Assembly (NCBI GenBank): GCA_049516875.1
Contig: JBEKSS010000001.1
Location: forward strand, 470,549-534,548
Length of the DNA stretch: 64,000 nt
Source: Candidatus Bathyarchaeia archaeon
GTDB lineage: Archaea > Thermoproteota > Bathyarchaeia > Bathyarchaeales > Bathycorpusculaceae
Direction of reading: 5' to 3'
Shown here: one piece after another, positions 1 to 64,000 of the stretch
Numbering within the stretch: position 1 is the first letter of the stretch
Layout: each line of letters opens with the position of its first letter
The notes under the pieces: generated by a model
Database searches by the model: none
Seen by the model: the letters and a program-made list of their open reading frames with translations, nothing else
Told to the model about the DNA's origin: nothing
Made by a program: the position numbers and the translations under genes

Positions 1-2
1 AG

Positions 3-1040
3 TTGTCGGGCATCGGTCTGCCAGCGCTGTCCTTCAGTGGTGGTGAACCGCTTGCGAGAAGGGACTTTTTTGAACTTGCAGCCTATGCAAGAAAACGTGT
101 GGGCTACTTAAGTATCGCTTCAAATGGCACATTGATTACGCCAGACAATGCAAAAAGAATCAAAGATGTCGGAGTCGACTACGTGGAGATAAGCATCGAT
201 GGAGCAACGCCCGAGGTTCATGACTCGTTTAGAGGCATTCCAGGTGCGTTTGAAATGGCGATTGAAGGTGTAAGAAACTCTCTTGAAGAGGGCGTGGACA
301 CTTGCATTGCAACCGTCTTGCACAGGGACAACGTGAATGAGCTGGATAAGCTTGCCGGATTATCAAAACAGTTGGGTACGAGGTTCATGCATTTTAACTA
401 TGTTCCGACGGGAAGGGCAAAGGCTCATGTTGAACTGGATTTGACTCCGGACCAGAGGTACCATGTGCTTGAAACCATCGGCAAAGAGATAGTCGGGCTT
501 TACATGCAGAAGAAAGAGGAGGAAATCAAGTCTGGGAAGTCGGACATTAAGGTTGACAAGTTTTTCAGCACATGTCCGCAGTGCGCAAGCGTTACAAAGG
601 ACCTATCGCAAAGACAGAGAGGGAAGTTTATGGTGGAAGCTCACTATGCCGCGAAGCAAGGCGTTGAGAATGTCGCCAACTTCTTGGGGGGATGCGGTGC
701 TGGACGGCTGTACTGCTGCCTCGAACCAAACGGAGACATAAAGCCCTGTGTCTTTTTCCAAACGTCCAAGGAAACAGTTCTTGGAAACATGTTGAAAGAT
801 AGCTTTGAAGAAATATGGGACACGCATCCGCTACTGTGGAAACTTCGCATAAGGGAAGACCTTGAAGACTGCTTAATAGGCGGAGAGAAAGTGGGCTGCG
901 GAGAATGCCCTGACAAGTACATATATGGAGGGTGCAGGACCAGAGCCTACAGCTACTTTAATGGCAATGTGAAAATGCCGGATGTCGGCTGCATTCACAA
1001 TGAGCCTCTATGGGAAAAGATATCTAGTTCAAGGAGATAG
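3..1040 (+). CDS. Radical SAM/SPASM domain protein (5' partial)
   Basis: SGGEPL, SNGTLIT, ISIDG motifs; GCGAG..PC and CxxC SPASM region; CxxxCxxC motif lies upstream of the window. Confidence 0.9.
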   Translation: MSGIGLPALSFSGGEPLARRDFFELAAYARKRVGYLSIASNGTLITPDNAKRIKDVGVDYVEISIDGATPEVHDSFRGIPGAFEMAIEGVRNSLEEGVDTCIATVLHRDNVNELDKLAGLSKQLGTRFMHFNYVPTGRAKAHVELDLTPDQRYHVLETIGKEIVGLYMQKKEEEIKSGKSDIKVDKFFSTCPQCASVTKDLSQRQRGKFMVEAHYAAKQGVENVANFLGGCGAGRLYCCLEPNGDIKPCVFFQTSKETVLGNMLKDSFEEIWDTHPLLWKLRIREDLEDCLIGGEKVGCGECPDKYIYGGCRTRAYSYFNGNVKMPDVGCIHNEPLWEKISSSRR

Positions 1041-1082
1041 CAGGGAAAGAAACCCTAGACATCTACCTCAACAGTTAACAGA

Positions 1083-1280
1083 CTACGCCTTTCCTTTCTC
1101 TTCCTTCCCGAAATACGAAGTCCATTTGAGTTTGCGCGCATCTCTTCTCAAAAACAAGGAGCTTTTTCTACACTTACTTGAACAGAACCACAAAAGCGAT
1201 CCATCATTCTTGATGAACATCATGCCCGTCCCCGCTGGGAATTCGTTGCCACAAAACGAGCATTTCCTGGGCCTCGGCAT
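1083..1280 (-). CDS. rpl24e: 50S ribosomal protein eL24 (L24e)
   Basis: CSFCG..PAGTG..FCSSKC..LKWT signature. Confidence 0.97.
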
Positions 1281-1312
1281 CAGCGATCTCTCCGGATAAC
1301 CTTGGTCCTAGC

Positions 1313-1543
1313 TTATCGGTTAATCTTCCTTGCTTCTCTTTCTGTTTCCCTGAGCATCAGAAGGTCTTGGGCTCGCACGGGTCCTTTCACATTGCGCGTT
1401 ATGATGCGACCCTTGTCTTTCCCTTCGAGGATGCGTACTCTAACTTGCGAGATTTCTCCGGTTACACCTGTGCGTGCTATGACTTGAATTACCTCTGCCG
1501 GCGTAAGCTCCGCCTGCTCAGCCTCTCTCTCCCCTCTGCTCAT
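1313..1543 (-). CDS. rps28e: 30S ribosomal protein eS28 (S28e)
   Basis: [31 protein letters not shown]. Confidence 0.97.
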
Positions 1544-1923
1544 TAGGTCGTTCCTCTTCTCAACTGCTCAACTCTTGTAACAATCTCTTTGACCAACCCT
1601 GCGGCATCTCCTTCTTTAACAACGCATGCCGCTCCAGCAGGAACGTCAATACCTATGGCGCTGCCAATCTTTTCCTTGCTCGGGACAAATATGTACGGAA
1701 TTTTTCTTTCTTCACACAGCAAAGGCAAGTGGGCAACGACTTCTGGTGGCTGGACGTCCTCGGCTATCACTACAAGTTTAGCCTGGGCTCTTTCAATCGC
1801 CTTCGTTGTTTCGTTTGTGCCTTTCCTAACCGTGCCTGTTTTTGCAACTATTTGCAGGGCTTCATAGGCGGCATCTGCTAGCTCCTTCGAAACTTCAAAC
1901 TTCACATAGAATGGCTTGGACAT
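1543..1923 (-). CDS. rpl7ae: 50S ribosomal protein L7Ae (eL8)
   Basis: [32 protein letters not shown]; rpl7ae-rps28e-rpl24e order. Confidence 0.97.
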
Positions 1924-2267
1924 AAGCCTCTCCCTTCAAATGCACAGTCTAATCAATAGATCTCATTTATGAAGGTTTCTACTAACATTAGCTCCGAAAG
2001 CAAGCGACTAAATCACGGCCCTCTGCATTGCCGCCAAATGATGAAATCTTCTAAACGTTGGATTCTAGCGGTTCCATTCATTTCCTCGTCTCTTCTGCTG
2101 ATCAATGTATTGACTTTCTTGATTGACAATCTGGGCTTGCAAGCCACAGGGAAGTGTCACAATCTTACACAAAGCCACGATGTTGACCGTGATCAGTGCA
2201 GACTGAGAGCGCGAGTCATGTACCCACGAAGATTCAACCACTAGAGAATTTCGATCTGGGTTTGCCA

Positions 2268-2881
2268 TCACTTCATTCTTGTCTTTTTCGACCTTAGTTT
2301 TACAGTCCCATATACCATGGCAAAAACTAGCAGAAAATAGAATGGCAAGTCTAAGATGAATGGCGCCCAGGCAATTCCCACTCCCTGCAGTCCATACTGG
2401 ATTACGGTTCCTTCCCCATGTTGGGCAGGTCGGCTGGATCCGCTCAGAATAATCTGTAACCACTCCAGAGAAATGCCGTAGTGGCGGATGATTGTGTAAC
2501 CGAGAGGTTTGTTGCTTCTGTTCGAACATAACTGAGATATGCCGCGAAATTGAACAGAAGCAGCAGAATGAGGACCAAAACAAACTCTTTCACAGACAGT
2601 TCAAAGCTCTCCAATATTCTGGAGAACAGCCCTTTCTCTTTGGAGGTTTTCACTGAAACGTGCACCGGAATGGTCGTCACGTCTTCATCACAATGAGGAC
2701 AGTTCTTTGAGTTTTGGTGAACCAAGCGTCCGCAATGAGGACAGAAAGATATTGCTTGTTCCGAATAGAGGCTTTGCCTGCAGTTTGGGCAGACGTGTTG
2801 GTTGGGGTCTTTCTAGGAAGCGCCGCAATGTGGGCAGTGACCCCCCTTGTACCGCTCCTGCCAAATTGAAGGAAGTGTCGT
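2268..2881 (-). pseudogene. Disrupted double-zinc-ribbon membrane protein
   Basis: Manual translation: four CPxC motifs (CPHC, CPNC, CPHC, CPHC) with in-frame TAG at 2815-2813, ACG at the expected start (2881) after GGAG, frameshift near 2500 before a TM C-terminus ending RSKKTRMK*. Confidence 0.7.
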
Positions 2882-3181
2882 TTAAAGCTCCACTATTTCC
2901 TTCACTATTCCGGCGTTTTTCGCTGCCAGGTCTCTTCTGCTAACCGAAAACCAATCACCCACAGGCGCATTCTTTGACCCCATCTTGTCCATTTATTCAC
3001 TCCACTGACTTGCATTAGACACTTCAGTTCAAGCATCAAATCAACAAAAGCCAAGCTTAAGACTTCAAACCGAGCTATTTTGGAGTATTGAACCTAGCGC
3101 AGGTGAAGGCCTGGACGTAGAAAGGTTTAAATAGGCTGCATGGTTGAAGCACTTCGCTTTTCATGAGGGGATATTAAAAGT

Positions 3182-3439
3182 TTGCAGAGACTAGGCCTAA
3201 TCCTCCATGTAACTCCATCCCATAACATCATAGCAAAGATTGAAAACGTACCCAGAATTGGTGAAACAGTCGTGGATGAGAATCTGAAGCCTGTTGGAAA
3301 GGTTTTCGACATACTTGGTCCGGTGTCTTCGCCTTACGCAACGATAGCTCCCACGATTCGAGACCCTGAGAAACTGGCTAACAGGAAAGTGTACATACTC
3401 CCCTCAAAGAGGAGAAAGGAGAAAAACAGGTATGGATGA
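3182..3439 (+). CDS. gar1: H/ACA RNP protein Gar1/Naf1
   Basis: [15 protein letters not shown] motif; conserved position upstream of tfb. Confidence 0.9.
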
Positions 3440-4406
3440 TGGTGAAGAAGTGCGGGCAGATTCAACGTCTGCACCGCCAACGCAAGGCCCTGAACATGTG
3501 AAGATACAGAGCTGCCCAGAGTGCGGCAGTACCAGAATCATGCGAGATTATGAATGTGCCGAACTCGTCTGCATGAACTGTGGTTTCGTGCTGGCTGCGA
3601 AGATAACTGACAGAGGACCGGAATGGAGAGCTTTCGACGATGAACAGAGGACCAAGAGGACAAGGGTTGGCGCGCCGTTGACGTACACAATCCATGATAA
3701 AGGCTTATCAACGATGATTGACTGGCATGACAGAGACATTTACGGCAAAAGCCTGTCACCTGGACAAAAAGCACAGGTATATCGTCTTCGAAAATGGCAG
3801 CGTCGAATAAGAGTTTCAGACGCAACAGAACGTAACCTCGCATTTGCATTATCTGAAATCACGAAAATTGCTAATAACCTGAACCTTCCAAAGAGCATTC
3901 TTGAAACAGCGTCAGTGATTTATCGAAAAGCCGTCAAAGAGCGACTGATACGAGGAAGATCGATTCAAGGTGTAACAGCCGCAGCCATCTATCTGGCCTG
4001 CAGACAATGCGGGCTGGCTAGAACACTGGAAGAGATAGCACAGGCGTCAAGTGTGAACAAGAAGGAAGTAGGCCGCAGTTACCGCTTCCTGATTAAAGAG
4101 CTCAACTATTCTATTCCACCGCTTAAACCAAGCCAGTACATAACAAAGTTCTCGAACCAGCTGACAATGCAAGGGAAAGTTGAGGAAATCGCCCACAAAA
4201 TCTTGGCAGCCGCAAAAGAACTGAAGCTGACTTCAGGTCGGGGTCCAACCGGCATCGCAGCCGCAGCAAGTTACATCGCTTCAGTCTTAACTGGAGAAAG
4301 AAGGACCCAGAGAGAGATAGCCGAGATAGCACAAGTGACTGAGGTCACAATTCGAAACCGTTACAAAGAGCTTGTTGAACGACTGGCATTCCAAATTACG
4401 CTCTAA
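3432..4406 (+). CDS. tfb: Transcription initiation factor IIB (TFB)
   Basis: CPECG Zn ribbon, GPEWRAF B-reader, two cyclin repeats, [12 protein letters not shown]. Confidence 0.98.
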
Positions 4407-4615
4407 ACCCTCTTCCCTTTTTCTTAGTGTCGACACTACATCATCCCATTGCTCTAGACCCTTTCATCAAGAGCTAAGCGGATTTTTCATTCTACTGGTT
4501 CCATTTTTTCACTGAATTTGCAGGCAATTGCTAGGCCTTTCAGGTTCGGTTTGGTGTTCACTGCAAAACGCATTTTAGACCCAATGTGTGATGTTAAGGG
4601 GGGAGGAGAAGCTAT

Positions 4616-5044
4616 TTGGTTAATTGTCCAAAATGTGGAAATGATGTGAAGACTCCGGCTAAGACTTGGCCTATTCCTTCGAGAGAATCTTTGAAAGAGG
4701 ATGAAAAGCCCCGGCTTGTTGGCATATTTGAATGTCCAAATTGCAAGGCTAGGTTCAGATCCGCTGTGGAGACTGAAACTGAACTCAGAGAGACAGTAAA
4801 CATTAAGAACATGGTTGAAAGAATTAAGTGCATAAAAGGGGAACTCATGCAGACATTGATGAATCTTCGTGAAAAAATAAACACTCTGGAAACCGAACGT
4901 GCAAGTTTAATGGTTGAAATTGAGAAGCTGAGAGAAGTTGCAGAATCAAGAGTCGACGCTCTTGAAAGCGAGGTAAGCATGCTGCGAAACGAAGTAAAAT
5001 CTCTGAGAGACCTACTGGGGTACAAGGAAGAAGAAAAACCGTAG
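4616..5044 (+). CDS. Cren7-like Zn-ribbon domain fused to C-terminal coiled coil
   Basis: CPKCG..PAKTW..VGIFECPNCKARFR resembles Cren7 family; heptad-rich C-terminal ~85 aa. Confidence 0.65.
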   Translation: MVNCPKCGNDVKTPAKTWPIPSRESLKEDEKPRLVGIFECPNCKARFRSAVETETELRETVNIKNMVERIKCIKGELMQTLMNLREKINTLETERASLMVEIEKLREVAESRVDALESEVSMLRNEVKSLRDLLGYKEEEKP

Positions 5045-5100
5045 AGAAACTGGCTGGCAGCCTCATTTGCAACTGTTCTGGCTTTTCGCCCTGCTACACA

Positions 5101-5496
5101 TTAAGAAGACAAATATTGCTTGTAGTATTCCGTTGCCTTGGCTACTGCTTTTTCCGGATCATTCAAGATTAGATATTTTTCAGCAGTAACCCTTTCTGCT
5201 TCACCATAATACTCCACTACTTTCTTCGTGTTACCTTCGTAAATTGCCAATCCACCGGCAACCTCATACCACATCCGGGCACGCGAGACGTCTTTTTCCT
5301 TATCGGCCTTTTTGGCATTGTCAACAGCTTCTTTCATGGAAACATCAACTTTCCTAGGGTCAAGGAACATGACAGGAGATAAGGCTTCATACGCCTCCCT
5401 GTCGCTTCCGCAAATTTGTTCGAGGCCTGTCAAATTTCTCATCGTCTCCTTACTCGCTTTGCTTTTCTCTTTTCCTTTTCCAAACATTTTTGCCAA
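5101..5496 (-). CDS. Hypothetical helical protein
   Basis: 131-aa ORF with protein-like composition; no family recognised. Confidence 0.7.
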   Translation of the reverse strand: MAKMFGKGKEKSKASKETMRNLTGLEQICGSDREAYEALSPVMFLDPRKVDVSMKEAVDNAKKADKEKDVSRARMWYEVAGGLAIYEGNTKKVVEYYGEAERVTAEKYLILNDPEKAVAKATEYYKQYLSS

Positions 5497-5585
5497 TTCA
5501 AGCCTCTCTTGCTCGCGAATACTTTGGATCTAACTCTACTATAAGAGGGGTTAATCTTAAAGGTTTGTCCTTCTATTAAGTACGT

Positions 5586-6221
5586 ATGCCATACAGGTTT
5601 ACGTTTGACCTTTCAAGGATTCCGCGTTTCTTCTTCACCGAGGTGACAAGAGCGGCCTACGAAAGGGGTATGCACAGAAGGGTCGGCAAAACCGTCCAAG
5701 AAATCATAAGGAAGTTCAAGATTCAGGAGGCAACAGGTCTCAACCTGTCTGATGCCGTGGCTCTCCTCGAAGATCTCATAGATGTACAAGCCAGAAACCT
5801 CATAGAAAGAGAAAGATTCATTCAAACAAAAAGAAGGGCGTTGCTTCTGCCTCACTGCTCCAGAAAATTCATGGACAACCGATGCAAAGCATCCTTCGAC
5901 CCTAAAATCCCATCTTACGTCTGCGCTCACTGTTCTCCAGACTGCCAGATTGGAAAAGCCGAGCTTTTGGCCAAGAAAAAAGGCTACGACGTTTACATCT
6001 TGCCCGGCGGCTCCTGCATTCCGAAGATTTTGAACGCGAACCACTATGAAGGCATAATAGGAGTCGCTTGCGGTGAAGAGATAAGAACCGGCGGGGAAGC
6101 ATTGAAAGCCATGAACATAAGCGGCCAAACCGTTCCATTAATAAAAAACGGCTGCGCAAACACTCTCGTTTCTTCCAGCGCAAGTTCTTGCTGTGACATT
6201 TCCGGCATTTCACCGCAGTAG
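5586..6221 (+). CDS. DUF116 family protein (natural C-terminus appears lost after GCANT)
   Basis: LLPHCSR, CAHC..C, PGGS, GVAC, GCxNT motifs. Confidence 0.85.
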   Translation: MPYRFTFDLSRIPRFFFTEVTRAAYERGMHRRVGKTVQEIIRKFKIQEATGLNLSDAVALLEDLIDVQARNLIERERFIQTKRRALLLPHCSRKFMDNRCKASFDPKIPSYVCAHCSPDCQIGKAELLAKKKGYDVYILPGGSCIPKILNANHYEGIIGVACGEEIRTGGEALKAMNISGQTVPLIKNGCANTLVSSSASSCCDISGISPQ

Positions 6222-6312
6222 CAGCATTTCTTGCACCGCAATGTCGGCATATCTTCATGTGAAGCCTGTGTTCCTGAGCAAGAGTCTTCTTAAGAGGATC
6301 AAGTATCGGCAT
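5902..6312 (-). CDS. rpl40e: 50S ribosomal protein eL40 (core 6163-6312; no stop after KKRE, ORF runs to 5902)
   Basis: KICRHCGARNAATAVKCRKCHSKNLRWKKRE signature. Confidence 0.9.
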   Translation of the reverse strand: MPILDPLKKTLAQEHRLHMKICRHCGARNAATAVKCRKCHSKNLRWKKRECLRSRFLLMERFGRLCSWLSMLPRRFLSLHRKRLLLCLHSGSRSKSSECRSRRARCKRRSLFSWPKARLFQSGSLENSERRRKMGF

Positions 6313-6403
6313 TGGATCATTCTCTCATTTGTGGCTAAGAGTGAAGCATTCCAGTGTCAAATATACTTTTTGCCGGCTAGCCCCATAACACGTTTGCCGC
6401 CTT

Positions 6404-7279
6404 TCAAGCTTTGATCAGCTCGGTTAAAAGCTCCGCCACATCGCTGGGTTTTTCAGCCACTTTCACTCCGGCATTTCTGAAGACTTCAATTTTATTTTCA
6501 GCCGTTCCCGCTTTGCCCATAACGATTGCACCTGCATGCCCCATACGTTTCCCAGGTGGAGCCGAACGTCCAGCTATAAATGCCACCACAGGTTTCGGAT
6601 ACATTTCCTCTGAAATGTATTTTGCCGCCAACTCTTCAAGGTTGCCTCCAATTTCACCTATCAGAACAACAGCTTTCGTCTGAGAGTCAGCTTCAAACAT
6701 CTTCAAGGCATCTATGAAATTCAATCCTGTTATGGGGTCTCCTCCCAAGCCAAGACATGTCGACTCCCCCAACCGCTTTCGGGTCAAGCCCGCGGCTATT
6801 TCGTACGTAAGCGTCCCGCTGCGCGAAGCCATGCCCACGCTGCCCGACTTGAAGATGTGTGAGGGCATAATGCCCAGTTTGCACGCCTCGGGCGATATTA
6901 TGCCAGGAGTGTTTGGCCCGATTACTGTCGCTTTAACCTGTCTCGCATGAGCCATTACGCTGATTGCGTCCTTGATGGGAATGTGTTCAGTTATTATAAC
7001 CACGGTTTTTATCCCGTTTTCCATGGCTTCCAGAGCCGCATCTGCAGCGAATGGAGCCGGCACGAAAATTATTGAAGCGTTCGCATGGTGTTTCTCCTGT
7101 GCCTCCTCACCCGTATTATAAACTGCCACACCTTCAACTTGAGCTCCCCCCTTACCCGGCGTCACACCTGCGACTATTTTTGTCCCGTATTCCAGCATCA
7201 GCCTCGTGTGGAAACTTCCCTGAGTCCCAGTTATGCCCCAAACGATTGCACGCGTGCTCTTGCCGATTATTATCCCCAA
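6404..7279 (-). CDS. sucD: Succinyl-CoA synthetase alpha subunit
   Basis: [30 protein letters not shown]. Confidence 0.96.
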
Positions 7280-7281
7280 GC

Positions 7282-8430
7282 TTACGCACCTCCTTTCTTA
7301 GAAATCTCAACGGCTCGCTGCGCGGCTTCCTCCATGCTTTCCAACACGTGAATGCCGGCCTCCGTTAGTATCCTTTTTCCCTCCTCCTCATTTGTGCCCA
7401 CCAGCCGGATGACCATAGGTGTTGTCACTCTGGCCTTCTCTTTAGCCTGCAAGATTCCTCTTGCAACCTCGTCGCAACGGGTGATTCCCCCGAGGATGTT
7501 TATAAAAAGCACCTTGACCTTCGGGTCTGAAAGCACTATCTTAAGGGCAAGGGCCGTTTTCTCGGAGGGAGCCCCTCCTCCCACGTCCAGAAAGTTCGCG
7601 GGTTTTCCACCGTAATACTGAATCGTGTCCAATGTTGCCATCACTAGGCCTGCTCCGTTGCCTATGACTCCGATGTTCCCGTCAAGCTTCACGTAAGCCA
7701 GATCGTTCTTGACAGCTTCAAGCTCCTGTGGACTGAGTTCACTCTCTCCCTCAAGAAGCCTCTTCTTGTATTCCTGATGGCGGAACAGGGCGTTGTCATC
7801 AATTATCATCCGCGCGTCCACCGCCAAGAATTTTCCGTCTGTGGCCTCCACCAACGGGTTCATCTCGATCAGTTCTGTATCGTAGTCCATGCCGACAAGA
7901 TAGAGCTTTTCGAGAATCCTTCCAAGTTCTGAGATTTGGGTGCCAGAATATTCCATTCTTCTCGCGATCTGCCGTGCCAGAAAAGGATGGAAACCGAACT
8001 CGGGGTTTATGGGGGTTGCTATCACTTTCTCAGGGGTTTTGGATGCTACTTCTTCTATGTCCATTCCCCCGACACCAGAAGCAATTGCGACGTATCGCTG
8101 TCTGAACCTGTCGGTTGTCAAGCCGAAGTACAGTTCTCTTTTGACCTGAATTTTCTCTTCGACCCACACGCTTTTGACAGGTATGCCTTTTATCTGCATG
8201 TCTAAGAGTTTCTCGGCGGTTTTCTCAGTTTCCTCAACAGAGTTGGCGAACAGAATGCCGCCTGCCTTGCCTCTTCCTGCAACCAAAACCTGCGCTTTAA
8301 CCGCAACCGGCATTTTCAGCCCAGCCGCAACCTCACGCGCTTGACGGGAATCCGACGCCAACCCGCCTTGAGGCACTGGAACGCCGTGTTTCGAAAGTAT
8401 GTTCTTTGCTTCATATTCAAACAGTTTCAA
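7282..8430 (-). CDS. sucC: Succinyl-CoA synthetase beta subunit
   Basis: KAQVLVAGRGKAGG, GNGAGLVMAT, ANFLDVGGG, GGITRCD. Confidence 0.96.
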   Translation of the reverse strand: MKLFEYEAKNILSKHGVPVPQGGLASDSRQAREVAAGLKMPVAVKAQVLVAGRGKAGGILFANSVEETEKTAEKLLDMQIKGIPVKSVWVEEKIQVKRELYFGLTTDRFRQRYVAIASGVGGMDIEEVASKTPEKVIATPINPEFGFHPFLARQIARRMEYSGTQISELGRILEKLYLVGMDYDTELIEMNPLVEATDGKFLAVDARMIIDDNALFRHQEYKKRLLEGESELSPQELEAVKNDLAYVKLDGNIGVIGNGAGLVMATLDTIQYYGGKPANFLDVGGGAPSEKTALALKIVLSDPKVKVLFINILGGITRCDEVARGILQAKEKARVTTPMVIRLVGTNEEEGKRILTEAGIHVLESMEEAAQRAVEISKKGGA

Positions 8431-8443
8431 TCAAACACTCTCC

Positions 8444-8902
8444 TTATCTTATCGTTTCTATTGCAATGTAGGATTTGGTGTCTTGTATGCCGTCAATTGA
8501 GGATAACCTTTTTAAGACTTCGTCGAGCTGCCTCCTTTCCGTTATCACCAATGCGTCAACATCGCCTGCGATTCTGAAGGCCCTTTGAACCGCAAGTTCC
8601 TTGATCTTGTCGTAGACGTAGCTTCGCTTCAGAGGCGAAACCTTGATGAATATGAAGGCAGGAGTTGAGGACATCCCAAGCGCGCTCAGCCCCTCGTCAG
8701 TCACGTCTATGAAACCCCTTCCAGTCCGTATATAGCTCAGGTCTCTGAGTTTTCGCAAGTGAACGTTCAAAGCCTGTCTGCTTATGTTCAACTGCCTTGC
8801 CAACTCGTCCTGCTTCAAATGCAAAGTGTACGCGTTTGTCGACTTGCCCTTCTCGTAGAGCAACCGCAACAGCTGCCTTGTACGTTTTGTAAGCGTTTCC
8901 AA
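8444..8902 (-). CDS. Lrp/AsnC-family transcriptional regulator
   Basis: N-terminal wHTH (ELARQLNISRQALNVHLRKL) plus RAM-like C-terminal domain; first gene of the sucCD operon. Confidence 0.8.
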   Translation of the reverse strand: METLTKRTRQLLRLLYEKGKSTNAYTLHLKQDELARQLNISRQALNVHLRKLRDLSYIRTGRGFIDVTDEGLSALGMSSTPAFIFIKVSPLKRSYVYDKIKELAVQRAFRIAGDVDALVITERRQLDEVLKRLSSIDGIQDTKSYIAIETIR

Positions 8903-9110
8903 ACTGTCTCCCCAATCGTTACATTTTGTGAAGCTCAGTGTTTACAATAGTAAGGTTTATTTAAATGTTTAGCAAAAATCAGACAAACGGGTTCATTCCA
9001 AAATCGGTTTTTTGTTAACTGAAGATTGAAACCGTAATGTATTTATTTGCCGAGAAAGAAGGTTATCGAGCCTACATAAAAATGGAAACTAGGAGCGAGG
9101 CGGTAAAAAA

Positions 9111-9389
9111 ATGTCAGAAAGCAATGCAGTGTTGATCGGAAACAAGCCAGTAATGAACTATGTACTGGCATGCATAACCCTCTTTCACGGCGGAGCAAAA
9201 GAAGTAAACGTTAAGGCGCGAGGGAGAGCCATAAGCCGAGCAGTTGACGTCGTCGAGGTCGTCAGACGCCGATTCTTGCCAGACGTAAAGATCAAAGGAA
9301 TTGGCATTGGAACACAGCAGATGGCACCCAGAGAAGAGGGTGGCCCGCCTTCAAACGTCAGCACAGTCGAAATTTCGCTTGAACGATAA
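9111..9389 (+). CDS. albA: DNA/RNA-binding protein Alba
   Basis: [27 protein letters not shown]. Confidence 0.96.
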
Positions 9390-9461
9390 AACACCGTTTC
9401 TACACAAACCAATGCTCCGCCGCCCCTCCTTTGTTTGCGGAGGGCCAGTCCATAGTTGAAG

Positions 9462-9965
9462 ATGGGTCTTTGCAGTTTCTGCTTAAAGAGCGGCATACTG
9501 TGCCAAAAGTGTTTAGCTAAACTGAAGTCTGGAGAAGTAAGTGAAACAGACTTGCGAGTGGCCCGTTTGCTGCTGTCTCTGGAAGAAAGGTTTCCCTCCC
9601 TTCAAAACGTCTATTTTCATAAGACAATTGACACGGACAGAACGTTAGCGATAGTGGTCGGGCCTGGGGATGTCCCCCGCCTTCTGGGATACGGAGGAAA
9701 AATCGTTAAGACTCTGAGCGAAGAAACCCGCAAGAACATTCGCATTTTGGAGAACGGGGTTGACGATAGAAAGTTCCTGGAAGACTTGTTTGCTCCGTTG
9801 AGCATCATGACGATAAACACGATATGGCTGCCTGACGGGACCACAGAGACCAGGGTTATACTGGGAAAGAGGCGTGGGACGCGCTCTTCCCTTGATGTAA
9901 AGGCTTTAAAGGAGATTGCCAGTAAAGTTCGCAACATAACGTTGCGAGTGGAGTATGCAGACTAG
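9462..9965 (+). CDS. Archaeal NusA-like KH-domain protein with N-terminal Cys4 Zn site
   Basis: CSFCLKSGILCQKC plus LGYGGKIVK KH-like loop. Confidence 0.75.
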   Translation: MGLCSFCLKSGILCQKCLAKLKSGEVSETDLRVARLLLSLEERFPSLQNVYFHKTIDTDRTLAIVVGPGDVPRLLGYGGKIVKTLSEETRKNIRILENGVDDRKFLEDLFAPLSIMTINTIWLPDGTTETRVILGKRRGTRSSLDVKALKEIASKVRNITLRVEYAD

Positions 9966-9973
9966 GCTAGACG

Positions 9974-11302
9974 GTGACAACCCCGATGAAATTGGATTCA
10001 ATCGGCGAGTGGCGTAGAACACATTATTCTGTCGATGTCAAACCTGGCATGGACGGGGAAGAAGTCACACTTTTCGGATGGGTTCAGGAAATCAGAGACC
10101 TAGGCGGAATCCGATTCATAATACTGCAGGACAGAGAGGGCACGATTCAAATCACAGTCTTGCGTAAAAAAGCAAGCAGCGAAGTCCTGTCGAAGTCGGA
10201 CGCATTGCAGAAGCGATTCAGCATAGGTGTGAAGGGAACGGTGAAAAAAACTGAGATGACCCCGAGAGGCGTCGAAGTGCTGCCGAAGGAAGTCAGGATT
10301 TTCAACTCGGCCGAACAGTTGCCGATAGACATATGTGGAAAAATTCCTGCAAACTTGGAAGTTTGTCTGGACGCGCGGGCGCTGGACCTTTGCCAAGAAA
10401 AGAACGTCGCAGTTTTCAAGATTCAGCATGCGGCAGCGGAAGCTATTCGAAGTTTTCTCTTCGAAAGGGGCTTTCTGGAAGTGCACACGCCGCGCATAAT
10501 CGCCTCTGCCACCGAGGGCGGTGCCGCACTTTTTTCCGTAGACTTCTTCGACAGGAAAGCATTCCTCGCCCAAAGCCCGCAACTGTACAAAGAAGAGCTT
10601 GTGATGAGCCTTGAAAAAGTGTTCGAGATCGGCCCGTTTTTCAGGGCTGAAATGTCACACACACGCCGTCACTTGAGCGAGTTTGTGTCGATAGACATTG
10701 AAGAGGCTTTTGCAGACGCTGAAGACGTGATGCAGATACTTGAGCAGCTGATGCAGCACACTTGCAGGAGTGTCGTTGAAAAATGCCAGAAGGAGCTGGC
10801 GACGCTCAAGTACAACTTGAAGGTGCCTGAAGTCCCGTTTAGGCGGATCGCTTACTCAGAGATTCTGGAAGAACTGAAACGTGAAGGAATAGCCATCAAA
10901 TGGGGCGAAGACATTCCTACGCCGGCTTTCAGGACCGTGGGCAAGCTGCACCCGAGCTTTTACTTCATAGTTGACTGGCCGACAGAAGCGAAAGCCTTCT
11001 ACATTAAACCGCGCGACGACAAGCCGGAAATATCTGAAGGCTTCGATCTGATGTGGAAGTGGATAGAACTGGTTTCAGGCGGAACAAGAATAGCCTCCAA
11101 AGAACTCCTGATGAAACGGTTGAAAGAGAAAGGGTTGAATCCCGAATCGTTCAGGCATCATCTGCAAGCGTTTGACTATGGAATGCCGCCGCACGCTGGC
11201 TGGGCCATAGGTCTTGAAAGATTAACCATGGCGTTGACAGGCAAGAAGAACATAAGAGAAGTTACACTTTATCCAAGAGACAAGTTCAGACTCACACCCT
11301 AG
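9974..11302 (+). CDS. aspS: Aspartate--tRNA(Asp/Asn) ligase, archaeal type
   Basis: OB-fold N-terminus, ATEGGA, LAQSPQLYK, FRAE..RHL, GMPPHAGWAIGLER. Confidence 0.96.
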   Translation: MTTPMKLDSIGEWRRTHYSVDVKPGMDGEEVTLFGWVQEIRDLGGIRFIILQDREGTIQITVLRKKASSEVLSKSDALQKRFSIGVKGTVKKTEMTPRGVEVLPKEVRIFNSAEQLPIDICGKIPANLEVCLDARALDLCQEKNVAVFKIQHAAAEAIRSFLFERGFLEVHTPRIIASATEGGAALFSVDFFDRKAFLAQSPQLYKEELVMSLEKVFEIGPFFRAEMSHTRRHLSEFVSIDIEEAFADAEDVMQILEQLMQHTCRSVVEKCQKELATLKYNLKVPEVPFRRIAYSEILEELKREGIAIKWGEDIPTPAFRTVGKLHPSFYFIVDWPTEAKAFYIKPRDDKPEISEGFDLMWKWIELVSGGTRIASKELLMKRLKEKGLNPESFRHHLQAFDYGMPPHAGWAIGLERLTMALTGKKNIREVTLYPRDKFRLTP

Positions 11303-11508
11303 GAACAGCTTTGCGGTCAGGCAGACCGAGAGCAACCAAAGCGTGAAAACCAGCTCTTCAAGCAGGGCTCTGCACGCCGATATTATGAACGCGGGCTACC
11401 CCTTGGCTTTCAGCGGTACGTATGGCACTGTTCTTGTAAAAATCAACATGGTTTTTAGCTGAAAATGTCCTAAAAACTGATTAATCCCCCTTCTATTTAC
11501 TGCGCAGC

Positions 11509-13014
11509 ATGCAAGACGAGCTTAAGATAGCGTGTGGAGTGTTCGCTGCAAAGAATCTTGAGAACCGGCCGGTGTTCTCGTACATTTACTGGGGTCTGAG
11601 AGCACAGAACCACAGGGGTCACCAGTCGCACGGTTTTCTCACGTATAAGGATGGGAAATTTCATGTTCACAGGAATCTGGATCTTGTGCCGAAGATCAAG
11701 ACGAGCGCGATTCAGGAATGGTTTGGGCGTTTGCCCGGCAGCATCGGTATCGGAAACGTTAGGTACACGACTTCGGGAAAATGCGATGAGAAGTCGTTGA
11801 TTAAGGGCACGCAGCCAGTTACTGCTACGAAGAACGGTTCAAAAGTGGCTATTTCGTTTAACGGTAATGTTGTGAACACGTTTCAGCTAAGGAAGGAGAT
11901 AGACAAGAAGTTTCATCGTTTTGCGTATGAGTGTGATTCAGACTTGATTTGTCACAAGCTTTTGATTGAGCTTGTGAAACGCAAGGATTTGGCGTCTGCG
12001 GTCAAGGCGTGCATGCAGGAGGTTGAGGGAGCCTTCTCCGTGGCGGGTATAACGGAGAAAGGTGATTTCTTCGCTTTCAAGGATCCGCACGGCATTAGGC
12101 CGTTGTGCGCTGGTCACAGTCCGGACGGGTCAACCTACGTGTTTTCTTCGGAAACCGTGAGTTTGGACATTAACGGTTTTGAAAGGGACTTTGAACTGGA
12201 GCCCGGAGAGCTTGTGACCGTTTCGAAGAATGGTTTTGAAAGGCAAAAGCTTGTGAAAGATTATCGGAAAGCCTTTTGCGCTTTTGAGTTTGCGTATTTT
12301 GCGAGGCCGGATTCGCGGTTTGACGATAAATATGTTTATGAGGTTCGGGAAGAGTTTGGCAGGAACCTTGTCAAAGAGAATCCTGACGCAGTGAAGGATG
12401 CAGATATGATTCTTTCTGTGCCCGAGACGGGTGATGACTCGGCTTTGGGCGTTCACGAGGCTTCTGGAATAAGGTGGGAGAGAGCTTCGCGGAGACACCG
12501 GTATGTGACTGAGAGGGCTTTTCTGTTGCTGAGCAAGGATCGCACTTCGACGATAGACAGGAAAATCAACATTCTAGGGCCGAAGGTTAAGGGAAAAAGG
12601 ATCATAGTCACGGAGGACAGCATCGTCAGGAGCGACACGACAAGAGTCATTGTGGAGAAAATGCGGAGAATGGGCGCTAAGAAAGTGTACGTATTCGTGA
12701 CTTTTCCACGCATAGTCGGACCGTGTCTCTATGGAATCGACATGGCAACATACGGCCAGCTGATAGGTTCACGGCACAGTACGGAGGAAATTGCAAAGAT
12801 AATCGGTGCGGACGCGGTTTGCTACCAGTCTTTAGAAGGACTTGTGAAGGCGACGGGTTTCAAGCAGGACGAGCTGTGCATGGCGTGCTTGACGGGCAAG
12901 TATCCCACGCCGCTAGCTCAGAAGATAGCTGACGTGATGAAGAAACGGTTCTCGGAAGGCTACGAAGAAACGGGAAGGCTTTACGAGATAGAAGAAGCCG
13001 CCCAAACGGCGTAG
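11509..13014 (+). CDS. purF: Amidophosphoribosyltransferase
   Basis: Short propeptide then CGVF nucleophile, HRG, VRYTTSG, CAFEFAYFARPDS, DSIVR, YGID, LCMAC. Confidence 0.95.
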   Translation: MQDELKIACGVFAAKNLENRPVFSYIYWGLRAQNHRGHQSHGFLTYKDGKFHVHRNLDLVPKIKTSAIQEWFGRLPGSIGIGNVRYTTSGKCDEKSLIKGTQPVTATKNGSKVAISFNGNVVNTFQLRKEIDKKFHRFAYECDSDLICHKLLIELVKRKDLASAVKACMQEVEGAFSVAGITEKGDFFAFKDPHGIRPLCAGHSPDGSTYVFSSETVSLDINGFERDFELEPGELVTVSKNGFERQKLVKDYRKAFCAFEFAYFARPDSRFDDKYVYEVREEFGRNLVKENPDAVKDADMILSVPETGDDSALGVHEASGIRWERASRRHRYVTERAFLLLSKDRTSTIDRKINILGPKVKGKRIIVTEDSIVRSDTTRVIVEKMRRMGAKKVYVFVTFPRIVGPCLYGIDMATYGQLIGSRHSTEEIAKIIGADAVCYQSLEGLVKATGFKQDELCMACLTGKYPTPLAQKIADVMKKRFSEGYEETGRLYEIEEAAQTA

Positions 13015-13047
13015 CGGCAAACCAAATTAGGCGTTCCCAGTTATTCT

Positions 13048-14484
13048 GTGATCCAAGAGGGCTTGCTTGTGGAGAAGGTGGGCGTACTCGTTGTTTCCTA
13101 CGGTTCAAGAGAAGCGGCGATGGTTGACGCTTTTGCCAGAAGCAGGAATTACAGGGTTGAGCTTTACGTTGCGGACAAGCAGCGGAACCCTTTCAACGTT
13201 CAGAGAGCTGCCAAGCACGTTGTCATACCGGACTTGAACATCCGTGAAATCTGCAAGTTCGCTGAGGCCAACAAGGACAGCATCGACTTTGGCATAATCG
13301 GTCCGGAGAAGCCTATCATTGAGGGCGTGCGCGATCTTGTGGAGAAGCAGACGGGCATACCCTTGATTTGTCCGACGAAGGAGTACGCGATAGAGGAAAG
13401 CAAGGTGCGGCAGAGGCTTTTGTTTCAGGAAATCATGCCGGAAGTGAACCCGCGCTTTAAGGTTTTTGATCCGAAGGATTACAAAAATACGGCGGAAGTG
13501 AAGCAGGCCGTTGAAAGTTGGGTTGACGAGCTGCAAGACCAGGCGGTCGTGAAGCCTGACAAGCCTACTGCGGGAAAAGGAGTGGGCGTCTGGGGAGATC
13601 ACTTCACCACGCGGGAAGAATTGTTTGAACACTTCCTCTCCAACTATCAGCACGGCACCGTTATTATTGAAGAAAAGGTTGAGGGGGAAGAATCGAGTTT
13701 TCAGGCTTTCTGCGACGGCAAACGGCTCGTGCCACTTCCCGACACGAGAGACCACAAACGCGCGTTCGACGACGATAGAGGACCGAATACGGGTGGAATG
13801 GGCAGCTACAAGGATAAGGGCGACGTGTTGCCGTTCCTGTCCAAGGCGGATCGGCAGAGAGAATTGGAGGTTGTGGAGAAGATTTTTGGAAGGTGGAAGT
13901 CGAGGGCAAAGGACGGTTCAGGCTTGAGGGGTGTGCCGTTGTACGTGGCTTTCATGCACACGGGCGAGGGGTTGAAGATTCTTGAAAACAACAGCCGTCC
14001 GGGAGACCCCGAAATAATGAATGTTCTGCCAGTCTTGAAGGAGGATTTTGTTGATGTGTGTTTTAGGATTTTGGAGGGGAATTTGACAGGCATCGAGTTG
14101 GAGAAGTCGGCGACTGTTGCAACGTATAAGGTTCCGCCCAGCTACGGTGGATACGCCGAGACTTTCCCCGATCTGGTGAGAAAAGGCGAAGTTGGCATGT
14201 CTGTTGACTTGTCAGGAGCATACGGGCTGAGCAAGAAGTACGGTGACAATATTCGTGTTTATCCGGGGTCGATGGAGCAGCGCGACGGCGAAACTTATGC
14301 TCTTAAGTCGCGAGCCGTGTGTGTTGTGGGTGTCGGTGACGATTTGGAGACGGCGAGAAAGGTTTCTCTCGAAGGCCTAAACGCCGTCAAGGGCGGAGCA
14401 CTGTGGAGCAGAAGTGACATTGCTTCCAAGAGGCATATTGAAAGAAGCGTGAAACATATGGAGGAGTTGAGGCGCAAACGGTGA
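13048..14484 (+). CDS. purD: Phosphoribosylamine--glycine ligase
   Basis: IIGPE, AGKGV, EGEE, DHKRAFD.DRGPNTGGMG, RPGDPE. Confidence 0.95.
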   Translation: MIQEGLLVEKVGVLVVSYGSREAAMVDAFARSRNYRVELYVADKQRNPFNVQRAAKHVVIPDLNIREICKFAEANKDSIDFGIIGPEKPIIEGVRDLVEKQTGIPLICPTKEYAIEESKVRQRLLFQEIMPEVNPRFKVFDPKDYKNTAEVKQAVESWVDELQDQAVVKPDKPTAGKGVGVWGDHFTTREELFEHFLSNYQHGTVIIEEKVEGEESSFQAFCDGKRLVPLPDTRDHKRAFDDDRGPNTGGMGSYKDKGDVLPFLSKADRQRELEVVEKIFGRWKSRAKDGSGLRGVPLYVAFMHTGEGLKILENNSRPGDPEIMNVLPVLKEDFVDVCFRILEGNLTGIELEKSATVATYKVPPSYGGYAETFPDLVRKGEVGMSVDLSGAYGLSKKYGDNIRVYPGSMEQRDGETYALKSRAVCVVGVGDDLETARKVSLEGLNAVKGGALWSRSDIASKRHIERSVKHMEELRRKR

Positions 14485-15563
14485 GGAGAGTCTTTGTCTC
14501 GGACTGTGAGGGGCCGATTTCAAAGAATGACAATGCTTTCGAGTTGACGTCACGGTTCGTTCCTGACGGGGACAAGCTGTTCACGGTTGTGAGCAGGTAT
14601 GACGATGTGCTCGCAGAGGTTGTGAATAAACAGGGCTACGAAGCTGGCGGCACGGTCAAGCTGGTTCTGCCCTTTCTCAAGGCTCACGGCGTTACGGATC
14701 GGAAGATGCGGGAATTCTCGGCCGAACACTTGGTTTGCGTTCCGGGCATAAAGGACACGCTCCAACACGTTAGGGCTTTGGCTCCTGCGTTTATCGTCAG
14801 TGCGAGTTACGAGCATTATTTGAGAGCCTTGTGCGAAGTTCTGGAGTTTCCTTTTGAGAACACGTACTGTACGAGAGTCTGCATGGACAAGTACGGGATT
14901 CGAGAGAAAGAGAAGGAGGAGTTGAAGCAGACTGCGAAGGAGATCGCGCATATGCCGGTGTTTGAGATCCCGTCAGACGCGGAGTCACTGGATGATCTGC
15001 CGGGAGAGGACGAGAAAACGGTGAGACGGCTTGATGAGATTTTCTGGAAGAGAATTGCGGAGATGGAGATTGGCAGAATCTATTGTGATGTCAACCCGGT
15101 GGGTGGGGGCGAAAAGGCTGAGGCGATAAAGGACATAGTTGAAAGGCTGGGCGTTGCGGTGGCAGATGTCATGTATGTGGGTGACAGCATAACAGATGAC
15201 GAGGCTTTCAAGTTTGTAGATAGAAAGGGCGGCTTAACCGTGTCTTTTAACGGCAACCAATACGCTGTGAAAAACGCTGAAATTGCAGTTTTGTCCGATA
15301 ACAGCATCGTGACAGCTGTCATTGCAGACGTGTTTCTTAGGCTTGGAAAATCAGAAACCCTAGACCTGGTGAAAAACTGGAACAGTAAAGCGCTGGAAAA
15401 GAGCTCGGTTAGTCAAAATGTGCTTAATCGGCTCTTCAAAGCGTATCCGGGCAAGCTGCCTAAAGCTAAAATAATTACGGACCAGAATATGGAGACTCTG
15501 GCAGAAGAAAGCAGCAAGTTTAGAAACAAAGTCAGAGGAGAGGCCGCAGGCAGGTTGGGTTGA
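14481..15563 (+). CDS. HAD-superfamily phosphatase, EhaR-like
   Basis: Motif I DCEGP (DxE variant), motif II SASY, motif IV GDSITDD; GTGA overlap with purD. Confidence 0.8.
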   Translation: MRRVFVSDCEGPISKNDNAFELTSRFVPDGDKLFTVVSRYDDVLAEVVNKQGYEAGGTVKLVLPFLKAHGVTDRKMREFSAEHLVCVPGIKDTLQHVRALAPAFIVSASYEHYLRALCEVLEFPFENTYCTRVCMDKYGIREKEKEELKQTAKEIAHMPVFEIPSDAESLDDLPGEDEKTVRRLDEIFWKRIAEMEIGRIYCDVNPVGGGEKAEAIKDIVERLGVAVADVMYVGDSITDDEAFKFVDRKGGLTVSFNGNQYAVKNAEIAVLSDNSIVTAVIADVFLRLGKSETLDLVKNWNSKALEKSSVSQNVLNRLFKAYPGKLPKAKIITDQNMETLAEESSKFRNKVRGEAAGRLG

Positions 15564-16478
15564 ATGGTTCGGAAGGATTTGGTTGAGGACACTTATGCTG
15601 AAGCGTTTGACGGCTTGTACGTGCGAGTCATTGTCACTGCGGATGATGAGGAAACGTTGAAGAAGGCGGCGGAAGACGCTACTGCTTCGCCGTCGGGAGT
15701 AATAGGTAGGCTTGAGGGTGGAATTGAAAAATGGCTGAACGCTGAGGAAACTCCGGACAGGCGGAAAGGAGCTGTTCTGCAGCTTTGGAAGGGGTTGGAC
15801 AAGGGGAAATCTTTGGAGAGTGTGGTTGAGCGGTTTGAGAGGGAGCTTTCTTATCGGGTTCGGCAGGACATTCTTGTGAAGCCTTTCACCGCGGTTTTTG
15901 ATGCTTTGTCTGTTAAGGCTGAGGGAAGAATGGACATGATGGAAAAGGTTGGGCACTGTGGCGATGGGTATGAGTGGGAGAAGCAGCTCTATGGTCGAAG
16001 TATGATTGTTGTTCCGATTATGGTGCCTGATTTTTTTATTGAGCGGCATGTCGGTTATGCTCGGGGGGTTTCTGGTGGCAATTTTTGGATGATGTGCAGG
16101 ACGAAGAAGGCGGTGAGGGAGGCTGGCAAGGCGGCGTTGGAAGCCATAGGCAAGGTTGAAGGAGTGATAACGCCTTTTGACGTTTGTTCGGCTGGGTCGA
16201 AGACTGAGACCAAATTTCCGTTGATAGGGCCGACGACGAATCATCCTTATTGTCCGTCGCTGAAGGAGAAGTTGGGCAGAGAGTCGTTGGTTCCTGAAGG
16301 AGTCAACTACATTCCTGAAATAGTGATCAGCGGCGTTTCGATGCGTGCGGTGAAAGAGGCGATGAAGGCTGGGATTGAAGCAAGTTTGACTGTTGACGGC
16401 GTTGTGAAGGTCTCTGCAGGAAACTACGGAGGAAAATTGGGTGAGTACAAGATTTACTTGCGTGAGCTGTTCCGATGA
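15564..16478 (+). CDS. Formylmethanofuran:H4MPT formyltransferase paralog (Ftr-like, EhaS-type)
   Basis: [36 protein letters not shown]; divergent [10 protein letters not shown] and GHCGDG segments differ from canonical Ftr. Confidence 0.88.
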
Positions 16479-17392
16479 GCAGATTTGACGTTGTGGGGTT
16501 CGGCGCGCTTAACGTGGACAAGCTTTTCAAGGTGAACAGGATAGCCGCGAAGGAAGAGGAGAGCTTCATAACAGATTTTATTGAGACCTGCGGTGGGTCA
16601 GCGGCAAACACTGTTGTAGGCTTGGCAAGACTTGGCTGCAAAGTGGGTTTTATTGGAAAAGTTGCCAGTGACAGAGAAGGAAAGATGCTGCTTGAAGAGT
16701 TCCGCAGAGAAGGCGTCGACATAAAAGGCGTAGCGGTTGCAAAGAAGGGCAGAAGCGGCACAGTCATGGGATTCGTGGACGAAAAAGGTGAACGGGCACT
16801 GTACATTGATCCGGGCGTAAACGATCAAGTAGGGTTTAATGAGAATATCATGAGATATGCGTCTCAAACGACGTTTCTTCACTTGACTTCTTTTGTGGGG
16901 GAAGAGTCCTTTCAGGCGCAAAAGAGGATTCTTGAGACGATTCCTGAAGATGCCATGGTGAGCTTTGATCCTGGTGCGTTGCACGCGAGGAAAGGGTTGG
17001 CTGCATTGGAATCGATTGTTGGGAGGACTTTTGTTTTGATGCCGAACGCGGGTGAACTTGAACTATTGACAGGCATGGCCGATTATAGAAAGGGCGCTGA
17101 AGCCTTGCTTAGGAAGGGTGTGAAGGTTGTTGCAGTCAAGTTGGGCAGCAGAGGGTGCTATGTGACTGATGGGAGACAGAGCCACAACGTGGAAGCGTTC
17201 AAGGTGAACGTGGTGGATACGACTGGTGCTGGGGACGCTTTTTGTGCGGGGTTCCTCTACGGCTTGATTGAACATGAGAGTCTTGAGGAGTGTGGAAGGA
17301 TAGGGAATTTCGTGGCATCTAGATGCACAACAAGAATGGGAGCAAGAGTAGGACTGCCAACACTCAAGGATTTGACAAAGCTACACAGATAG
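16475..17392 (+). CDS. PfkB/ribokinase-family kinase, EhaT-like
   Basis: [15 protein letters not shown]; ATGA overlap with the ftr-like gene. Confidence 0.92.
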
Positions 17393-17800
17393 AATTTCTT
17401 TAACCTTGCCCAAGAACGTCTCAGCGTTCTTTACTATGCTCGTAGCTCCTTCCTCTGAGAATATGAGGCCATAATCAGCCTCTTCTCTTAGGCTCATGGC
17501 TTCTTCAAAGTCGTGAATCAGTCCTGATTCAACCCGATTTTCAAATAATTCTCTTAACGCTATCAGCAACGCGTAATGACTCTTCTCTCTGTATCCCTTG
17601 CTGTAAACGAGTGCTCTTGCCGCATGAAACATGGAATAATAACCCTGTATTGTAGCCCATTTGAACCTCTTCCTCCACAAAGAGTCCTTTGCCTCCTCCA
17701 AATCAGAGACGGCTCCTTCGACTTCCTTGATGACTAATTTTCTGTCCGACCTTATCCTGATCAATCTTCTCTCTTCGATGAAACGCTCGAATTCGCTCAT
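17381..17800 (-). CDS. HEPN domain protein (toxin of MNT-HEPN pair)
   Basis: YYSMFHAARAL and REEADY motifs; overlaps the MNT gene. Confidence 0.88.
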   Translation of the reverse strand: MSEFERFIEERRLIRIRSDRKLVIKEVEGAVSDLEEAKDSLWRKRFKWATIQGYYSMFHAARALVYSKGYREKSHYALLIALRELFENRVESGLIHDFEEAMSLREEADYGLIFSEEGATSIVKNAETFLGKVKEILSV

Positions 17801-18339
17801 TCAGACTCCCACAAAGTAACTCCTTTCAAAATTCTCTCGTACAAGGGCTTGTCCTCCTTCTTCAACTTCACGAACTCGTTTGAGTTAACAACAATCGGTG
17901 ATATCCTTTTCAGAACACTTTTTTGATAATCACTGATACTCGACCTCACTTTATCCTTTTCATTCGTGAGAATGAACAAATCCACATCGCTTTCTTTCGC
18001 ATCAGTCCCCTCTGAACAGCTTCCAAACAAAATTATCTTCTTACTGCTGTTTCTTATCTGCTCAACCAATGCATTAAGGGAATATACGTTGAAAAGAACC
18101 TTGAACTGCCTTGCCACAGCGTTTTTCGAGTTAAACCTGTAAAAAACCATCCTACCCCTTCTGCTTCTTTGCAGGACTTTGACTTCAGAAAGCAGTCTAA
18201 GAACTCTGTTTGCAGAACCTTCACTCACCCGCGCTCTTCTCGCCACTTCTCTCTCGTGAATTTCCTGCACAGGATCTTCATGAAACAGATAGAGAACCTT
18301 CAGCAGAGTCGGCGTAATGAAATCCAATTTTTTGAGCAT
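17797..18339 (-). CDS. wHTH-fused minimal nucleotidyltransferase (MNT antitoxin)
   Basis: LFGSCSEG..ESDVDL motif with N-terminal HTH. Confidence 0.88.
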   Translation of the reverse strand: MLKKLDFITPTLLKVLYLFHEDPVQEIHEREVARRARVSEGSANRVLRLLSEVKVLQRSRRGRMVFYRFNSKNAVARQFKVLFNVYSLNALVEQIRNSSKKIILFGSCSEGTDAKESDVDLFILTNEKDKVRSSISDYQKSVLKRISPIVVNSNEFVKLKKEDKPLYERILKGVTLWESE

Positions 18340-18708
18340 ATGCTCATTATTTTGAAACCCAAGAATAAATGCTTTGTTAAGCTGGATTCTTCAGTCGTTC
18401 TCGGCGTCCCGCTTAAACAGCCTGTATTTCTGCAAATGAACATCCTGTAAAGTCATGCCACATACAATATTACGAACAGAGCCCTCCTAATCCTTTTTTT
18501 TTATACAGTATAATGAATTTCTGCGAAATTGTGGTTTGATGGAACTGAGACCTTAAGGAGTGGAGACGTCTCCCGAATTCAGTCGTCACACGACCGTTTT
18601 CTTCTAAGAATGAATTGGTCAAAACTGGCTTAAGAAGAGTGATAGAGAGGAATGGTGCAACAGAAAATGCAAAGACTTAAATTGGCTGATTTTTATTTTC
18701 AAATCGAA

Positions 18709-19068
18709 ATGGATTCTTCAAAGTCAATGTTGACTGCTTTGAGGTTCAATGAAAGAATTAACCAGCAAGACCTTGAAGGTTTAGCTGAATTAATGACTGA
18801 TGACCACACCCTCATAGTCGTAGCAAATAACAAAGGAGAGACGACTAAAGGTAAAAATGTTGTGAAAGAGGGTTGGAGAGGGTTCTTCAAGAAATACCCT
18901 GATTACAGAAACATGTTCACGTGTGTAACAATTCAAGACAATGTTGTTGTTATGGTTGGCTGTTCTACGTGCTCTTTCAAACCTCTCGATGGTCCAAACA
19001 TGTGGACTGCTAAAATACGTGGTGAACGCATCTCCGAATGGAAAGTATGCTGGCTGGACGAAAGGTAG
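18709..19068 (+). CDS. SnoaL/NTF2-like protein
   Basis: FNERINQQDLEGLAELMTDD..WRGFFKKYPDY pattern. Confidence 0.75.
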   Translation: MDSSKSMLTALRFNERINQQDLEGLAELMTDDHTLIVVANNKGETTKGKNVVKEGWRGFFKKYPDYRNMFTCVTIQDNVVVMVGCSTCSFKPLDGPNMWTAKIRGERISEWKVCWLDER

Positions 19069-19249
19069 GAACAAGACTCCATCCAACTTGCGCAATCTTG
19101 TGAAAGGCAAGGTCAGAACGAAAATAGGTCATCGCAGGATCAACTGCTCCTGCAACACACCTTTTCATCTTTTTGCTTGAAGAAGGGTGGCTTCCAAGGC
19201 GTGTGGTCGGTGGGAAGATTTATATGTATTGTTGAATGGATGTACTACA

Positions 19250-19507
19250 ATGACAAGGTTGGAAAACGAGGTCGTAGTAACTCGGAAAGGTCAGACAACA
19301 ATTCCCGTGCGGCTCCGTCAGAAGTACAAGATTGAAGAAGGAACAAGGCTCCAGGTCATCGAAACTGAAGAGGGGATACTCTTCAAACCCAAGAAATCCA
19401 CGTTGGATCTTGCTGGTTCTGGGTCCCAGTATGCAACTCCCAAAGAAATGAAGAAGCTTTTGGATAAGCTCAGGGAAGAAGATGTCTCGAACGGTTTACG
19501 ACACTAG
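19250..19507 (+). CDS. AbrB/MazE-type antitoxin (VapB)
   Basis: VTRKGQTTIP..R.KYKIEEG motif. Confidence 0.88.
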   Translation: MTRLENEVVVTRKGQTTIPVRLRQKYKIEEGTRLQVIETEEGILFKPKKSTLDLAGSGSQYATPKEMKKLLDKLREEDVSNGLRH

Positions 19508-19865
19508 ATTCTTCATCGAACACTACTACTCCAAGGACGAAAGGACACTTCAAAGAACTAAAGAAGAAATGAGAGGCCGAGAAAAATATATTTCAGCCAT
19601 CGTGATCCACGAAGTCTATCAACTTACACTCGTGCGCGAGGGACGCGAACCTGCCGTGTTGAGAACGACGTTGCTGGAGAAGGACTTCAAGACAGTGAAG
19701 GTGGATGCAGAAATCGCAAAAAGCTCGGCCGAATTCAGACACAAGTACAAGCTCTCGATGGCTATCAGCATGATAGCAGCTACAGCGTCACATTTGAAGG
19801 CAACGTGCATCTCAGATGACTCTCATTTTCAAGCCGTCAAAGAAATCAAAACAAGATGGATCTAG
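19482..19865 (+). CDS. PIN-domain toxin (VapC)
   Basis: YDT, IHEV, ISDDSHF; overlaps the antitoxin; usual 'AD' acidic residue reads 'AI'. Confidence 0.85.
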   Translation: MSRTVYDTRFFIEHYYSKDERTLQRTKEEMRGREKYISAIVIHEVYQLTLVREGREPAVLRTTLLEKDFKTVKVDAEIAKSSAEFRHKYKLSMAISMIAATASHLKATCISDDSHFQAVKEIKTRWI

Positions 19866-19913
19866 AAACCTCTAGAACCAACCAAACATTTCCACAGCAT
19901 CATTTTCCCTGCC

Positions 19914-19948
19914 TTTGCCACGATGTTTCACGCTGTCGCCCGCGGGAT
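19914..19948 (+). repeat. 35-bp dispersed repeat, copy 1
   Basis: 30/35 identical to 30136-30170. Confidence 0.8.
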
Positions 19949-19970
19949 TTGCGTCATGGGAACCGTTAAC

Positions 19971-20017
19971 CTTATATAGTAATATGAATTATTTGTCATA
20001 TGACAAATGTGTCATGT
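19971..20017 (+). promoter_or_regulatory. TATA box plus ArsR/SmtB-type operator
   Basis: CTTATATA at 19971; perfect 18-bp palindrome ATTTGTCATATGACAAAT at 19991-20008; two overlapping TGA-N8-TCA boxes upstream of arsR. Confidence 0.7.
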
Positions 20018-20029
20018 GAGTTGATGTGG

Positions 20030-20404
20030 ATGAAGCGCGGGCTTGCTGAAACTTGCTACGTTTTCTTCAAGAATCTGGCAAATCCAACACGGCTAGCTAT
20101 CCTGGAGACTCTGCGGGATGCACCAAGAAACGTTAACGAGATCGCTGAAGAGTTGAAGCAGGAACAGAGCATGATCTCTCACAACCTCAGAGCTTTAGAA
20201 AAATGCGGATTCGTGTTTTCGGAAAGGAGGAAAAAACAGCGTTTCTATTCGTTGAACAAGGAAACAATGGAACCACTATTCAAGACATTCGCACATCACT
20301 TCGAAAAGTACTGTCCCACGGGGGGAAAATGCCTTACTGCGAAAGGCCTTAGAGAACGAAGAAAGAAGGAGGCTTCTCGTCAGTTGCATGTGACCCATCA
20401 ATAA
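20030..20404 (+). CDS. ArsR/SmtB-family regulator
   Basis: FFKNLANPTRLAIL..QSMISHNLRAL. Confidence 0.9.
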   Translation: MKRGLAETCYVFFKNLANPTRLAILETLRDAPRNVNEIAEELKQEQSMISHNLRALEKCGFVFSERRKKQRFYSLNKETMEPLFKTFAHHFEKYCPTGGKCLTAKGLRERRKKEASRQLHVTHQ

Positions 20405-20425
20405 TCGGTGGAGGGAGGTGACAGT

Positions 20426-20599
20426 ATGAGCAAAGGCAAAATGAAGATGATGACGTGTCCCGCATGCGGATGGACCGTGAAAACGCCGTTTGGCGAAAAC
20501 GACATAGCGGAACATTCGATGTTACACGCCAAGAATCATCATCCTGAAATGATGAACATGAAAAAGGAAGATCTCATGAAGATGGTGAAGGATGCATGA
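20426..20599 (+). CDS. Small metal-binding protein (DUF1059-like)
   Basis: CPACGW..HSMLHAKNHH; GGAGGTGA SD upstream. Confidence 0.7.
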   Translation: MSKGKMKMMTCPACGWTVKTPFGENDIAEHSMLHAKNHHPEMMNMKKEDLMKMVKDA

Positions 20600-20658
20600 A
20601 CAGGCAGCACATGATGCAAAATCGATGGTTGAAATGGCAAAGGAGGAGGTGAATCATA

Positions 20659-21051
20659 ATGGGAAAATATGAGGATACCCTTGAAGACATCAAACAGACG
20701 TTTGGAATTGTTCCCGGCTTCATGAAAGCCATTCCAAAGGACGTGCTAATGCAAGACTGGCCCTTAATGAAGAAATACCAGCTTGGAGAGTCAAAGATTC
20801 CAGCCAAATACAGAGAATTTGTTGGACTTGCGGTAGCAGCCAACATCAAATGCCCCTACTGCTCGCTAATGCACACCGCAATGGCCATAGGCAATGGAGC
20901 CACAGACGATGAGATAGCTGAAGTGGCGTTTCTCGCAAGCTACACGGCAAGATGGAGCGCAATGCTCCACGCCCTGCAATACAACTATGACACTTTCACT
21001 AAAGAGGTACATCAGATCAGCGAGCATGCAAAAAAGGCTGCCATGAAGTAG
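20659..21051 (+). CDS. Carboxymuconolactone decarboxylase/AhpD-like protein
   Basis: REFVGLAVAANIKCPYCSLMH. Confidence 0.88.
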   Translation: MGKYEDTLEDIKQTFGIVPGFMKAIPKDVLMQDWPLMKKYQLGESKIPAKYREFVGLAVAANIKCPYCSLMHTAMAIGNGATDDEIAEVAFLASYTARWSAMLHALQYNYDTFTKEVHQISEHAKKAAMK

Positions 21052-21148
21052 AATCAAACAGCGACTCCAGATTTTTCTCTTTTTTTGAGTCTCGAAATAT
21101 AGTATAACACATTCGGTAATTCAATCAAGATGATGGAGGTGAAAAATC

Positions 21149-21553
21149 TTGTCGAAAAAACTGCAAAAGCCAGAAGAACATCATGAGGAATTGGTGAAGG
21201 GGCTTTACGATCAGATGAAGATGATCTTGGACTCGTCAGAGCAGCCGATTTTCCTGTACCTGGACGACAATCACAAAGCCTGCAACAGCAGGTTCGCCGC
21301 TCTCCTAGGTTTCAAATCGCCTCAGGAGTGGGCTGAGACACACGGATTTCTAGATCCCTATGTAGTCGAGAAAAGTCGGGAAACCGTAGCCTCGGCCTAT
21401 TGGAATGCAATGGAGAAGATGATAGGCTCAACTATACAGGTAACGTGGAAGAAGAAAAGCGGCGAAACTATTGACTCAACTGTCATATTCGTACCCATGG
21501 CCTACCAAGGACATCTTTTCGCAGTTCACTTCGTGTCCAACGTGCACAAGTAA
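21149..21553 (+). CDS. Stand-alone PAS-like protein
   Basis: ILDSSEQPIFL..CNSRFAALLGF..KKSGE pattern. Confidence 0.65.
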   Translation: MSKKLQKPEEHHEELVKGLYDQMKMILDSSEQPIFLYLDDNHKACNSRFAALLGFKSPQEWAETHGFLDPYVVEKSRETVASAYWNAMEKMIGSTIQVTWKKKSGETIDSTVIFVPMAYQGHLFAVHFVSNVHK

Positions 21554-21797
21554 GCCATTTTGGATCCACATCTGACAGACGCTTCTGTACGCTGAGCTGG
21601 GTTCAGCATGCAACCCTTTTCTTTCCAAGGAAAGCGCGCTAATCAATAGGCCAATATCTTTCCGACCTCTTAGTTCTTTGAAGCCTCTCTATTGCAGAAT
21701 CGGTACTCAACTTTATCATCTATAGCGCGCGCAAATAGCGTGGGTCGGTAGGCCCGTGTGGGTTACATAAACATAAATTGGTGTTTCAGCATAAATT

Positions 21798-23087
21798 ATG
21801 ATTATGAACGTGGAAAAACTGAGATGTTTTATTCCCATTGGGGGTCAGGCTAAGAGGTTAATGCCCTTGACACACGACATATCAAAGCCTTGTGTCAGGT
21901 TCTTGAACAGGCCATTAATCGAATTCTCAGTGGCAACTTTGGCTGAACAAGGCGTGAGGAACTTCATCTTCGGAGAGTATGGTTATACCAACTATTCGAA
22001 CCTTTTCGATCAGTACGGAGAAGGGGTTGGGTTCTCAGCAAAGTACAAGATCGAGCCGAGAGTGCACATCAGACATCAACCCAACCTGGATGACTTGGGA
22101 AGCGCCGATTCTTACAGGCTGAACGTGGAATACTATGATGTTCGGGATCCAGTCCTTGTCGTACAGGGAGATAACCTCTTCAACATCGATCTGAACGACT
22201 TTGCCAAGAGGCACGAAGAAAAAGGGGCAATGATGACCATTGCCTTAACGAAGGTGAAAAACGTATCAGAATATGGAATTGCCGAGTTTGACAAAGATAT
22301 GAAGATTAAGAGGTTTGTCGAGAAGCCTTCAGAGGAGAAAGCACCAAGCAATTTTGCCAACGCTGGCATCTACCTGCTTTCACCAGAAGTCAGAAAGATA
22401 GTTGAAAGCGAAGAAGTAAAGAAGATAAGGGAGGAGAGGAGGAGACTCGATTTCGGTTTTGATTTCATTCCGTACCTGGTGGACAAAGGATTTCCAGTCT
22501 ATGGATATGAATTAGAAGTGTGGTACGACGTTGGGAGTCCAGAAAGCTATCTAAAGGCAATGCATGACTTTCTCTATGGAAAGTTAAACATGAGAGTCTT
22601 GGAAGAAAGAATTTTGCCGAACAGAAACGTTTGGGTTCAAGGATACAGCGAAGAGTCTGTCAGAAGGCGGGAAGACATAGTCAGAAAACATAAAGAAAAC
22701 AAGTTGTCCATTGATGGTGCTGCTCTAATTGGCAGACACACAACAATAGGTGATTATTCAAAGATCTCAGATTCAAGCATTGACAATTTCTGCATACTCG
22801 GTGAACACGTGAACGTGACAGGCTCAGCAATTATGGATGCTGCAAAGATTGGAGATTACGCCAATTTGTCAGACAGCATTCTAGGCAGGAAAGTTGTCGT
22901 AGAATCGACTCGTGAAAACCCTACTTGTATTGAATCAACTTCTGTGATAGGCAACGCTGTCTACATCAGGAAAGGGTGTATGCTCATAAGAACTAAGGTC
23001 AACCCAAGTTTAACGATTCCACCAGGCATGATATATAAAGATAAGTTCCTGCAGAACTACGAAGACGTTGTTAGATTAGCATCTTAG
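21798..23087 (+). CDS. Sugar-phosphate nucleotidyltransferase (NDP-sugar synthase) with C-terminal left-handed beta-helix
   Basis: PIGGQAKRLMPLT..SKP, QGD, FVEKP, WYDVG; hexapeptide repeats. Confidence 0.9.
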   Translation: MIMNVEKLRCFIPIGGQAKRLMPLTHDISKPCVRFLNRPLIEFSVATLAEQGVRNFIFGEYGYTNYSNLFDQYGEGVGFSAKYKIEPRVHIRHQPNLDDLGSADSYRLNVEYYDVRDPVLVVQGDNLFNIDLNDFAKRHEEKGAMMTIALTKVKNVSEYGIAEFDKDMKIKRFVEKPSEEKAPSNFANAGIYLLSPEVRKIVESEEVKKIREERRRLDFGFDFIPYLVDKGFPVYGYELEVWYDVGSPESYLKAMHDFLYGKLNMRVLEERILPNRNVWVQGYSEESVRRREDIVRKHKENKLSIDGAALIGRHTTIGDYSKISDSSIDNFCILGEHVNVTGSAIMDAAKIGDYANLSDSILGRKVVVESTRENPTCIESTSVIGNAVYIRKGCMLIRTKVNPSLTIPPGMIYKDKFLQNYEDVVRLAS

Positions 23088-25627
23088 CGCGCGCTACGTC
23101 GTCTTCGGTAGACTACAACTGTCATTACCGTAACTGTCATTACCGTTGCTATTACGAATAACGGCGGAATGATGGATGAACATTCAGGAGTCACATGAGT
23201 CAGATGCTCTTTTGTCAGATTGAGATATTGATCGCCATATTCGATGCTCGGCTCTATCTCTGTGCCTTCGTGCCATTCGTTGAACGAAGTGATTGCGTAA
23301 CCATCAGGGTGAGAGGCGTTTGCGATCAGCCAGAACGAATTGTAGCAGACTCCGTTTCGCCTATCAACAACACTCTCGAGTGCAGCTGGGCTGTAATCGC
23401 TTGCGACAACGTTGTTGAAGCCCGGCACGACTGTTGCTATGAAGGTCTTGTCGTAGGAGTGTGCCAATTCACAGGCTTGATGGTACAGGTCATACACCTT
23501 CAGAGTGTTGTTTGAAATGGGGTTGTACACGTGTATTCCGTCAATGCAATTTGAGAAGTAATCAATAAAGTCTTCAACCTTGCCTTCGTATCCCCCAAGA
23601 TCCATTATCACGTAGGGGCCCGCGCCACTTCCCCTCATCTCACGCACGACCTCGCTCCAGCCGTTATCAAAAAAAGCGTCTGGACTGACTGTTTCGCCTC
23701 GGGAGTTGTTGACGAAGAAATAGTCAAGAGCCGCCCATTCACTGCTCCAGTTCACAAGGCCGCCGTTGTAGGACTCAGCCCTTATGTAAACGTCCTGCCC
23801 AGCATAACGTGTTATGTTGAAGCTCAGATCATGCCAACCGTCCGTGAAATTCACTATCTGATCATAAAGAGTGTCATTGCACGATGTATCCAATCCTATC
23901 TTTATCCGGACACCCACGTCTGACCATTTTTCGGAATCGTTTCTTATGTCTGACAGGCCGACGTTCAACCAGTACTCCTCATCAGGCTGTAGATGAATAG
24001 GACTGGCGCTTTCAACGTATCCCGGTGTTGTCTTGAACGGTTGAAACGGGATAATCCCGAGTCTTGGCGGTTTTCGAACTTCTTCAGCCAGCAACCACTG
24101 CGCTGAAGCACTTTCATTCTTGGCGGGGTTAGAGTCATTGCCGATGCTATCAGTGCATGCATGCCAAATCCACGCTTGCGGGTTCAATTCGTCGCGTGCC
24201 CGTTGGTACACGAAGATGACTGGCCGAGCGTCTACCCTGTACCATGAACTGCTGTTACCGTATTCGTTCAGAAGATAGGTGAGGTCGTTGACTGTCTGGT
24301 TTATGCTTGTAGTGTTTTCGATGTAGAAGGTGAAGTTGAAATCGTCCCGGTCGCATACGTTCCTTATGTGCTTCGAAGCGTTGTCTGTGAAGTCGTTTAT
24401 CCCCCACCAAGAGATAACGAAACAGTCAATGCCAGCGTTTTTGGCCCAATTAACATGTTTGTCAATGACTGTTTCATTGTTGGAATCGTACACGCCCAGC
24501 AGAGGGTAATCTGTCGCAGCTATGTCTCTTCTTCCATCTGTAATGTTGTCAGGGTTGTGGTTGGCGTCATTCCAATGTAGCCAATAGCCCGAAAGACCAG
24601 GTGTTCCGTACCATGGATAATAAAAAGCGAAAGTGCACAGCTTCACCTTTGGAGGCGTGAGAAGAGCGATTATCACGATGGACGTTGTTTCCGTGTTCGC
24701 GTCGCCCTCCAACGCACCGTTCGCAAGGTAATTTGTTACTATTCCCCCGTCGGATTCTCTCTGTTGCGCGTAGATTCTGTCGACGAGCTCAGATAAGAAG
24801 GCAGGGCTTTGTCCAAGCACCTTTGACGTGTAAAGTAGCAATGCAAGCTTGTATGTATCGTATGTTCCACTGAATGCTTTGTCTTGGACACCTTTGCTGG
24901 TTTCATTCCACATTTTCGTGGCGTTATTGTAGTAACCAAGCGCTCCTGAATCATTTCCTTGCCAAGGACATGAAAGCGCGGCGTAGAGAAGAAGATCCGC
25001 ATACTGATTCCAATCGGGCATAACCGTTCCATTACCCACGGTTGTTTTCAGAATATAATCACCATTGTACAGCGTACAGTCTGTTTCGGTTCTATAAGGC
25101 GGTGAGGCCACGTCGCCTATGACTGCTTCATGAACGTAGCTTCTGGGTAAGCCGTTCGAGTCCGTTGGCAAGTTGTAGTTGACGGCAAGCCCGGCAAGTT
25201 TAGCCCTGATTTTCTGTGCGGTCGCTTCTGCTTCAGCAGCATTCGAAAGGCCATACTCGTTTGCCATGCTCAAGGCTTTCCAAGCCCACAGATTATCGGA
25301 AACAAGCCAATACGTATTGGGAGCCACGTTTGGAGCCTCACGGCAAAGACCAAGGCTTCTGTCAAACTGCTTGTTCAAGAGGAAATCTGCGGCCTTCTCG
25401 ACAAAAAGGGTCTGATATGGCGCGGTCATCTGGGATTGAAGGGTTGATATCTGAGAATCGTTGCTGTTTGCTAGTGACGTGTAACCGACGCCCTCTAGGA
25501 TTAGTCCAATCAGAAGGACAATGCATAGCAAACCCATTCGAACGCCCGCATTTCCACGCGCGAGCTTCGCGACCTTTCCAAGCGCCCGTCTGACACTAGG
25601 CGAGTGATGCTGTGTAAAATGGCTCAT
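23084..25627 (-). CDS. Surface-anchored GH99-like glycoside hydrolase with N-terminal alpha/alpha domain and PEF-CTERM-like tail
   Basis: AFYYPWY, YPLLGVYDS, ISWWG, ITSFNEWHEGTEIEP; N-terminal TM; TPECS-TM-RRRR tail; start taken at MSHF. Confidence 0.8.
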   Translation of the reverse strand: MSHFTQHHSPSVRRALGKVAKLARGNAGVRMGLLCIVLLIGLILEGVGYTSLANSNDSQISTLQSQMTAPYQTLFVEKAADFLLNKQFDRSLGLCREAPNVAPNTYWLVSDNLWAWKALSMANEYGLSNAAEAEATAQKIRAKLAGLAVNYNLPTDSNGLPRSYVHEAVIGDVASPPYRTETDCTLYNGDYILKTTVGNGTVMPDWNQYADLLLYAALSCPWQGNDSGALGYYNNATKMWNETSKGVQDKAFSGTYDTYKLALLLYTSKVLGQSPAFLSELVDRIYAQQRESDGGIVTNYLANGALEGDANTETTSIVIIALLTPPKVKLCTFAFYYPWYGTPGLSGYWLHWNDANHNPDNITDGRRDIAATDYPLLGVYDSNNETVIDKHVNWAKNAGIDCFVISWWGINDFTDNASKHIRNVCDRDDFNFTFYIENTTSINQTVNDLTYLLNEYGNSSSWYRVDARPVIFVYQRARDELNPQAWIWHACTDSIGNDSNPAKNESASAQWLLAEEVRKPPRLGIIPFQPFKTTPGYVESASPIHLQPDEEYWLNVGLSDIRNDSEKWSDVGVRIKIGLDTSCNDTLYDQIVNFTDGWHDLSFNITRYAGQDVYIRAESYNGGLVNWSSEWAALDYFFVNNSRGETVSPDAFFDNGWSEVVREMRGSGAGPYVIMDLGGYEGKVEDFIDYFSNCIDGIHVYNPISNNTLKVYDLYHQACELAHSYDKTFIATVVPGFNNVVASDYSPAALESVVDRRNGVCYNSFWLIANASHPDGYAITSFNEWHEGTEIEPSIEYGDQYLNLTKEHLTHVTPECSSIIPPLFVIATVMTVTVMTVVVYRRRRSAR

Positions 25628-25634
25628 TGCTGAC

Positions 25635-26702
25635 TCACCTTCGGATTTTCCGCGAACCAGCATGAGCCAATAACCCTCCGACAATCGGCAGAGAGCCAAC
25701 CAGCACGGCGATCACGAGAGCATAAGACAACGTGGGCATCGCTGCAATGATATCGTACACATGATTAGCGTACGGAAGAGGTGGAAAAAGCCCAAAGATA
25801 ATGCTCGTCGCAGCGCCTAGAGTGTTACTTCCCAGCAGAACTAGAAGACCTCCAATCACGATGAGCAAACCGCACAAGATGGATGGGTCGCCCATAGAGG
25901 TGAAAACTGTGTCGCCTAATTGTAGTGTTTTCATTGGAAAATCGGTCGCACTTTCGAGAAGAATTAGCAATATTCCGCTGAATATGCACAGAAGGCTGCC
26001 AATGATGGCACGAACTGATAGTTTGACACCGTTTCTTATTCCCAGGAAATCTTTCAGAGGATGCCTTAATGCCACGATCACGGCAACTGCCTCTGCAGCA
26101 ACAAATGCCAAGTAATACATCGCCACGGAACTCGATTGCACAATGTAGCCTGGCTTCCACACATAGTCCAGCAAGAAGAAGCCCATCGACATGATCAAAG
26201 CTGACTTGGCTAGAACCATTGTCCAACTCCACTCCCAGCGGAGGAATACCCCGAGGCCGGAGCAGAAGCCAGTAATCAACAAAGCCGAAAAAAACAGGTA
26301 TCCCCAGAAACTATTCCTGGAAAAAGGCACCTGCATTATCGCAAGGAAGAACCAGAAGATCATGGCGGTCGTGCAGAGCTCCAGCAGCCCTAGGAAGAAC
26401 GCTTCTTTTGGCATTTTGCCAAGCATTCTTGTCCTGCGCCTTTCAGTTTCCGTCCACGTTTCCACCGCTCCAATTGACAGCAATGCCTCTTTCCCTGCAT
26501 CTGTGAGCCCATACAACCCGTCCTCTCTAACTGCCACGAGTTCCGCCAGTTTCTTGAGGTGATAGTCCAAGTTTCCACTGCTATCTATGTCCAGTTGTCT
26601 CTTCAGCGAGGCGAAGCTGGCAGGTTGCTTCTGGAGGATTTTCAGAATTTTGATTCGGACTGGATGCGATATGGCCTCGAAGAGCTCCGCGGAATCTACC
26701 AA
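25635..26702 (-). CDS. ArsR-type wHTH fused to multi-pass membrane domain
   Basis: LFEAISHPVRIKIL..SSGNLDYHLKKL..YGLT followed by several TM helices; start uncertain. Confidence 0.8.
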   Translation of the reverse strand: MVDSAELFEAISHPVRIKILKILQKQPASFASLKRQLDIDSSGNLDYHLKKLAELVAVREDGLYGLTDAGKEALLSIGAVETWTETERRRTRMLGKMPKEAFFLGLLELCTTAMIFWFFLAIMQVPFSRNSFWGYLFFSALLITGFCSGLGVFLRWEWSWTMVLAKSALIMSMGFFLLDYVWKPGYIVQSSSVAMYYLAFVAAEAVAVIVALRHPLKDFLGIRNGVKLSVRAIIGSLLCIFSGILLILLESATDFPMKTLQLGDTVFTSMGDPSILCGLLIVIGGLLVLLGSNTLGAATSIIFGLFPPLPYANHVYDIIAAMPTLSYALVIAVLVGSLPIVGGLLAHAGSRKIRR

Positions 26703-27068
26703 CGCCGTCGCCTTGAGGCGTCTATGCAGATAGGGTGTAGATAATCCTTGTCTTGTTGACTTTAACCGAAAACGCTGGTCAATGATCGTTGACAACAGCA
26801 CGTCTGAGCAAATTGCAGGTCAACAATCATGGACATAATGGTCAAGAAGCTAGGAATTAACTGCATCTCCTCCCTAGGCGACTTGCATAGACTGCGATGC
26901 CACGTCGCGCTTGTATGGATGAGGATGAACATGAACAGAGTGACGCAGGCTTTCAGAGTTTTTTGTAGCCAAATGAGAATGGATGAGCTTTCTTGCGAGA
27001 CCTATCAAACAACTCTCCTACGCAACCGCAGGTGCAGGTCTTGCGAGGTTTTGGGATGTGATTGAATA

Positions 27069-27398
27069 GTGGATATTTCAGTCATATTGACTACCAAAAA
27101 CGAGAGAAGCTACATAGGAAAAACTTTGAAGAGAGCGCTTGAAGCCAGCCGTGAAGCTCAAAGACACGGGGTCAGAACGGAGATAATCGTGGTGGACAAT
27201 AGTACCGATGGCACGTTCGAAGAGGCAAAGAGATACGTTGAAAACGTGTACATGTTTCATCCCGATGGTGTTTCTAAGGCGAGAAATTTTGGCGCAAGGC
27301 TTGCCAAAGGTAGAATACTGATCTTTATGGATGCAGACACTACCTTGCAGAAGACTTCACTGGTTGATGTTGTCTACTGTTTTGTTCTACGTTTTTGA
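27069..27398 (+). pseudogene. Truncated GT2 glycosyltransferase
   Basis: ISVIL, VVDNSTDGT, ARNFG, FMDAD then ends at 109 aa. Confidence 0.75.
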
Positions 27399-27723
27399 TG
27401 GAAAGATAGTTAGCTAGAATCAAAGCTAGATAGGTCTAGAAATCCATATCTCAAAACAAGGCTAGTTAAGCAACTACTTAACTGAAATAGGCTTAATTAT
27501 TGCCGTAATGGTAAAATCAGGCATGGAAATAAGGCATAACATTTATTAATGGCGAAATTGAGTTTATGAAGTATTAAGATATGCAGAAAGAAGGTGATTA
27601 GAAATATGGGAAATGAACATTCAGGAAACATCTATCAAGCACACATAAACCCAGAATCCGACTTAGGCGTTTTCCTTCATAAACTAGCTAGTGCCGATAA
27701 TCAAGGTCTTTCAATGTGGATTA

Positions 27724-28101
27724 TCAAGACCTTCTTTGCCAAATTATCTCGCTTCGGAAATTCGATTCACCAAAGATTTGCTCCATTAGAACACGAAGGT
27801 GATGAACTGCGTGCCAATCGCAATGAAGATACATCGAGCCTGTTTTTTTGAGAACTCGATAGCAATGCTCTACCTTTTCTTTCATCCATAGAACATAATT
27901 CTCGATTCCGCCTTTCCATCGGTCTTCAAAAGCCCGTTTCTCATAACCGTCCTTCCAAATCACTTCATAACTCTTATTGGAAAAGAAAGGCGGGTCTGCA
28001 TAAATCAAATCTACGCATTCATTAGGAAATTTCGCCATGACTTCTGTACAATCGCCACAGTAGATAGTGTTAGGTCTGAAATAGGGAATTGTCAAACTCA
28101 A
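27724..28101 (-). pseudogene. Truncated N6/N4 DNA methyltransferase (N-terminal half)
   Basis: GDC, DLIYADPPF, RVLKKTGS, EIIW; SAM-binding FxGxG region absent. Confidence 0.85.
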
Positions 28102-28246
28102 TTCCTTGACTATTTAGGTGTTAGAAAGTCTTTTAAGTTTAACCAATTCCTTGCCGCTGTGCAGATTCAAGATTTCCGTCTTTGAGATTTTGCGGAAAAG
28201 TTATAGCCGAACTTAAACTAAACTACCCGAATGTATGGTGTGGAGA

Positions 28247-28518
28247 ATGACTGAAAAAGAACGCGTTTCATATCCTTAGCGGAAGCGACTCACGAAGTTG
28301 AGGTAGCCATGACAAGGTTGGCTCTTCTGCATTTGTCGTTTTCCAAGACTCTCGTTGAAGAATTTGGGGAAAAGACGGGTAAAGAGTTGGTCATCAGGTC
28401 AATTCTGGAATATGGAAAGCGAGTTGGAGAGAGGACAAAGCGTGGTCTGCCAGACCTGCCGAAATATGGCGTTTATGGAGAATACAAGGACGAAAAGGTG
28501 TATGACTGCGTTCTTGCC
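28247..28518 (+). pseudogene. Fragment of ATC-hydrolase-like protein
   Basis: RLALLH..LVEEFGEKTGKELV..EYG..VG; frameshift near 28270; truncated at the stop of the convergent hydrolase. Confidence 0.55.
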
Positions 28519-29185
28519 TATTTCGTCTTTAACCAATCATTGACTATTGAGAACACTTGCTCTCTTTTTTCAGGGTCGTGTTTGGCAGTTACTTTAGGGA
28601 AAATGGCGTCGTAAAACCAATGGTCTGCATCTGGAAAGGTTCGGAGCGACTTGTCTTCAGCCGCAAGGTTTTCTAAAAGTCGTTTGGCTCCACTGGGAAA
28701 GTCAAGATTATCTGCTTCTCCTTGAATTATCAGTGTTGGCTTCTTTATCTGCGATGCATTCTGAAGTGCTTTATCCCTCAGAGTTTTCGTGTCAACTAGC
28801 CATCAATGAGAAATCTTCGCGGTGGTCTTAATCCGCTTTCTATGTTTGGGGCTGCGAGCATTACTCCGTCCAACGAGTCTGGATGGTTTGCTGCATACCA
28901 TAGAGTGTAGCATCCGCCCAGACTGTGACCAAACATGTAGACCTTTTGGTTTTGATAACCCTTCCGCACAAAATCAACTGCTTCGTCCAAGTCTTGCATA
29001 TGTCTCTTGAAGTCTCTCGTATCCCCTCTGGGGATGCCCTCTTCTTTCGAGTTTCCGAAACCTCTTCCCAGCCCATGGACACACACTATGGATTTCTCTG
29101 CTTTCCCAACGGCTTTCCAGTGCCTAAAAAATAGGTTGAAGCCATCAGACATTTTGAAATAATCTTTGACTTCCTCTACGCTCAT
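28519..29185 (-). pseudogene. Alpha/beta hydrolase (lysophospholipase-like) with two internal deletions
   Basis: HGLG abuts RGFG; GHSLG; frameshift near 28800 then PTLIIQGEAD..DADH..WLKTK*. Confidence 0.85.
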
Positions 29186-29449
29186 AATAAAAGCCTTCTT
29201 TTATCAAATTGAGTTTCTTTTCCCCGCGCTTTTATGCTTTTTGACTATTACTTACTCGCCTGCGAAGTCTTTAAAAGCGCGCGCGCTAGCCAATTCGACT
29301 TTAACCTGTGACTAGAAGACATTTCTATCAGTCTTTTAAGACAGTTTTTGGTTTTGCGGAAAGGCTAATTCTTGATACAGGACGCATCAGAAAAGTCTGC
29401 ATAATCTATAAAGACTGCCCAATGTATAGTAGTGTATCGGTGGTTATTC

Positions 29450-29947
29450 ATGAAAGTTTTGGTTGCTTACATGTCTCGAACTGGAAATACCAAGAAAATT
29501 GCTGAAGCCATTTTTGATGCGATTCCTCAACCAAAAGAGATTAAACGGGTCGAAGATGTAACATCACTTGAAGGCTATGACCTCTCATTTCTAGGGTTTC
29601 CAATGCATGGATTTGGTCCAGATAAGAAGGCTAGGGCTTTCTTAGAAACTCGCGTCAAGGATAGAGCAATAGCGCTCTTTGTCACCCACATGGCTCCCGA
29701 GGGGGCACCGCTTTTGCAGGAATGGATTCAGAAATTTAGAGATGCTGCCGTGGGGGCTAATATTATTGGCATTTTTGACTGCCAAGGACAAGTCTCTCGA
29801 CTAATTAAAACCTTCATGCGACTTAGTCCGAGGTCGAAAGAGCGTAAATGGGCGCGACTTGATAATAGTCAAGGTCAACCCGATGCGACACGATTGGAGC
29901 GAGCGAGAACCTTCGCAAACGAGATAACGAATAGGCTCAAAACCTGA
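29450..29947 (+). CDS. Flavodoxin-family protein
   Basis: YMSRTGNTKKIAEAI FMN-binding motif. Confidence 0.88.
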   Translation: MKVLVAYMSRTGNTKKIAEAIFDAIPQPKEIKRVEDVTSLEGYDLSFLGFPMHGFGPDKKARAFLETRVKDRAIALFVTHMAPEGAPLLQEWIQKFRDAAVGANIIGIFDCQGQVSRLIKTFMRLSPRSKERKWARLDNSQGQPDATRLERARTFANEITNRLKT

Positions 29948-30135
29948 CTATTTTGATTCCTTATCACTCCTGAGAAACTGATTTGCATAAAAGCATTTCC
30001 GACCATTTGATTTTAGCGTTTTCATGTTCTACGCTTTCGACATATTCTTTTTAAGCTGGCTTTTGCTTGGTCTTTTATTGGTATTGCTGAGAAATCACAT
30101 TAACGATAGTGGAGTTCTCCCGCAAACCCCTTTCT

Positions 30136-30170
30136 TTTGTCACGCTGTTTCATCCTGTCGCCCGCGAGAT
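30136..30170 (+). repeat. 35-bp dispersed repeat, copy 2
   Basis: 30/35 identical to 19914-19948. Confidence 0.8.
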
Positions 30171-30196
30171 GGAGAAACGCCAGAAGAATTCTTGAC

Positions 30197-31012
30197 CTAG
30201 GCTGTTTCCAGATGGCCAATCAAGCTTTCAAAGATCAGTTTCCCATCGCCGTGTTCCGACAACTTCTCCCGTCTTGTCCAGTCGGCTTGTTGCCACCAGT
30301 AGAATGCTCTTTCAGGATGCGGCATTAGCCCGAACACTGTTCCTTCCGTGTTGCATATGCCTGCAATGTCATGGAAAGAACCATTCGGGTTTGAAGGAAA
30401 TTTGCCTTCAGCGTACTCGCCGTCTCTGCTGCAATATCGGAAAACCAGTTGATTATTCTCCCGAAGCTTCTCCAGATATTGCTTCTCCTTCTCTTTCGGA
30501 AACAGAAACCTGCCTTCGCTGTGTGCAACCGGCACGTGCAAAACCTTTCCTTTCGGAATTTTCTGGGTGAACACGCATTTGCCGTTGTTTTCATGTTTTA
30601 GGCTTATCCAGCGGCAGTTGTATCCGGGGGGAAAATTCGTTGCCAAACCCGCCTCAGGAATCGGACTCATGCCTTCAAAGCCCGGAAGCAAACCCGTCTC
30701 AACAAGCACCTGAAAACCGTTACAAATCCCCAGGATCAGACGACCCTCATCCACAAAAGCCTTCAACTCCTTGCCCAGCTTCGCCAGAATCCACTTTGCC
30801 CAAATAGCCCCAGCCCGAACGTAATCCCCATAAGAAAAACCTCCAGGAAAAACCAGCACATCATACTCCAAAAGACTCCTCTTCTTCACAATTTCATTCA
30901 CATGCACAACCTCAGCACGCACACCCAACGCTTCAAACGAACGCCTCGTCTCAGCATCACAGTTAGTCCCGCCCACACGCAAAACACAAACCCTAATCTC
31001 CCCACGCTTCAC
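30197..31012 (-). CDS. purQ: FGAM synthase glutaminase subunit
   Basis: GTNCD, PGGFSYGD, GICNGFQ, NPNGS, MPHPER. Confidence 0.97.
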   Translation of the reverse strand: MKRGEIRVCVLRVGGTNCDAETRRSFEALGVRAEVVHVNEIVKKRSLLEYDVLVFPGGFSYGDYVRAGAIWAKWILAKLGKELKAFVDEGRLILGICNGFQVLVETGLLPGFEGMSPIPEAGLATNFPPGYNCRWISLKHENNGKCVFTQKIPKGKVLHVPVAHSEGRFLFPKEKEKQYLEKLRENNQLVFRYCSRDGEYAEGKFPSNPNGSFHDIAGICNTEGTVFGLMPHPERAFYWWQQADWTRREKLSEHGDGKLIFESLIGHLETA

Positions 31013-31015
31013 AGC

Positions 31016-33397
31016 TCACACCCCACCGCTCAACGTCCTTTTCCAACTCCTCAACAAATCACCCAGCGAAGCATCCACAACCACCCCGCCAGTCAGCCCC
31101 CTAACGCACAGCCGAGGAGACTTCGTAACCTTGCCAACCTCACTGCAAACCCTGCCCTTCATCAAACCCTCAAACTCGTCCCGAGCTTTCGCTGAAACCT
31201 CCACCAGAAACCGACTGTTCGACTCCGAGAACAAGACAAAATCATCACGCCCAAAACCTTTCGCAGGAGCCTTGCGCAAATCCAACTCCAACCCATAACC
31301 ACCGGCAAAAGCCATCTCCGCCGCCGCCACAGCCAGACCGCCCTCAGACAAGTCATGGCACGCCTTAACCAGTCCACAGTCAATCGCCCTAGTAACCGCC
31401 CTAAACCCCTTCCTAGCCCGACTACCACGCACTTTAGGAACAGACTTGCCCAGAAACCCTTTCAGCCTGTAATATTCCGACCCGCCTAGCTCCTGAAAAG
31501 TTTCGCCAACAACGTAGATAGAATCGCCCGGAGCCTTAACGTCCATCGAAACTGTTGAACGAATATCAGGCACAAGCCCTAAAGCGGTGATTAGAAGCGT
31601 CGGCGTCACAGGCCCAAGCGGCGACTCGTTGTACAGGCTGTCTTTCCCGGATATGAACGGCGTTCCAAAAGCAACCGCAAAATCATAGCATGCTTCACAA
31701 GCCCGTACTAGGCTGCCCAGCCTTTCGGGCCTTTCAGGGTTTCCCCACGTGAAATTGTCCAGCAGCGCAATTCTTCTTCCTCCAACAGCAACGTTGTTCC
31801 TAACGGCCTCATCAATCGCCGAGGCAGCCATCCAGTAAGCGTCAATCTTTCCGAATTTCGGGTTCATTCCGCACGAAACCGCTATGCCTTTCCAAGAACC
31901 GTCCAACGGCTTCAGCACGGCCGCATCGTTCGGCCCCCCAAACTCGCCCTGCAACGGCTTAAGCACCGTGTTACCCTTAACCTCATGATCATAACTCCTC
32001 ACAACGCTCTCCTTGCTCGCAACGTTAGGCGAAGCCAAAACCCCCAACAACACATCATTCAAATCCTCAGGCTCAGAAAACATCGGCTCAGCATCATTCA
32101 CCGGTCGGTATTCCGCCTTCCTCGTCAACTTAGGCGGCTCGAAAAGGAACGAAATGCCCATCTCCACAACCCTCTCCCCCTTATAATCGAGCCGAAGCAT
32201 TCTGTCGGAAGTCAGTCTGCCGATGACCGTCGTTTCAACATTCTCCCCGCTGAAGACTCCCTGAACCCGCATAACGTTGTCAGGCGGCACCGTTAACAGC
32301 ATTCTTTCCTGAGACTCTGAAACGTAGATTTCCCACGGAGCCAACCCCTCATACTTCAACGGCACCTTGTCAAGCTCAACCACTGCTCCGCAGTCATACT
32401 TGTTCGCTGTTTCACCGACAGCCGAGGACAGGCCTCCACCGCCCAAGTCCGTTATCCCCGATGCCAACCCCAAATCTCTGACCTGAACGATTGCCCTCTT
32501 CAACTTCTCCTCCTCAACAGGGTTCGCAATCTGCACCGCAGGCCGAGAAATCATCTCAGACTTCTCCGTCAGCTCCGCAGACGCAAAAGTCACCCCGTGA
32601 ACGCCTTCGCGACCCGTTTTTCCCCCGGCAAGCACAATCACGTCACCAGCCTTCGCGTCCTTCCTGAACCTGTCAAACCGTAGCAGCCCCACACAGCCGC
32701 AGTAGACAACAACGTTGCCGGTGTAGCTCTCGTCAAAGTATATCGCTCCGTTCACTGTTGGGATTCCCATGTTGTTGCCGTAGCTTCCAATCCCCGCCAC
32801 GACCCCCATGTACAAGTACCTCGGATGTTTAACGCCGTTGGGCAGTTTTTCATACTCAAAATCTAAGGGGCCAAAGCCCAGCACGTCGGTGCAGGCTATC
32901 GGGTCTGCCCACACGCCCAGAATGTCTCGGATGACGCCTCCCGTCCCCGTTGCCGCGCCGCCGAAAGGCTCCACCGCCGATGGATGGTTGTGAGTTTCAA
33001 CCTTAACAGCTATACCGTATCCTTTGTCGAAGTTCACGATGCCCGCGTTGTCCTCAAACACAGAGAAGCACCAGTGTGGACTGATCTTCTTTGTCGCACC
33101 TGCGATGTACGTTTTGAAAAGGCCTTTGATACGTTTTCCGTCGAACCTGATATTGTCCTTGAAAGTCTTGTGGAAGCAGTGCTCAGACCATGTCTGTGCG
33201 ATAGTTTGAAGCTCCACATCGGTTGAGTTCCGTCCCCTCAAACTGAAATGGTCTTTGACAGCTTTCATCTCTCGCAGGCTCAGGGCCAGGCCAAGTTCAC
33301 GGCTCATCTCCAGAAGCTGCTCGTCAGAGGCCCCCAGAACCCTCGCCTCAAACAGGGAAAAAGGGGTTTTTCTCTGGACAAACAGGTTTGCCGTCAT
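31016..33397 (-). CDS. purL: FGAM synthase large subunit
   Basis: WSEHC, ETHNHPS, GGAATGTGG, DLGGGG, SESQER, HDLSEGG. Confidence 0.97.
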   Translation of the reverse strand: MTANLFVQRKTPFSLFEARVLGASDEQLLEMSRELGLALSLREMKAVKDHFSLRGRNSTDVELQTIAQTWSEHCFHKTFKDNIRFDGKRIKGLFKTYIAGATKKISPHWCFSVFEDNAGIVNFDKGYGIAVKVETHNHPSAVEPFGGAATGTGGVIRDILGVWADPIACTDVLGFGPLDFEYEKLPNGVKHPRYLYMGVVAGIGSYGNNMGIPTVNGAIYFDESYTGNVVVYCGCVGLLRFDRFRKDAKAGDVIVLAGGKTGREGVHGVTFASAELTEKSEMISRPAVQIANPVEEEKLKRAIVQVRDLGLASGITDLGGGGLSSAVGETANKYDCGAVVELDKVPLKYEGLAPWEIYVSESQERMLLTVPPDNVMRVQGVFSGENVETTVIGRLTSDRMLRLDYKGERVVEMGISFLFEPPKLTRKAEYRPVNDAEPMFSEPEDLNDVLLGVLASPNVASKESVVRSYDHEVKGNTVLKPLQGEFGGPNDAAVLKPLDGSWKGIAVSCGMNPKFGKIDAYWMAASAIDEAVRNNVAVGGRRIALLDNFTWGNPERPERLGSLVRACEACYDFAVAFGTPFISGKDSLYNESPLGPVTPTLLITALGLVPDIRSTVSMDVKAPGDSIYVVGETFQELGGSEYYRLKGFLGKSVPKVRGSRARKGFRAVTRAIDCGLVKACHDLSEGGLAVAAAEMAFAGGYGLELDLRKAPAKGFGRDDFVLFSESNSRFLVEVSAKARDEFEGLMKGRVCSEVGKVTKSPRLCVRGLTGGVVVDASLGDLLRSWKRTLSGGV

Positions 33398-33645
33398 CTT
33401 GTCTCCTCGACACTTATCGCAGAATCGTCCTTAGTCGGGTTCGCCAAAAGCCTCTTACACATTTCCACAGCTTCCGCTTGTGCCTCTTTCTTGGAGGAAG
33501 CTTCGAGAACAACCTTGTAGACTTTGCCGACGCCAACAGCTTTGACCTTGTAACCCAGCTGTTTCAACAAGTCCCCGGTGGTCTCGCCCTCAGGGTCGCT
33601 GTGGCCCGGCTTCAGGCTGACTTCGATTTTGAGACGGTACTTCAT
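33394..33645 (-). CDS. purS: FGAM synthase PurS subunit
   Basis: DPEG..LLANP. Confidence 0.93.
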   Translation of the reverse strand: MKYRLKIEVSLKPGHSDPEGETTGDLLKQLGYKVKAVGVGKVYKVVLEASSKKEAQAEAVEMCKRLLANPTKDDSAISVEETR

Positions 33646-33699
33646 AGGCTAAACTGGGCTAAAGCAGATTTAAACACTTTCATCACTATCTAGGCAAAT

Positions 33700-34782
33700 T
33701 CACTTCAGAATAATTCTCTTATTCTTGTATAGAATCTTGACTCCTTCTGCACGCGTTACGTGACCTATTTCTTCAGCCTGGGTGCCTGTTTTTTCCAGAA
33801 CGTCTATCGTCCTCTCGCCGTCCTTCTTGTCAACAATCAAAGCAAAGCCCCATCCCATGTTAAACGTCTTAAACATCTCCTCATCAGTTATCGTCCCACC
33901 CATGTCGGCTGCGGTATTCTGAATCAGACTGAATATCGGTTGGGGTTTGAAATTGTTGAACTCGAAACCTATGTCTCCTGAAAACTCTTTGAGCTTGTTG
34001 AACTTCATGTAAGCGTCGCCCGTCACGTGCACTGCAGCCTTGACCTCAATCTCCTCAGTGACCTTGAGGAAGGGCTTAACGTATATCGTGGTCGGTTCCA
34101 AAACCTCATCAACCACTTCCCTGTCCAAGCCCTCAGGAACCGCGTCAGCCTCGTACTTACCTCCCCACTGCTTGAACAGCACTCTCCTTACTAGGGATAC
34201 GCCGTTGCTGTGGACGCCCGAACTGCGCAAGCCCACAATGACGTCTCCAGGTCTCACTTTTCTGCCCGAAATGACCTTACCCTTAGGCACTACTCCTATA
34301 GAGGCAAACACCATGTCGAAGCCCTTGCCTTCCGTCAAACCTTTGATGAGTTCAGCAACGTCGCCGATTTCGCCACTTGGCACCACACACTCGGCTTCTG
34401 CCGCGCCCTTCACTATTCCCTTCATGAACTCAAAAATCAACACGGGATCCGACACCTGAGCGTGAATGTTGTCCGCCAAGGCAAGCGGCCGAGCCCCAGA
34501 ACGAATCACGTCGTTAACGGCCACTGCTACACCGTCGACCCCAATAGTGTCGAACCTGTTTGCCAGCTGAGCGACCAGTACTTTCGTGCCCACCCCCTCA
34601 ACCACCAAGTCCAGGTAGCAATCGCCAAAGGGAAAAATCCGCCCATAAGGAAGAACCACGACCTTGCCGTATTGGCTGAAACCATACGTTTTGTTCAGAA
34701 TACTCAACGTTTTCTTGGACTCAGCTCTCAGATTCCTGTCAACTCCAGCGCCAGCGTAAGTAAGCTTGCGACCCAACACCAA
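33700..34782 (-). CDS. purM: AIR synthase
   Basis: YAGAGVD, EGVGTK, SSGVHSNG, HVTG, TFNMG. Confidence 0.95.
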   Translation of the reverse strand: MVLGRKLTYAGAGVDRNLRAESKKTLSILNKTYGFSQYGKVVVLPYGRIFPFGDCYLDLVVEGVGTKVLVAQLANRFDTIGVDGVAVAVNDVIRSGARPLALADNIHAQVSDPVLIFEFMKGIVKGAAEAECVVPSGEIGDVAELIKGLTEGKGFDMVFASIGVVPKGKVISGRKVRPGDVIVGLRSSGVHSNGVSLVRRVLFKQWGGKYEADAVPEGLDREVVDEVLEPTTIYVKPFLKVTEEIEVKAAVHVTGDAYMKFNKLKEFSGDIGFEFNNFKPQPIFSLIQNTAADMGGTITDEEMFKTFNMGWGFALIVDKKDGERTIDVLEKTGTQAEEIGHVTRAEGVKILYKNKRIILK

Positions 34783-34808
34783 CCCCGGTGATCTAGTTAA
34801 TCGCTCTA

Positions 34809-34817
34809 CTTATAAAA
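34809..34817 (-). promoter_or_regulatory. TATA box of the purM operon
   Basis: TTTTATAAG ~27-35 nt upstream of the purM start; conserved in the duplicate copy at ~38497. Confidence 0.55.
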
Positions 34818-34833
34818 TCGCACACGATGCATT

Positions 34834-35817
34834 CTAGCGCGCTCTGCGTTCTGAGTTCGAAATGATTTTCTTTCTGAAGAGCACGACCACTAACAAGACT
34901 GTCAGCATGAGCATTGAGGGTATTCGAATGTTTGGGAATTCGGGGATGGCGCTTGGGCTATCCAAGAATGTTACTGTCGTACCGTCTGTGGTTGCTACTA
35001 TCGTTCCAGATCTGTAAGTGCCGTATACTGTGACGTTGTAGTTGAGGAGTCTCTGTACTGTCTCTGGGGCTGGATGTCCATAGGAATTGTTTAGACCACA
35101 GCTTATGACTGCGTATGTTGGTCGAACGCTATTGAGAAATGCGTCGGTTGTGCCGTACGCGCTTCCATGATGACCGACCTTCAAGACGTCGCCGCGCAGG
35201 TCCAATCCAGCGGTGAGCATGCTTTGCTCAGCTCCTGAGCAAGCGTCACCTTCCAAAAGAAAGGCTGTTTGACCCGTCCGAAGCTTCATCACGACGCTGT
35301 TTTCGTTTTGATCTGCAAATTCAAGGGGCTGAACCGGGTTAAAAACGGTCAGGTTCACCGTTGAGGTTAGAGTGTAGACTTGTCCTCGCTGAGCTGCAAC
35401 GAGCGTATGGCTTCTGGCGAGCGTCATGAACTGAGTGTACGCTTGCGTGGTATCTGATTCGTTGTTGATGATTACTTCGTCTACCTGAATGGCTGAGCTC
35501 AAAACGCTGATTAGCCCGCCTATGTGATCCTCATGCATGTGAGTAGCCACCATCAGACTTAGATGCGTCACATTCAGTCCGTCAAGATAGCCTAGCAGTA
35601 CACTTCCCGCCGACTTTGGTCCGCCATCTATTAATACTTCCACGCCATGTGCGTCAACGAGAATCGAATCGCCCTGACCAACGTCGAAAAAACGCACAGT
35701 GACCTTCAAATCGGACGCTGCAGCCACCGAGCAGCCAATCTTCAAACTTGAAAATGTCAACGCGAGAGCGACGAAAACAAACGAAGAGAATAATGAAAAA
35801 ACACGATTTTCTCGCAC
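34834..35817 (-). CDS. Secreted ComEC/Rec2-like metallo-beta-lactamase-fold hydrolase with PEF-CTERM
   Basis: DVGQGD, THMHEDHIGG, KVGHHGS, YGHP; signal peptide; IPEFP-TM-RKK. Confidence 0.9.
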   Translation of the reverse strand: MRENRVFSLFSSFVFVALALTFSSLKIGCSVAAASDLKVTVRFFDVGQGDSILVDAHGVEVLIDGGPKSAGSVLLGYLDGLNVTHLSLMVATHMHEDHIGGLISVLSSAIQVDEVIINNESDTTQAYTQFMTLARSHTLVAAQRGQVYTLTSTVNLTVFNPVQPLEFADQNENSVVMKLRTGQTAFLLEGDACSGAEQSMLTAGLDLRGDVLKVGHHGSAYGTTDAFLNSVRPTYAVISCGLNNSYGHPAPETVQRLLNYNVTVYGTYRSGTIVATTDGTTVTFLDSPSAIPEFPNIRIPSMLMLTVLLVVVLFRKKIISNSERRAR

Positions 35818-36002
35818 GGAATTCCTTTTAGCATCGCAGACGTAAAAGATTTACGAAAATCCCCTTGCTTTTGCCCGTGCTGACGGGGACGCCTCCCTCA
35901 AACACGAGTTCCAGACTTCAGTGCAAGGTCTTTTTCATAAGGTTTATATGATTTCATGACTTAGTATTCTTGGAGCCACTGGGGAGGAGCAGTGGGAGTG
36001 TA

Positions 36003-38330
36003 ATGAGAACCGAAGTTCTGCCTAGTCTACTCTTACTGTCCGTGTTGCTGTGCTCAGCCTTTGCTGGGATCAGACCTGTTCACGCCGATTTCGACGTCCG
36101 CAATGCCGCCTATTATGACAGAGTCAATAGTGTTCTTGGACTCACGTCGACGCAGCAGGACATGCTCCGCCAATACGGTTTTGTAACAGTATCCATTCCG
36201 AACATGACAACATTCGAGAACTTCTACGGCAACCTAGTCTGGCAGCATGACTTGCCCGTGATCGTCACCACCGATTCCTTCCTTCAACTGTTCCACGTAG
36301 TGTTTGATTGCTCCTTGAGAATCTTGGAGAAACAGGAGTTCTACCCGATGCTGCTAAACCTAACGTCGTACGCATTCAACGCTTCGCTGGCCGATTATGC
36401 GGCGATATCGCATGACGGTTCGCAGAAGCAGTGGGCCATCGGCAACGCCACGGTCTACTTTGCAGTTGCGTTGTCCCTGCTTACAAACACGGCTGTCAGC
36501 GTGCCGCTTGAGCTGTCAGACGATGTGGCTTTCTACCTAGAGAACATATGGTCTAGCAACTTGCAGTTCGTGCCAGCCGCATTTTGGAATGGGATATTAG
36601 TTCAGTATGATTTCACTCAGTTCACGGTGAGAGGTCACTATCTGGGCGACCCGCAACTGGAAAGCTACTTCCGCGCCATGATGTGGTACGGCCAGTTCCC
36701 CGTCTTCATCCCGCGGATAAATGAAAGCTATCTTTGGAGCGCTCCCCACATAGACGATGTCGCCATCGTCTACATGCGTGACTTGATGCATCGGAACCAA
36801 CAGTACTTCAGCGAATGGGAGCTTGTGTACAACGTTACAAACGCCCTAGTGGGAAAGAGCGACTCCATCAATCTTCTCAGTCTCGAAACGGCACTTCACA
36901 GAGTGTTCGGAGACAATGAGGAATATCTCGACGTAGTGTTGCAACCTAACGGGACAACGGCCTTGAGAAACGAATTAGGGAAGCCTGAATACGCCCAAAG
37001 GATTCTGTCCCAAGCCGTGCAGCAGCCGACTCCGGGAGCAATCCTTCAAGCTTATCCACTTGTTTTTCAGTTCATGGGTCAACGGTTCGTTCCCGACTCC
37101 TACATCTTCCAAAACCTGTGCTGGGACAAGGTAGGCTACAATTCAACAGGAGACCGAAGGATACTCCCCAAGGGCTTGGACGTCTTCGCCGTCGTAGGAT
37201 CTCAACGCGCGTCCCAACTGCTCACCACAGACTTCGACTACGCTGGCTTTGAAAGAAACCTGACCTCGTTGAAACAGGAATTCGACAGCTTGAACGAAGA
37301 GAACTGGACCTACAGCTCCTACACTTCCTGGATCTACGCGTTGCAGAGCCTCGTCAACGTTAATTATACCAACGATTATCCTGATTTCATGAAGAACATG
37401 GCGTGGCAGGACGAAAAACTCAACACCGCCCTCGGCAGCTGGGCTCAGCTGAGACACGACACTATCCTGTATGCGAAGCAGACCTACGTACCCGTATATA
37501 TTTGCAGCTACCCCGAAGCGTTCCTTGAGCCAAACCCAACTTTCTATTCCAGAATGCAGATCTTAGCCAACCAGACGCTCGAAGCCGTGAACATCCTCAA
37601 GCCTGAAATGATTGACAGCACGATCTTGAGCTCATTGAACACGCTGATTGACGCATCAGGGCGTTTCGTAACGATTTCCGAAGAAGAGTTGGCGGGACAC
37701 GCTCTGACGCCTGATGAGATTTCATTCCTGAAAAGCCTAGTGCAGACTTACGACAGTGGTTGCGGCGGCCCAACCTACAGCGGCTGGTATGTTGACGTGC
37801 TTATGAGCATAACTCTTGCCGCAAACTACACTGCCGATTTGAATTCACGCCTAATTGCAGACGTTGCAACATTTCCGCCTGGAGACATGGACTACCCTCC
37901 TCAGATTCTTCATGTCGGCACGGGCGACGTCAACGCACTCGTCGCACTTTTCCCCTTGCCCAACGGCACTCTAGTAACTGGCGTGGGACCAGTATTCTCC
38001 TACTACGAGTTTCCACTGATAGGCACCAAGCGGTTGAACGACGAAGAATGGAGTGAAATGCTCAACTGGGACAACCAAACCGCCTACCTGCCAGCATGGC
38101 TAAAAGATGTGCACGCCCTAGCCGACCCCATCACCCCTGAGTACCCTAATCCAATTATGCTGACCGCTGCTATGGTGATTATTCTAATAAGTGTGGCTAT
38201 AACGAGACGCGCCAAAATAAACAAGCGCGCGCTAACTTTCCCCAAACCCTCGCACAAACCCCGCCCCTCCAACCTCGCCATCTCCTCCCCCCGCAGAACC
38301 GACACTCAAAAACCCCGGAAAATCGAGTAA
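36003..38330 (+). CDS. DUF3160 family secreted protein with PEF-CTERM-like tail
   Basis: FTVRGHY..YFRAMMW, GQRFVPDS, WAQLRHDTILYAKQ, GPVFSYYEF; TPEYP-TM. Confidence 0.85.
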   Translation: MRTEVLPSLLLLSVLLCSAFAGIRPVHADFDVRNAAYYDRVNSVLGLTSTQQDMLRQYGFVTVSIPNMTTFENFYGNLVWQHDLPVIVTTDSFLQLFHVVFDCSLRILEKQEFYPMLLNLTSYAFNASLADYAAISHDGSQKQWAIGNATVYFAVALSLLTNTAVSVPLELSDDVAFYLENIWSSNLQFVPAAFWNGILVQYDFTQFTVRGHYLGDPQLESYFRAMMWYGQFPVFIPRINESYLWSAPHIDDVAIVYMRDLMHRNQQYFSEWELVYNVTNALVGKSDSINLLSLETALHRVFGDNEEYLDVVLQPNGTTALRNELGKPEYAQRILSQAVQQPTPGAILQAYPLVFQFMGQRFVPDSYIFQNLCWDKVGYNSTGDRRILPKGLDVFAVVGSQRASQLLTTDFDYAGFERNLTSLKQEFDSLNEENWTYSSYTSWIYALQSLVNVNYTNDYPDFMKNMAWQDEKLNTALGSWAQLRHDTILYAKQTYVPVYICSYPEAFLEPNPTFYSRMQILANQTLEAVNILKPEMIDSTILSSLNTLIDASGRFVTISEEELAGHALTPDEISFLKSLVQTYDSGCGGPTYSGWYVDVLMSITLAANYTADLNSRLIADVATFPPGDMDYPPQILHVGTGDVNALVALFPLPNGTLVTGVGPVFSYYEFPLIGTKRLNDEEWSEMLNWDNQTAYLPAWLKDVHALADPITPEYPNPIMLTAAMVIILISVAITRRAKINKRALTFPKPSHKPRPSNLAISSPRRTDTQKPRKIE

Positions 38331-38430
38331 ACAGAAGCCTCAAACCAACATGTTTCAACATTGTTTTGACACTCAAAGAAATCGTGGACTGAGCACTCAA
38401 ACACAAGGACTCAAAACTCAACATCGGCCC
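38301..38430 (+). repeat. ~130-150 bp dispersed repeat, copy 1
   Basis: Shares TTTTGACACTCAAAGAAATC and GAGYACTCAAACACAAG with the copies at 50849 and 56565. Confidence 0.9.
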
Positions 38431-38440
38431 GCGCGCGGCT

Positions 38441-38514
38441 AGCACGAGTAAGCTTGCGACCCAAGACTAATCCCGCTAATGTAGTTAGCTGTTTAACTTA
38501 TAAAATGGAACACG
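38441..38514 (-). repeat. Diverged duplicate of purM 5' end and promoter
   Basis: Gapless 57/74 identity to 34753-34826, including 18 identical bp AGTAAGCTTGCGACCCAA. Confidence 0.85.
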
Positions 38515-38678
38515 CGCGCAAAAACATTTGTAACAAATCAACATTCTTCCAACATACCTGAAACTCTCTTCTCTGACTCTCAGATTGTAACAAAAGCGCC
38601 GTCAAAAAAACTTTTGGAACGGTTTGTAACCGTTAGCGAAGCTCGACTTTAGCGCGCGAATTGTATTTCAACAGGAAT

Positions 38679-39546
38679 TTAAGGGCTTCGTGTGTAAACT
38701 GGTTTCTGTCTTCTTGAAGCAGGCTCCCATTTCTTGTAAAGAATCAGAATTGCCGTTACTGATGCGACAAGTACTAGTGCACTCAGCGCCGACGGAAATT
38801 CTGGAACGATTGTGTCGGATACTGTTGTGTACTGAGGCATGTTTGTGAAGTCCGTTTGGTTCGTGACGAAAGACTGGGCAGTTATCGTGCAGTTGACGAC
38901 TTGTTCAGTCAGCTGCATGTTAAGATTGGATATGGAGAACTTTTTGACTTCGTTAACGTCTAACGTGGCGCCCTGGTAGATATTGGTTCCAATAACCGTT
39001 CCGTTCGAGTTATAGCCAATTGCGTAAACATAGAACCAGTCCGCTTTGACCGTGCCAGTGTTCTTTATCGTGCCGTTCAAGCTTGGGTTAACGCCCAGCA
39101 CCTGACGATCCATTGTGATTTGAAGCCCAACGGGCAAACTTGCACAGTTCAAGAATGAAACAGTCGCGTTACAGTGATCTATGTTCTGTGAGCCTTTTGC
39201 GCTTGATATCATCTCTGGGCCGAACGGTGCCTTCTTCCCAACCATCAGAACGAAAGGATTACCGTACGAAGCGCTCCCGAGGGGAGCAACCTCTCGTGAT
39301 TGAGGTCACCAGCGCGTTTGAGACGTTATAGCAGTTGACGTTTATCGACACGTTCGTGACCGGCTGATCTCCGACATTGTGGACTTCGCCCCAAACGTAA
39401 TAATTCATCATTAGTGGCTCATAAAAGCCCCAAACCGACACCGTAACGTTTCCGGCGGCTCTGACCCTTGGCGCCATGGTTCCTGAAAGCACAAATGCAG
39501 CCACAATCAAAACTGCACAGACCATTATGCACTTAGCGTGTTTCAT
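38679..39546 (-). pseudogene. Frameshifted FxLYD-like secreted protein with PEF-CTERM
   Basis: Signal peptide, two GEV.N.G / GTIKNTG Ig-like repeats split by a frameshift near 39290; VPEFP-TM-YKK. Confidence 0.7.
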
Positions 39547-40216
39547 GCTTATTCACCCTGGTGACTTGAACCTAACTGCCAATTATGGAGGTCATTGGTT
39601 CTTAACGTTTTTGGTGAGTGAATAGTTGAAAGTTTAATTAATGAAAAGGCGAACGCTTTCAGGAATAGTCCATAGTCTATCCACGAAAAGAAGCTCATTC
39701 CTCCGAGAATTGGTTTCTGTTACAGAAGCTCAAAAATCCCCAAAAATGATGTTGAGCACATTGTAATTCTGAGAATTGCCGAAAAACTGGGATTGTGACG
39801 GATTGTAACAGGTATTTTGTAGCAAAATGATGGGAAAAACCGTCTTTTCTCACTTAGCGCGCGCTATGATAATAGGAGATGAACTGAAAGTGGAAACATG
39901 AGAGGCTTGGAGTGGAGATGTCTCCTGCATACCCGATTTCTTTTTGAGTAAAGAAGTGTCTAGGACATGTTGAAACGAGTGTGACAGGTGTTCGTTTTGG
40001 CTGACATAAAACTGACCGAGAAGGCACGGAAAGACTGGAATCGTTTGGCTGGAGAGTATCAGGCGTTCCGGTCCGGTAGACGGAATTTAAGAACTTTGCT
40101 ACCTTCAAAGTTGGACTAAGACAAAGATATTCAGAAAGCGCGCGCCTTAATAGACAATTTAAGGCATGAGAAAGCTTTTATTCTTAATAGGACGACACAA
40201 AACAGAGGAAAAGAAA

Positions 40217-40849
40217 ATGACCCTTGAATCAAGCAAAACCTTAGGCGGCATAGGCGCACTACTGATGTTCATAGGGCTTATTCCGTACATTAACTATTTC
40301 GGCATCCTCGAAATTGTTGGCGGTATACTTGTTTTGGTTGCATTGCATGGGTTCGCTCGCATCTACAAAGAAAATGGAATCTTCGATAATGCACTTTATG
40401 GCTTAATCGCTGGCATAGTTGGTGTGGTCTTAGCAGTGGTAATTGGAATTGCAATCATTCTACCGAATATCAAAGATTTCCTGATAAAGCTGTATCCGAG
40501 CTGGAACGGCGACTGGTCAACCATTACGTCGTTTTCAGGTATGACTCCAAACACAAGCAACATCACCTTTGGAGACATTATTCCTTTCATTACAGCAGCA
40601 ATAGTGATTCTTGTCACACTTTGGGTATTTGCAATAATAGCAACTATCCTTTTCAGACGCTCACTCAAACAACTTTCAGCAAGAACAAACGTAGGATTAT
40701 TCTCAACGACAGGATTGCTATTTTTGATAGGCGCAGTGCTAATCATTGTTTTTGGATTAGGCCTACTTCTGTTGTGGATTGCAACGCTAATCTTAGCAAT
40801 TGCCTTCTTCACAATGAAACCACAGGAAACTCAAGCACCTACAACGTGA
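40217..40849 (+). CDS. DUF996 family membrane protein
   Basis: SKTLGGIGALL..IF.NAL..F.TTG..LAIAFF pattern. Confidence 0.8.
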   Translation: MTLESSKTLGGIGALLMFIGLIPYINYFGILEIVGGILVLVALHGFARIYKENGIFDNALYGLIAGIVGVVLAVVIGIAIILPNIKDFLIKLYPSWNGDWSTITSFSGMTPNTSNITFGDIIPFITAAIVILVTLWVFAIIATILFRRSLKQLSARTNVGLFSTTGLLFLIGAVLIIVFGLGLLLLWIATLILAIAFFTMKPQETQAPTT

Positions 40850-41045
40850 CAGCAACTCGTCTATCGTCAACACTGGTCTAAAGTAAAAGAATAATCTATT
40901 TTTCTTTTTTAAAAATTAAGCAAATTGCTTATTTTTAGCGAACGATGTTTGCATCTCCTTGCCTGCGCGCGCTAGACTTGTAGAGCTGTTAAAGGAAGCG
41001 TACGGTCTAGAGAACACAGAGACGCCTTAAACGATTTAGCGTGGG

Positions 41046-42182
41046 TTATTCTTTCAATATCTTAACTGACAGAACAGCGAAGATAGGCATCGCTACTATG
41101 GCAACGATGAAAGGGTACTGCGTTGACGTTGCGTATAGAAATCCTCCGACGTAGGGCGCAGCAAACGAGGCGAACATGCACAACGTTTGAGGAACGGCGA
41201 TCCACCGTGCTCTACATGATTCGGGTGCGGTGGGACCTACAATCGCGCTGAGCATGGACCAAGTTATGTAAGATCCGCCGTTGAAAACGAACGACACTGC
41301 AAGGATGCCGAAGTTGCCGGACCACAGCATCAGAACCATCGCCACGGCACCAAAGACCAAAGAAACGGCCAGAGGATACGATTTCCGTTTCATGTCCCCA
41401 AGCCTGCCAAGCAATATTCCCAGTACCGCCGAGCTAGCGAAGAGAACGGAGCCCAAAACGCCTATCTCAAAATTAGTGGACTTGTAGACGTCAGACAGGT
41501 ACGTTGGAACGAAGTTTCTGAACATCATCATTACAAACATGAGCATAGCGAAGAAGACCGATACGGACAGTAGTTTCCGGTTTCTTAGAAGCTTCAGGAA
41601 TGAATACTCTTTTTCTGAACCGTTCTGCTCATGATTGGCATGCTGGCTTCTGATGAATGAGAGCGTGAAACATGCCGAACCGTAGAAGATGAAGGCCAAG
41701 TAGAAGACCGTTTTCATCCCAACCGTACCGGCAAGAAAACCGCCCACTGCCGGAGAAAAGATGTAGCCTAACGACCATCCAGCCGACATTATCGTGAACG
41801 TTGAGGTCAGCCTGCTCTTTTCGGCCGAGGTCACTACGTACGCAGAGGCTGCCGGCTGTCCGAGCCAGAATCCCCACATCACCATCCCAGGAATCATTTC
41901 GGTCCAGTTTCTGGCAAACGCAAAAATCAGGGGCGCAGGCAACCATGCGAGCCATCCGGCGATCATGATTTTCTTGCGGTCATACCTGTCTGCGAGCGTC
42001 CCCGAGATCAGCAGCGTCAAACCTGCCGCTAAGACTGTCAAGGCGTAGAGTGCGCCGATCTGAATCGGATCCACTCCTAGCATGTTGCGCATATAGACAG
42101 GCAACAAGTAGGCGAAGAGGCCGTCGCCGAAAGAACCCACCACGTTGGTCGTGAAAATCAGCTTTAAGTCTCTGTTCAGCAC
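41046..42182 (-). CDS. MFS transporter
   Basis: GTLADRYDRKK motif A; ~12 TM segments. Confidence 0.92.
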   Translation of the reverse strand: MLNRDLKLIFTTNVVGSFGDGLFAYLLPVYMRNMLGVDPIQIGALYALTVLAAGLTLLISGTLADRYDRKKIMIAGWLAWLPAPLIFAFARNWTEMIPGMVMWGFWLGQPAASAYVVTSAEKSRLTSTFTIMSAGWSLGYIFSPAVGGFLAGTVGMKTVFYLAFIFYGSACFTLSFIRSQHANHEQNGSEKEYSFLKLLRNRKLLSVSVFFAMLMFVMMMFRNFVPTYLSDVYKSTNFEIGVLGSVLFASSAVLGILLGRLGDMKRKSYPLAVSLVFGAVAMVLMLWSGNFGILAVSFVFNGGSYITWSMLSAIVGPTAPESCRARWIAVPQTLCMFASFAAPYVGGFLYATSTQYPFIVAIVAMPIFAVLSVKILKE

Positions 42183-42310
42183 TAATCAGCCTCCGATGCA
42201 AGACCTTGCAGTACCGTTGTTCATATCGTTTTTCCAGAAAAAGGAAGTTTCTTGTCGAAGAGGTTCAACGCATCTAGTCCGTTGCCAATATAGTAAGTGT
42301 TCGCCTGACC

Positions 42311-43129
42311 TTACGGTTTCCTGCATATTGCCATGAAATGTTCGCTGATTCCTACGCTTGTCTCAAGCACGCAAGTTTTCAAGTGTGTCTCCCACCAGAT
42401 TTTCCAAGCTCTCGGGTATTTCTTGGCTAACCTGTTTGTCTCCTTTCGATGACCGCTGGCCAGTCCTTCAAGTCCCACCATCTCCAGAACCTCAAGTCCT
42501 CTCTTCTCAAGCGATTTCTTCAACTCCTCAGGCTGATAAAAGTGGCACGGAGCAAATCCGTAGCCGCCGTAGTAGTCTCCCGTGTCTCTCATTCTTGGAA
42601 AGATTTCGAGTTCTATTTCCTCAGGAAGGCGGATCAATTCAGTGACCAAGACTGCGCTTCTCCCGATAACAGAAACGAAGACAGGTGAGCCTTTCTTCGC
42701 AATCCTAATCAACTCACTGATTGCCTTTTCTCTTCTAGCTTCGTCAACGATATGTGACAATGGCCCACCTAGGCAGATAGCAGCATCGAAAACTTCGTTC
42801 TCGAACACACTGAGATCGTCAATTGAGCCTTGAATGATTCGACTCACTCTCTTCCGAACTCTCGACCTCTTAACCTGCTTTTTCGCAATTTCCAACATTT
42901 CAGGCGACAAGTCGACCAGAACAACGTCGTAACCCATTTTTCCAAGCTCAATCGTGTATCTCCCGGGACCACCGCCCGCGTCTAAGACGAGGCCTTTCAT
43001 TGGAAGGTATTTTCGCATGAAATACTTCGTAGTGTCGAATTCTAACCTACTGTAAACGTCTCTGACAAGCCTTTTCCATTCTCTAATACCTTGCTCGGAA
43101 TAGTATTTCTTGACAAGCGTTTCAGCCAT
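42311..43129 (-). CDS. Class I SAM-dependent methyltransferase
   Basis: VLDAGGGPG, VDLSPEML, FD..IC. Confidence 0.92.
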   Translation of the reverse strand: MAETLVKKYYSEQGIREWKRLVRDVYSRLEFDTTKYFMRKYLPMKGLVLDAGGGPGRYTIELGKMGYDVVLVDLSPEMLEIAKKQVKRSRVRKRVSRIIQGSIDDLSVFENEVFDAAICLGGPLSHIVDEARREKAISELIRIAKKGSPVFVSVIGRSAVLVTELIRLPEEIELEIFPRMRDTGDYYGGYGFAPCHFYQPEELKKSLEKRGLEVLEMVGLEGLASGHRKETNRLAKKYPRAWKIWWETHLKTCVLETSVGISEHFMAICRKP

Positions 43130-43167
43130 GAAAATAGATTTGCTTGTTTGGGAGGGATAAAACTTTG

Positions 43168-43260
43168 CCCTTTTCTCTCTCTCTCGTTTTCTAACTAACT
43201 CTCTCTTACTCCCTCTCTCTCAACAAAAAAAACACACACGCGCACACACAAACACACAGA
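43168..43260. repeat. Low-complexity (CT)n / (CA)n tract
   Basis: CT-rich run followed by ACACACACGCGCACACACA (43232-43250). Confidence 0.75.
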
Positions 43261-43383
43261 AAGACAGAATTCATTCTGCACTCTGTTTCTTGTCAACAAT
43301 AAAAACATGAGGAGCTTTCTGAACAAACTTTAGTCTAGGTTTTTTGTAACTTCAGTTTTGACTCTGGGAGTCGCCCGTGTGCG

Positions 43384-43704
43384 CTATTCTTTTTCTGTTC
43401 GTTTGGCAACCAAGTAATCTGAGGCTAATGAGAACAAGGATGATAGGATAGAGTAGATGAGTATCAGGATGCCACCTGTAACGAACCCGAGTGAGGCTGG
43501 TTGTAGCAAGGTTATTTGCTGTATCCTCCATGAATTCAAGTCCTCTTGAATTGCTGTTTTCTCGTCTGATGTTACATCTGATTGCGTTAGTCGTTCCCTC
43601 ATTCCACCGATAACCGAAGCTGGATACCATTGAAGAACAAGCCCGATGAAAAGAATTGCTGCACCCGCTGCATACCATTTACTGAGACTCAAATTCTGAG
43701 ACAT
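43384..43704 (-). CDS. Hypothetical two-TM membrane protein
   Basis: Two hydrophobic segments; TATA-like TTTTATA upstream. Confidence 0.7.
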   Translation of the reverse strand: MSQNLSLSKWYAAGAAILFIGLVLQWYPASVIGGMRERLTQSDVTSDEKTAIQEDLNSWRIQQITLLQPASLGFVTGGILILIYSILSSLFSLASDYLVAKRTEKE

Positions 43705-43784
43705 GGAATCTGATTTGATTTGATTAGTATAAAACGTTTGGGTTTGCGCGCGCGAGCGATTCCGTGTAATGGTGAGCCATCAGA

Positions 43785-44018
43785 TTAACCCCCTTTGACG
43801 AATCTTCCTTTAGCATCTCTGAACACTACGTGCCTGTGTCCTCTCAGGTTAACGACTGTCTCTCTCCTCTCAGGTCTTTCATAATGTCTAACAGGTTTTG
43901 GAGACACTCTATGAACATATTTTGGTCTGTATCCTCTGACTGTAATTTCCCTGCGAAGTATTCCTGACCGTTTTGCTTCAATTCTGAGAGCTTCAAGCTG
44001 TTTAGGAGTATCCTTCAT
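43785..44018 (-). CDS. Small highly basic hypothetical protein (RDxKGRF tail)
   Basis: 77 aa, Arg/Lys-rich; bounded by inverted GC-palindrome repeats. Confidence 0.55.
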   Translation of the reverse strand: MKDTPKQLEALRIEAKRSGILRREITVRGYRPKYVHRVSPKPVRHYERPERRETVVNLRGHRHVVFRDAKGRFVKGG

Positions 44019-44150
44019 TTTTGTGTTATCTTGTCAGCTTTCGCGCGCGCAAAACCTTCCGCAAGATCGAACATCGGCACTTACTGTTGAGCATGATGCG
44101 TATGAAAAGCCTTTTCAGCGACTTATCTAAACTTTGTATTGGTTTCCATC

Positions 44151-47100
44151 ATGTCGAACGCGTCGGGTGCAGAGTCAATTCTCGATCAGGCGTTTCAACG
44201 GGAAAAAAGTTTTGACTGGTTGGGGGCGGTCGAGTGCTACAGGAAAGCTCGGGGTATTGTTTCTATTCACGATTTCTTGAGGGTTGGCGACATTCACGAG
44301 AGTGGGGGCTACGCACTTCACCGGGCTGCCATGCAAGCTGAGGGCCCTAACGAATTCCGGGAAAGGATGCGTCAAGCAGTTGCAGAGTGGGAAAAGGCAA
44401 AGGAGTGTTACGGAAGCCTGGGCAAGATTGAGAAAACACGAGCTGTTCGCTGTGACGCCATGATCGCCTATTCGAGTTCTTGGCTCACGTCAGAGACATC
44501 TGAAAAGAAAAGACTGCTGGATGAAAGCTGGAGACTGACGAAGGAATGCTTAACCGCCTTCGACAAGGCTGAGAACCCTAGGGAATATGGAAGAACGTAC
44601 AACCGCCTTTTGGCAGGGGCTCTTTACGGGTTCTTGCTCGAATGGGACTATCACGCTCGCCTAAAGAGGATGAAGGAAGCGCTCGAACATGGAGAACGGG
44701 CGATATCTCTTCTCTCCGCCTCTGGCGACCCTGAGCTTGTGAAAACCTACATTGGAACAGGACTCTGTGAAGCCGCGTTCACTTACTATTTCAGGGAATA
44801 TCCTGAGAAGGAAGAGGGACACAAGAAGACCAGAGCCCACTGGGAGAAGGCGAAAGAGCTATCTAAAGAAACAGCGGCCGTCGAACTGCTGTCTGACATT
44901 GCACTAACGGGTTATGCTCCCGGAGATGAAGGCTCAGACGAGGCTTTGAAGACTTTTGAGGAAGCACTGGACTATGGCCGAAAGACGAAGGACAGACTGA
45001 TAACCGGCTCTGCACTTGCCATGTTGGCCTATCACACTTGGTGGAAAAAGAGCGACTATCCAGAGGAGACCATCAGACTCATGGAAAAAGGTTTGCAGTA
45101 TGCAGAAGAAGCTAAGAATCATTTCTCTCAGATATCTTTCACCAGCGTGAGCAAAGGCGTGGCTTGGGCTGAATTTCCCTACCCAGAGTACTATAGACGA
45201 GCGGCTTCTATCGAAACTGACATGGACAAAAGGCGGCAACTGATAAGAAAAGCCGTTGAAGCTGCGCCGGAAGCACTGAAAAGGGCCCTCGCCTCGGGAT
45301 TTGAAGAGAACGCTGTCTATGCACACCATATGTCCCGCACTGTCCTCACAGAATTTGCTGAAGCAGAGGAAGACGCCGAGGAAAAAAAGAGCATTCTTGA
45401 AAAGACTCTGCAGGAAGCCAACGAATGTGTGAAGCTCGTTGAGCAGGTTGAGACTCACAACTACTGGGATCGAGGAATAATGCAAGGAACCAGAAGTCGC
45501 GTAGAGTATGACCTTGCCCTCCTGGAGAGGGACCCTGAAAAGAAAAAGAACGTGCTTCAAGACGCAGTGCTGGATATGGAAGCGGCATTGAAACTCTGCA
45601 GGAAAGGCTTGGTGCTCTATGAGGGGAAAGCTCCACACTCGATGCTTATTCTAGTGGCAGCAGGGACATCTATGATTGGAGATACTTTGGATCGTCTTTA
45701 CAAACTCACCAATGACAAGGAGTACCTGAAGAAAGCCGCCGTAGCCCTCGCTGAGGCAGCCGAAACATTCCAGCAGATTGACATGAAGAATCTGGTCGCC
45801 GAGTGCCTCTGGAAAGCCGCACGAGTCTACGACGATTCTGGCGAGTACATGAAGGCAGCTCAAAACTTCGATCTTGCCTCAGACAACTACAAAAATGCGG
45901 CAGAAAAGGTTCCCCAACTCAAAGAACTCTATACAGACCACTCGCTCTACATGCAAGCTTGGAGCGAAATCGAGAAAGCAAGACATCACCACGTGAGACA
46001 AGAGTACGGCTTGGCAAAAGAACACTTCGAAAAGGCTGCGGACATGCACAAATCGCTCAAGCAATGGAATTATCTGGAGCCGAACTACGCAGCTTGGGCT
46101 CACATCGAAAACGCAGAGGAACTCAGTCGAAAAGACCAGTGCGAGGAGAGCATCAGAGCATTTGAACAGGCAGCCGATCTTCTCAAGGAAACCAAGAAGT
46201 CCATTCAAACACGGTTGCCAAAGATTGAAAAACCCGATGAGAAAGAAATGGCAGTCGACGTTCTCAACGGAACCGACTTGAGACTCGAATACTGCACGGC
46301 CCGAGTCGCCCTGGAAGAAGCAAGAATCCTTGACAAGAAAGGCGACCACTACTCCAGCTCAGAGCATTACTGCCAAGCAGCCGAGACTTTCGGAAGAATG
46401 GTTGCTGCACTGGAGTCTGAGCAGGAGCGGAACGAAGTCAGATTCATGATCAGTCTTTCTCAAGCCTGGCAGAAAATGACAATGGCCGAAGCTGAGGCTT
46501 CACCCAAACTGTATGCTGAGGCGTCCGAACTCTTCGAGAAAGCCAAGGACTTCTGTCCAAACGAGAAAACAAAAATGCTGGTGCTTGGACACAGCCACTT
46601 CTGCAAGGCTCTTGAGGCGGGAACAACATTCGTGGACACTAGGGATCTGGCAGCACACGACACCGCGTTGCAGCAATTGGCAAGCGCCTCCAACTACTAT
46701 GTGAGAGCAGATTTTGAAAACGCTTCGGAATACGCTAAGGCCACGAGGCTCCTCTTCGACGCGTTTGCCTACATGGACAAGGCCGAAAAAGAAAACGAAC
46801 CGGAAAAGAAAACCAGATTGTACGCAATGGCTGAGAAAATCTTGCAAACATCGGCTGGCTCGTACACGAAGGCCGAGCACCCGGAGAAGAGGGAACAAGT
46901 GCTGAGACTGCTGGAGAAGACGATGGAAGAACGCGAGCTGGCCACATCTCTCGCGGAGGTCTTGCACGCCCCTTCGATTGTTTCCACGACGGCAACTTTC
47001 ACGGCTCCCACGCCGACGCGTGAAGAGGCAGTGGGCTCAGAAAGGTTCGAGCACGCCGACATACAAGCCAACGTGATAATCCGACCGAAAGAACTGAAAG

Positions 47101-47447
47101 TTGGCGAAAACCTCGACTTGGAATTGGAAATAGTCAACGCCGGAAGGGGTCCAGCGCTGCTCATGAAGGTAACAGAACTCATTCTCCAAGACTTTGACTT
47201 GGTGGAGAGGCCTGAAAAATACCGTGTAGAAGACAGCTACGTCAACATGAAAGGAAAACGACTTGACCCATTGAAGACTGAAGAACTGAGAATCAGCCTA
47301 AGACCCAGAACCCAAGGAGTCTTCGAGCTGAAGCCAAGAGTGCTCTATCTCGACGAGAACGGCAAGTATAGGGTTCACGAGCTTGAACCTGTGAGCGTGA
47401 TTGTGAAGGAACTAGGAATCAAGGGCTGGCTCAAAGGGGAAAAATGA
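44151..47447 (+). CDS. Large TPR-like alpha-solenoid protein with C-terminal Ig-like domain
   Basis: Repeated A..Y.KA helical motifs; C-terminal LEIVNAG..LDPLK..G.FELKP beta domain. Confidence 0.85.
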   Translation: MSNASGAESILDQAFQREKSFDWLGAVECYRKARGIVSIHDFLRVGDIHESGGYALHRAAMQAEGPNEFRERMRQAVAEWEKAKECYGSLGKIEKTRAVRCDAMIAYSSSWLTSETSEKKRLLDESWRLTKECLTAFDKAENPREYGRTYNRLLAGALYGFLLEWDYHARLKRMKEALEHGERAISLLSASGDPELVKTYIGTGLCEAAFTYYFREYPEKEEGHKKTRAHWEKAKELSKETAAVELLSDIALTGYAPGDEGSDEALKTFEEALDYGRKTKDRLITGSALAMLAYHTWWKKSDYPEETIRLMEKGLQYAEEAKNHFSQISFTSVSKGVAWAEFPYPEYYRRAASIETDMDKRRQLIRKAVEAAPEALKRALASGFEENAVYAHHMSRTVLTEFAEAEEDAEEKKSILEKTLQEANECVKLVEQVETHNYWDRGIMQGTRSRVEYDLALLERDPEKKKNVLQDAVLDMEAALKLCRKGLVLYEGKAPHSMLILVAAGTSMIGDTLDRLYKLTNDKEYLKKAAVALAEAAETFQQIDMKNLVAECLWKAARVYDDSGEYMKAAQNFDLASDNYKNAAEKVPQLKELYTDHSLYMQAWSEIEKARHHHVRQEYGLAKEHFEKAADMHKSLKQWNYLEPNYAAWAHIENAEELSRKDQCEESIRAFEQAADLLKETKKSIQTRLPKIEKPDEKEMAVDVLNGTDLRLEYCTARVALEEARILDKKGDHYSSSEHYCQAAETFGRMVAALESEQERNEVRFMISLSQAWQKMTMAEAEASPKLYAEASELFEKAKDFCPNEKTKMLVLGHSHFCKALEAGTTFVDTRDLAAHDTALQQLASASNYYVRADFENASEYAKATRLLFDAFAYMDKAEKENEPEKKTRLYAMAEKILQTSAGSYTKAEHPEKREQVLRLLEKTMEERELATSLAEVLHAPSIVSTTATFTAPTPTREEAVGSERFEHADIQANVIIRPKELKVGENLDLELEIVNAGRGPALLMKVTELILQDFDLVERPEKYRVEDSYVNMKGKRLDPLKTEELRISLRPRTQGVFELKPRVLYLDENGKYRVHELEPVSVIVKELGIKGWLKGEK

Positions 47448-47593
47448 ATTACTAACTCGCGCGCGAACCTTTTCTGCCCTTGGCGATCGATTGAGCACAC
47501 TGGTTTTCCTGAGTTTTGCATATCGAAACCCCTGACTGAAAAGCACGATTGAACTTTCAATTCCATGCGTAACGGGCAAGCAGCAATTCTCGC

Positions 47594-48007
47594 CTACTTC
47601 CATTCGTAACCAGTGCCGCTAAGCTCCATGGTTATCGGATCAGTAATGCCTTCATCGACAGCGATGAAGCCGTTCATCCAAGAGAGCCTTTGAGAAGTAG
47701 TCATGAACTGTATGATATTCACGCTCTTGCTCTTCCCTGCTTCGGACTTGCCGAGGGAGTAACACTTCCACACCACGGAATCCCCGTCCTGCGTCGTAAA
47801 TATCCCCTGGCCTGTTCCGCTGAAGAACCCGCCAGGCACCTCAATAATGTCCATTGTTCCAATGTTTCTGCCACTCGGGGCTCGGCCTAGACCCTTGACC
47901 TCAGTAGCAAAAGTCTCTTCCATACGTACACCTTCAGGACCTACGGACTTCACTGAAATTCCTATCACTTTGCCCTTTTCCTCCCACATCTTTTCCCCTA
48001 AAACCAA
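47594..48007 (-). CDS. Hypothetical beta-rich protein
   Basis: GGAGGTGA SD before TTG at 48007; Gly-rich beta strands. Confidence 0.7.
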   Translation of the reverse strand: MVLGEKMWEEKGKVIGISVKSVGPEGVRMEETFATEVKGLGRAPSGRNIGTMDIIEVPGGFFSGTGQGIFTTQDGDSVVWKCYSLGKSEAGKSKSVNIIQFMTTSQRLSWMNGFIAVDEGITDPITMELSGTGYEWK

Positions 48008-48360
48008 CTTTCTCACCTCCACAAAAGTGTCAATGCTTATCACATTTAACACTTTCCAATCTTCCCGAAGTCCCATGCAGAGCAAAAACCATAACTTTGA
48101 TATCATTTGCCAAAGCTTCCTTAACCAAGACTGAACACAGGAAATCTGTGTGCGCTAGCTCTGCGTCGTAGTGTCGTTATACCGCGCTGAGCTTTCGTCG
48201 CGGTAAACGCGAACATTCCATGGTTGAGCCAGAAAATGAAATCGCTTCCAGATAGGCAAAGCGTGCACTTTCCACCGTTCTAACTTCTGGAACGGAACTG
48301 TACTAACGCTTAGCATAATATGGCATGGTGTCTTTGTACCTTAAGCAGGTGACTAACTCG

Positions 48361-50259
48361 ATGGAAAAACAAATCAAAAGAAAAGCCATTCTCTACGGAA
48401 TTGCGGCAATCCTTCTTGCCTCAACCTTTGGCGCAGTCCTCTACAACTACGGAGTTATCCAGACGATACTGAATCCCGCTGCTCCCCCAGTCCCGGTCGC
48501 ACATTCTTCTTTTCTGGCCACTTTCTCCTCGGCTGAAGCGCTGAAGAGCTTCTTGGAAACCAACTCGCAAACGCAGGGGCCGTTTTCACTTTATGGACCT
48601 GCAGACCTTAAGGTGTTCGGCTCCCCCAGCGGACCTCTCTTACCCGGCTCGATCAATGCTTTTAGTGTGACTTTGAATCCCCTGGACGAAAGTTACCAGC
48701 ATTCAGCAACGAACATTCAGGTCGCAGGAGTTGACGAAGCAGACACGGTGAAAACAGACGACAACGGCTACATGTACGTTCTGTCAAACGACACCGTCTA
48801 TATACTAACCGCCTACCCGCCAACACAAGCCCGAGTGCTCGCCAAGATCAAGTTCACCGACATGTATCCCATTGGAATCTTCGTCAGCGGCGAAAGACTG
48901 GCTGTACTGGGATCGCAATACAGTTATACCACCCTCATGTTTCCACTTTACAACAGATTCTACGTCGCCGACATCGAAACCTACTTGAGGCTCTATGATA
49001 TTCATGACAGAAGCAATCCCGTCCTCATCAAAGACCTTGTCTTGACCGGTAGCTACTTCAACTCAAGAATGATCGGCGATTACGTGTACTTTGTCGCGAG
49101 CAAACCAGCTTACACGGTTAACGACACGATCTTTCTGCCAGAAATCGTCATGAACGGAAGAGCCACGGAGATAGCTCCCACGGATATCCGCTACTTCAAC
49201 GGAACGGACGAATACTACCAATACACGACGTTTGTCGCAATGAACATCCAGAACACGACAGAAGCACCGACGTACCTGACAACTCTGCTCGGAGGGACGA
49301 GCAACATGTACGTTTCCCAAGAGAACATGTACGTGACATTCCAAGACGGGTACTGGGGTGGAAACACAACAATCTATCGCATACACTTGCAAGCTAGCAA
49401 CATGACCGTCGAAGCCAGCGGCAAAATTCCAGGACAAGAACGCAACCAGTATTCAATGGATGAATACGGCGACTACTTCCGAATACAAACCCAAACTTGG
49501 TCTGACGGAGTCAGCAAGACAAACGTGTACGTGCTCGACATGAACCTCAGCATCGTGGGAAATCTCTCGAACATCGCCGTCGGAGAGAACTTCCACTCCG
49601 CCCGTTTCATGGGCAACAGATGCTATCTCGTAACCTTCCAGAACACCGACCCGTTGTTCGTAATCAACCTTACAGACCCGACTTCACCGACGATTCTTGG
49701 CAATCTGACGATACCCGGATACTCAGACTACCTTCATCCATACGACGAGACTCACCTCATCGGCGTGGGCAAGAACACAGTCGAAGCAGAAGAAGGAAAC
49801 TTCGCGTGGTATCAGGGAATAAAAATATCCCTCTTCGACGTAAGCAACGTAACCAACCCCGTGCAAGAAGCGAGCTACGTAATCGGCGACAGAGGCTCAG
49901 ACACACCAGTTCTAACGGATCCCAAGGCGTTCCTTTTCGACAAATCCAGAAACCTTCTCGTAATCCCAGTCATGGTGGCAAAAATAGACGAAAGCAAATA
50001 TCCCAGCCCGGTTCCATCCTCCGCTTACGGAGACCCAGTGTGGCAGGGTGCCTACGTGTTTGACATATCATTGTACCACGACCTGGTGTCGGAAGGCAAC
50101 ATCACCCACTTGGACAACGGCGCGAGCATCAACGACCAAGGATACTGGGTCACGAGATCACTGTACATCGAAGATGTCTTATACACAGTCTCAGACCGAA
50201 TGATAAAGATGAACAGATTAGACGACATGAGCCTGATAGGCCAAGTCCCGCTCTCCTAA
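48361..50259 (+). CDS. Secreted beta-propeller domain protein (Beta_propel family)
   Basis: TNIQVAGVDEAD.VKTD, NQYSMDE, ARFMG..YLVTF..TDPLF, IPGYSDYLHP. Confidence 0.9.
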   Translation: MEKQIKRKAILYGIAAILLASTFGAVLYNYGVIQTILNPAAPPVPVAHSSFLATFSSAEALKSFLETNSQTQGPFSLYGPADLKVFGSPSGPLLPGSINAFSVTLNPLDESYQHSATNIQVAGVDEADTVKTDDNGYMYVLSNDTVYILTAYPPTQARVLAKIKFTDMYPIGIFVSGERLAVLGSQYSYTTLMFPLYNRFYVADIETYLRLYDIHDRSNPVLIKDLVLTGSYFNSRMIGDYVYFVASKPAYTVNDTIFLPEIVMNGRATEIAPTDIRYFNGTDEYYQYTTFVAMNIQNTTEAPTYLTTLLGGTSNMYVSQENMYVTFQDGYWGGNTTIYRIHLQASNMTVEASGKIPGQERNQYSMDEYGDYFRIQTQTWSDGVSKTNVYVLDMNLSIVGNLSNIAVGENFHSARFMGNRCYLVTFQNTDPLFVINLTDPTSPTILGNLTIPGYSDYLHPYDETHLIGVGKNTVEAEEGNFAWYQGIKISLFDVSNVTNPVQEASYVIGDRGSDTPVLTDPKAFLFDKSRNLLVIPVMVAKIDESKYPSPVPSSAYGDPVWQGAYVFDISLYHDLVSEGNITHLDNGASINDQGYWVTRSLYIEDVLYTVSDRMIKMNRLDDMSLIGQVPLS

Positions 50260-50349
50260 AACTCCCCATCTTTTTCTCCATTCGTCGATGAACACACGAA
50301 GCGCGCGCTATGAATGAGTTTAAGTGTTCTGAAATCGACGTGACAGGGT

Positions 50350-51009
50350 ATGAGCACGACAATAGCGGATGCACGTACCGAGGATCTCGAAGATTTGGTA
50401 ACCATCTACAGTTCCCCGCACCTGTATCACAATCGAGAAGAAGCCGGCTGGTTCGTGAAGTCATTCTTTGACTATCATCACATAAAGGTCATCAAACATC
50501 AAAAGAGAATCATCGGAGCCGCTTTCTGGAACGTCATGGAAGAAAAACACCACGGACTAGCGCAGATTGTAGACATCTGGATTGACGAAGAGTCCAGGAG
50601 AAAGGGAATAGGCGAAAAACTACTCAGAATGATTATCCTAGACATGAAACAACTCTTCGTCAACAGCAACCACGTTCTCAGAAAAGTGCTGGTCACCACG
50701 GGCGACGACAACGAACCCGCCAAGAGACTCTACGAAAAAATAGGGTTCAAAAAAACCGCAGTCCTAGCGGACTTGTTTGCCAAAGGAGACAATGAAACAG
50801 TATATGTCCTGACAAACAACACCCAACGCCCGCCGCCCGACGAATTGAGACCCCAAAAAAAACACGAATTGAGCACTCAAACACAAGGACCCCCGCACCA
50901 ACATCGCAGCAACATGCCACAACAACGTTTTGACACTCAAAGAAATCACGGATTGAGTACTCAAACACAAGACCTCGAAACCCAACATAGGCCCGTTTGC
51001 CCAGCATAA
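50350..51009 (+). CDS. GNAT acetyltransferase (C-terminus runs into repeat)
   Basis: RRKGIGEKLL, NEPAKRLYEKIGF; last ~60 aa are derived largely from the repeat. Confidence 0.88.
   Translation: MSTTIADARTEDLEDLVTIYSSPHLYHNREEAGWFVKSFFDYHHIKVIKHQKRIIGAAFWNVMEEKHHGLAQIVDIWIDEESRRKGIGEKLLRMIILDMKQLFVNSNHVLRKVLVTTGDDNEPAKRLYEKIGFKKTAVLADLFAKGDNETVYVLTNNTQRPPPDELRPQKKHELSTQTQGPPHQHRSNMPQQRFDTQRNHGLSTQTQDLETQHRPVCPA
50849..50994 (+). repeat. ~130-150 bp dispersed repeat, copy 2
   Basis: Internally duplicated; palindrome TTGAGTACTCAA at 50953-50964. Confidence 0.9.
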
Positions 51010-51044
51010 GCTGCAACGTTGTCTCCGAGCATTCTTCCGTCGTC

Positions 51045-51413
51045 TTACACTCTGGCAGTTAACAGCATCTCAAGCAAAACATAATACTGCCTTAGGAAGT
51101 CAAGACCTTCCTTGCTGGCCCTGTAGAAAATCCTGCTCCTCCTGATTTCAACTTCAAGAAACCCTATCTCAGTCAAAGACACCAGGTACTTCTTGACTTG
51201 CATACAGTTGATGCGCGCATGTGTCATGATGGAGAAGGGAGTGGCACTAGAAGCCTTAACGGCCTCCAGTACCAAACCTATGATCTCAAAGTGGCTCCTA
51301 TACTTCTTGTGCAGAGGCTCCAAAGTACTCAGACTATACTTCTTGCCAATCGGCAAGCACAGTAACTCCGCGCTCCTCACACGGTCTCCCATGCTCCGCA
51401 CCAACCTATACAT
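51045..51413 (-). CDS. Archaeal wHTH regulator (HTH_45-like)
   Basis: YRSHFEII..IM..A.IN...KKYL..L...G..Y...EG..FL; start uncertain. Confidence 0.75.
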   Translation of the reverse strand: MYRLVRSMGDRVRSAELLCLPIGKKYSLSTLEPLHKKYRSHFEIIGLVLEAVKASSATPFSIMTHARINCMQVKKYLVSLTEIGFLEVEIRRSRIFYRASKEGLDFLRQYYVLLEMLLTARV

Positions 51414-51559
51414 AGCTTCATTGACAATCTTAGAGCTTGTTTCCGTTGAACGAGTTGAAAACAGACCCTCCAGACACGTAAACCTATTGAAAATAAGTAT
51501 TCAGGCCACGAAGCATTTATTATATTGTTTCAACTGACAGTATTGAATGGGTAGCGAGC

Positions 51560-52195
51560 TTGTCTGACCCTAGATTGACGCCAAGCGAGATACAGTTCCT
51601 ACAGGAGACTATGAGCGCAGATTACAAGATTAGCAGCATACGCTTGCGCGAGGGCGAACATCAGTTCGGCCTCGCCAAGGCAATAGCCTCCTTCCAGCTG
51701 GAACTGTACTTCCCGGATGTTAAAGACATCATAAAGAGACTGTACGGAGAGGAGAAAACAGCCGACGTTCAGCTGGTACGAAAAATCCAGACAATACTGA
51801 AGAAAATGGAGAAAAGCAACATAGTCAAGATCTTACCAAAGAAGAAGCCTTGGGAACTGCAGAAATACGCCCTTTCAAGCTTCAAATTCCAAGACGTTGA
51901 CAAGAACATGACCATTCTGGCAACGGACGAACAGATAAAGCAGGCCCAGAACCTGCTGAACTCCACGTTAAATCGGCTTCAGGAAAGCCCCGTAGGCAAA
52001 CTCAACGTCCAAACCAAAGCTTACACGTTTGCTCTTGCATTGTTGGTCGCCGCATCGTATGCCACGATTCTTTGGGATGTTATACAGCCCGTTGTCAGTC
52101 CAATCATCTTCGTGTCTGCTTTTCTGTTAGCCATCGCAGGTTCTTTCGTGCTCGGAAGTACACTGTCAAGGCAGGATATGCACGTTCCAACCTAA
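51560..52195 (+). CDS. Hypothetical wHTH-like protein with C-terminal TM helices
   Basis: Long ORF; KIQTILKKMEK..KKPWELQKY; two TM segments. Confidence 0.7.
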   Translation: MSDPRLTPSEIQFLQETMSADYKISSIRLREGEHQFGLAKAIASFQLELYFPDVKDIIKRLYGEEKTADVQLVRKIQTILKKMEKSNIVKILPKKKPWELQKYALSSFKFQDVDKNMTILATDEQIKQAQNLLNSTLNRLQESPVGKLNVQTKAYTFALALLVAASYATILWDVIQPVVSPIIFVSAFLLAIAGSFVLGSTLSRQDMHVPT

Positions 52196-52210
52196 TGTCA
52201 GGTGATTTGT

Positions 52211-53758
52211 ATGAGTACAAAGAAATCGGTCAAATTCGAAAAAACCATTTCAGTTCTGTGCCTAATCCTGTGTCTGCTGTCAATATTACCTTCCGGGTTC
52301 GAACTGCCCGCAAAAGCAGACTCCGATATTGTAACTGTCAACCCCTCTGAGTCAATTCAGGCAGCCATCAACAACAATGCAACAACAGGAAGCACCATAC
52401 TCGTCCGCGCAGGAACATACCAAGAAAGCCTAGTAGTTAACAAAAGCATCTCCCTGATCGGCGAAGGCAGAGACCAAACAATCATTCAGGGAGAAAACAA
52501 CCAGTTCATCATCAACATAACGGCCGACAACGTTATCATCGAAGGTTTCACGATTCGAAGCGATTTAAACCCCGACAGCGGAATAAGCATGTTCAGTTCC
52601 AAGGGAAATACCATAAGCCACAACACAGTGGAGAATTCTCAACAGGGAATTGTCCTCCAATACTCCAGCGACAACGTAATCTCGGACAACACAATAACAG
52701 CAAACACGCAAGGCGGAATCAACATTTACTTCACCTCGAACAACAACACACTCTCGGGAAACCTGATTTCAGGCAACAACGGAGGGTTTGGCATCTACGT
52801 TTCCGGCGGTAACATTCTCTCAGGCAACACTCTTGCCGGCAACTACCCGGGAGACGTCATCTCGTTCAGCAGTTATAACACTTTTTACGACAACAACTTC
52901 TACGACACGATCCAAGTTGACAGCTACGGCGTGGGAAACACATGGTACTACGCAGGTGAAGGCAACCACTGGAGTAACTATGCAGGTCATGACCGCGGAG
53001 ACGGAATAGGCAAAGAAGCCTACAACCTGACCGCGGGCATCAGAGATCCCTATCCTTTAATGGGAGAATTCTCCAGCTTCGACGCAACCCTAGCACGCGA
53101 AACGTATCAAATATCCCTCATCAGCAACTCAACAGTCTCTGACTTCGGGTTCGAAGTTGGAACAGAAACAGGGAACAAGATAATACAGTTCAACGTAGCA
53201 GGCTCAGAAGACACGGTCGGTTTCTCGCGCATCGCGATTCCAAAGGGGTTAATGAACACCTCAGTCAGCGTAATCGTCGGTGGAGAACAAATCACTCCGA
53301 CTCTGCTGAACACCCAAAACACCGCATTCAGCTACCTATACTTCACATACCCGCAGAACAACCAGACAATCCTGATAATCTCTTCAAAAACCATGGATCT
53401 CTACAACCAACTCTTAGACGAGTTCCTCACGTTGAACGCAACGTACTATGGACTTCTTGGCAACTACACCGCGCAGCTGCAAGCAGACTTGCACAATCTG
53501 AACACGACGTATAACGGACTCCTCAGCAGCTACGCTGATCTGCTGGGAAATTACAGTCAGCTTCAACAAAGCTACTTGGACTTGAATCGTTCCTATCAAG
53601 ACCATCTTTCAGATTACAGTCAAAACCTGCAAAACGTGCGAAGCCTAATGTACATCTTTGCGGCCGTCTCAGCAATTCTCATAGTGATCACCGTCTACTT
53701 CTCAAAACACGCGCATTCGCGTCCAACCAAAGCTCCGGAAGAGAGAGATCGATTCTGA
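52211..53758 (+). CDS. NosD/pectin-lyase-like parallel beta-helix surface protein
   Basis: SIQAAIN..GTYQE, Asn-rich repeats, GNHWSNY..DGIG..DPYPL; coiled coil plus C-terminal TM. Confidence 0.85.
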   Translation: MSTKKSVKFEKTISVLCLILCLLSILPSGFELPAKADSDIVTVNPSESIQAAINNNATTGSTILVRAGTYQESLVVNKSISLIGEGRDQTIIQGENNQFIINITADNVIIEGFTIRSDLNPDSGISMFSSKGNTISHNTVENSQQGIVLQYSSDNVISDNTITANTQGGINIYFTSNNNTLSGNLISGNNGGFGIYVSGGNILSGNTLAGNYPGDVISFSSYNTFYDNNFYDTIQVDSYGVGNTWYYAGEGNHWSNYAGHDRGDGIGKEAYNLTAGIRDPYPLMGEFSSFDATLARETYQISLISNSTVSDFGFEVGTETGNKIIQFNVAGSEDTVGFSRIAIPKGLMNTSVSVIVGGEQITPTLLNTQNTAFSYLYFTYPQNNQTILIISSKTMDLYNQLLDEFLTLNATYYGLLGNYTAQLQADLHNLNTTYNGLLSSYADLLGNYSQLQQSYLDLNRSYQDHLSDYSQNLQNVRSLMYIFAAVSAILIVITVYFSKHAHSRPTKAPEERDRF

Positions 53759-53858
53759 GCTGACCATTCAGTTCTGCTGTATAACTCCGACCTTGCATGA
53801 GAGAAAGCTAAATAAAAGTTTAACCCTATTCCCGTCTTATCAGCTTTTAGTGTATGGC

Positions 53859-53932
53859 GCGGTCGTAGTCCAGCCTGGCTAGGACATCGGCTTCCCAAGC
53901 CGACGACCCGGGTTCAAATCCCGGCGACCGCA
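53859..53932 (+). tRNA. tRNA-Gly (anticodon CCC)
   Basis: Acceptor GCGGTCG/CGACCGC, discriminator A, anticodon arm TCGGC-TTCCCAA-GCCGA, GGTTCAAATCC T-loop; no intron, CCA not encoded. Confidence 0.95.
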
Positions 53933-53986
53933 CTGATAGACGAGTGCAGACATCGGATGTTAAGAGGCACATTTTGACACGTGTGA

Positions 53987-54385
53987 TTATAAGGACATAA
54001 ACATGGCCTTGACCTGTTGAATGCCTCGCATTCCTCTGACCCTTCCGATTAAATCGAGAATTCGCTTGTTTTTTCCTTGGGCAATGAATATTTCCAGGCA
54101 ATACTTGTCATCAATGTGCCTATGGACGTTCTCCACGACTACATCGTCGAATTCGTGCCTGACCTCTGTCATCTTCAGGTCAACGTCTCTCCTGGCGTAG
54201 TCGCACGTAATCATTATCGTGGCGGCTACTTCGCCAGTCTCTGTTCTGGCAATGTCCGATTCAGCAATGAGGTTTCTTATCGCGTCTCGGAAGGCTTCTG
54301 ACCTGCTGTAGTATCCGCGTGTTTTCATGAAATCGTCGAACTTTGTGAGAAGGTCGCCTGGAAGGGTTATGCTTATGACAGTCAT
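53987..54385 (-). CDS. nikR: Nickel-responsive regulator NikR family
   Basis: RHH N-terminus (SRSEAFRDAIR); H..HxH..C metal-site pattern (RHEF..VHRH..YCLE). Confidence 0.85.
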   Translation of the reverse strand: MTVISITLPGDLLTKFDDFMKTRGYYSRSEAFRDAIRNLIAESDIARTETGEVAATIMITCDYARRDVDLKMTEVRHEFDDVVVENVHRHIDDKYCLEIFIAQGKNKRILDLIGRVRGMRGIQQVKAMFMSL

Positions 54386-54507
54386 TCAAACCACCCACGG
54401 CAGCTATTAACATAGCAGGATATTGATATTAGCCTATTAATATTTTGCCCGCGTTCATTAGCACTAATTTAATATGGTAACCTGCATCTTGCTGAATATG
54501 ATGCGGG

Positions 54508-56457
54508 ATGAGCTGGACGGACAAACCAGAACCGGAACAACGTGAGCGGCGTGAAAGCAACAGAACGTGGATCTTTCTAGCGTTGGCATTCGGTCTGACA
54601 ATTGCCATTTCAGGCTTGCTCGATCTCTTGCTACAAGGAATTCCGCTTGGTTTTGCGATACCGTTGCTGAACACGCCTGCAAGCGTATCGAGGATAGTCT
54701 ACTATGTCGCCGTCATTGCAGGAGGAGTGTACGTTGGTGTTCTTGGTTTGAAGGAGCTTATCGTGGAGAGAAGGTTTTCAGTGGAGTTTTTGATGTCTGT
54801 TGCAGCCTTGGGTGCCGCGTATTTGGGTTTTCTTTTTGAGGCTGCAACCGTGCTTTTTCTGTATTCGCTGGCAGAGTATTTTGAAGGCTACATACAGGAT
54901 CGCGCGATGAAAACGGTTGAGAAGCTTTCGCGGTTCATGCCTGATAAGGCTTCGATAATTGAGGATGGTTCTGAAAAAACGATTGATGTGAAAGAAGCCC
55001 GGGCGGGCATGATTATGATGGTGAGACCCGGAGAAGGAATCGCGCTTGACGGCAGTGTGGTTGAAGGCTGTTCTTCTGTTGATCAATCACTTGTTACGGG
55101 AGAGTCCGTTCCGATTCTGAAGAGGGCTGGAGACTGCGTTTATGCAGGCACTATGAACTCGGGTGGCATTCTCAAAGTGGCTATAAACAAGGGTGCTGAA
55201 GACACGTTGGTGTCCAGAATCGTGAAGCTTGTCGTTGAATCTAGGAAGAGAAAGGCATCGATTGAAAGGTTGGTTGACAGGTTTGCCCGCGTCTACGTGC
55301 CGATTGTCATAGGCCTTGCCGCGTTCACGGCACTGGTAATCCCAAGGTTGACTGGTGGATCATTCAGCATGTGGCTCTATAGATCCCTAATTCTCCTGGT
55401 GATTTCCTGCCCGAGTGCTTTCGTTATTTCGGTTCCGGCAACCATTTTCACGGCCGTGACTGTTGCCGCCCGAAAAGGAGTTCTCGTTAAGGGGGGAATC
55501 TACATTGAAAAGTTGGCGAAAGTCAAAGCTATTGTCTTTGACAAAACGGGCACATTGACTTTGGGAAAGCCTGTCGTGAATGATGTTGATTCCATCGAAA
55601 AATCTGGTCAGCATGCTTTGAAATATGCGGCCGCGTTGGAACAGTTCTCAAATCATCCGCTTGCTCAAACCATCGTCAGAAAGGCAAAGGAGCGCAATCT
55701 CAATTATGACGAGCTCGAGGTCAAGAACGTGGAAGAGGTTCCGGGCAAGGGCATGGCGGGTTATGTTGATGGCGTTCATGTTGTTGTTGGTAACATGGAC
55801 TTTATGAAACAGCACGATTGCAACTGCGAACGGATAAGTGAGAGTTATGAAAATGAGAAGCATACTGCAGTGTGTGTCTCGATGGACAAGACTGCTGTGG
55901 CTTCCTTCTGTGTTATGGACGAGGTTAGAAAGGACGCAGCTGAAGCGGTGAAGACACTGAAAAAGTCTGGAATTCATACGGTGATGTTGACAGGGGATAA
56001 GCAGGAAATAGCAGAGGAGGTCGGGAGAAAACTTGGTATCGATGATGTGTATTCTGGACTTTTTCCCGAAGACAAGCTGAGGATTCTTGGTCAGATCAAG
56101 GCAGAGTATGGAACAGTGTCGATGGTGGGTGACGGCGTTAACGATGCTCCCGCTCTTGCAGCTTCAGACGTGGGAATCGCGATGGGGAGCAGCAGAGTAG
56201 ACGTTGCCGTGGAATCGGCCGACATCGTGCTGGTCAAAAACGAATTATCTCAGATCCCGTACCTTGTGAAGCTCAGCAATGAGACCGTGAGTATTGCTAA
56301 ACAGAACATAGTTGCATCGTTGGCCGTCAAAATCGTTCTCGGCGCCCTCGGGCTGTTCGGGTTTATTCCGTTATGGTTTACCGTGGCTTCGGGTGACGAT
56401 GGCGTAACCATGCTTCTGCTCTTGAACACTCTGCGTCTGACACAAGTAAGGACATAG
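54508..56457 (+). CDS. Heavy-metal P1B-type ATPase lacking an N-terminal metal-binding domain
   Basis: TGES, SCPSA, DKTGTLT, SNHP, MVGDGVNDAPAL. Confidence 0.93.
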   Translation: MSWTDKPEPEQRERRESNRTWIFLALAFGLTIAISGLLDLLLQGIPLGFAIPLLNTPASVSRIVYYVAVIAGGVYVGVLGLKELIVERRFSVEFLMSVAALGAAYLGFLFEAATVLFLYSLAEYFEGYIQDRAMKTVEKLSRFMPDKASIIEDGSEKTIDVKEARAGMIMMVRPGEGIALDGSVVEGCSSVDQSLVTGESVPILKRAGDCVYAGTMNSGGILKVAINKGAEDTLVSRIVKLVVESRKRKASIERLVDRFARVYVPIVIGLAAFTALVIPRLTGGSFSMWLYRSLILLVISCPSAFVISVPATIFTAVTVAARKGVLVKGGIYIEKLAKVKAIVFDKTGTLTLGKPVVNDVDSIEKSGQHALKYAAALEQFSNHPLAQTIVRKAKERNLNYDELEVKNVEEVPGKGMAGYVDGVHVVVGNMDFMKQHDCNCERISESYENEKHTAVCVSMDKTAVASFCVMDEVRKDAAEAVKTLKKSGIHTVMLTGDKQEIAEEVGRKLGIDDVYSGLFPEDKLRILGQIKAEYGTVSMVGDGVNDAPALAASDVGIAMGSSRVDVAVESADIVLVKNELSQIPYLVKLSNETVSIAKQNIVASLAVKIVLGALGLFGFIPLWFTVASGDDGVTMLLLLNTLRLTQVRT

Positions 56458-56564
56458 CGCATGCTTGGACTTTTCTAGTTATGTGCGAGCGCACAGCCTA
56501 CCCGCCGCGTCTGCTGATGATGCTAGTGTGTTTGGTTTCCTAAGTGGGATGCGTGCACGGTTGT

Positions 56565-56689
56565 TTGTGTTGGGTCTTGAGGCCTTGTGTTTGAGTACTC
56601 AAACCGTGATTTCTTTGAGTGTCAAAACATTGTTGAAACATGTTGGTTTGAAGCTTTTTTTACTCAATTCCGCGAGGCTTTTGAGGGTC
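56565..56689 (-). repeat. ~130-150 bp dispersed repeat, copy 3 (inverted)
   Basis: Reverse complement aligns to 38301-38430; palindrome TTTGAGTACTCAAA at 56590-56603. Confidence 0.9.
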
Positions 56690-56909
56690 AAAAGTTGGAG
56701 GGTCCGCGAATGTTTCTGGGAGTTCGGGGGCAGTGGTGACGGAAAGAGTGTGGGTTGTGGAATATGTCTCGTGAGATGGTTGCCGATAGAATTAGGGATG
56801 TCGTTGGCGGATGTGCTTGTTTACTGTGGGCACACTGTGCGAGATGTGGGCTGCCCGTTGGGCTGGGACTCGGAGTGATAGAGAAAAGGGAGGGGGTTGT
56901 TGAAGATGT

Positions 56910-57722
56910 TCAGTGTGGTCCGAATACTCCGGCGAACACGAGCCAGGCTAGGAGTGTTTTTGCTACGAAGCTGAGGACGATGTAGGTTCTTTCGCCGTAT
57001 AGGTAGTCTTTCCAGCGGCCAACGCCCTTGTACTGCAGGACCATGTTGACTGCGAAGACCATGAAGAGTAGGAGATAGGTGAAGAGTATGAAGTACACGA
57101 AGGTTGGTGGACCTAGACCCGGGCTTGCTGAGGTGACGGCGCCTACGAAGTAGGCGAAAATCACGATCCATGGGAGGCCGCCGGAGATGCAGCCCAGGTT
57201 GAAGGCGGACCAGTTGGTCTTCTCGGTTTTCTGGTTCACGAATTCCATCAGGTACCCGAACATTATCATCATTGCGTTCAGCACAAAAATCATTGTGAGT
57301 GACCAGAAATCCAGGATGCCGACGAACGTTGATATCAAGGCTATCATTATGGAGCTTGAGAGGGCGTACTCGTACCAGCGGTAGGGATTCATGCCCTTCT
57401 TCAGGTTCTCGTTGTAGCTCTTGTTCTTCGGATAAGCAATCGTGAAATGGGCTATCGCAGAAATCAGAGGAAAAGCCGCAAGTATCACCCCTAGGTTGTT
57501 GAATGTGAAAAGGGATTGGATGCTCGGCAACCACGGTGGAGGACCCGCTGCATTGAGATAGAAAGTGTACACCTTCACTGGCCAGTTAAGCATCAAGCCC
57601 AAAGTCAACATTAGAATTCCTTGGATGAGATGTAGAACACCCGCGGCAGCGTTGAAACGCTTCAGATACGCAAAAGAAATAGGCGAATGAGCGATTATTT
57701 CCTGTCTTTCTTCATAGTTCAT
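56910..57722 (-). CDS. Heliorhodopsin
   Basis: FN..AG.LHLIQ, NPYRWYEYALSSS.M, GERTYIVLSFVAK (retinal-binding Lys in SxxxK). Confidence 0.92.
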   Translation of the reverse strand: MNYEERQEIIAHSPISFAYLKRFNAAAGVLHLIQGILMLTLGLMLNWPVKVYTFYLNAAGPPPWLPSIQSLFTFNNLGVILAAFPLISAIAHFTIAYPKNKSYNENLKKGMNPYRWYEYALSSSIMIALISTFVGILDFWSLTMIFVLNAMMIMFGYLMEFVNQKTEKTNWSAFNLGCISGGLPWIVIFAYFVGAVTSASPGLGPPTFVYFILFTYLLLFMVFAVNMVLQYKGVGRWKDYLYGERTYIVLSFVAKTLLAWLVFAGVFGPH

Positions 57723-57951
57723 GAAACGAAATATTATCAAGAAATGTTAATATGCTTTTGCAAGCTTTCTCCATGCCTATTGTTGCTTTCGATTTGGGTT
57801 TTCGCTTTGGTTTAAGTGATTGTGTTGTGGGTACGTGGTGCGTGGATTCGGTGCAGTTTTGAAGTGTTTAGTCGCCGGCGGAGATGCAGCATTCGTCACA
57901 TACGCGGCGGGTTTTCTGCAGAGAGCGATGGAGGAACAGCTCGGACGTTTG

Positions 57952-58536
57952 CTATACCTGCAGTTTCAGTTTGCTCATGTAGAGTTCCCGGAGCTTTGCG
58001 AGTTTCGGTGCGATAACCAGACTGCAGTAAGGTTGTTCTGGGTGACGTTTGAAGTAGTTTCTGTGGTAGTCTTCAGCCTCGTAGAAGACTCTGAACGGTT
58101 CCAACTGTGTTACTATGGGTGCATCGAAGATTTTTTCTTCAGTAATTTCTTTGATCACCTGCTCAGCAATTGCTTTCTGTTGATCGTTGTGGTAGAATAT
58201 TACTGAGCGGTATTGAGTGCCGACGTCTGGACCTTGACGGTTCAGGGTCGTTGGATCGTGCGTTGAAAAGAATATTTCCAAGATTTCCTTATAGGATATA
58301 GCGTTAGGATCGAAGGTGATTTGCACGGCTTCTGCGTGTCCTGTTGTTCCTGTAGAGACTTGTTCATAAGTCGGGTTCTCCAGTTTGCCGCCGGAATAGC
58401 CAGGTTCAACTTTTTCCACGCCTTTCAACTGACTGAAAACGGCTTCGGTGCACCAAAAACAGCCCCCACCGAGAGTTGCCACTTCCATTCGTTTTGTGGC
58501 AGCCGGTTTCAACTTTTCTTGACTCACGAACATCAA
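57952..58536 (-). CDS. msrA: Peptide methionine sulfoxide reductase A
   Basis: [32 protein letters not shown]. Confidence 0.96.
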
Positions 58537-58568
58537 CCCATAAAAATGCAGAGTTGAAGCCCGTCCAA

Positions 58569-58886
58569 TCAGTGTGCATCAGTCAGGTTTTTTAGGTGCT
58601 TTTCCTCCAATCCTACTCCTGGCACGCCGTCCAACCGTTTTTTGACTTTTCCTTTTTCAAAGAGAAGCACTGTGGGCACAACTTCCACGGAGTATTTCTC
58701 ACAAAGGCTCGCCTTGTCGTCGGTCACGATCCGCAGACACGTAAGCGGTTTGTCCTTAGCATACTTCTCAAATACCGGCAAGAACCTTTGAGAAAAAGGG
58801 CACCAAGACGCGTAGAAAAGAACGACAACTCTGTCCTTGGATTTCAGTACATCATCAAGACCATACTCGACATCGATTTTACTCAT
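58569..58886 (-). CDS. Thioredoxin-fold protein (WCPFS, CxxS)
   Basis: [13 protein letters not shown]; GGAGG SD before ATG at 58886. Confidence 0.85.
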
Positions 58887-58908
58887 CAAACATCCCTCCT
58901 GGTTCATG

Positions 58909-59652
58909 CTATTCTGGGTAGTGACTGCTGTCGCAGAAAGGCTTGTTGGAAGACTTGCCGCAACGGCAAAGAGTAACGCGATTGCGGATTTCATAAGTCT
59001 TACCGTCGGCAGACTCAATCGGAATCCCGCCGCGCACCCAGATTGGACCGCTCACGCTGACCTGAGGATCTTCAATCAATCCGATGGATCGTTCGAATTT
59101 AGGCTCAAGTGGTTTCCGGGTTTTTTTATCCCAAACCACCAGACGGCCAGAGGGACAGTCTCCAGCCTCTTCTATGGCAATTCTCTTAGCTTCCGGGTTG
59201 CCTGATTGTGGGATAAGGTTCCAGATTTGGCCAGCTCGGTGGCAAAAACGAGCGGATGCGCATAAGTCCTTAGCATCGGTCAATGTTAAGGCTGGACCGT
59301 CTATCTCTTCGGCTTGGTCGATATAACGCTCTCGGCTAGCCGTTTCCGTGCCGTCAAAATTGATTTTTACGTGTGTTCCGTCGCAAAACGGTTTGTTCTT
59401 GGATTGCCCACAACGGCAAAGGGCGCAGTTTTCCTTTAATTCGAGTTTATTGCCCGGGCGCCATTCATTCGGAATTCCGTCAGTATCGATACTAATTATT
59501 TGTGTGACTAATGGAACTCCACCGGAAACAAGATAGGGACCATTCTTACTTGCTCTGATCTTGCATCCACTATTTTTGACTTCGTTCCTGACTTCTTTTT
59601 TGGTTCCCAAATGCACTTGATCCCCTTTTACATATCTTGTTTCTTTCCACAA
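58909..59652 (-). CDS. CDGSH iron-sulfur domain protein (two CDGSH-type domains around a Cys-rich middle domain)
   Basis: LCRCGQSKNKPFCDGTH and LCRCGKSSNKPFCDSSH; CASARFC..CPSG. Confidence 0.9.
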   Translation of the reverse strand: MWKETRYVKGDQVHLGTKKEVRNEVKNSGCKIRASKNGPYLVSGGVPLVTQIISIDTDGIPNEWRPGNKLELKENCALCRCGQSKNKPFCDGTHVKINFDGTETASRERYIDQAEEIDGPALTLTDAKDLCASARFCHRAGQIWNLIPQSGNPEAKRIAIEEAGDCPSGRLVVWDKKTRKPLEPKFERSIGLIEDPQVSVSGPIWVRGGIPIESADGKTYEIRNRVTLCRCGKSSNKPFCDSSHYPE

Positions 59653-59816
59653 CCTTTTGAAGTTGCCGATGCTTTTCTTTGCTTCGATATCCCCTTTTTA
59701 CCAAACGGCATATATCGTTAGGCAAGACAGACGCGCGTGCCCGTAACGTTGGAATCACATACTGATTCAAAGAGATTCGACTAAAAACATTCTGTAACAT
59801 TATCCGGAGTGTTTCT

Positions 59817-59866
59817 GTAGAGGGCAGGGTGGGATTTGAACCCTATCTCTGATGGCGATTTTTCCC
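59817..59866 (-). repeat. Degenerate tRNA-3'-half-like (att-like) sequence, copy 1
   Basis: Minus strand GGTTCAAATCCCACCCTGCCCTCTAC; similar to 61109-61158. Confidence 0.6.
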
Positions 59867-60039
59867 AAATCTCTTCAAACCGTCTTCCTTATGTTTAGAG
59901 AGTCAAAAGACTGTTGTGTTGGTTGTGACACGATTGGCAGTAGCACGGACCAATCCGCAAATCTTGGCAGAACGCACTGTAATATATAAGGTTCGCAGTA
60001 AAATCGATTAGGCACAGGCGAATTTGGAGATGCGGCTGA

Positions 60040-60909
60040 ATGAGTAAGGTCAGAATTCCTCTCTATCACGTTGACGCTTTCACCAAGGAACCTTTCAAGG
60101 GTAATCCTGCAGCTGTGTGCTTTCTGGAGCAGCCCTTCAAAGACAATGTACTCGGAGCCATTGCAGCAGAGATGAACTTGTCTGAAACTGCCTTTCTGCG
60201 GAAACTTGCGCAGAAGTCTGTCAAAGACCAACAATTCTTTTCTCTCCGATGGTTTACGCCGAAGACGGAAGTGGATCTTTGTGGTCATGCAACCCTCGCA
60301 ACCGCCGCAGTCCTTTTCTATGAAATTAGAATCCGAGCGGCTGAGGTGTCCTTTGAGACGAGAAGCGGAATATTGACCGCAAGACTTGAAGACGGTGGAA
60401 TCCTCTTGGACTTTCCAAGCTATGAGACGATACCTGCTGATCCAAGCCGCGATTTTCTGGGCGCATTAGGGATTGACGATTTCATAAGTGCGCATTTGTC
60501 AGAGAAGACAGGAGACCTTCTGATTCTGTTGGAGAACGAGGAGACTCTTACGAACTTGAAGCCGGACTTTGAACGTATGAAATCTATGGGAACAAAAGAG
60601 AAAATAGAGGGGGTCATCGTAACCTCGAAAGGACATGCACAGTATGATTTTGTTTCACGATTCTTTGCTCCCTGTCTCGGGATAGACGAAGATCCCGTAA
60701 CTGGAGCAGCGCACACGGTGCTGGGCCCTTTCTGGTCGAAGAAACTGGGGAAAAAGGAAATGCTGGCTTATCAGGCGTCACAAAGGGGAGGCAAACTCAC
60801 TGTGAAGATTCTTTCGCCTGACAGAGTCGGGTTGATTGGCAACGCAGTCATCATTTCGAAGGGGGAGCTTTATCTGCCACAGCACGAGTTTAAGTTGAGC
60901 ACATGTTGA
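60040..60909 (+). CDS. PhzF-family isomerase/epimerase
   Basis: VDAFT..FKGNPAAV, EMNLSETAF, EVDLCGHATL, EDPVTG. Confidence 0.93.
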   Translation: MSKVRIPLYHVDAFTKEPFKGNPAAVCFLEQPFKDNVLGAIAAEMNLSETAFLRKLAQKSVKDQQFFSLRWFTPKTEVDLCGHATLATAAVLFYEIRIRAAEVSFETRSGILTARLEDGGILLDFPSYETIPADPSRDFLGALGIDDFISAHLSEKTGDLLILLENEETLTNLKPDFERMKSMGTKEKIEGVIVTSKGHAQYDFVSRFFAPCLGIDEDPVTGAAHTVLGPFWSKKLGKKEMLAYQASQRGGKLTVKILSPDRVGLIGNAVIISKGELYLPQHEFKLSTC

Positions 60910-61108
60910 TTAATTCTGTTTCAGCGCTCGACTATTTCGTTGTGTATCTGTTTTTTCCAGAGAAAGAATCCATTACTCTGGACTTCGGAGAATGGGCGAC
61001 GAATTTCATATGAAGCGGCGATGTCTCCACTATCTCCCGCCCATTCTCCCTCTTCTTGATTGACTGGATATTTCACTATTCGTCTGACTTATGCAGCCAT
61101 ATGTTTTC

Positions 61109-61158
61109 GTAGCGGGCGGGGTGGGATTTGCACCTCAAACCTAATGGCGAAATCTCCC
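61109..61158 (-). repeat. Degenerate tRNA-3'-half-like (att-like) sequence, copy 2
   Basis: Minus strand GGTGCAAATCCCACCCCGCCCGCTAC. Confidence 0.6.
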
Positions 61159-61242
61159 GCACATCCCCCTTTTTCTTCTACGCGCACCGCCATAATCCAA
61201 ACTTCGCAGGTCTCGTTTGTAGATCCCATCTTTTGCAGATGC

Positions 61243-61608
61243 TCAGAATGTCACGTAATAAACTTCTGCTGGTTGTGGTGTAACATTGTATACAAACATT
61301 ACTCGAGCTTCGATGTCTGCGTAAACTGTAAGGTGCCCGAAACTCAGAACCAGTCGGTCGCAAATTTGCAGGAACGCTTCCCATGATTCCTTGGTTAATT
61401 CAATTCCTGTCGCCCTGATCTGTTCGAATTTTACATTTTCGGTGATTTGGTACCCTTTTTCTGAGATTATTTGAATACCGTCGCTTACCTTCATCTGGAC
61501 TGCAGACCACAAGTCAACGCCCAGTCCAAACTGTATGACAAGCACGATTGCCATAGCAACCATTACGTAACCCGAAAATGAATTTCCTTTCTGATTCATC
61601 GTTCGCAT
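61243..61608 (-). CDS. Hypothetical protein with N-terminal TM/signal
   Basis: AGGAGGTGA SD; hydrophobic N-terminus. Confidence 0.7.
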   Translation of the reverse strand: MRTMNQKGNSFSGYVMVAMAIVLVIQFGLGVDLWSAVQMKVSDGIQIISEKGYQITENVKFEQIRATGIELTKESWEAFLQICDRLVLSFGHLTVYADIEARVMFVYNVTPQPAEVYYVTF

Positions 61609-61751
61609 TTTGGCTTTTCACCTCCTTTGCAGATGCTGAACGCGTACACGACCAGCGCTTGATGGGACAGGCAAATGCAACTTCATGCATGCCAAGCACA
61701 GCAACAGACCTGGGCAAAATGACCGTTTCGAATCTTCACCTCTAGCGCGTG

Positions 61752-62024
61752 CTAAGCTACACGCCTCCCGCGATGAAAAAGCTTGACCTGCATGTCATAT
61801 CTTTGAACGTGGTCTATCGCTGACTCAGTGAAACCATTTATGGAATGTATTTCAGTGACGCCTTTCTTGCGTAGTTTTATCACCTCAGGTTTTGTCACTG
61901 GTCGTTGCATATGTTTGACTTCACCAACAGCGTCTCCTCGCAAGTAGTCGGGATTTCCTGATCCGCCAACATGATGCCCGCGATGTCTTCGCGCGGTTTC
62001 CCTTTCATAGCGTTTCCAACTCAT
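61752..62024 (-). CDS. Minimal PD-(D/E)xK nuclease (Hjc/Mrr-like)
   Basis: YERE..GSGNPDY..GEVK..GFTESA motifs. Confidence 0.6.
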   Translation of the reverse strand: MSWKRYERETARRHRGHHVGGSGNPDYLRGDAVGEVKHMQRPVTKPEVIKLRKKGVTEIHSINGFTESAIDHVQRYDMQVKLFHRGRRVA

Positions 62025-62149
62025 CGTCTTCGCCTCCGTCTTCCCGATGTTAATGACCATTCAACGCTTCCATAGACAGGCGAGTAGCGACCCGAAACAC
62101 CGACCTTGACTTTTTGCGGCAAGTACTTTTCCCATCCTCCACGACTCAT
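62021..62149 (-). CDS. 42-aa small protein with poly-Arg tail (below ORF-track cutoff)
   Basis: GGTGA SD, ATG at 62149, TGA overlapping the ATG of the nuclease gene (ATGA). Confidence 0.55.
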   Translation of the reverse strand: MSRGGWEKYLPQKVKVGVSGRYSPVYGSVEWSLTSGRRRRRR

Positions 62150-62398
62150 CGCTTGTCACCCAGTTTTCTGTCAGCCGAACAATAATGACCAATGGTCAAG
62201 TATATAATATTTTTCTTGGTATATACAGCAATATTTGGCAAACGTGGCGCAAAGATTTATATGCAAACACATAATGAAGAGATAACGCGGAGTGAGAGGT
62301 GAACCGAAATACCTGCATATTCTACATTAGATCTCATATACGAAATCTACGTTGGCGTCGCATCAATTGAAAGCCAACAGTTTACACTTGACGAACTC

Positions 62399-63076
62399 GT
62401 GCAAAAAATCAATGAGAACAGGAAAAGAAAAGGGGAAAAAAGAAGGGTTTCCAGCGAGAGTGTAAATCGCGTCCTAATGAAGCTTTGGCTACCCTTGGGC
62501 ATTAGCAAAACTGTTACTGGTGCATGGAAAAGGGGCACTGGTCCAATTAGAGGTATGACAAACGTTTGGCCCGAGATTGTGGATAAAATCATTGCTGACG
62601 CCAAAGTTGATGCCACGCCACTTGAGGTGGGCAACTGGATAGGGTTGGGAGAGGAGCCGACAACTCACAAAGCATACATATGTTACCCGTATCACGATAA
62701 TCCGCTGAGACGCTCTCTTGAACTTCTCATCCTCTTGATACATCTGTATCCAAGAGCAAAGGACAGTTTTGTGCCCGCAACTCCTCATGAGATGTATTGG
62801 GGTCTCGAAGAAAGAATAGATCGAGAGACGGCCATGACCAAGTGTGAGGAGCTAATAGCAAAGTGTGATTTCTTGCTCTACTGTTTGAGGAAAAAGGACA
62901 AGCCGAGCATCGGAATGAAAAGAGACATGGAAGTGGCAAAGAAGAAAGGAATAGAAACAAAATACATCGAGGATATGCTTGGTTACTACCCTAATGTCGC
63001 CGAGATCATGAAAGAGTGCGGCTTATCAGAATTCGCCGAAACCCCACAGGTCGTGTCTGCCACAGCTGTTCGGTGA
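62399..63076 (+). CDS. N-terminal HTH-like region plus nucleoside 2-deoxyribosyltransferase-like C-terminal domain
   Basis: AYICYPY..P..H..LIAKCD..SIGMKRDMEVAKKKGI; frame is open back to 62303, so the true start may be GTG 62299 with a 1-nt shift. Confidence 0.6.
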   Translation: MQKINENRKRKGEKRRVSSESVNRVLMKLWLPLGISKTVTGAWKRGTGPIRGMTNVWPEIVDKIIADAKVDATPLEVGNWIGLGEEPTTHKAYICYPYHDNPLRRSLELLILLIHLYPRAKDSFVPATPHEMYWGLEERIDRETAMTKCEELIAKCDFLLYCLRKKDKPSIGMKRDMEVAKKKGIETKYIEDMLGYYPNVAEIMKECGLSEFAETPQVVSATAVR

Positions 63077-63183
63077 CGTGCACCAAGCTGGTTTTGGCTC
63101 TGCTTTTCTCTTCTCCTAGATATAATTGACATACGAATGTTTTATCATCCCGACCAAGTCTATATGGCCAAGAGCAGAACAAT

Positions 63184-63795
63184 ATGAAAATATCTATCAT
63201 GTTGACCGGAACCGTTGATGACTGGCTTGAATTGGAGAAATTCCTAAGGAATAAAAAGATAACTTACTCGTCAATTATGTCGCAACTTTACCGTAACAGA
63301 CTTGCAATTGCTTGGGTGACAGACCAGTTTCAGAAAGGGGAATTTCCAAATCAGTCACTTCCAGAAGTCATGGAAAATGTCGACAAATTGCTGGAAAAAT
63401 CGGAGGGAATCAAGAATCAAGTCGACAGCATTGACATAGTGCTTGATGGTGAAATATCTGAGTCAGAAGTGCTTTCACTACTTGATTGGTATGAAAAACA
63501 GAAGGAAGGACGAGAGCGGAAATACACTATCCATCTGACCGGAAAATTGAGAAGAGCAATACATAAACTGCTAAGCATGTCATATGAAGAAGTTGCACCG
63601 TTTCGCGTCTCAATTCGTGGTGAAGATACTTTCATAACTCTCGTATGGGACATCTTAACAAGTTCTGAATTGAGTCAACAAGACAGGAAATGGTTAGTAA
63701 GCATTGCGCCGAAAAAAGGATTAACATTAGAAGAGAGTCTACGCTTCATGAAGTATTCTGATAAGAGCAAGTTTTTGCGTTCCAAACACTCTTGA
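63184..63795 (+). CDS. Hypothetical protein
   Basis: 203-aa ORF, no family recognised. Confidence 0.7.
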   Translation: MKISIMLTGTVDDWLELEKFLRNKKITYSSIMSQLYRNRLAIAWVTDQFQKGEFPNQSLPEVMENVDKLLEKSEGIKNQVDSIDIVLDGEISESEVLSLLDWYEKQKEGRERKYTIHLTGKLRRAIHKLLSMSYEEVAPFRVSIRGEDTFITLVWDILTSSELSQQDRKWLVSIAPKKGLTLEESLRFMKYSDKSKFLRSKHS

Positions 63796-63850
63796 AGCGC
63801 GCGCGAACTAGGGGAATTCATCACAAAATACATTGGTGCATACAGAAGTC

Positions 63851-64000
63851 AGTAACATTATTATAACAATGATCAACTATACAGTAATGTATAATACATT
63901 AATGTATAAGATCATTATAAGTATTTCGTCCAGTGAGACAACAACAATGAAAAGATACACCTTTTAATAGTAACATTATTATAACAATGATCAACTATAC
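63851..64000 (+). repeat. 32-bp perfect direct repeat (63851-63882, 63969-64000) in AT-rich DNA
   Basis: AGTAACATTATTATAACAATGATCAACTATAC twice, period 118; palindrome ATACATTAATGTAT at 63894-63907 between them. Confidence 0.85.

Follow-up and report, generated by a model that had tools for sequence, protein, structure and literature searches.

What are the short alternating GC palindromes that lie between the genes of this archaeal DNA, and how did they come to be there? The window, that is, the whole stretch of 64,000 nucleotides that was analysed, belongs to the genome of an uncultured soil archaeon of the Bathyarchaeia (G000, 2.43 Mb). The first-pass annotation had read its palindromes as boundary marks that partition accessory DNA into cassette-like units. 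The GCGCGCGC palindromes are real and far too common, and they are concentrated where the genome varies. Most likely, one family of jumping genes either left them as scars or uses them as landing sites. What is new here is the link between the motif and a transposon family whose ends bear the same GC run.

In the window, GCGCGCGC occurs at 12 sites (11 runs), while 100 dinucleotide-preserving shuffles give 0.78 ± 0.86 (largest 3), and 20 sites match WAGCGCGCGCTW with at most two mismatches, compared to 6.15 expected. The proposed over-representation is thus borne out. The intergenic DNA of the first 21 kb had been described as free of the motif, and there is indeed no (GC)4 run in 1-21632, but taken alone this is weak evidence, because the ca 4.1 kb of intergenic DNA there lead to only 2.6 expected runs and P(0) = 0.08. 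The whole genome holds 447 GCGCGCGC sites in 388 runs, and GCGCGCGC is the commonest 8-mer of its intergenic DNA. The genome-wide density equals that of the window. The gene calls, 2227 genes that cover 79.5%, are rough, and all intergenic and coding figures rest on them. According to these calls, 314 of the 388 runs (ca 81%) are intergenic, 32 are at gene or contig ends and 42 are deep inside called ORFs, so the statement that all copies are intergenic or at gene ends fails genome-wide. The count of intergenic versus coding sites that had been proposed as a check gives 365 in 0.50 Mb and 78 in 1.93 Mb, respectively, the motif being ca 19 times denser in intergenic DNA.

This distribution bears on one option, namely an iterated palindrome of the HIP1 kind, driven by a methyltransferase or restriction system and biased repair. 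HIP1 is frequent inside genes and pervades them, whereas the present motif is nearly confined to intergenic, non-syntenic DNA and marks joints, which this option leaves unexplained. It is therefore considered very improbable, despite the likeness to HIP1 and other cyanobacterial iterated palindromes (PMC4390886, PMC5861425) in being a hyper-abundant, lineage-specific octamer palindrome. The main text of PMC4390886 contains none of the terms 'GCGCGC', 'archaea' and 'intergenic'.

The logo of the motif is T-A-(GC)4-T-A, with no information past ±2, and the phase is sharply G-first (151 W(GC)4W vs 13 W(CG)4W). No 7-mer is enriched within 60 nt of the runs, and TTGTAAC, tried as a companion motif, is local to some joints and not general. 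A longer repeat around the motif, such as a MITE or REP, was rejected for lack of signal past ±2 nt. REP/BIME sequences are likewise abundant intergenic palindromes associated with genome plasticity and serve as IS landing sites (PMC1525189). However, the hairpins of REPs are imperfect, 20-40 bp long and headed by GTAG or CGTC, and a RAYT transposase goes with them (PMC3733652, PMC2817692), while the present motif, a perfect palindrome of 12 bp, forms no stem-loop and has T-A flanks only. An Rfam search of the window returned only tRNA-Gly.

A perfect intergenic palindrome could also be a functional cis-element, i.e. the site of a dimeric protein, a Z-DNA-prone boundary or a transcription terminator. 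In line with this, runs are enriched 10-80 nt past stops (107 vs 74) and 40-160 nt before starts (138 vs 106), and are depleted in the 40 nt preceding starts. The densities in tandem, divergent and convergent spacers are however similar (0.65, 0.57 and 0.79 per kb), so the motif is not tied to 3' ends, and with 75 runs in divergent spacers the terminator was rejected. Of the 24 sequencing runs listed, 0 are recorded as RNA. Moreover, the cores decay as neutral sequence would: there are 369 perfect intergenic cores, and the one-mismatch forms number 53-79 per inner position, near the neutral steady state of N/7 = 53. The motif is also degenerate at the corresponding places in relatives. Both observations disfavour the Z-DNA-prone or protein-bound boundary that had been suggested earlier, as does the near absence from syntenic DNA, where regulation is equally needed, and we regard a function of this type as improbable. 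The idea that the motif supplies or abuts stop codons comes down to chance, since in the whole genome only 8 run ends are found at most 5 nt from a stop, and placing them at random within their own spacers would give 6.4. A terminator or stop-codon role is thus not supported, and neither is an integron-like system, discussed below.

None of the 11 (GC)4 runs of the window falls in a segment that has synteny with the three genomes of the same genus (G002-G004), and of the 18 runs in C1:40001-120000, 17 likewise lie outside such segments. For the window alone, this absence from syntenic DNA is not significant (P = 0.14) when the small intergenic share there is allowed for. Along G000, the motif-bearing spacers are clustered. 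We have also compared the window with strains that are 92-97% identical to it, taken from metagenomes; window parts without contig cover in sequencing runs X4-X8 were left out of evidence. Homology blocks here end exactly at runs: 13 of 65 unique block ends have a run of at least (GC)3 within 12 nt, compared to 1.3 in shifted controls (largest 6). The other 52 block ends have no run nearby, which counts against the explanation proposed below. In two strain insertions there is a run on both sides, and the empty site has a single run. With its position outside synteny, its clustered spacers and the block ends, the motif does mark the borders of variable, cassette-like DNA. An artefact of contig joins or adapters is excluded, because the runs recur at identical positions in metagenome assemblies made independently (L013-L015, 99.7-100% identical, and Logan contigs of four sequencing runs). 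Two strains coexist in peat and wetland samples; in sequencing runs X6 and X7 a relative reaches 30-200 times the depth of the window strain. The copies and segments of the window are the following.

21723-21734: TAGCGCGCGCAA, a copy of the motif ahead of gene 21798-23087; the DNA here lacks synteny with G002-G004
23085-23096: perfect TAGCGCGCGCTA, between convergent genes
29275-29288: (GC)5 copy, within segment 28512-30138, which is 98-100% identical to G004:C27
34835-34846: (GC)3 variant TAGCGCGCTCTG; syntenic block 30163-34818 ends 17 nt before it, and the L016/L018 block end is 9 nt away
34759-38447: 3.7-kb segment missing in an abundant relative, 18-nt direct repeat at its borders
38223-38234: AAGCGCGCGCTA; L024 has a 1538-nt insertion exactly here, with a run on each side (TAGCGCGCGC ... 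TAGTGCGTGC)
38430-38437: CGCGCGCG, 10 nt inside the right end of segment 34759-38447
38510-38520: ACACGCGCGCA, end of a homology block with L024 (1.7 kb in the window vs 92 nt in L024)
38650-38661: TAGCGCGCGAAT, gone along with 38631-39813 in a strain of sequencing run X8
39855-39866: perfect TAGCGCGCGCTA; an X8 joint ends 9 nt before it
40136-40147: AAGCGCGCGCCT, in window-specific DNA
40963-40974: CTGCGCGCGCTA, exact block end with L024 (62 nt in the window vs 1116 nt in L024)
41045-42293, minus strand: MFS transporter gene unit (gene 41046-42182), the sole shared block in many otherwise unrelated contexts
42294-47457: 5.2-kb segment, in place of which L016 and an abundant relative have 593 nt bracketed by two runs
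43744-43755: TTGCGCGCGCGA, the same in L024, inside a homology block
44041-44052: TCGCGCGCGCAA, the same in L024, inside a homology block
47458-47465: CGCGCGCG, its first base being the exact joint with L016 and an X7 contig, the run common to both genomes
48265-50295, plus strand: beta-propeller gene unit, 87% identical to G004:C27 (other same-genus copies 66-68%)
50299-50310: AAGCGCGCGCTA, homology end with L024 and G004:C27, the same in L016
56455-56466: variant TAGCGCATGCTT, at the stop of a P-type ATPase gene in syntenic DNA, a candidate member of the motif
61743-61754: variant TAGCGCGTGCTA, one core change
63795-63806: AAGCGCGCGCGA, after gene 63184-63795

Judging from these alignments, the runs are found where DNA was inserted, lost or exchanged, right at the joints. 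The homology of the beta-propeller unit ends on the left at a degenerate run (48259-48270) and on the right at a run. The MFS unit is bordered by runs in other strains (L016 9877, L019 4910, L021 3584, L023 11170, L029 9832 and 11154, L036 2950), and MITE L091 of G002 borders a replaced segment. In the comparison of gene 41046-42182 with G021 (87%), homology stops at the gene end and G021 has no run there; a 75-nt in-frame indel between the window and G004:C27 likewise has no run.

The bracketing of single genes by neighbouring copies is confirmed for 21798-23087, 40166-40849, 44139-47447 and 48325-50259, but 38650-39866 contains two ORFs. Together with the MFS unit in its many contexts and the insertions with two flanking runs and one run at the empty site, such genes could be taken to indicate integron-like cassette recombination at the 12-bp palindrome by a hypothetical recombinase. 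The resemblance to integron attC/CALIN arrays lies in single, promoterless-looking genes between repeated sites and in the strain-variable gene content. However, attC sites are 60-140 bp long and folded, with R and L boxes, and they need the IntI integrase. The motif is 12 bp long, has no notable secondary structure and no orientation, and its genes are on both strands. An extended imperfect palindrome with conserved outer boxes was rejected on the basis of the logo, and the flanks vary. Furthermore, the enzyme that fits is not the unseen recombinase of an integron-analogous system, as suggested earlier, but a DDE transposase encoded elsewhere in the genome, the substrate of which bears the same run. 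Cassette recombination of this kind is accordingly a very unlikely explanation.

This transposase (307 aa, DUF772 and DDE_Tnp_1) is encoded at G000:C7 between inverted ends GCGCGCTGSCTTGTCYC, in an IS5/IS1182-like insertion sequence of 1.1 kb, which G000 carries along with small derivatives (MITEs, 130-500 nt). The Pfam scores are 52.7 and 35.7 bits (cut-offs of 23) and terminal inverted ends are present, as in the IS5 family, while the scores are below every NCBIfam IS cut-off, the best ones being 80.6 bits for IS1182 (cut-off 270) and 65.5 bits for IS5_4 (cut-off 140). The element ends consist of (T)A-GCGCGC followed by ATGCnTGTTCC or TGGCTTGTCCC. There are 48 of them in G000 with a strict search, or 68 with a loose pattern, and 119 in other MAGs, and 37 of the 48 strict ends start with TAGCGCGC, with random DNA outside. 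True MITEs, with inverted ends of ca 25-40 nt, are thus present in addition to the solo motif. The solo motif itself is not a MITE, having no body between ends, nor is it a trimmed pair of inverted ends, as GCGCGCATGCGCGC occurs 0 times. The fraction of element ends that have a solo run within 300 nt (0.18) does not exceed that of random intergenic positions (0.20), which counts against excision scars.

The end pattern of G000 and the other MAGs, (T)A-GCGCGC-ATGC/TGGC, could yield the scar sequence if the target is duplicated. Among 39 full-length copies found in other MAGs of Bathyarchaeia, a direct repeat of the 2 nt that lie outside the GC tips occurs in 6 (all TA), and one of 3 nt in 0. 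Since there is no duplication outside the run, it must lie within the GC run, and the idea of a TA-duplicating element was dropped for the same reason; an IS630/mariner-type transposase (PF13358) was not found in G000 (97% completeness). The two GC tips most often sum to 12 nt (13 of 39 full-length copies), and tips are uniform, 82 of 108 ends having exactly GCGCGC. The flanks of solo runs (A at -1 0.60, T 0.23, TA 0.25) agree with those of IS ends (0.60, 0.21 and 0.32).

On this basis, we propose that the (GC)4 palindromes are by-products of one Bathyarchaeia cut-and-paste family, comprising the IS5/IS1182-like element, its MITEs and gene-carrying derivatives. Genes flanked by MITEs do occur in G000: at C7:96423-100709, 3.8 kb of glycosyltransferase genes lie between two of them. 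The element would insert at GCGC, with A-GCGC-T as the preferred context, and duplicate those 4 nt. Excision followed by end-to-end joining of the flanks would keep both copies, GCGC+GCGC = GCGCGCGC, together with the old A...T flanks. As all freed ends would bear one and the same palindromic GCGC, any two of them could be joined, and the piece between two elements could therefore be lost (leaving one scar), kept (with a scar on each side) or replaced. This would lead to single genes bracketed by scars and to scars at strain-specific joints. Scars would accumulate only in places that tolerate insertions, namely the spacers and the flexible islands, and would then decay neutrally, in agreement with the counts of one-mismatch forms. 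It is important to point out that the 4-nt duplication is something that we infer and have never seen directly, and that the same applies to excision. We put the chance that the palindromes are excision scars with two retained GCGC target copies, also marking the joints of shuffled segments, at about one half.

The structure alone would fit equally well an element that lands in a (GC)4 already present there and duplicates 4 nt. In that scenario, the (GC)4 has another origin, the IS5/IS1182-like element inserts at its centre, and breaks or recombination at the palindrome rearrange the DNA. The (GC)3 tips on each side are the exact product of such an insertion, and REP palindromes are documented as IS targets (PMC1525189). 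A case that speaks for the scars but would fit the landing site as well is found at an orthologous place, where the MITE end TAGCGCGC|ATGC of G004 corresponds to a solo TAGCGCGCGCTA in G000 (ca 90% flank, 89.6% over 309 nt). However, the far flanks differ there, so that the events may have come in either order and the landing site needs a second event. Random landing in today's solo runs would moreover give tips longer than GCGCGC in 31% of cases, while the actual figure is 10%, i.e. three times rarer (P = 3e-7). There is also no sign of selection on the core, and the origin of the 388 runs is left unexplained. We see the landing site as a close rival, though a rather unlikely one.

The comparison of 41 genomes gives further information about the link between motif and element. 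All six genomes with 29-115 copies of AGCGCGCGCT carry 6-96 element ends, and 30 of the 41 have 0-2 of both; the two counts correlate with a Spearman rho of 0.59, the genomes being kin and not independent. Four genomes (G023, G018, G013 and G019) have 5-11 motif copies and no matching element ends, which is in favour of the landing site. A clean empty site was found for 0 of 19 MITEs of G004 and 0 of 2 examined MITEs of G000, nor was any found among internal paralogues or in the comparison of all ends with all comparison DNA. None of the 19 G004 MITEs has both flanks adjacent in G000, and 5 have their flanks at different loci, which speaks for the scars. On the other hand, there is no clean filled/empty pair with GCGC before insertion and GCGCGCGC after excision.

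As to the joining enzyme, G000 has a complete operon with Ku, LigD-Pol and LigD-ligase/PE, all above the curated cut-offs, which is a putative candidate for the end joining that the excision scars would require. The same operon, with its primase-polymerase domain, raises the option of break repair with no transposon involved, in which a polymerase or ligase of these archaea would supply or favour alternating GC at broken ends, whose self-complementary tails would then be joined. Runs at deletion, insertion and replacement joints would agree with this. It does not, however, account for the sharp length and G-first phase of the motif, for its A...T flanks, which IS ends have too, or for its occurrence together with the element. 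Ku was also tried as a marker of motif-rich genomes and rejected, since its presence in 6 of the 41 genomes does not follow that of the motif: the motif-rich G021 and G003 lack Ku, and G010, G020 and G040 have Ku but not the motif. This weighs against the scars as well. This repair scenario is hence judged improbable.

Bacterial and archaeal insertion sequences are usually thought to be traceless on moving, the broken donor being lost or copied back from the sister chromosome. Excision scars would instead resemble the footprints of Tc1/mariner and Stowaway MITEs, in which a short palindromic remnant of duplicated target and/or terminal nucleotides is left where an inverted-end element was. The present case differs in that it concerns an archaeon with ca 390 runs in a 2.4-Mb genome, an IS5/IS1182-like element, and one fixed octamer, found where gene-sized segments that were rearranged meet. 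PMC4561436 reports the existence of excision footprints and, for yeast assays, repair of the sites by NHEJ; it also reports that the eukaryotic PIF/Harbinger relatives of IS5 excise mostly precisely, which counts against scars.

If the excision scars are real, several hundred fixed scars per genome at strain-specific joints would constitute a readable record of transposition and rearrangement in abundant, uncultured soil and sediment archaea. Flexible islands would then be built gene by gene with no need for integrons. If the palindrome came first, its origin would be a question of the HIP1 kind. In practice, runs and element ends flag likely breakpoints in Bathyarchaeia metagenome assemblies and bins, and the TA-GCGCGC ends characterise a family of transposons whose target is very narrow and which might serve as a tool.

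Finally, transposon and end joining together might act as a general gene-shuffling device, in which self-complementary GCGC ends join chromosomal or foreign segments in any order and orientation and the GCGCGCGC joints are the record. Transposons would then assemble the cassette-like flexible islands, and each genome would keep hundreds of prokaryotic excision scars. We offer this wider proposal only tentatively and consider it on balance doubtful.

The excess of the alternating-GC palindrome noticed in the first-pass annotation is real and statistically strong. In the window, GCGCGCGC is found at 12 sites, which form 11 runs, that is, uninterrupted GC-alternating tracts with a (GC)4 palindrome as core, while 100 dinucleotide-preserving shuffles of the window yield 0.78 ± 0.86 sites, with a largest count of 3. 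The 12-mer reported earlier in roughly 20 copies is found at 20 sites with at most two mismatches, compared to 6.15 expected, and the first 21.6 kb indeed contain no (GC)4 run. The source assembly (2.43 Mb, 20 contigs, 47% G+C), of which the window is C1:470549-534548, contains 388 runs comprising 447 sites, one per 5.4–6.3 kb, and the density in the window is equal to this. Genome-wide, the run logo is T-A-(GC)4-T-A, with no information at positions further out, and the lengths are sharp (8 nt, n = 212; 9 nt, n = 112; 10 nt, n = 56; longer, n = 8). The phase is mostly G-first, with 151 W(GC)4W versus 13 W(CG)4W. The worry that the motif could stem from adapters or contig joins can be put aside, since the same runs are present in independent assemblies, namely L013–L015 (metagenome strain contigs, 99.7–100% identical) and Logan contigs from four sequencing runs.

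The palindrome is the top-ranking 8-mer of intergenic DNA, occurring 365 times per strand in 0.50 Mb of intergenic sequence versus 78 times in 1.93 Mb of coding sequence. By our rough gene prediction, in which 2227 genes cover 79.5% of the DNA, the runs fall into these classes.

Placement of the 388 runs in the source genome
Intergenic: 314
Well inside called ORFs: 42
At most 12 nt from a stop: 10
At most 60 nt from a called start: 10
Overlapping a 3' end: 4
At the ends of contigs: 8

Runs are mildly enriched 10–80 nt past stops and 40–160 nt ahead of starts, and they are avoided in the 40 nt upstream of starts. The proposal that they supply or abut stop codons is not borne out, the 8 observed cases being at chance level (6.4 expected). 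A terminator role is a misfit as well, the densities per kb being 0.65 in tandem, 0.57 in divergent and 0.79 in convergent spacers. No second motif was found to accompany the runs, and no purifying selection on the core could be seen: with 369 perfect intergenic cores, neutral birth and decay predicts N/7 = 53 one-mismatch forms per inner position, and 53–79 are observed. As to the one-mismatch 12-mers, 77 of 87 differ in the four flank positions; the flanks are variable from the outset.

The runs are clustered, with a dispersion index of 3.25 (110 bins of 20 kb). Neighbouring spacers both bear runs in 89 pairs, compared to 43.7 ± 5.5 when run presence is shuffled within spacer-length classes. 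Three same-genus genomes (G002–G004), whose shared blocks are 72–89% identical, were compared with the window; 1-1982, 3028-17380, 30163-34818 and pieces of 51055-58920 are syntenic. These parts hold 0 of the 11 runs (P = 0.14), which is weak alone because only 16% of the intergenic bases of the window are syntenic. Elsewhere on the same contig, at C1:40001-120000, synteny extends over 55% of the DNA and 17 of 18 runs are found outside it, and at C1:40001-60000 all 12 runs lie within a 12-kb island flanked by synteny on both sides. The earlier statement that the motif marks accessory DNA thus holds as a tendency at the level of the whole genome.

We now turn to the joints between strains, for which Logan contigs from four peat, wetland and sediment sequencing runs were compared with 34000-53999. 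An abundant relative has only parts of this region. It lacks 34759-38447, with CGCGCGCG located 10 nt inside the right end of that segment, and has 593 other nucleotides in place of 42294-47457, the right joint falling on the initial base of CGCGCGCG (47458); in one strain contig (L016) this replacement has a run at each side. Joint details were taken from real contigs of strains that are 92–97% identical. In one of them, L024, the run at 38223-38234 is the precise site of a 1538-nt insertion, and the run stands on both sides of it (TAGCGCGCGC ... TAGTGCGTGC); homology with L024 begins at the run at 50299, and at 40963 and 38510 blocks stop at a run where L024 has different DNA. In a further strain pair, 97% identical, a single GCGCGCG in L026 corresponds to 3.75 kb in L035 that is bounded by GCGCGCGC and GCGCGCG. 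Over all pairs of at least 88% identity, counting a run in either genome, a (GC)≥3 run lies at most 12 nt from 13 of 65 unique block ends, compared to 1.3 (largest 6) for ends shifted by 100–400 nt; for (GC)≥4 the numbers are 8 and 0.4. The other 52 ends have no such (GC)≥3 run, many being gene ends or belonging to motif-free lineages (L039–L044). Inside homology blocks the runs are stable, 14 of 15 listed close-strain comparisons (about six distinct sites) being unchanged. The cassette-boundary reading of the annotation is right in substance, and its integron analogy is not supported.

Gene-sized units travel between contexts. The MFS transporter gene (41046-42182) is the sole common block, 1.2 kb at 86–94% identity, between otherwise unrelated contigs, and is bordered by runs in six of the strain loci (L016, L019, L021, L023, L029, L036). 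The beta-propeller unit 48265-50295 is 87% identical to a copy on contig C27 of G004, other same-genus copies being 66–68% identical, and in either genome the homology stops, left and right, at a run-like sequence. Separately, 28512-30138 is 98–100% identical to G004:C27:24745-26583, while genes shared with G004 are otherwise 72–89% identical, which points to a recent transfer of this stretch. The G004 counterpart adjoins the 87% beta-propeller copy, with GAGCGCGCAA at the joint, and differs by a 75-nt in-frame insertion at 29065/29066 and 136 extra nucleotides at 28802/28803.

The likely cause of the runs is a specific transposon family. The source genome contains a multi-copy 187-nt element with inverted ends TA|GCGCGCATGCnTGTTCCTAAAATGG; 37 of its 48 element ends begin with TAGCGCGC, with unrelated DNA outside. 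DUF772 and DDE_Tnp_1 domains occur together in the 307-aa product of one 1.1-kb copy (C7, ~36806-37909), an IS5/IS1182-like transposase that reaches the threshold of no curated NCBIfam IS model. Its relatives in the species collection are all (80 of 80) from Bathyarchaeota/Bathyarchaeia MAGs. The following units carry genes.

Gene-carrying units of the element family
C1:76831-78805: gene-carrying element with the same ends, 2 kb
C15:16974-17906: gene-carrying element with the same ends and a CGGC-domain gene
C7:96423-100709: composite-transposon-like unit (L069) in which two MITEs, of 324 and 165 nt, enclose a 3.8-kb stretch bearing three glycosyltransferase-like genes

Among 39 full-length copies, the GC tips most often measure 6 + 6 nt (12 copies), and the two tips add up to 12 nt in 13 copies. 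Just outside the tips, a 2-nt direct repeat matches in 6 of 39 copies (all TA) and a 3-nt one in none of 39. DDE elements make a target duplication, and since no direct repeat lies outside, it must, as these copies read, be within the GC run. The structure would fit equally a landing in GCGC with duplication, the last two letters of the element itself being GC, or a landing at the centre of (GC)4 that duplicates 4 nt.

The latter case corresponds to an alternative in which the palindrome exists beforehand and precise excision restores (GC)4. REP-seeking insertion sequences, as described in PMC1525189, are a bacterial precedent, but the origin of the runs is left unexplained, and we regard this alternative as rather unlikely. 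Tips longer than 6 nt make up 11 of 108, compared to 31% expected from the length spectrum of solo runs (those without an attached element; P = 3e-7), and these lengths speak against random landing in existing runs.

Solo runs and element ends resemble each other in their flanks: the frequencies of A at −1, T and TA are 0.60, 0.23 and 0.25 for solo run sides and 0.60, 0.21 and 0.32 for IS ends (80 loci). They also share a distribution. AGCGCGCGCT occurs 98 times in the source genome, 29–115 times in four other same-genus genomes and 63 times in G021 of another genus, versus 0–11 in the remaining 35 genomes (reversed control 0–7). Element ends number 58, 12, 41, 6, 96 and 56 in the six motif-rich genomes, 6 in G024 (7 motifs) and 0–2 elsewhere, with none in G023, G018, G013 and G019, which have 5–11 motifs each; over the 41 genomes, which are kin, Spearman rho is 0.59. 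Element ends are synteny breaks: none of 19 G004 MITEs has both 500-nt flanks adjacent in the source genome, and for 5 of 19 the flanks are at different loci. The left flank of one is ~90% identical (89.6%, 309 nt) to C12:3396-3704, after which G004 has TAGCGCGC|ATGC (MITE) and the source genome TAGCGCGCGCTA, with unrelated DNA beyond. At C12:3388-3727 this 309-nt unit, with a small ORF (~60 aa) that may resemble DUF1508/YegP, lies between two identical TTAGCGCGCGCTAA; the G004 version is bordered by a (GC)3 run at one end and by the MITE at the other. A further replaced segment has a G002 MITE at one border and a run at the opposite one.

We favour, at about even chances, the reading that the runs are excision scars. 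The element would insert at A-GCGC-T and later be cut out; end joining would retain both target copies, blunt joining of the flanks giving GCGC+GCGC, and any two ends of that kind could be joined to each other. This would account for the fixed length, phase, palindrome and flanks of the runs, for their confinement to tolerant DNA, for neutral decay and lineage distribution, for single versus double runs at indels, and for gene units with runs at both borders. End joining is available in this genome: C9:90981-94517 (L193) holds a complete operon coding for Ku (269 aa), for a LigD primase-polymerase (285 aa) and for an ATP-dependent ligase bearing a 3'-phosphoesterase domain, all three products being above NCBIfam cut-offs. 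It is important to point out the weak points of the scar reading. Ku occurs in 6 of 41 related genomes searched and does not follow the motif; neither a GCGC empty allele nor an excision event was seen in the genomes compared; within 300 nt, element ends and solo runs are no closer together than chance would put them; and most block ends (52 of 65) are run-free. Excision by eukaryotic PIF/Harbinger relatives is mostly precise, as PMC4561436 describes. Taken as transposon scars or targets, the runs would belong to a known kind, and they hold clear interest for the study of genome dynamics in archaea.

Full-text searches yielded no paper on GC-alternating intergenic palindromes or this element in Bathyarchaeia, although supplements might list such repeats. 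The main text of PMC4390886 (HIPs) has no 'GCGCGC', 'archaea' or 'intergenic', and neither 'Bathyarchae' nor 'GCGCGC' appears in PMC12306157, on bacterial and archaeal REPs.

Some further features of the window were also observed. A direct repeat of ~90 nt (CGTGTKCSATTTTATAAGT ... AGTAAGCTTGCGACCCAA) at 34740-34826 and 38430-38512 flanks a 3.7-kb strain-variable segment, with related copies in L016 and L024. At 43232-43250, ACACACACGCGCACACACA is an alternating purine-pyrimidine tract, and 43191-43269 was passed over as a repeat in contig mapping. The very high-copy repeat 50904-50989 (bin 50675-51341) is a second abundant intergenic family, unconnected with the GC run; it contains the over-represented intergenic words CGGATTGA, ATTGAGTA and TGACACTC. 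Contig depths summed over it reach 3211 and 21908 in two metagenomes (X6 and X7), compared to ~250 and ~1600 beside it; loose ends are numerous at 50928-50936 and at 50988, and one joint goes back 70. Contigs of several sequencing runs break or go back at tRNA-Gly(CCC) (53859-53933; joint 53938 to 53902, loose ends 53880 and 53933), which resembles an integration or repeat site, and in G004, too, a MITE directly adjoins a tRNA gene at its CCA end (L190).
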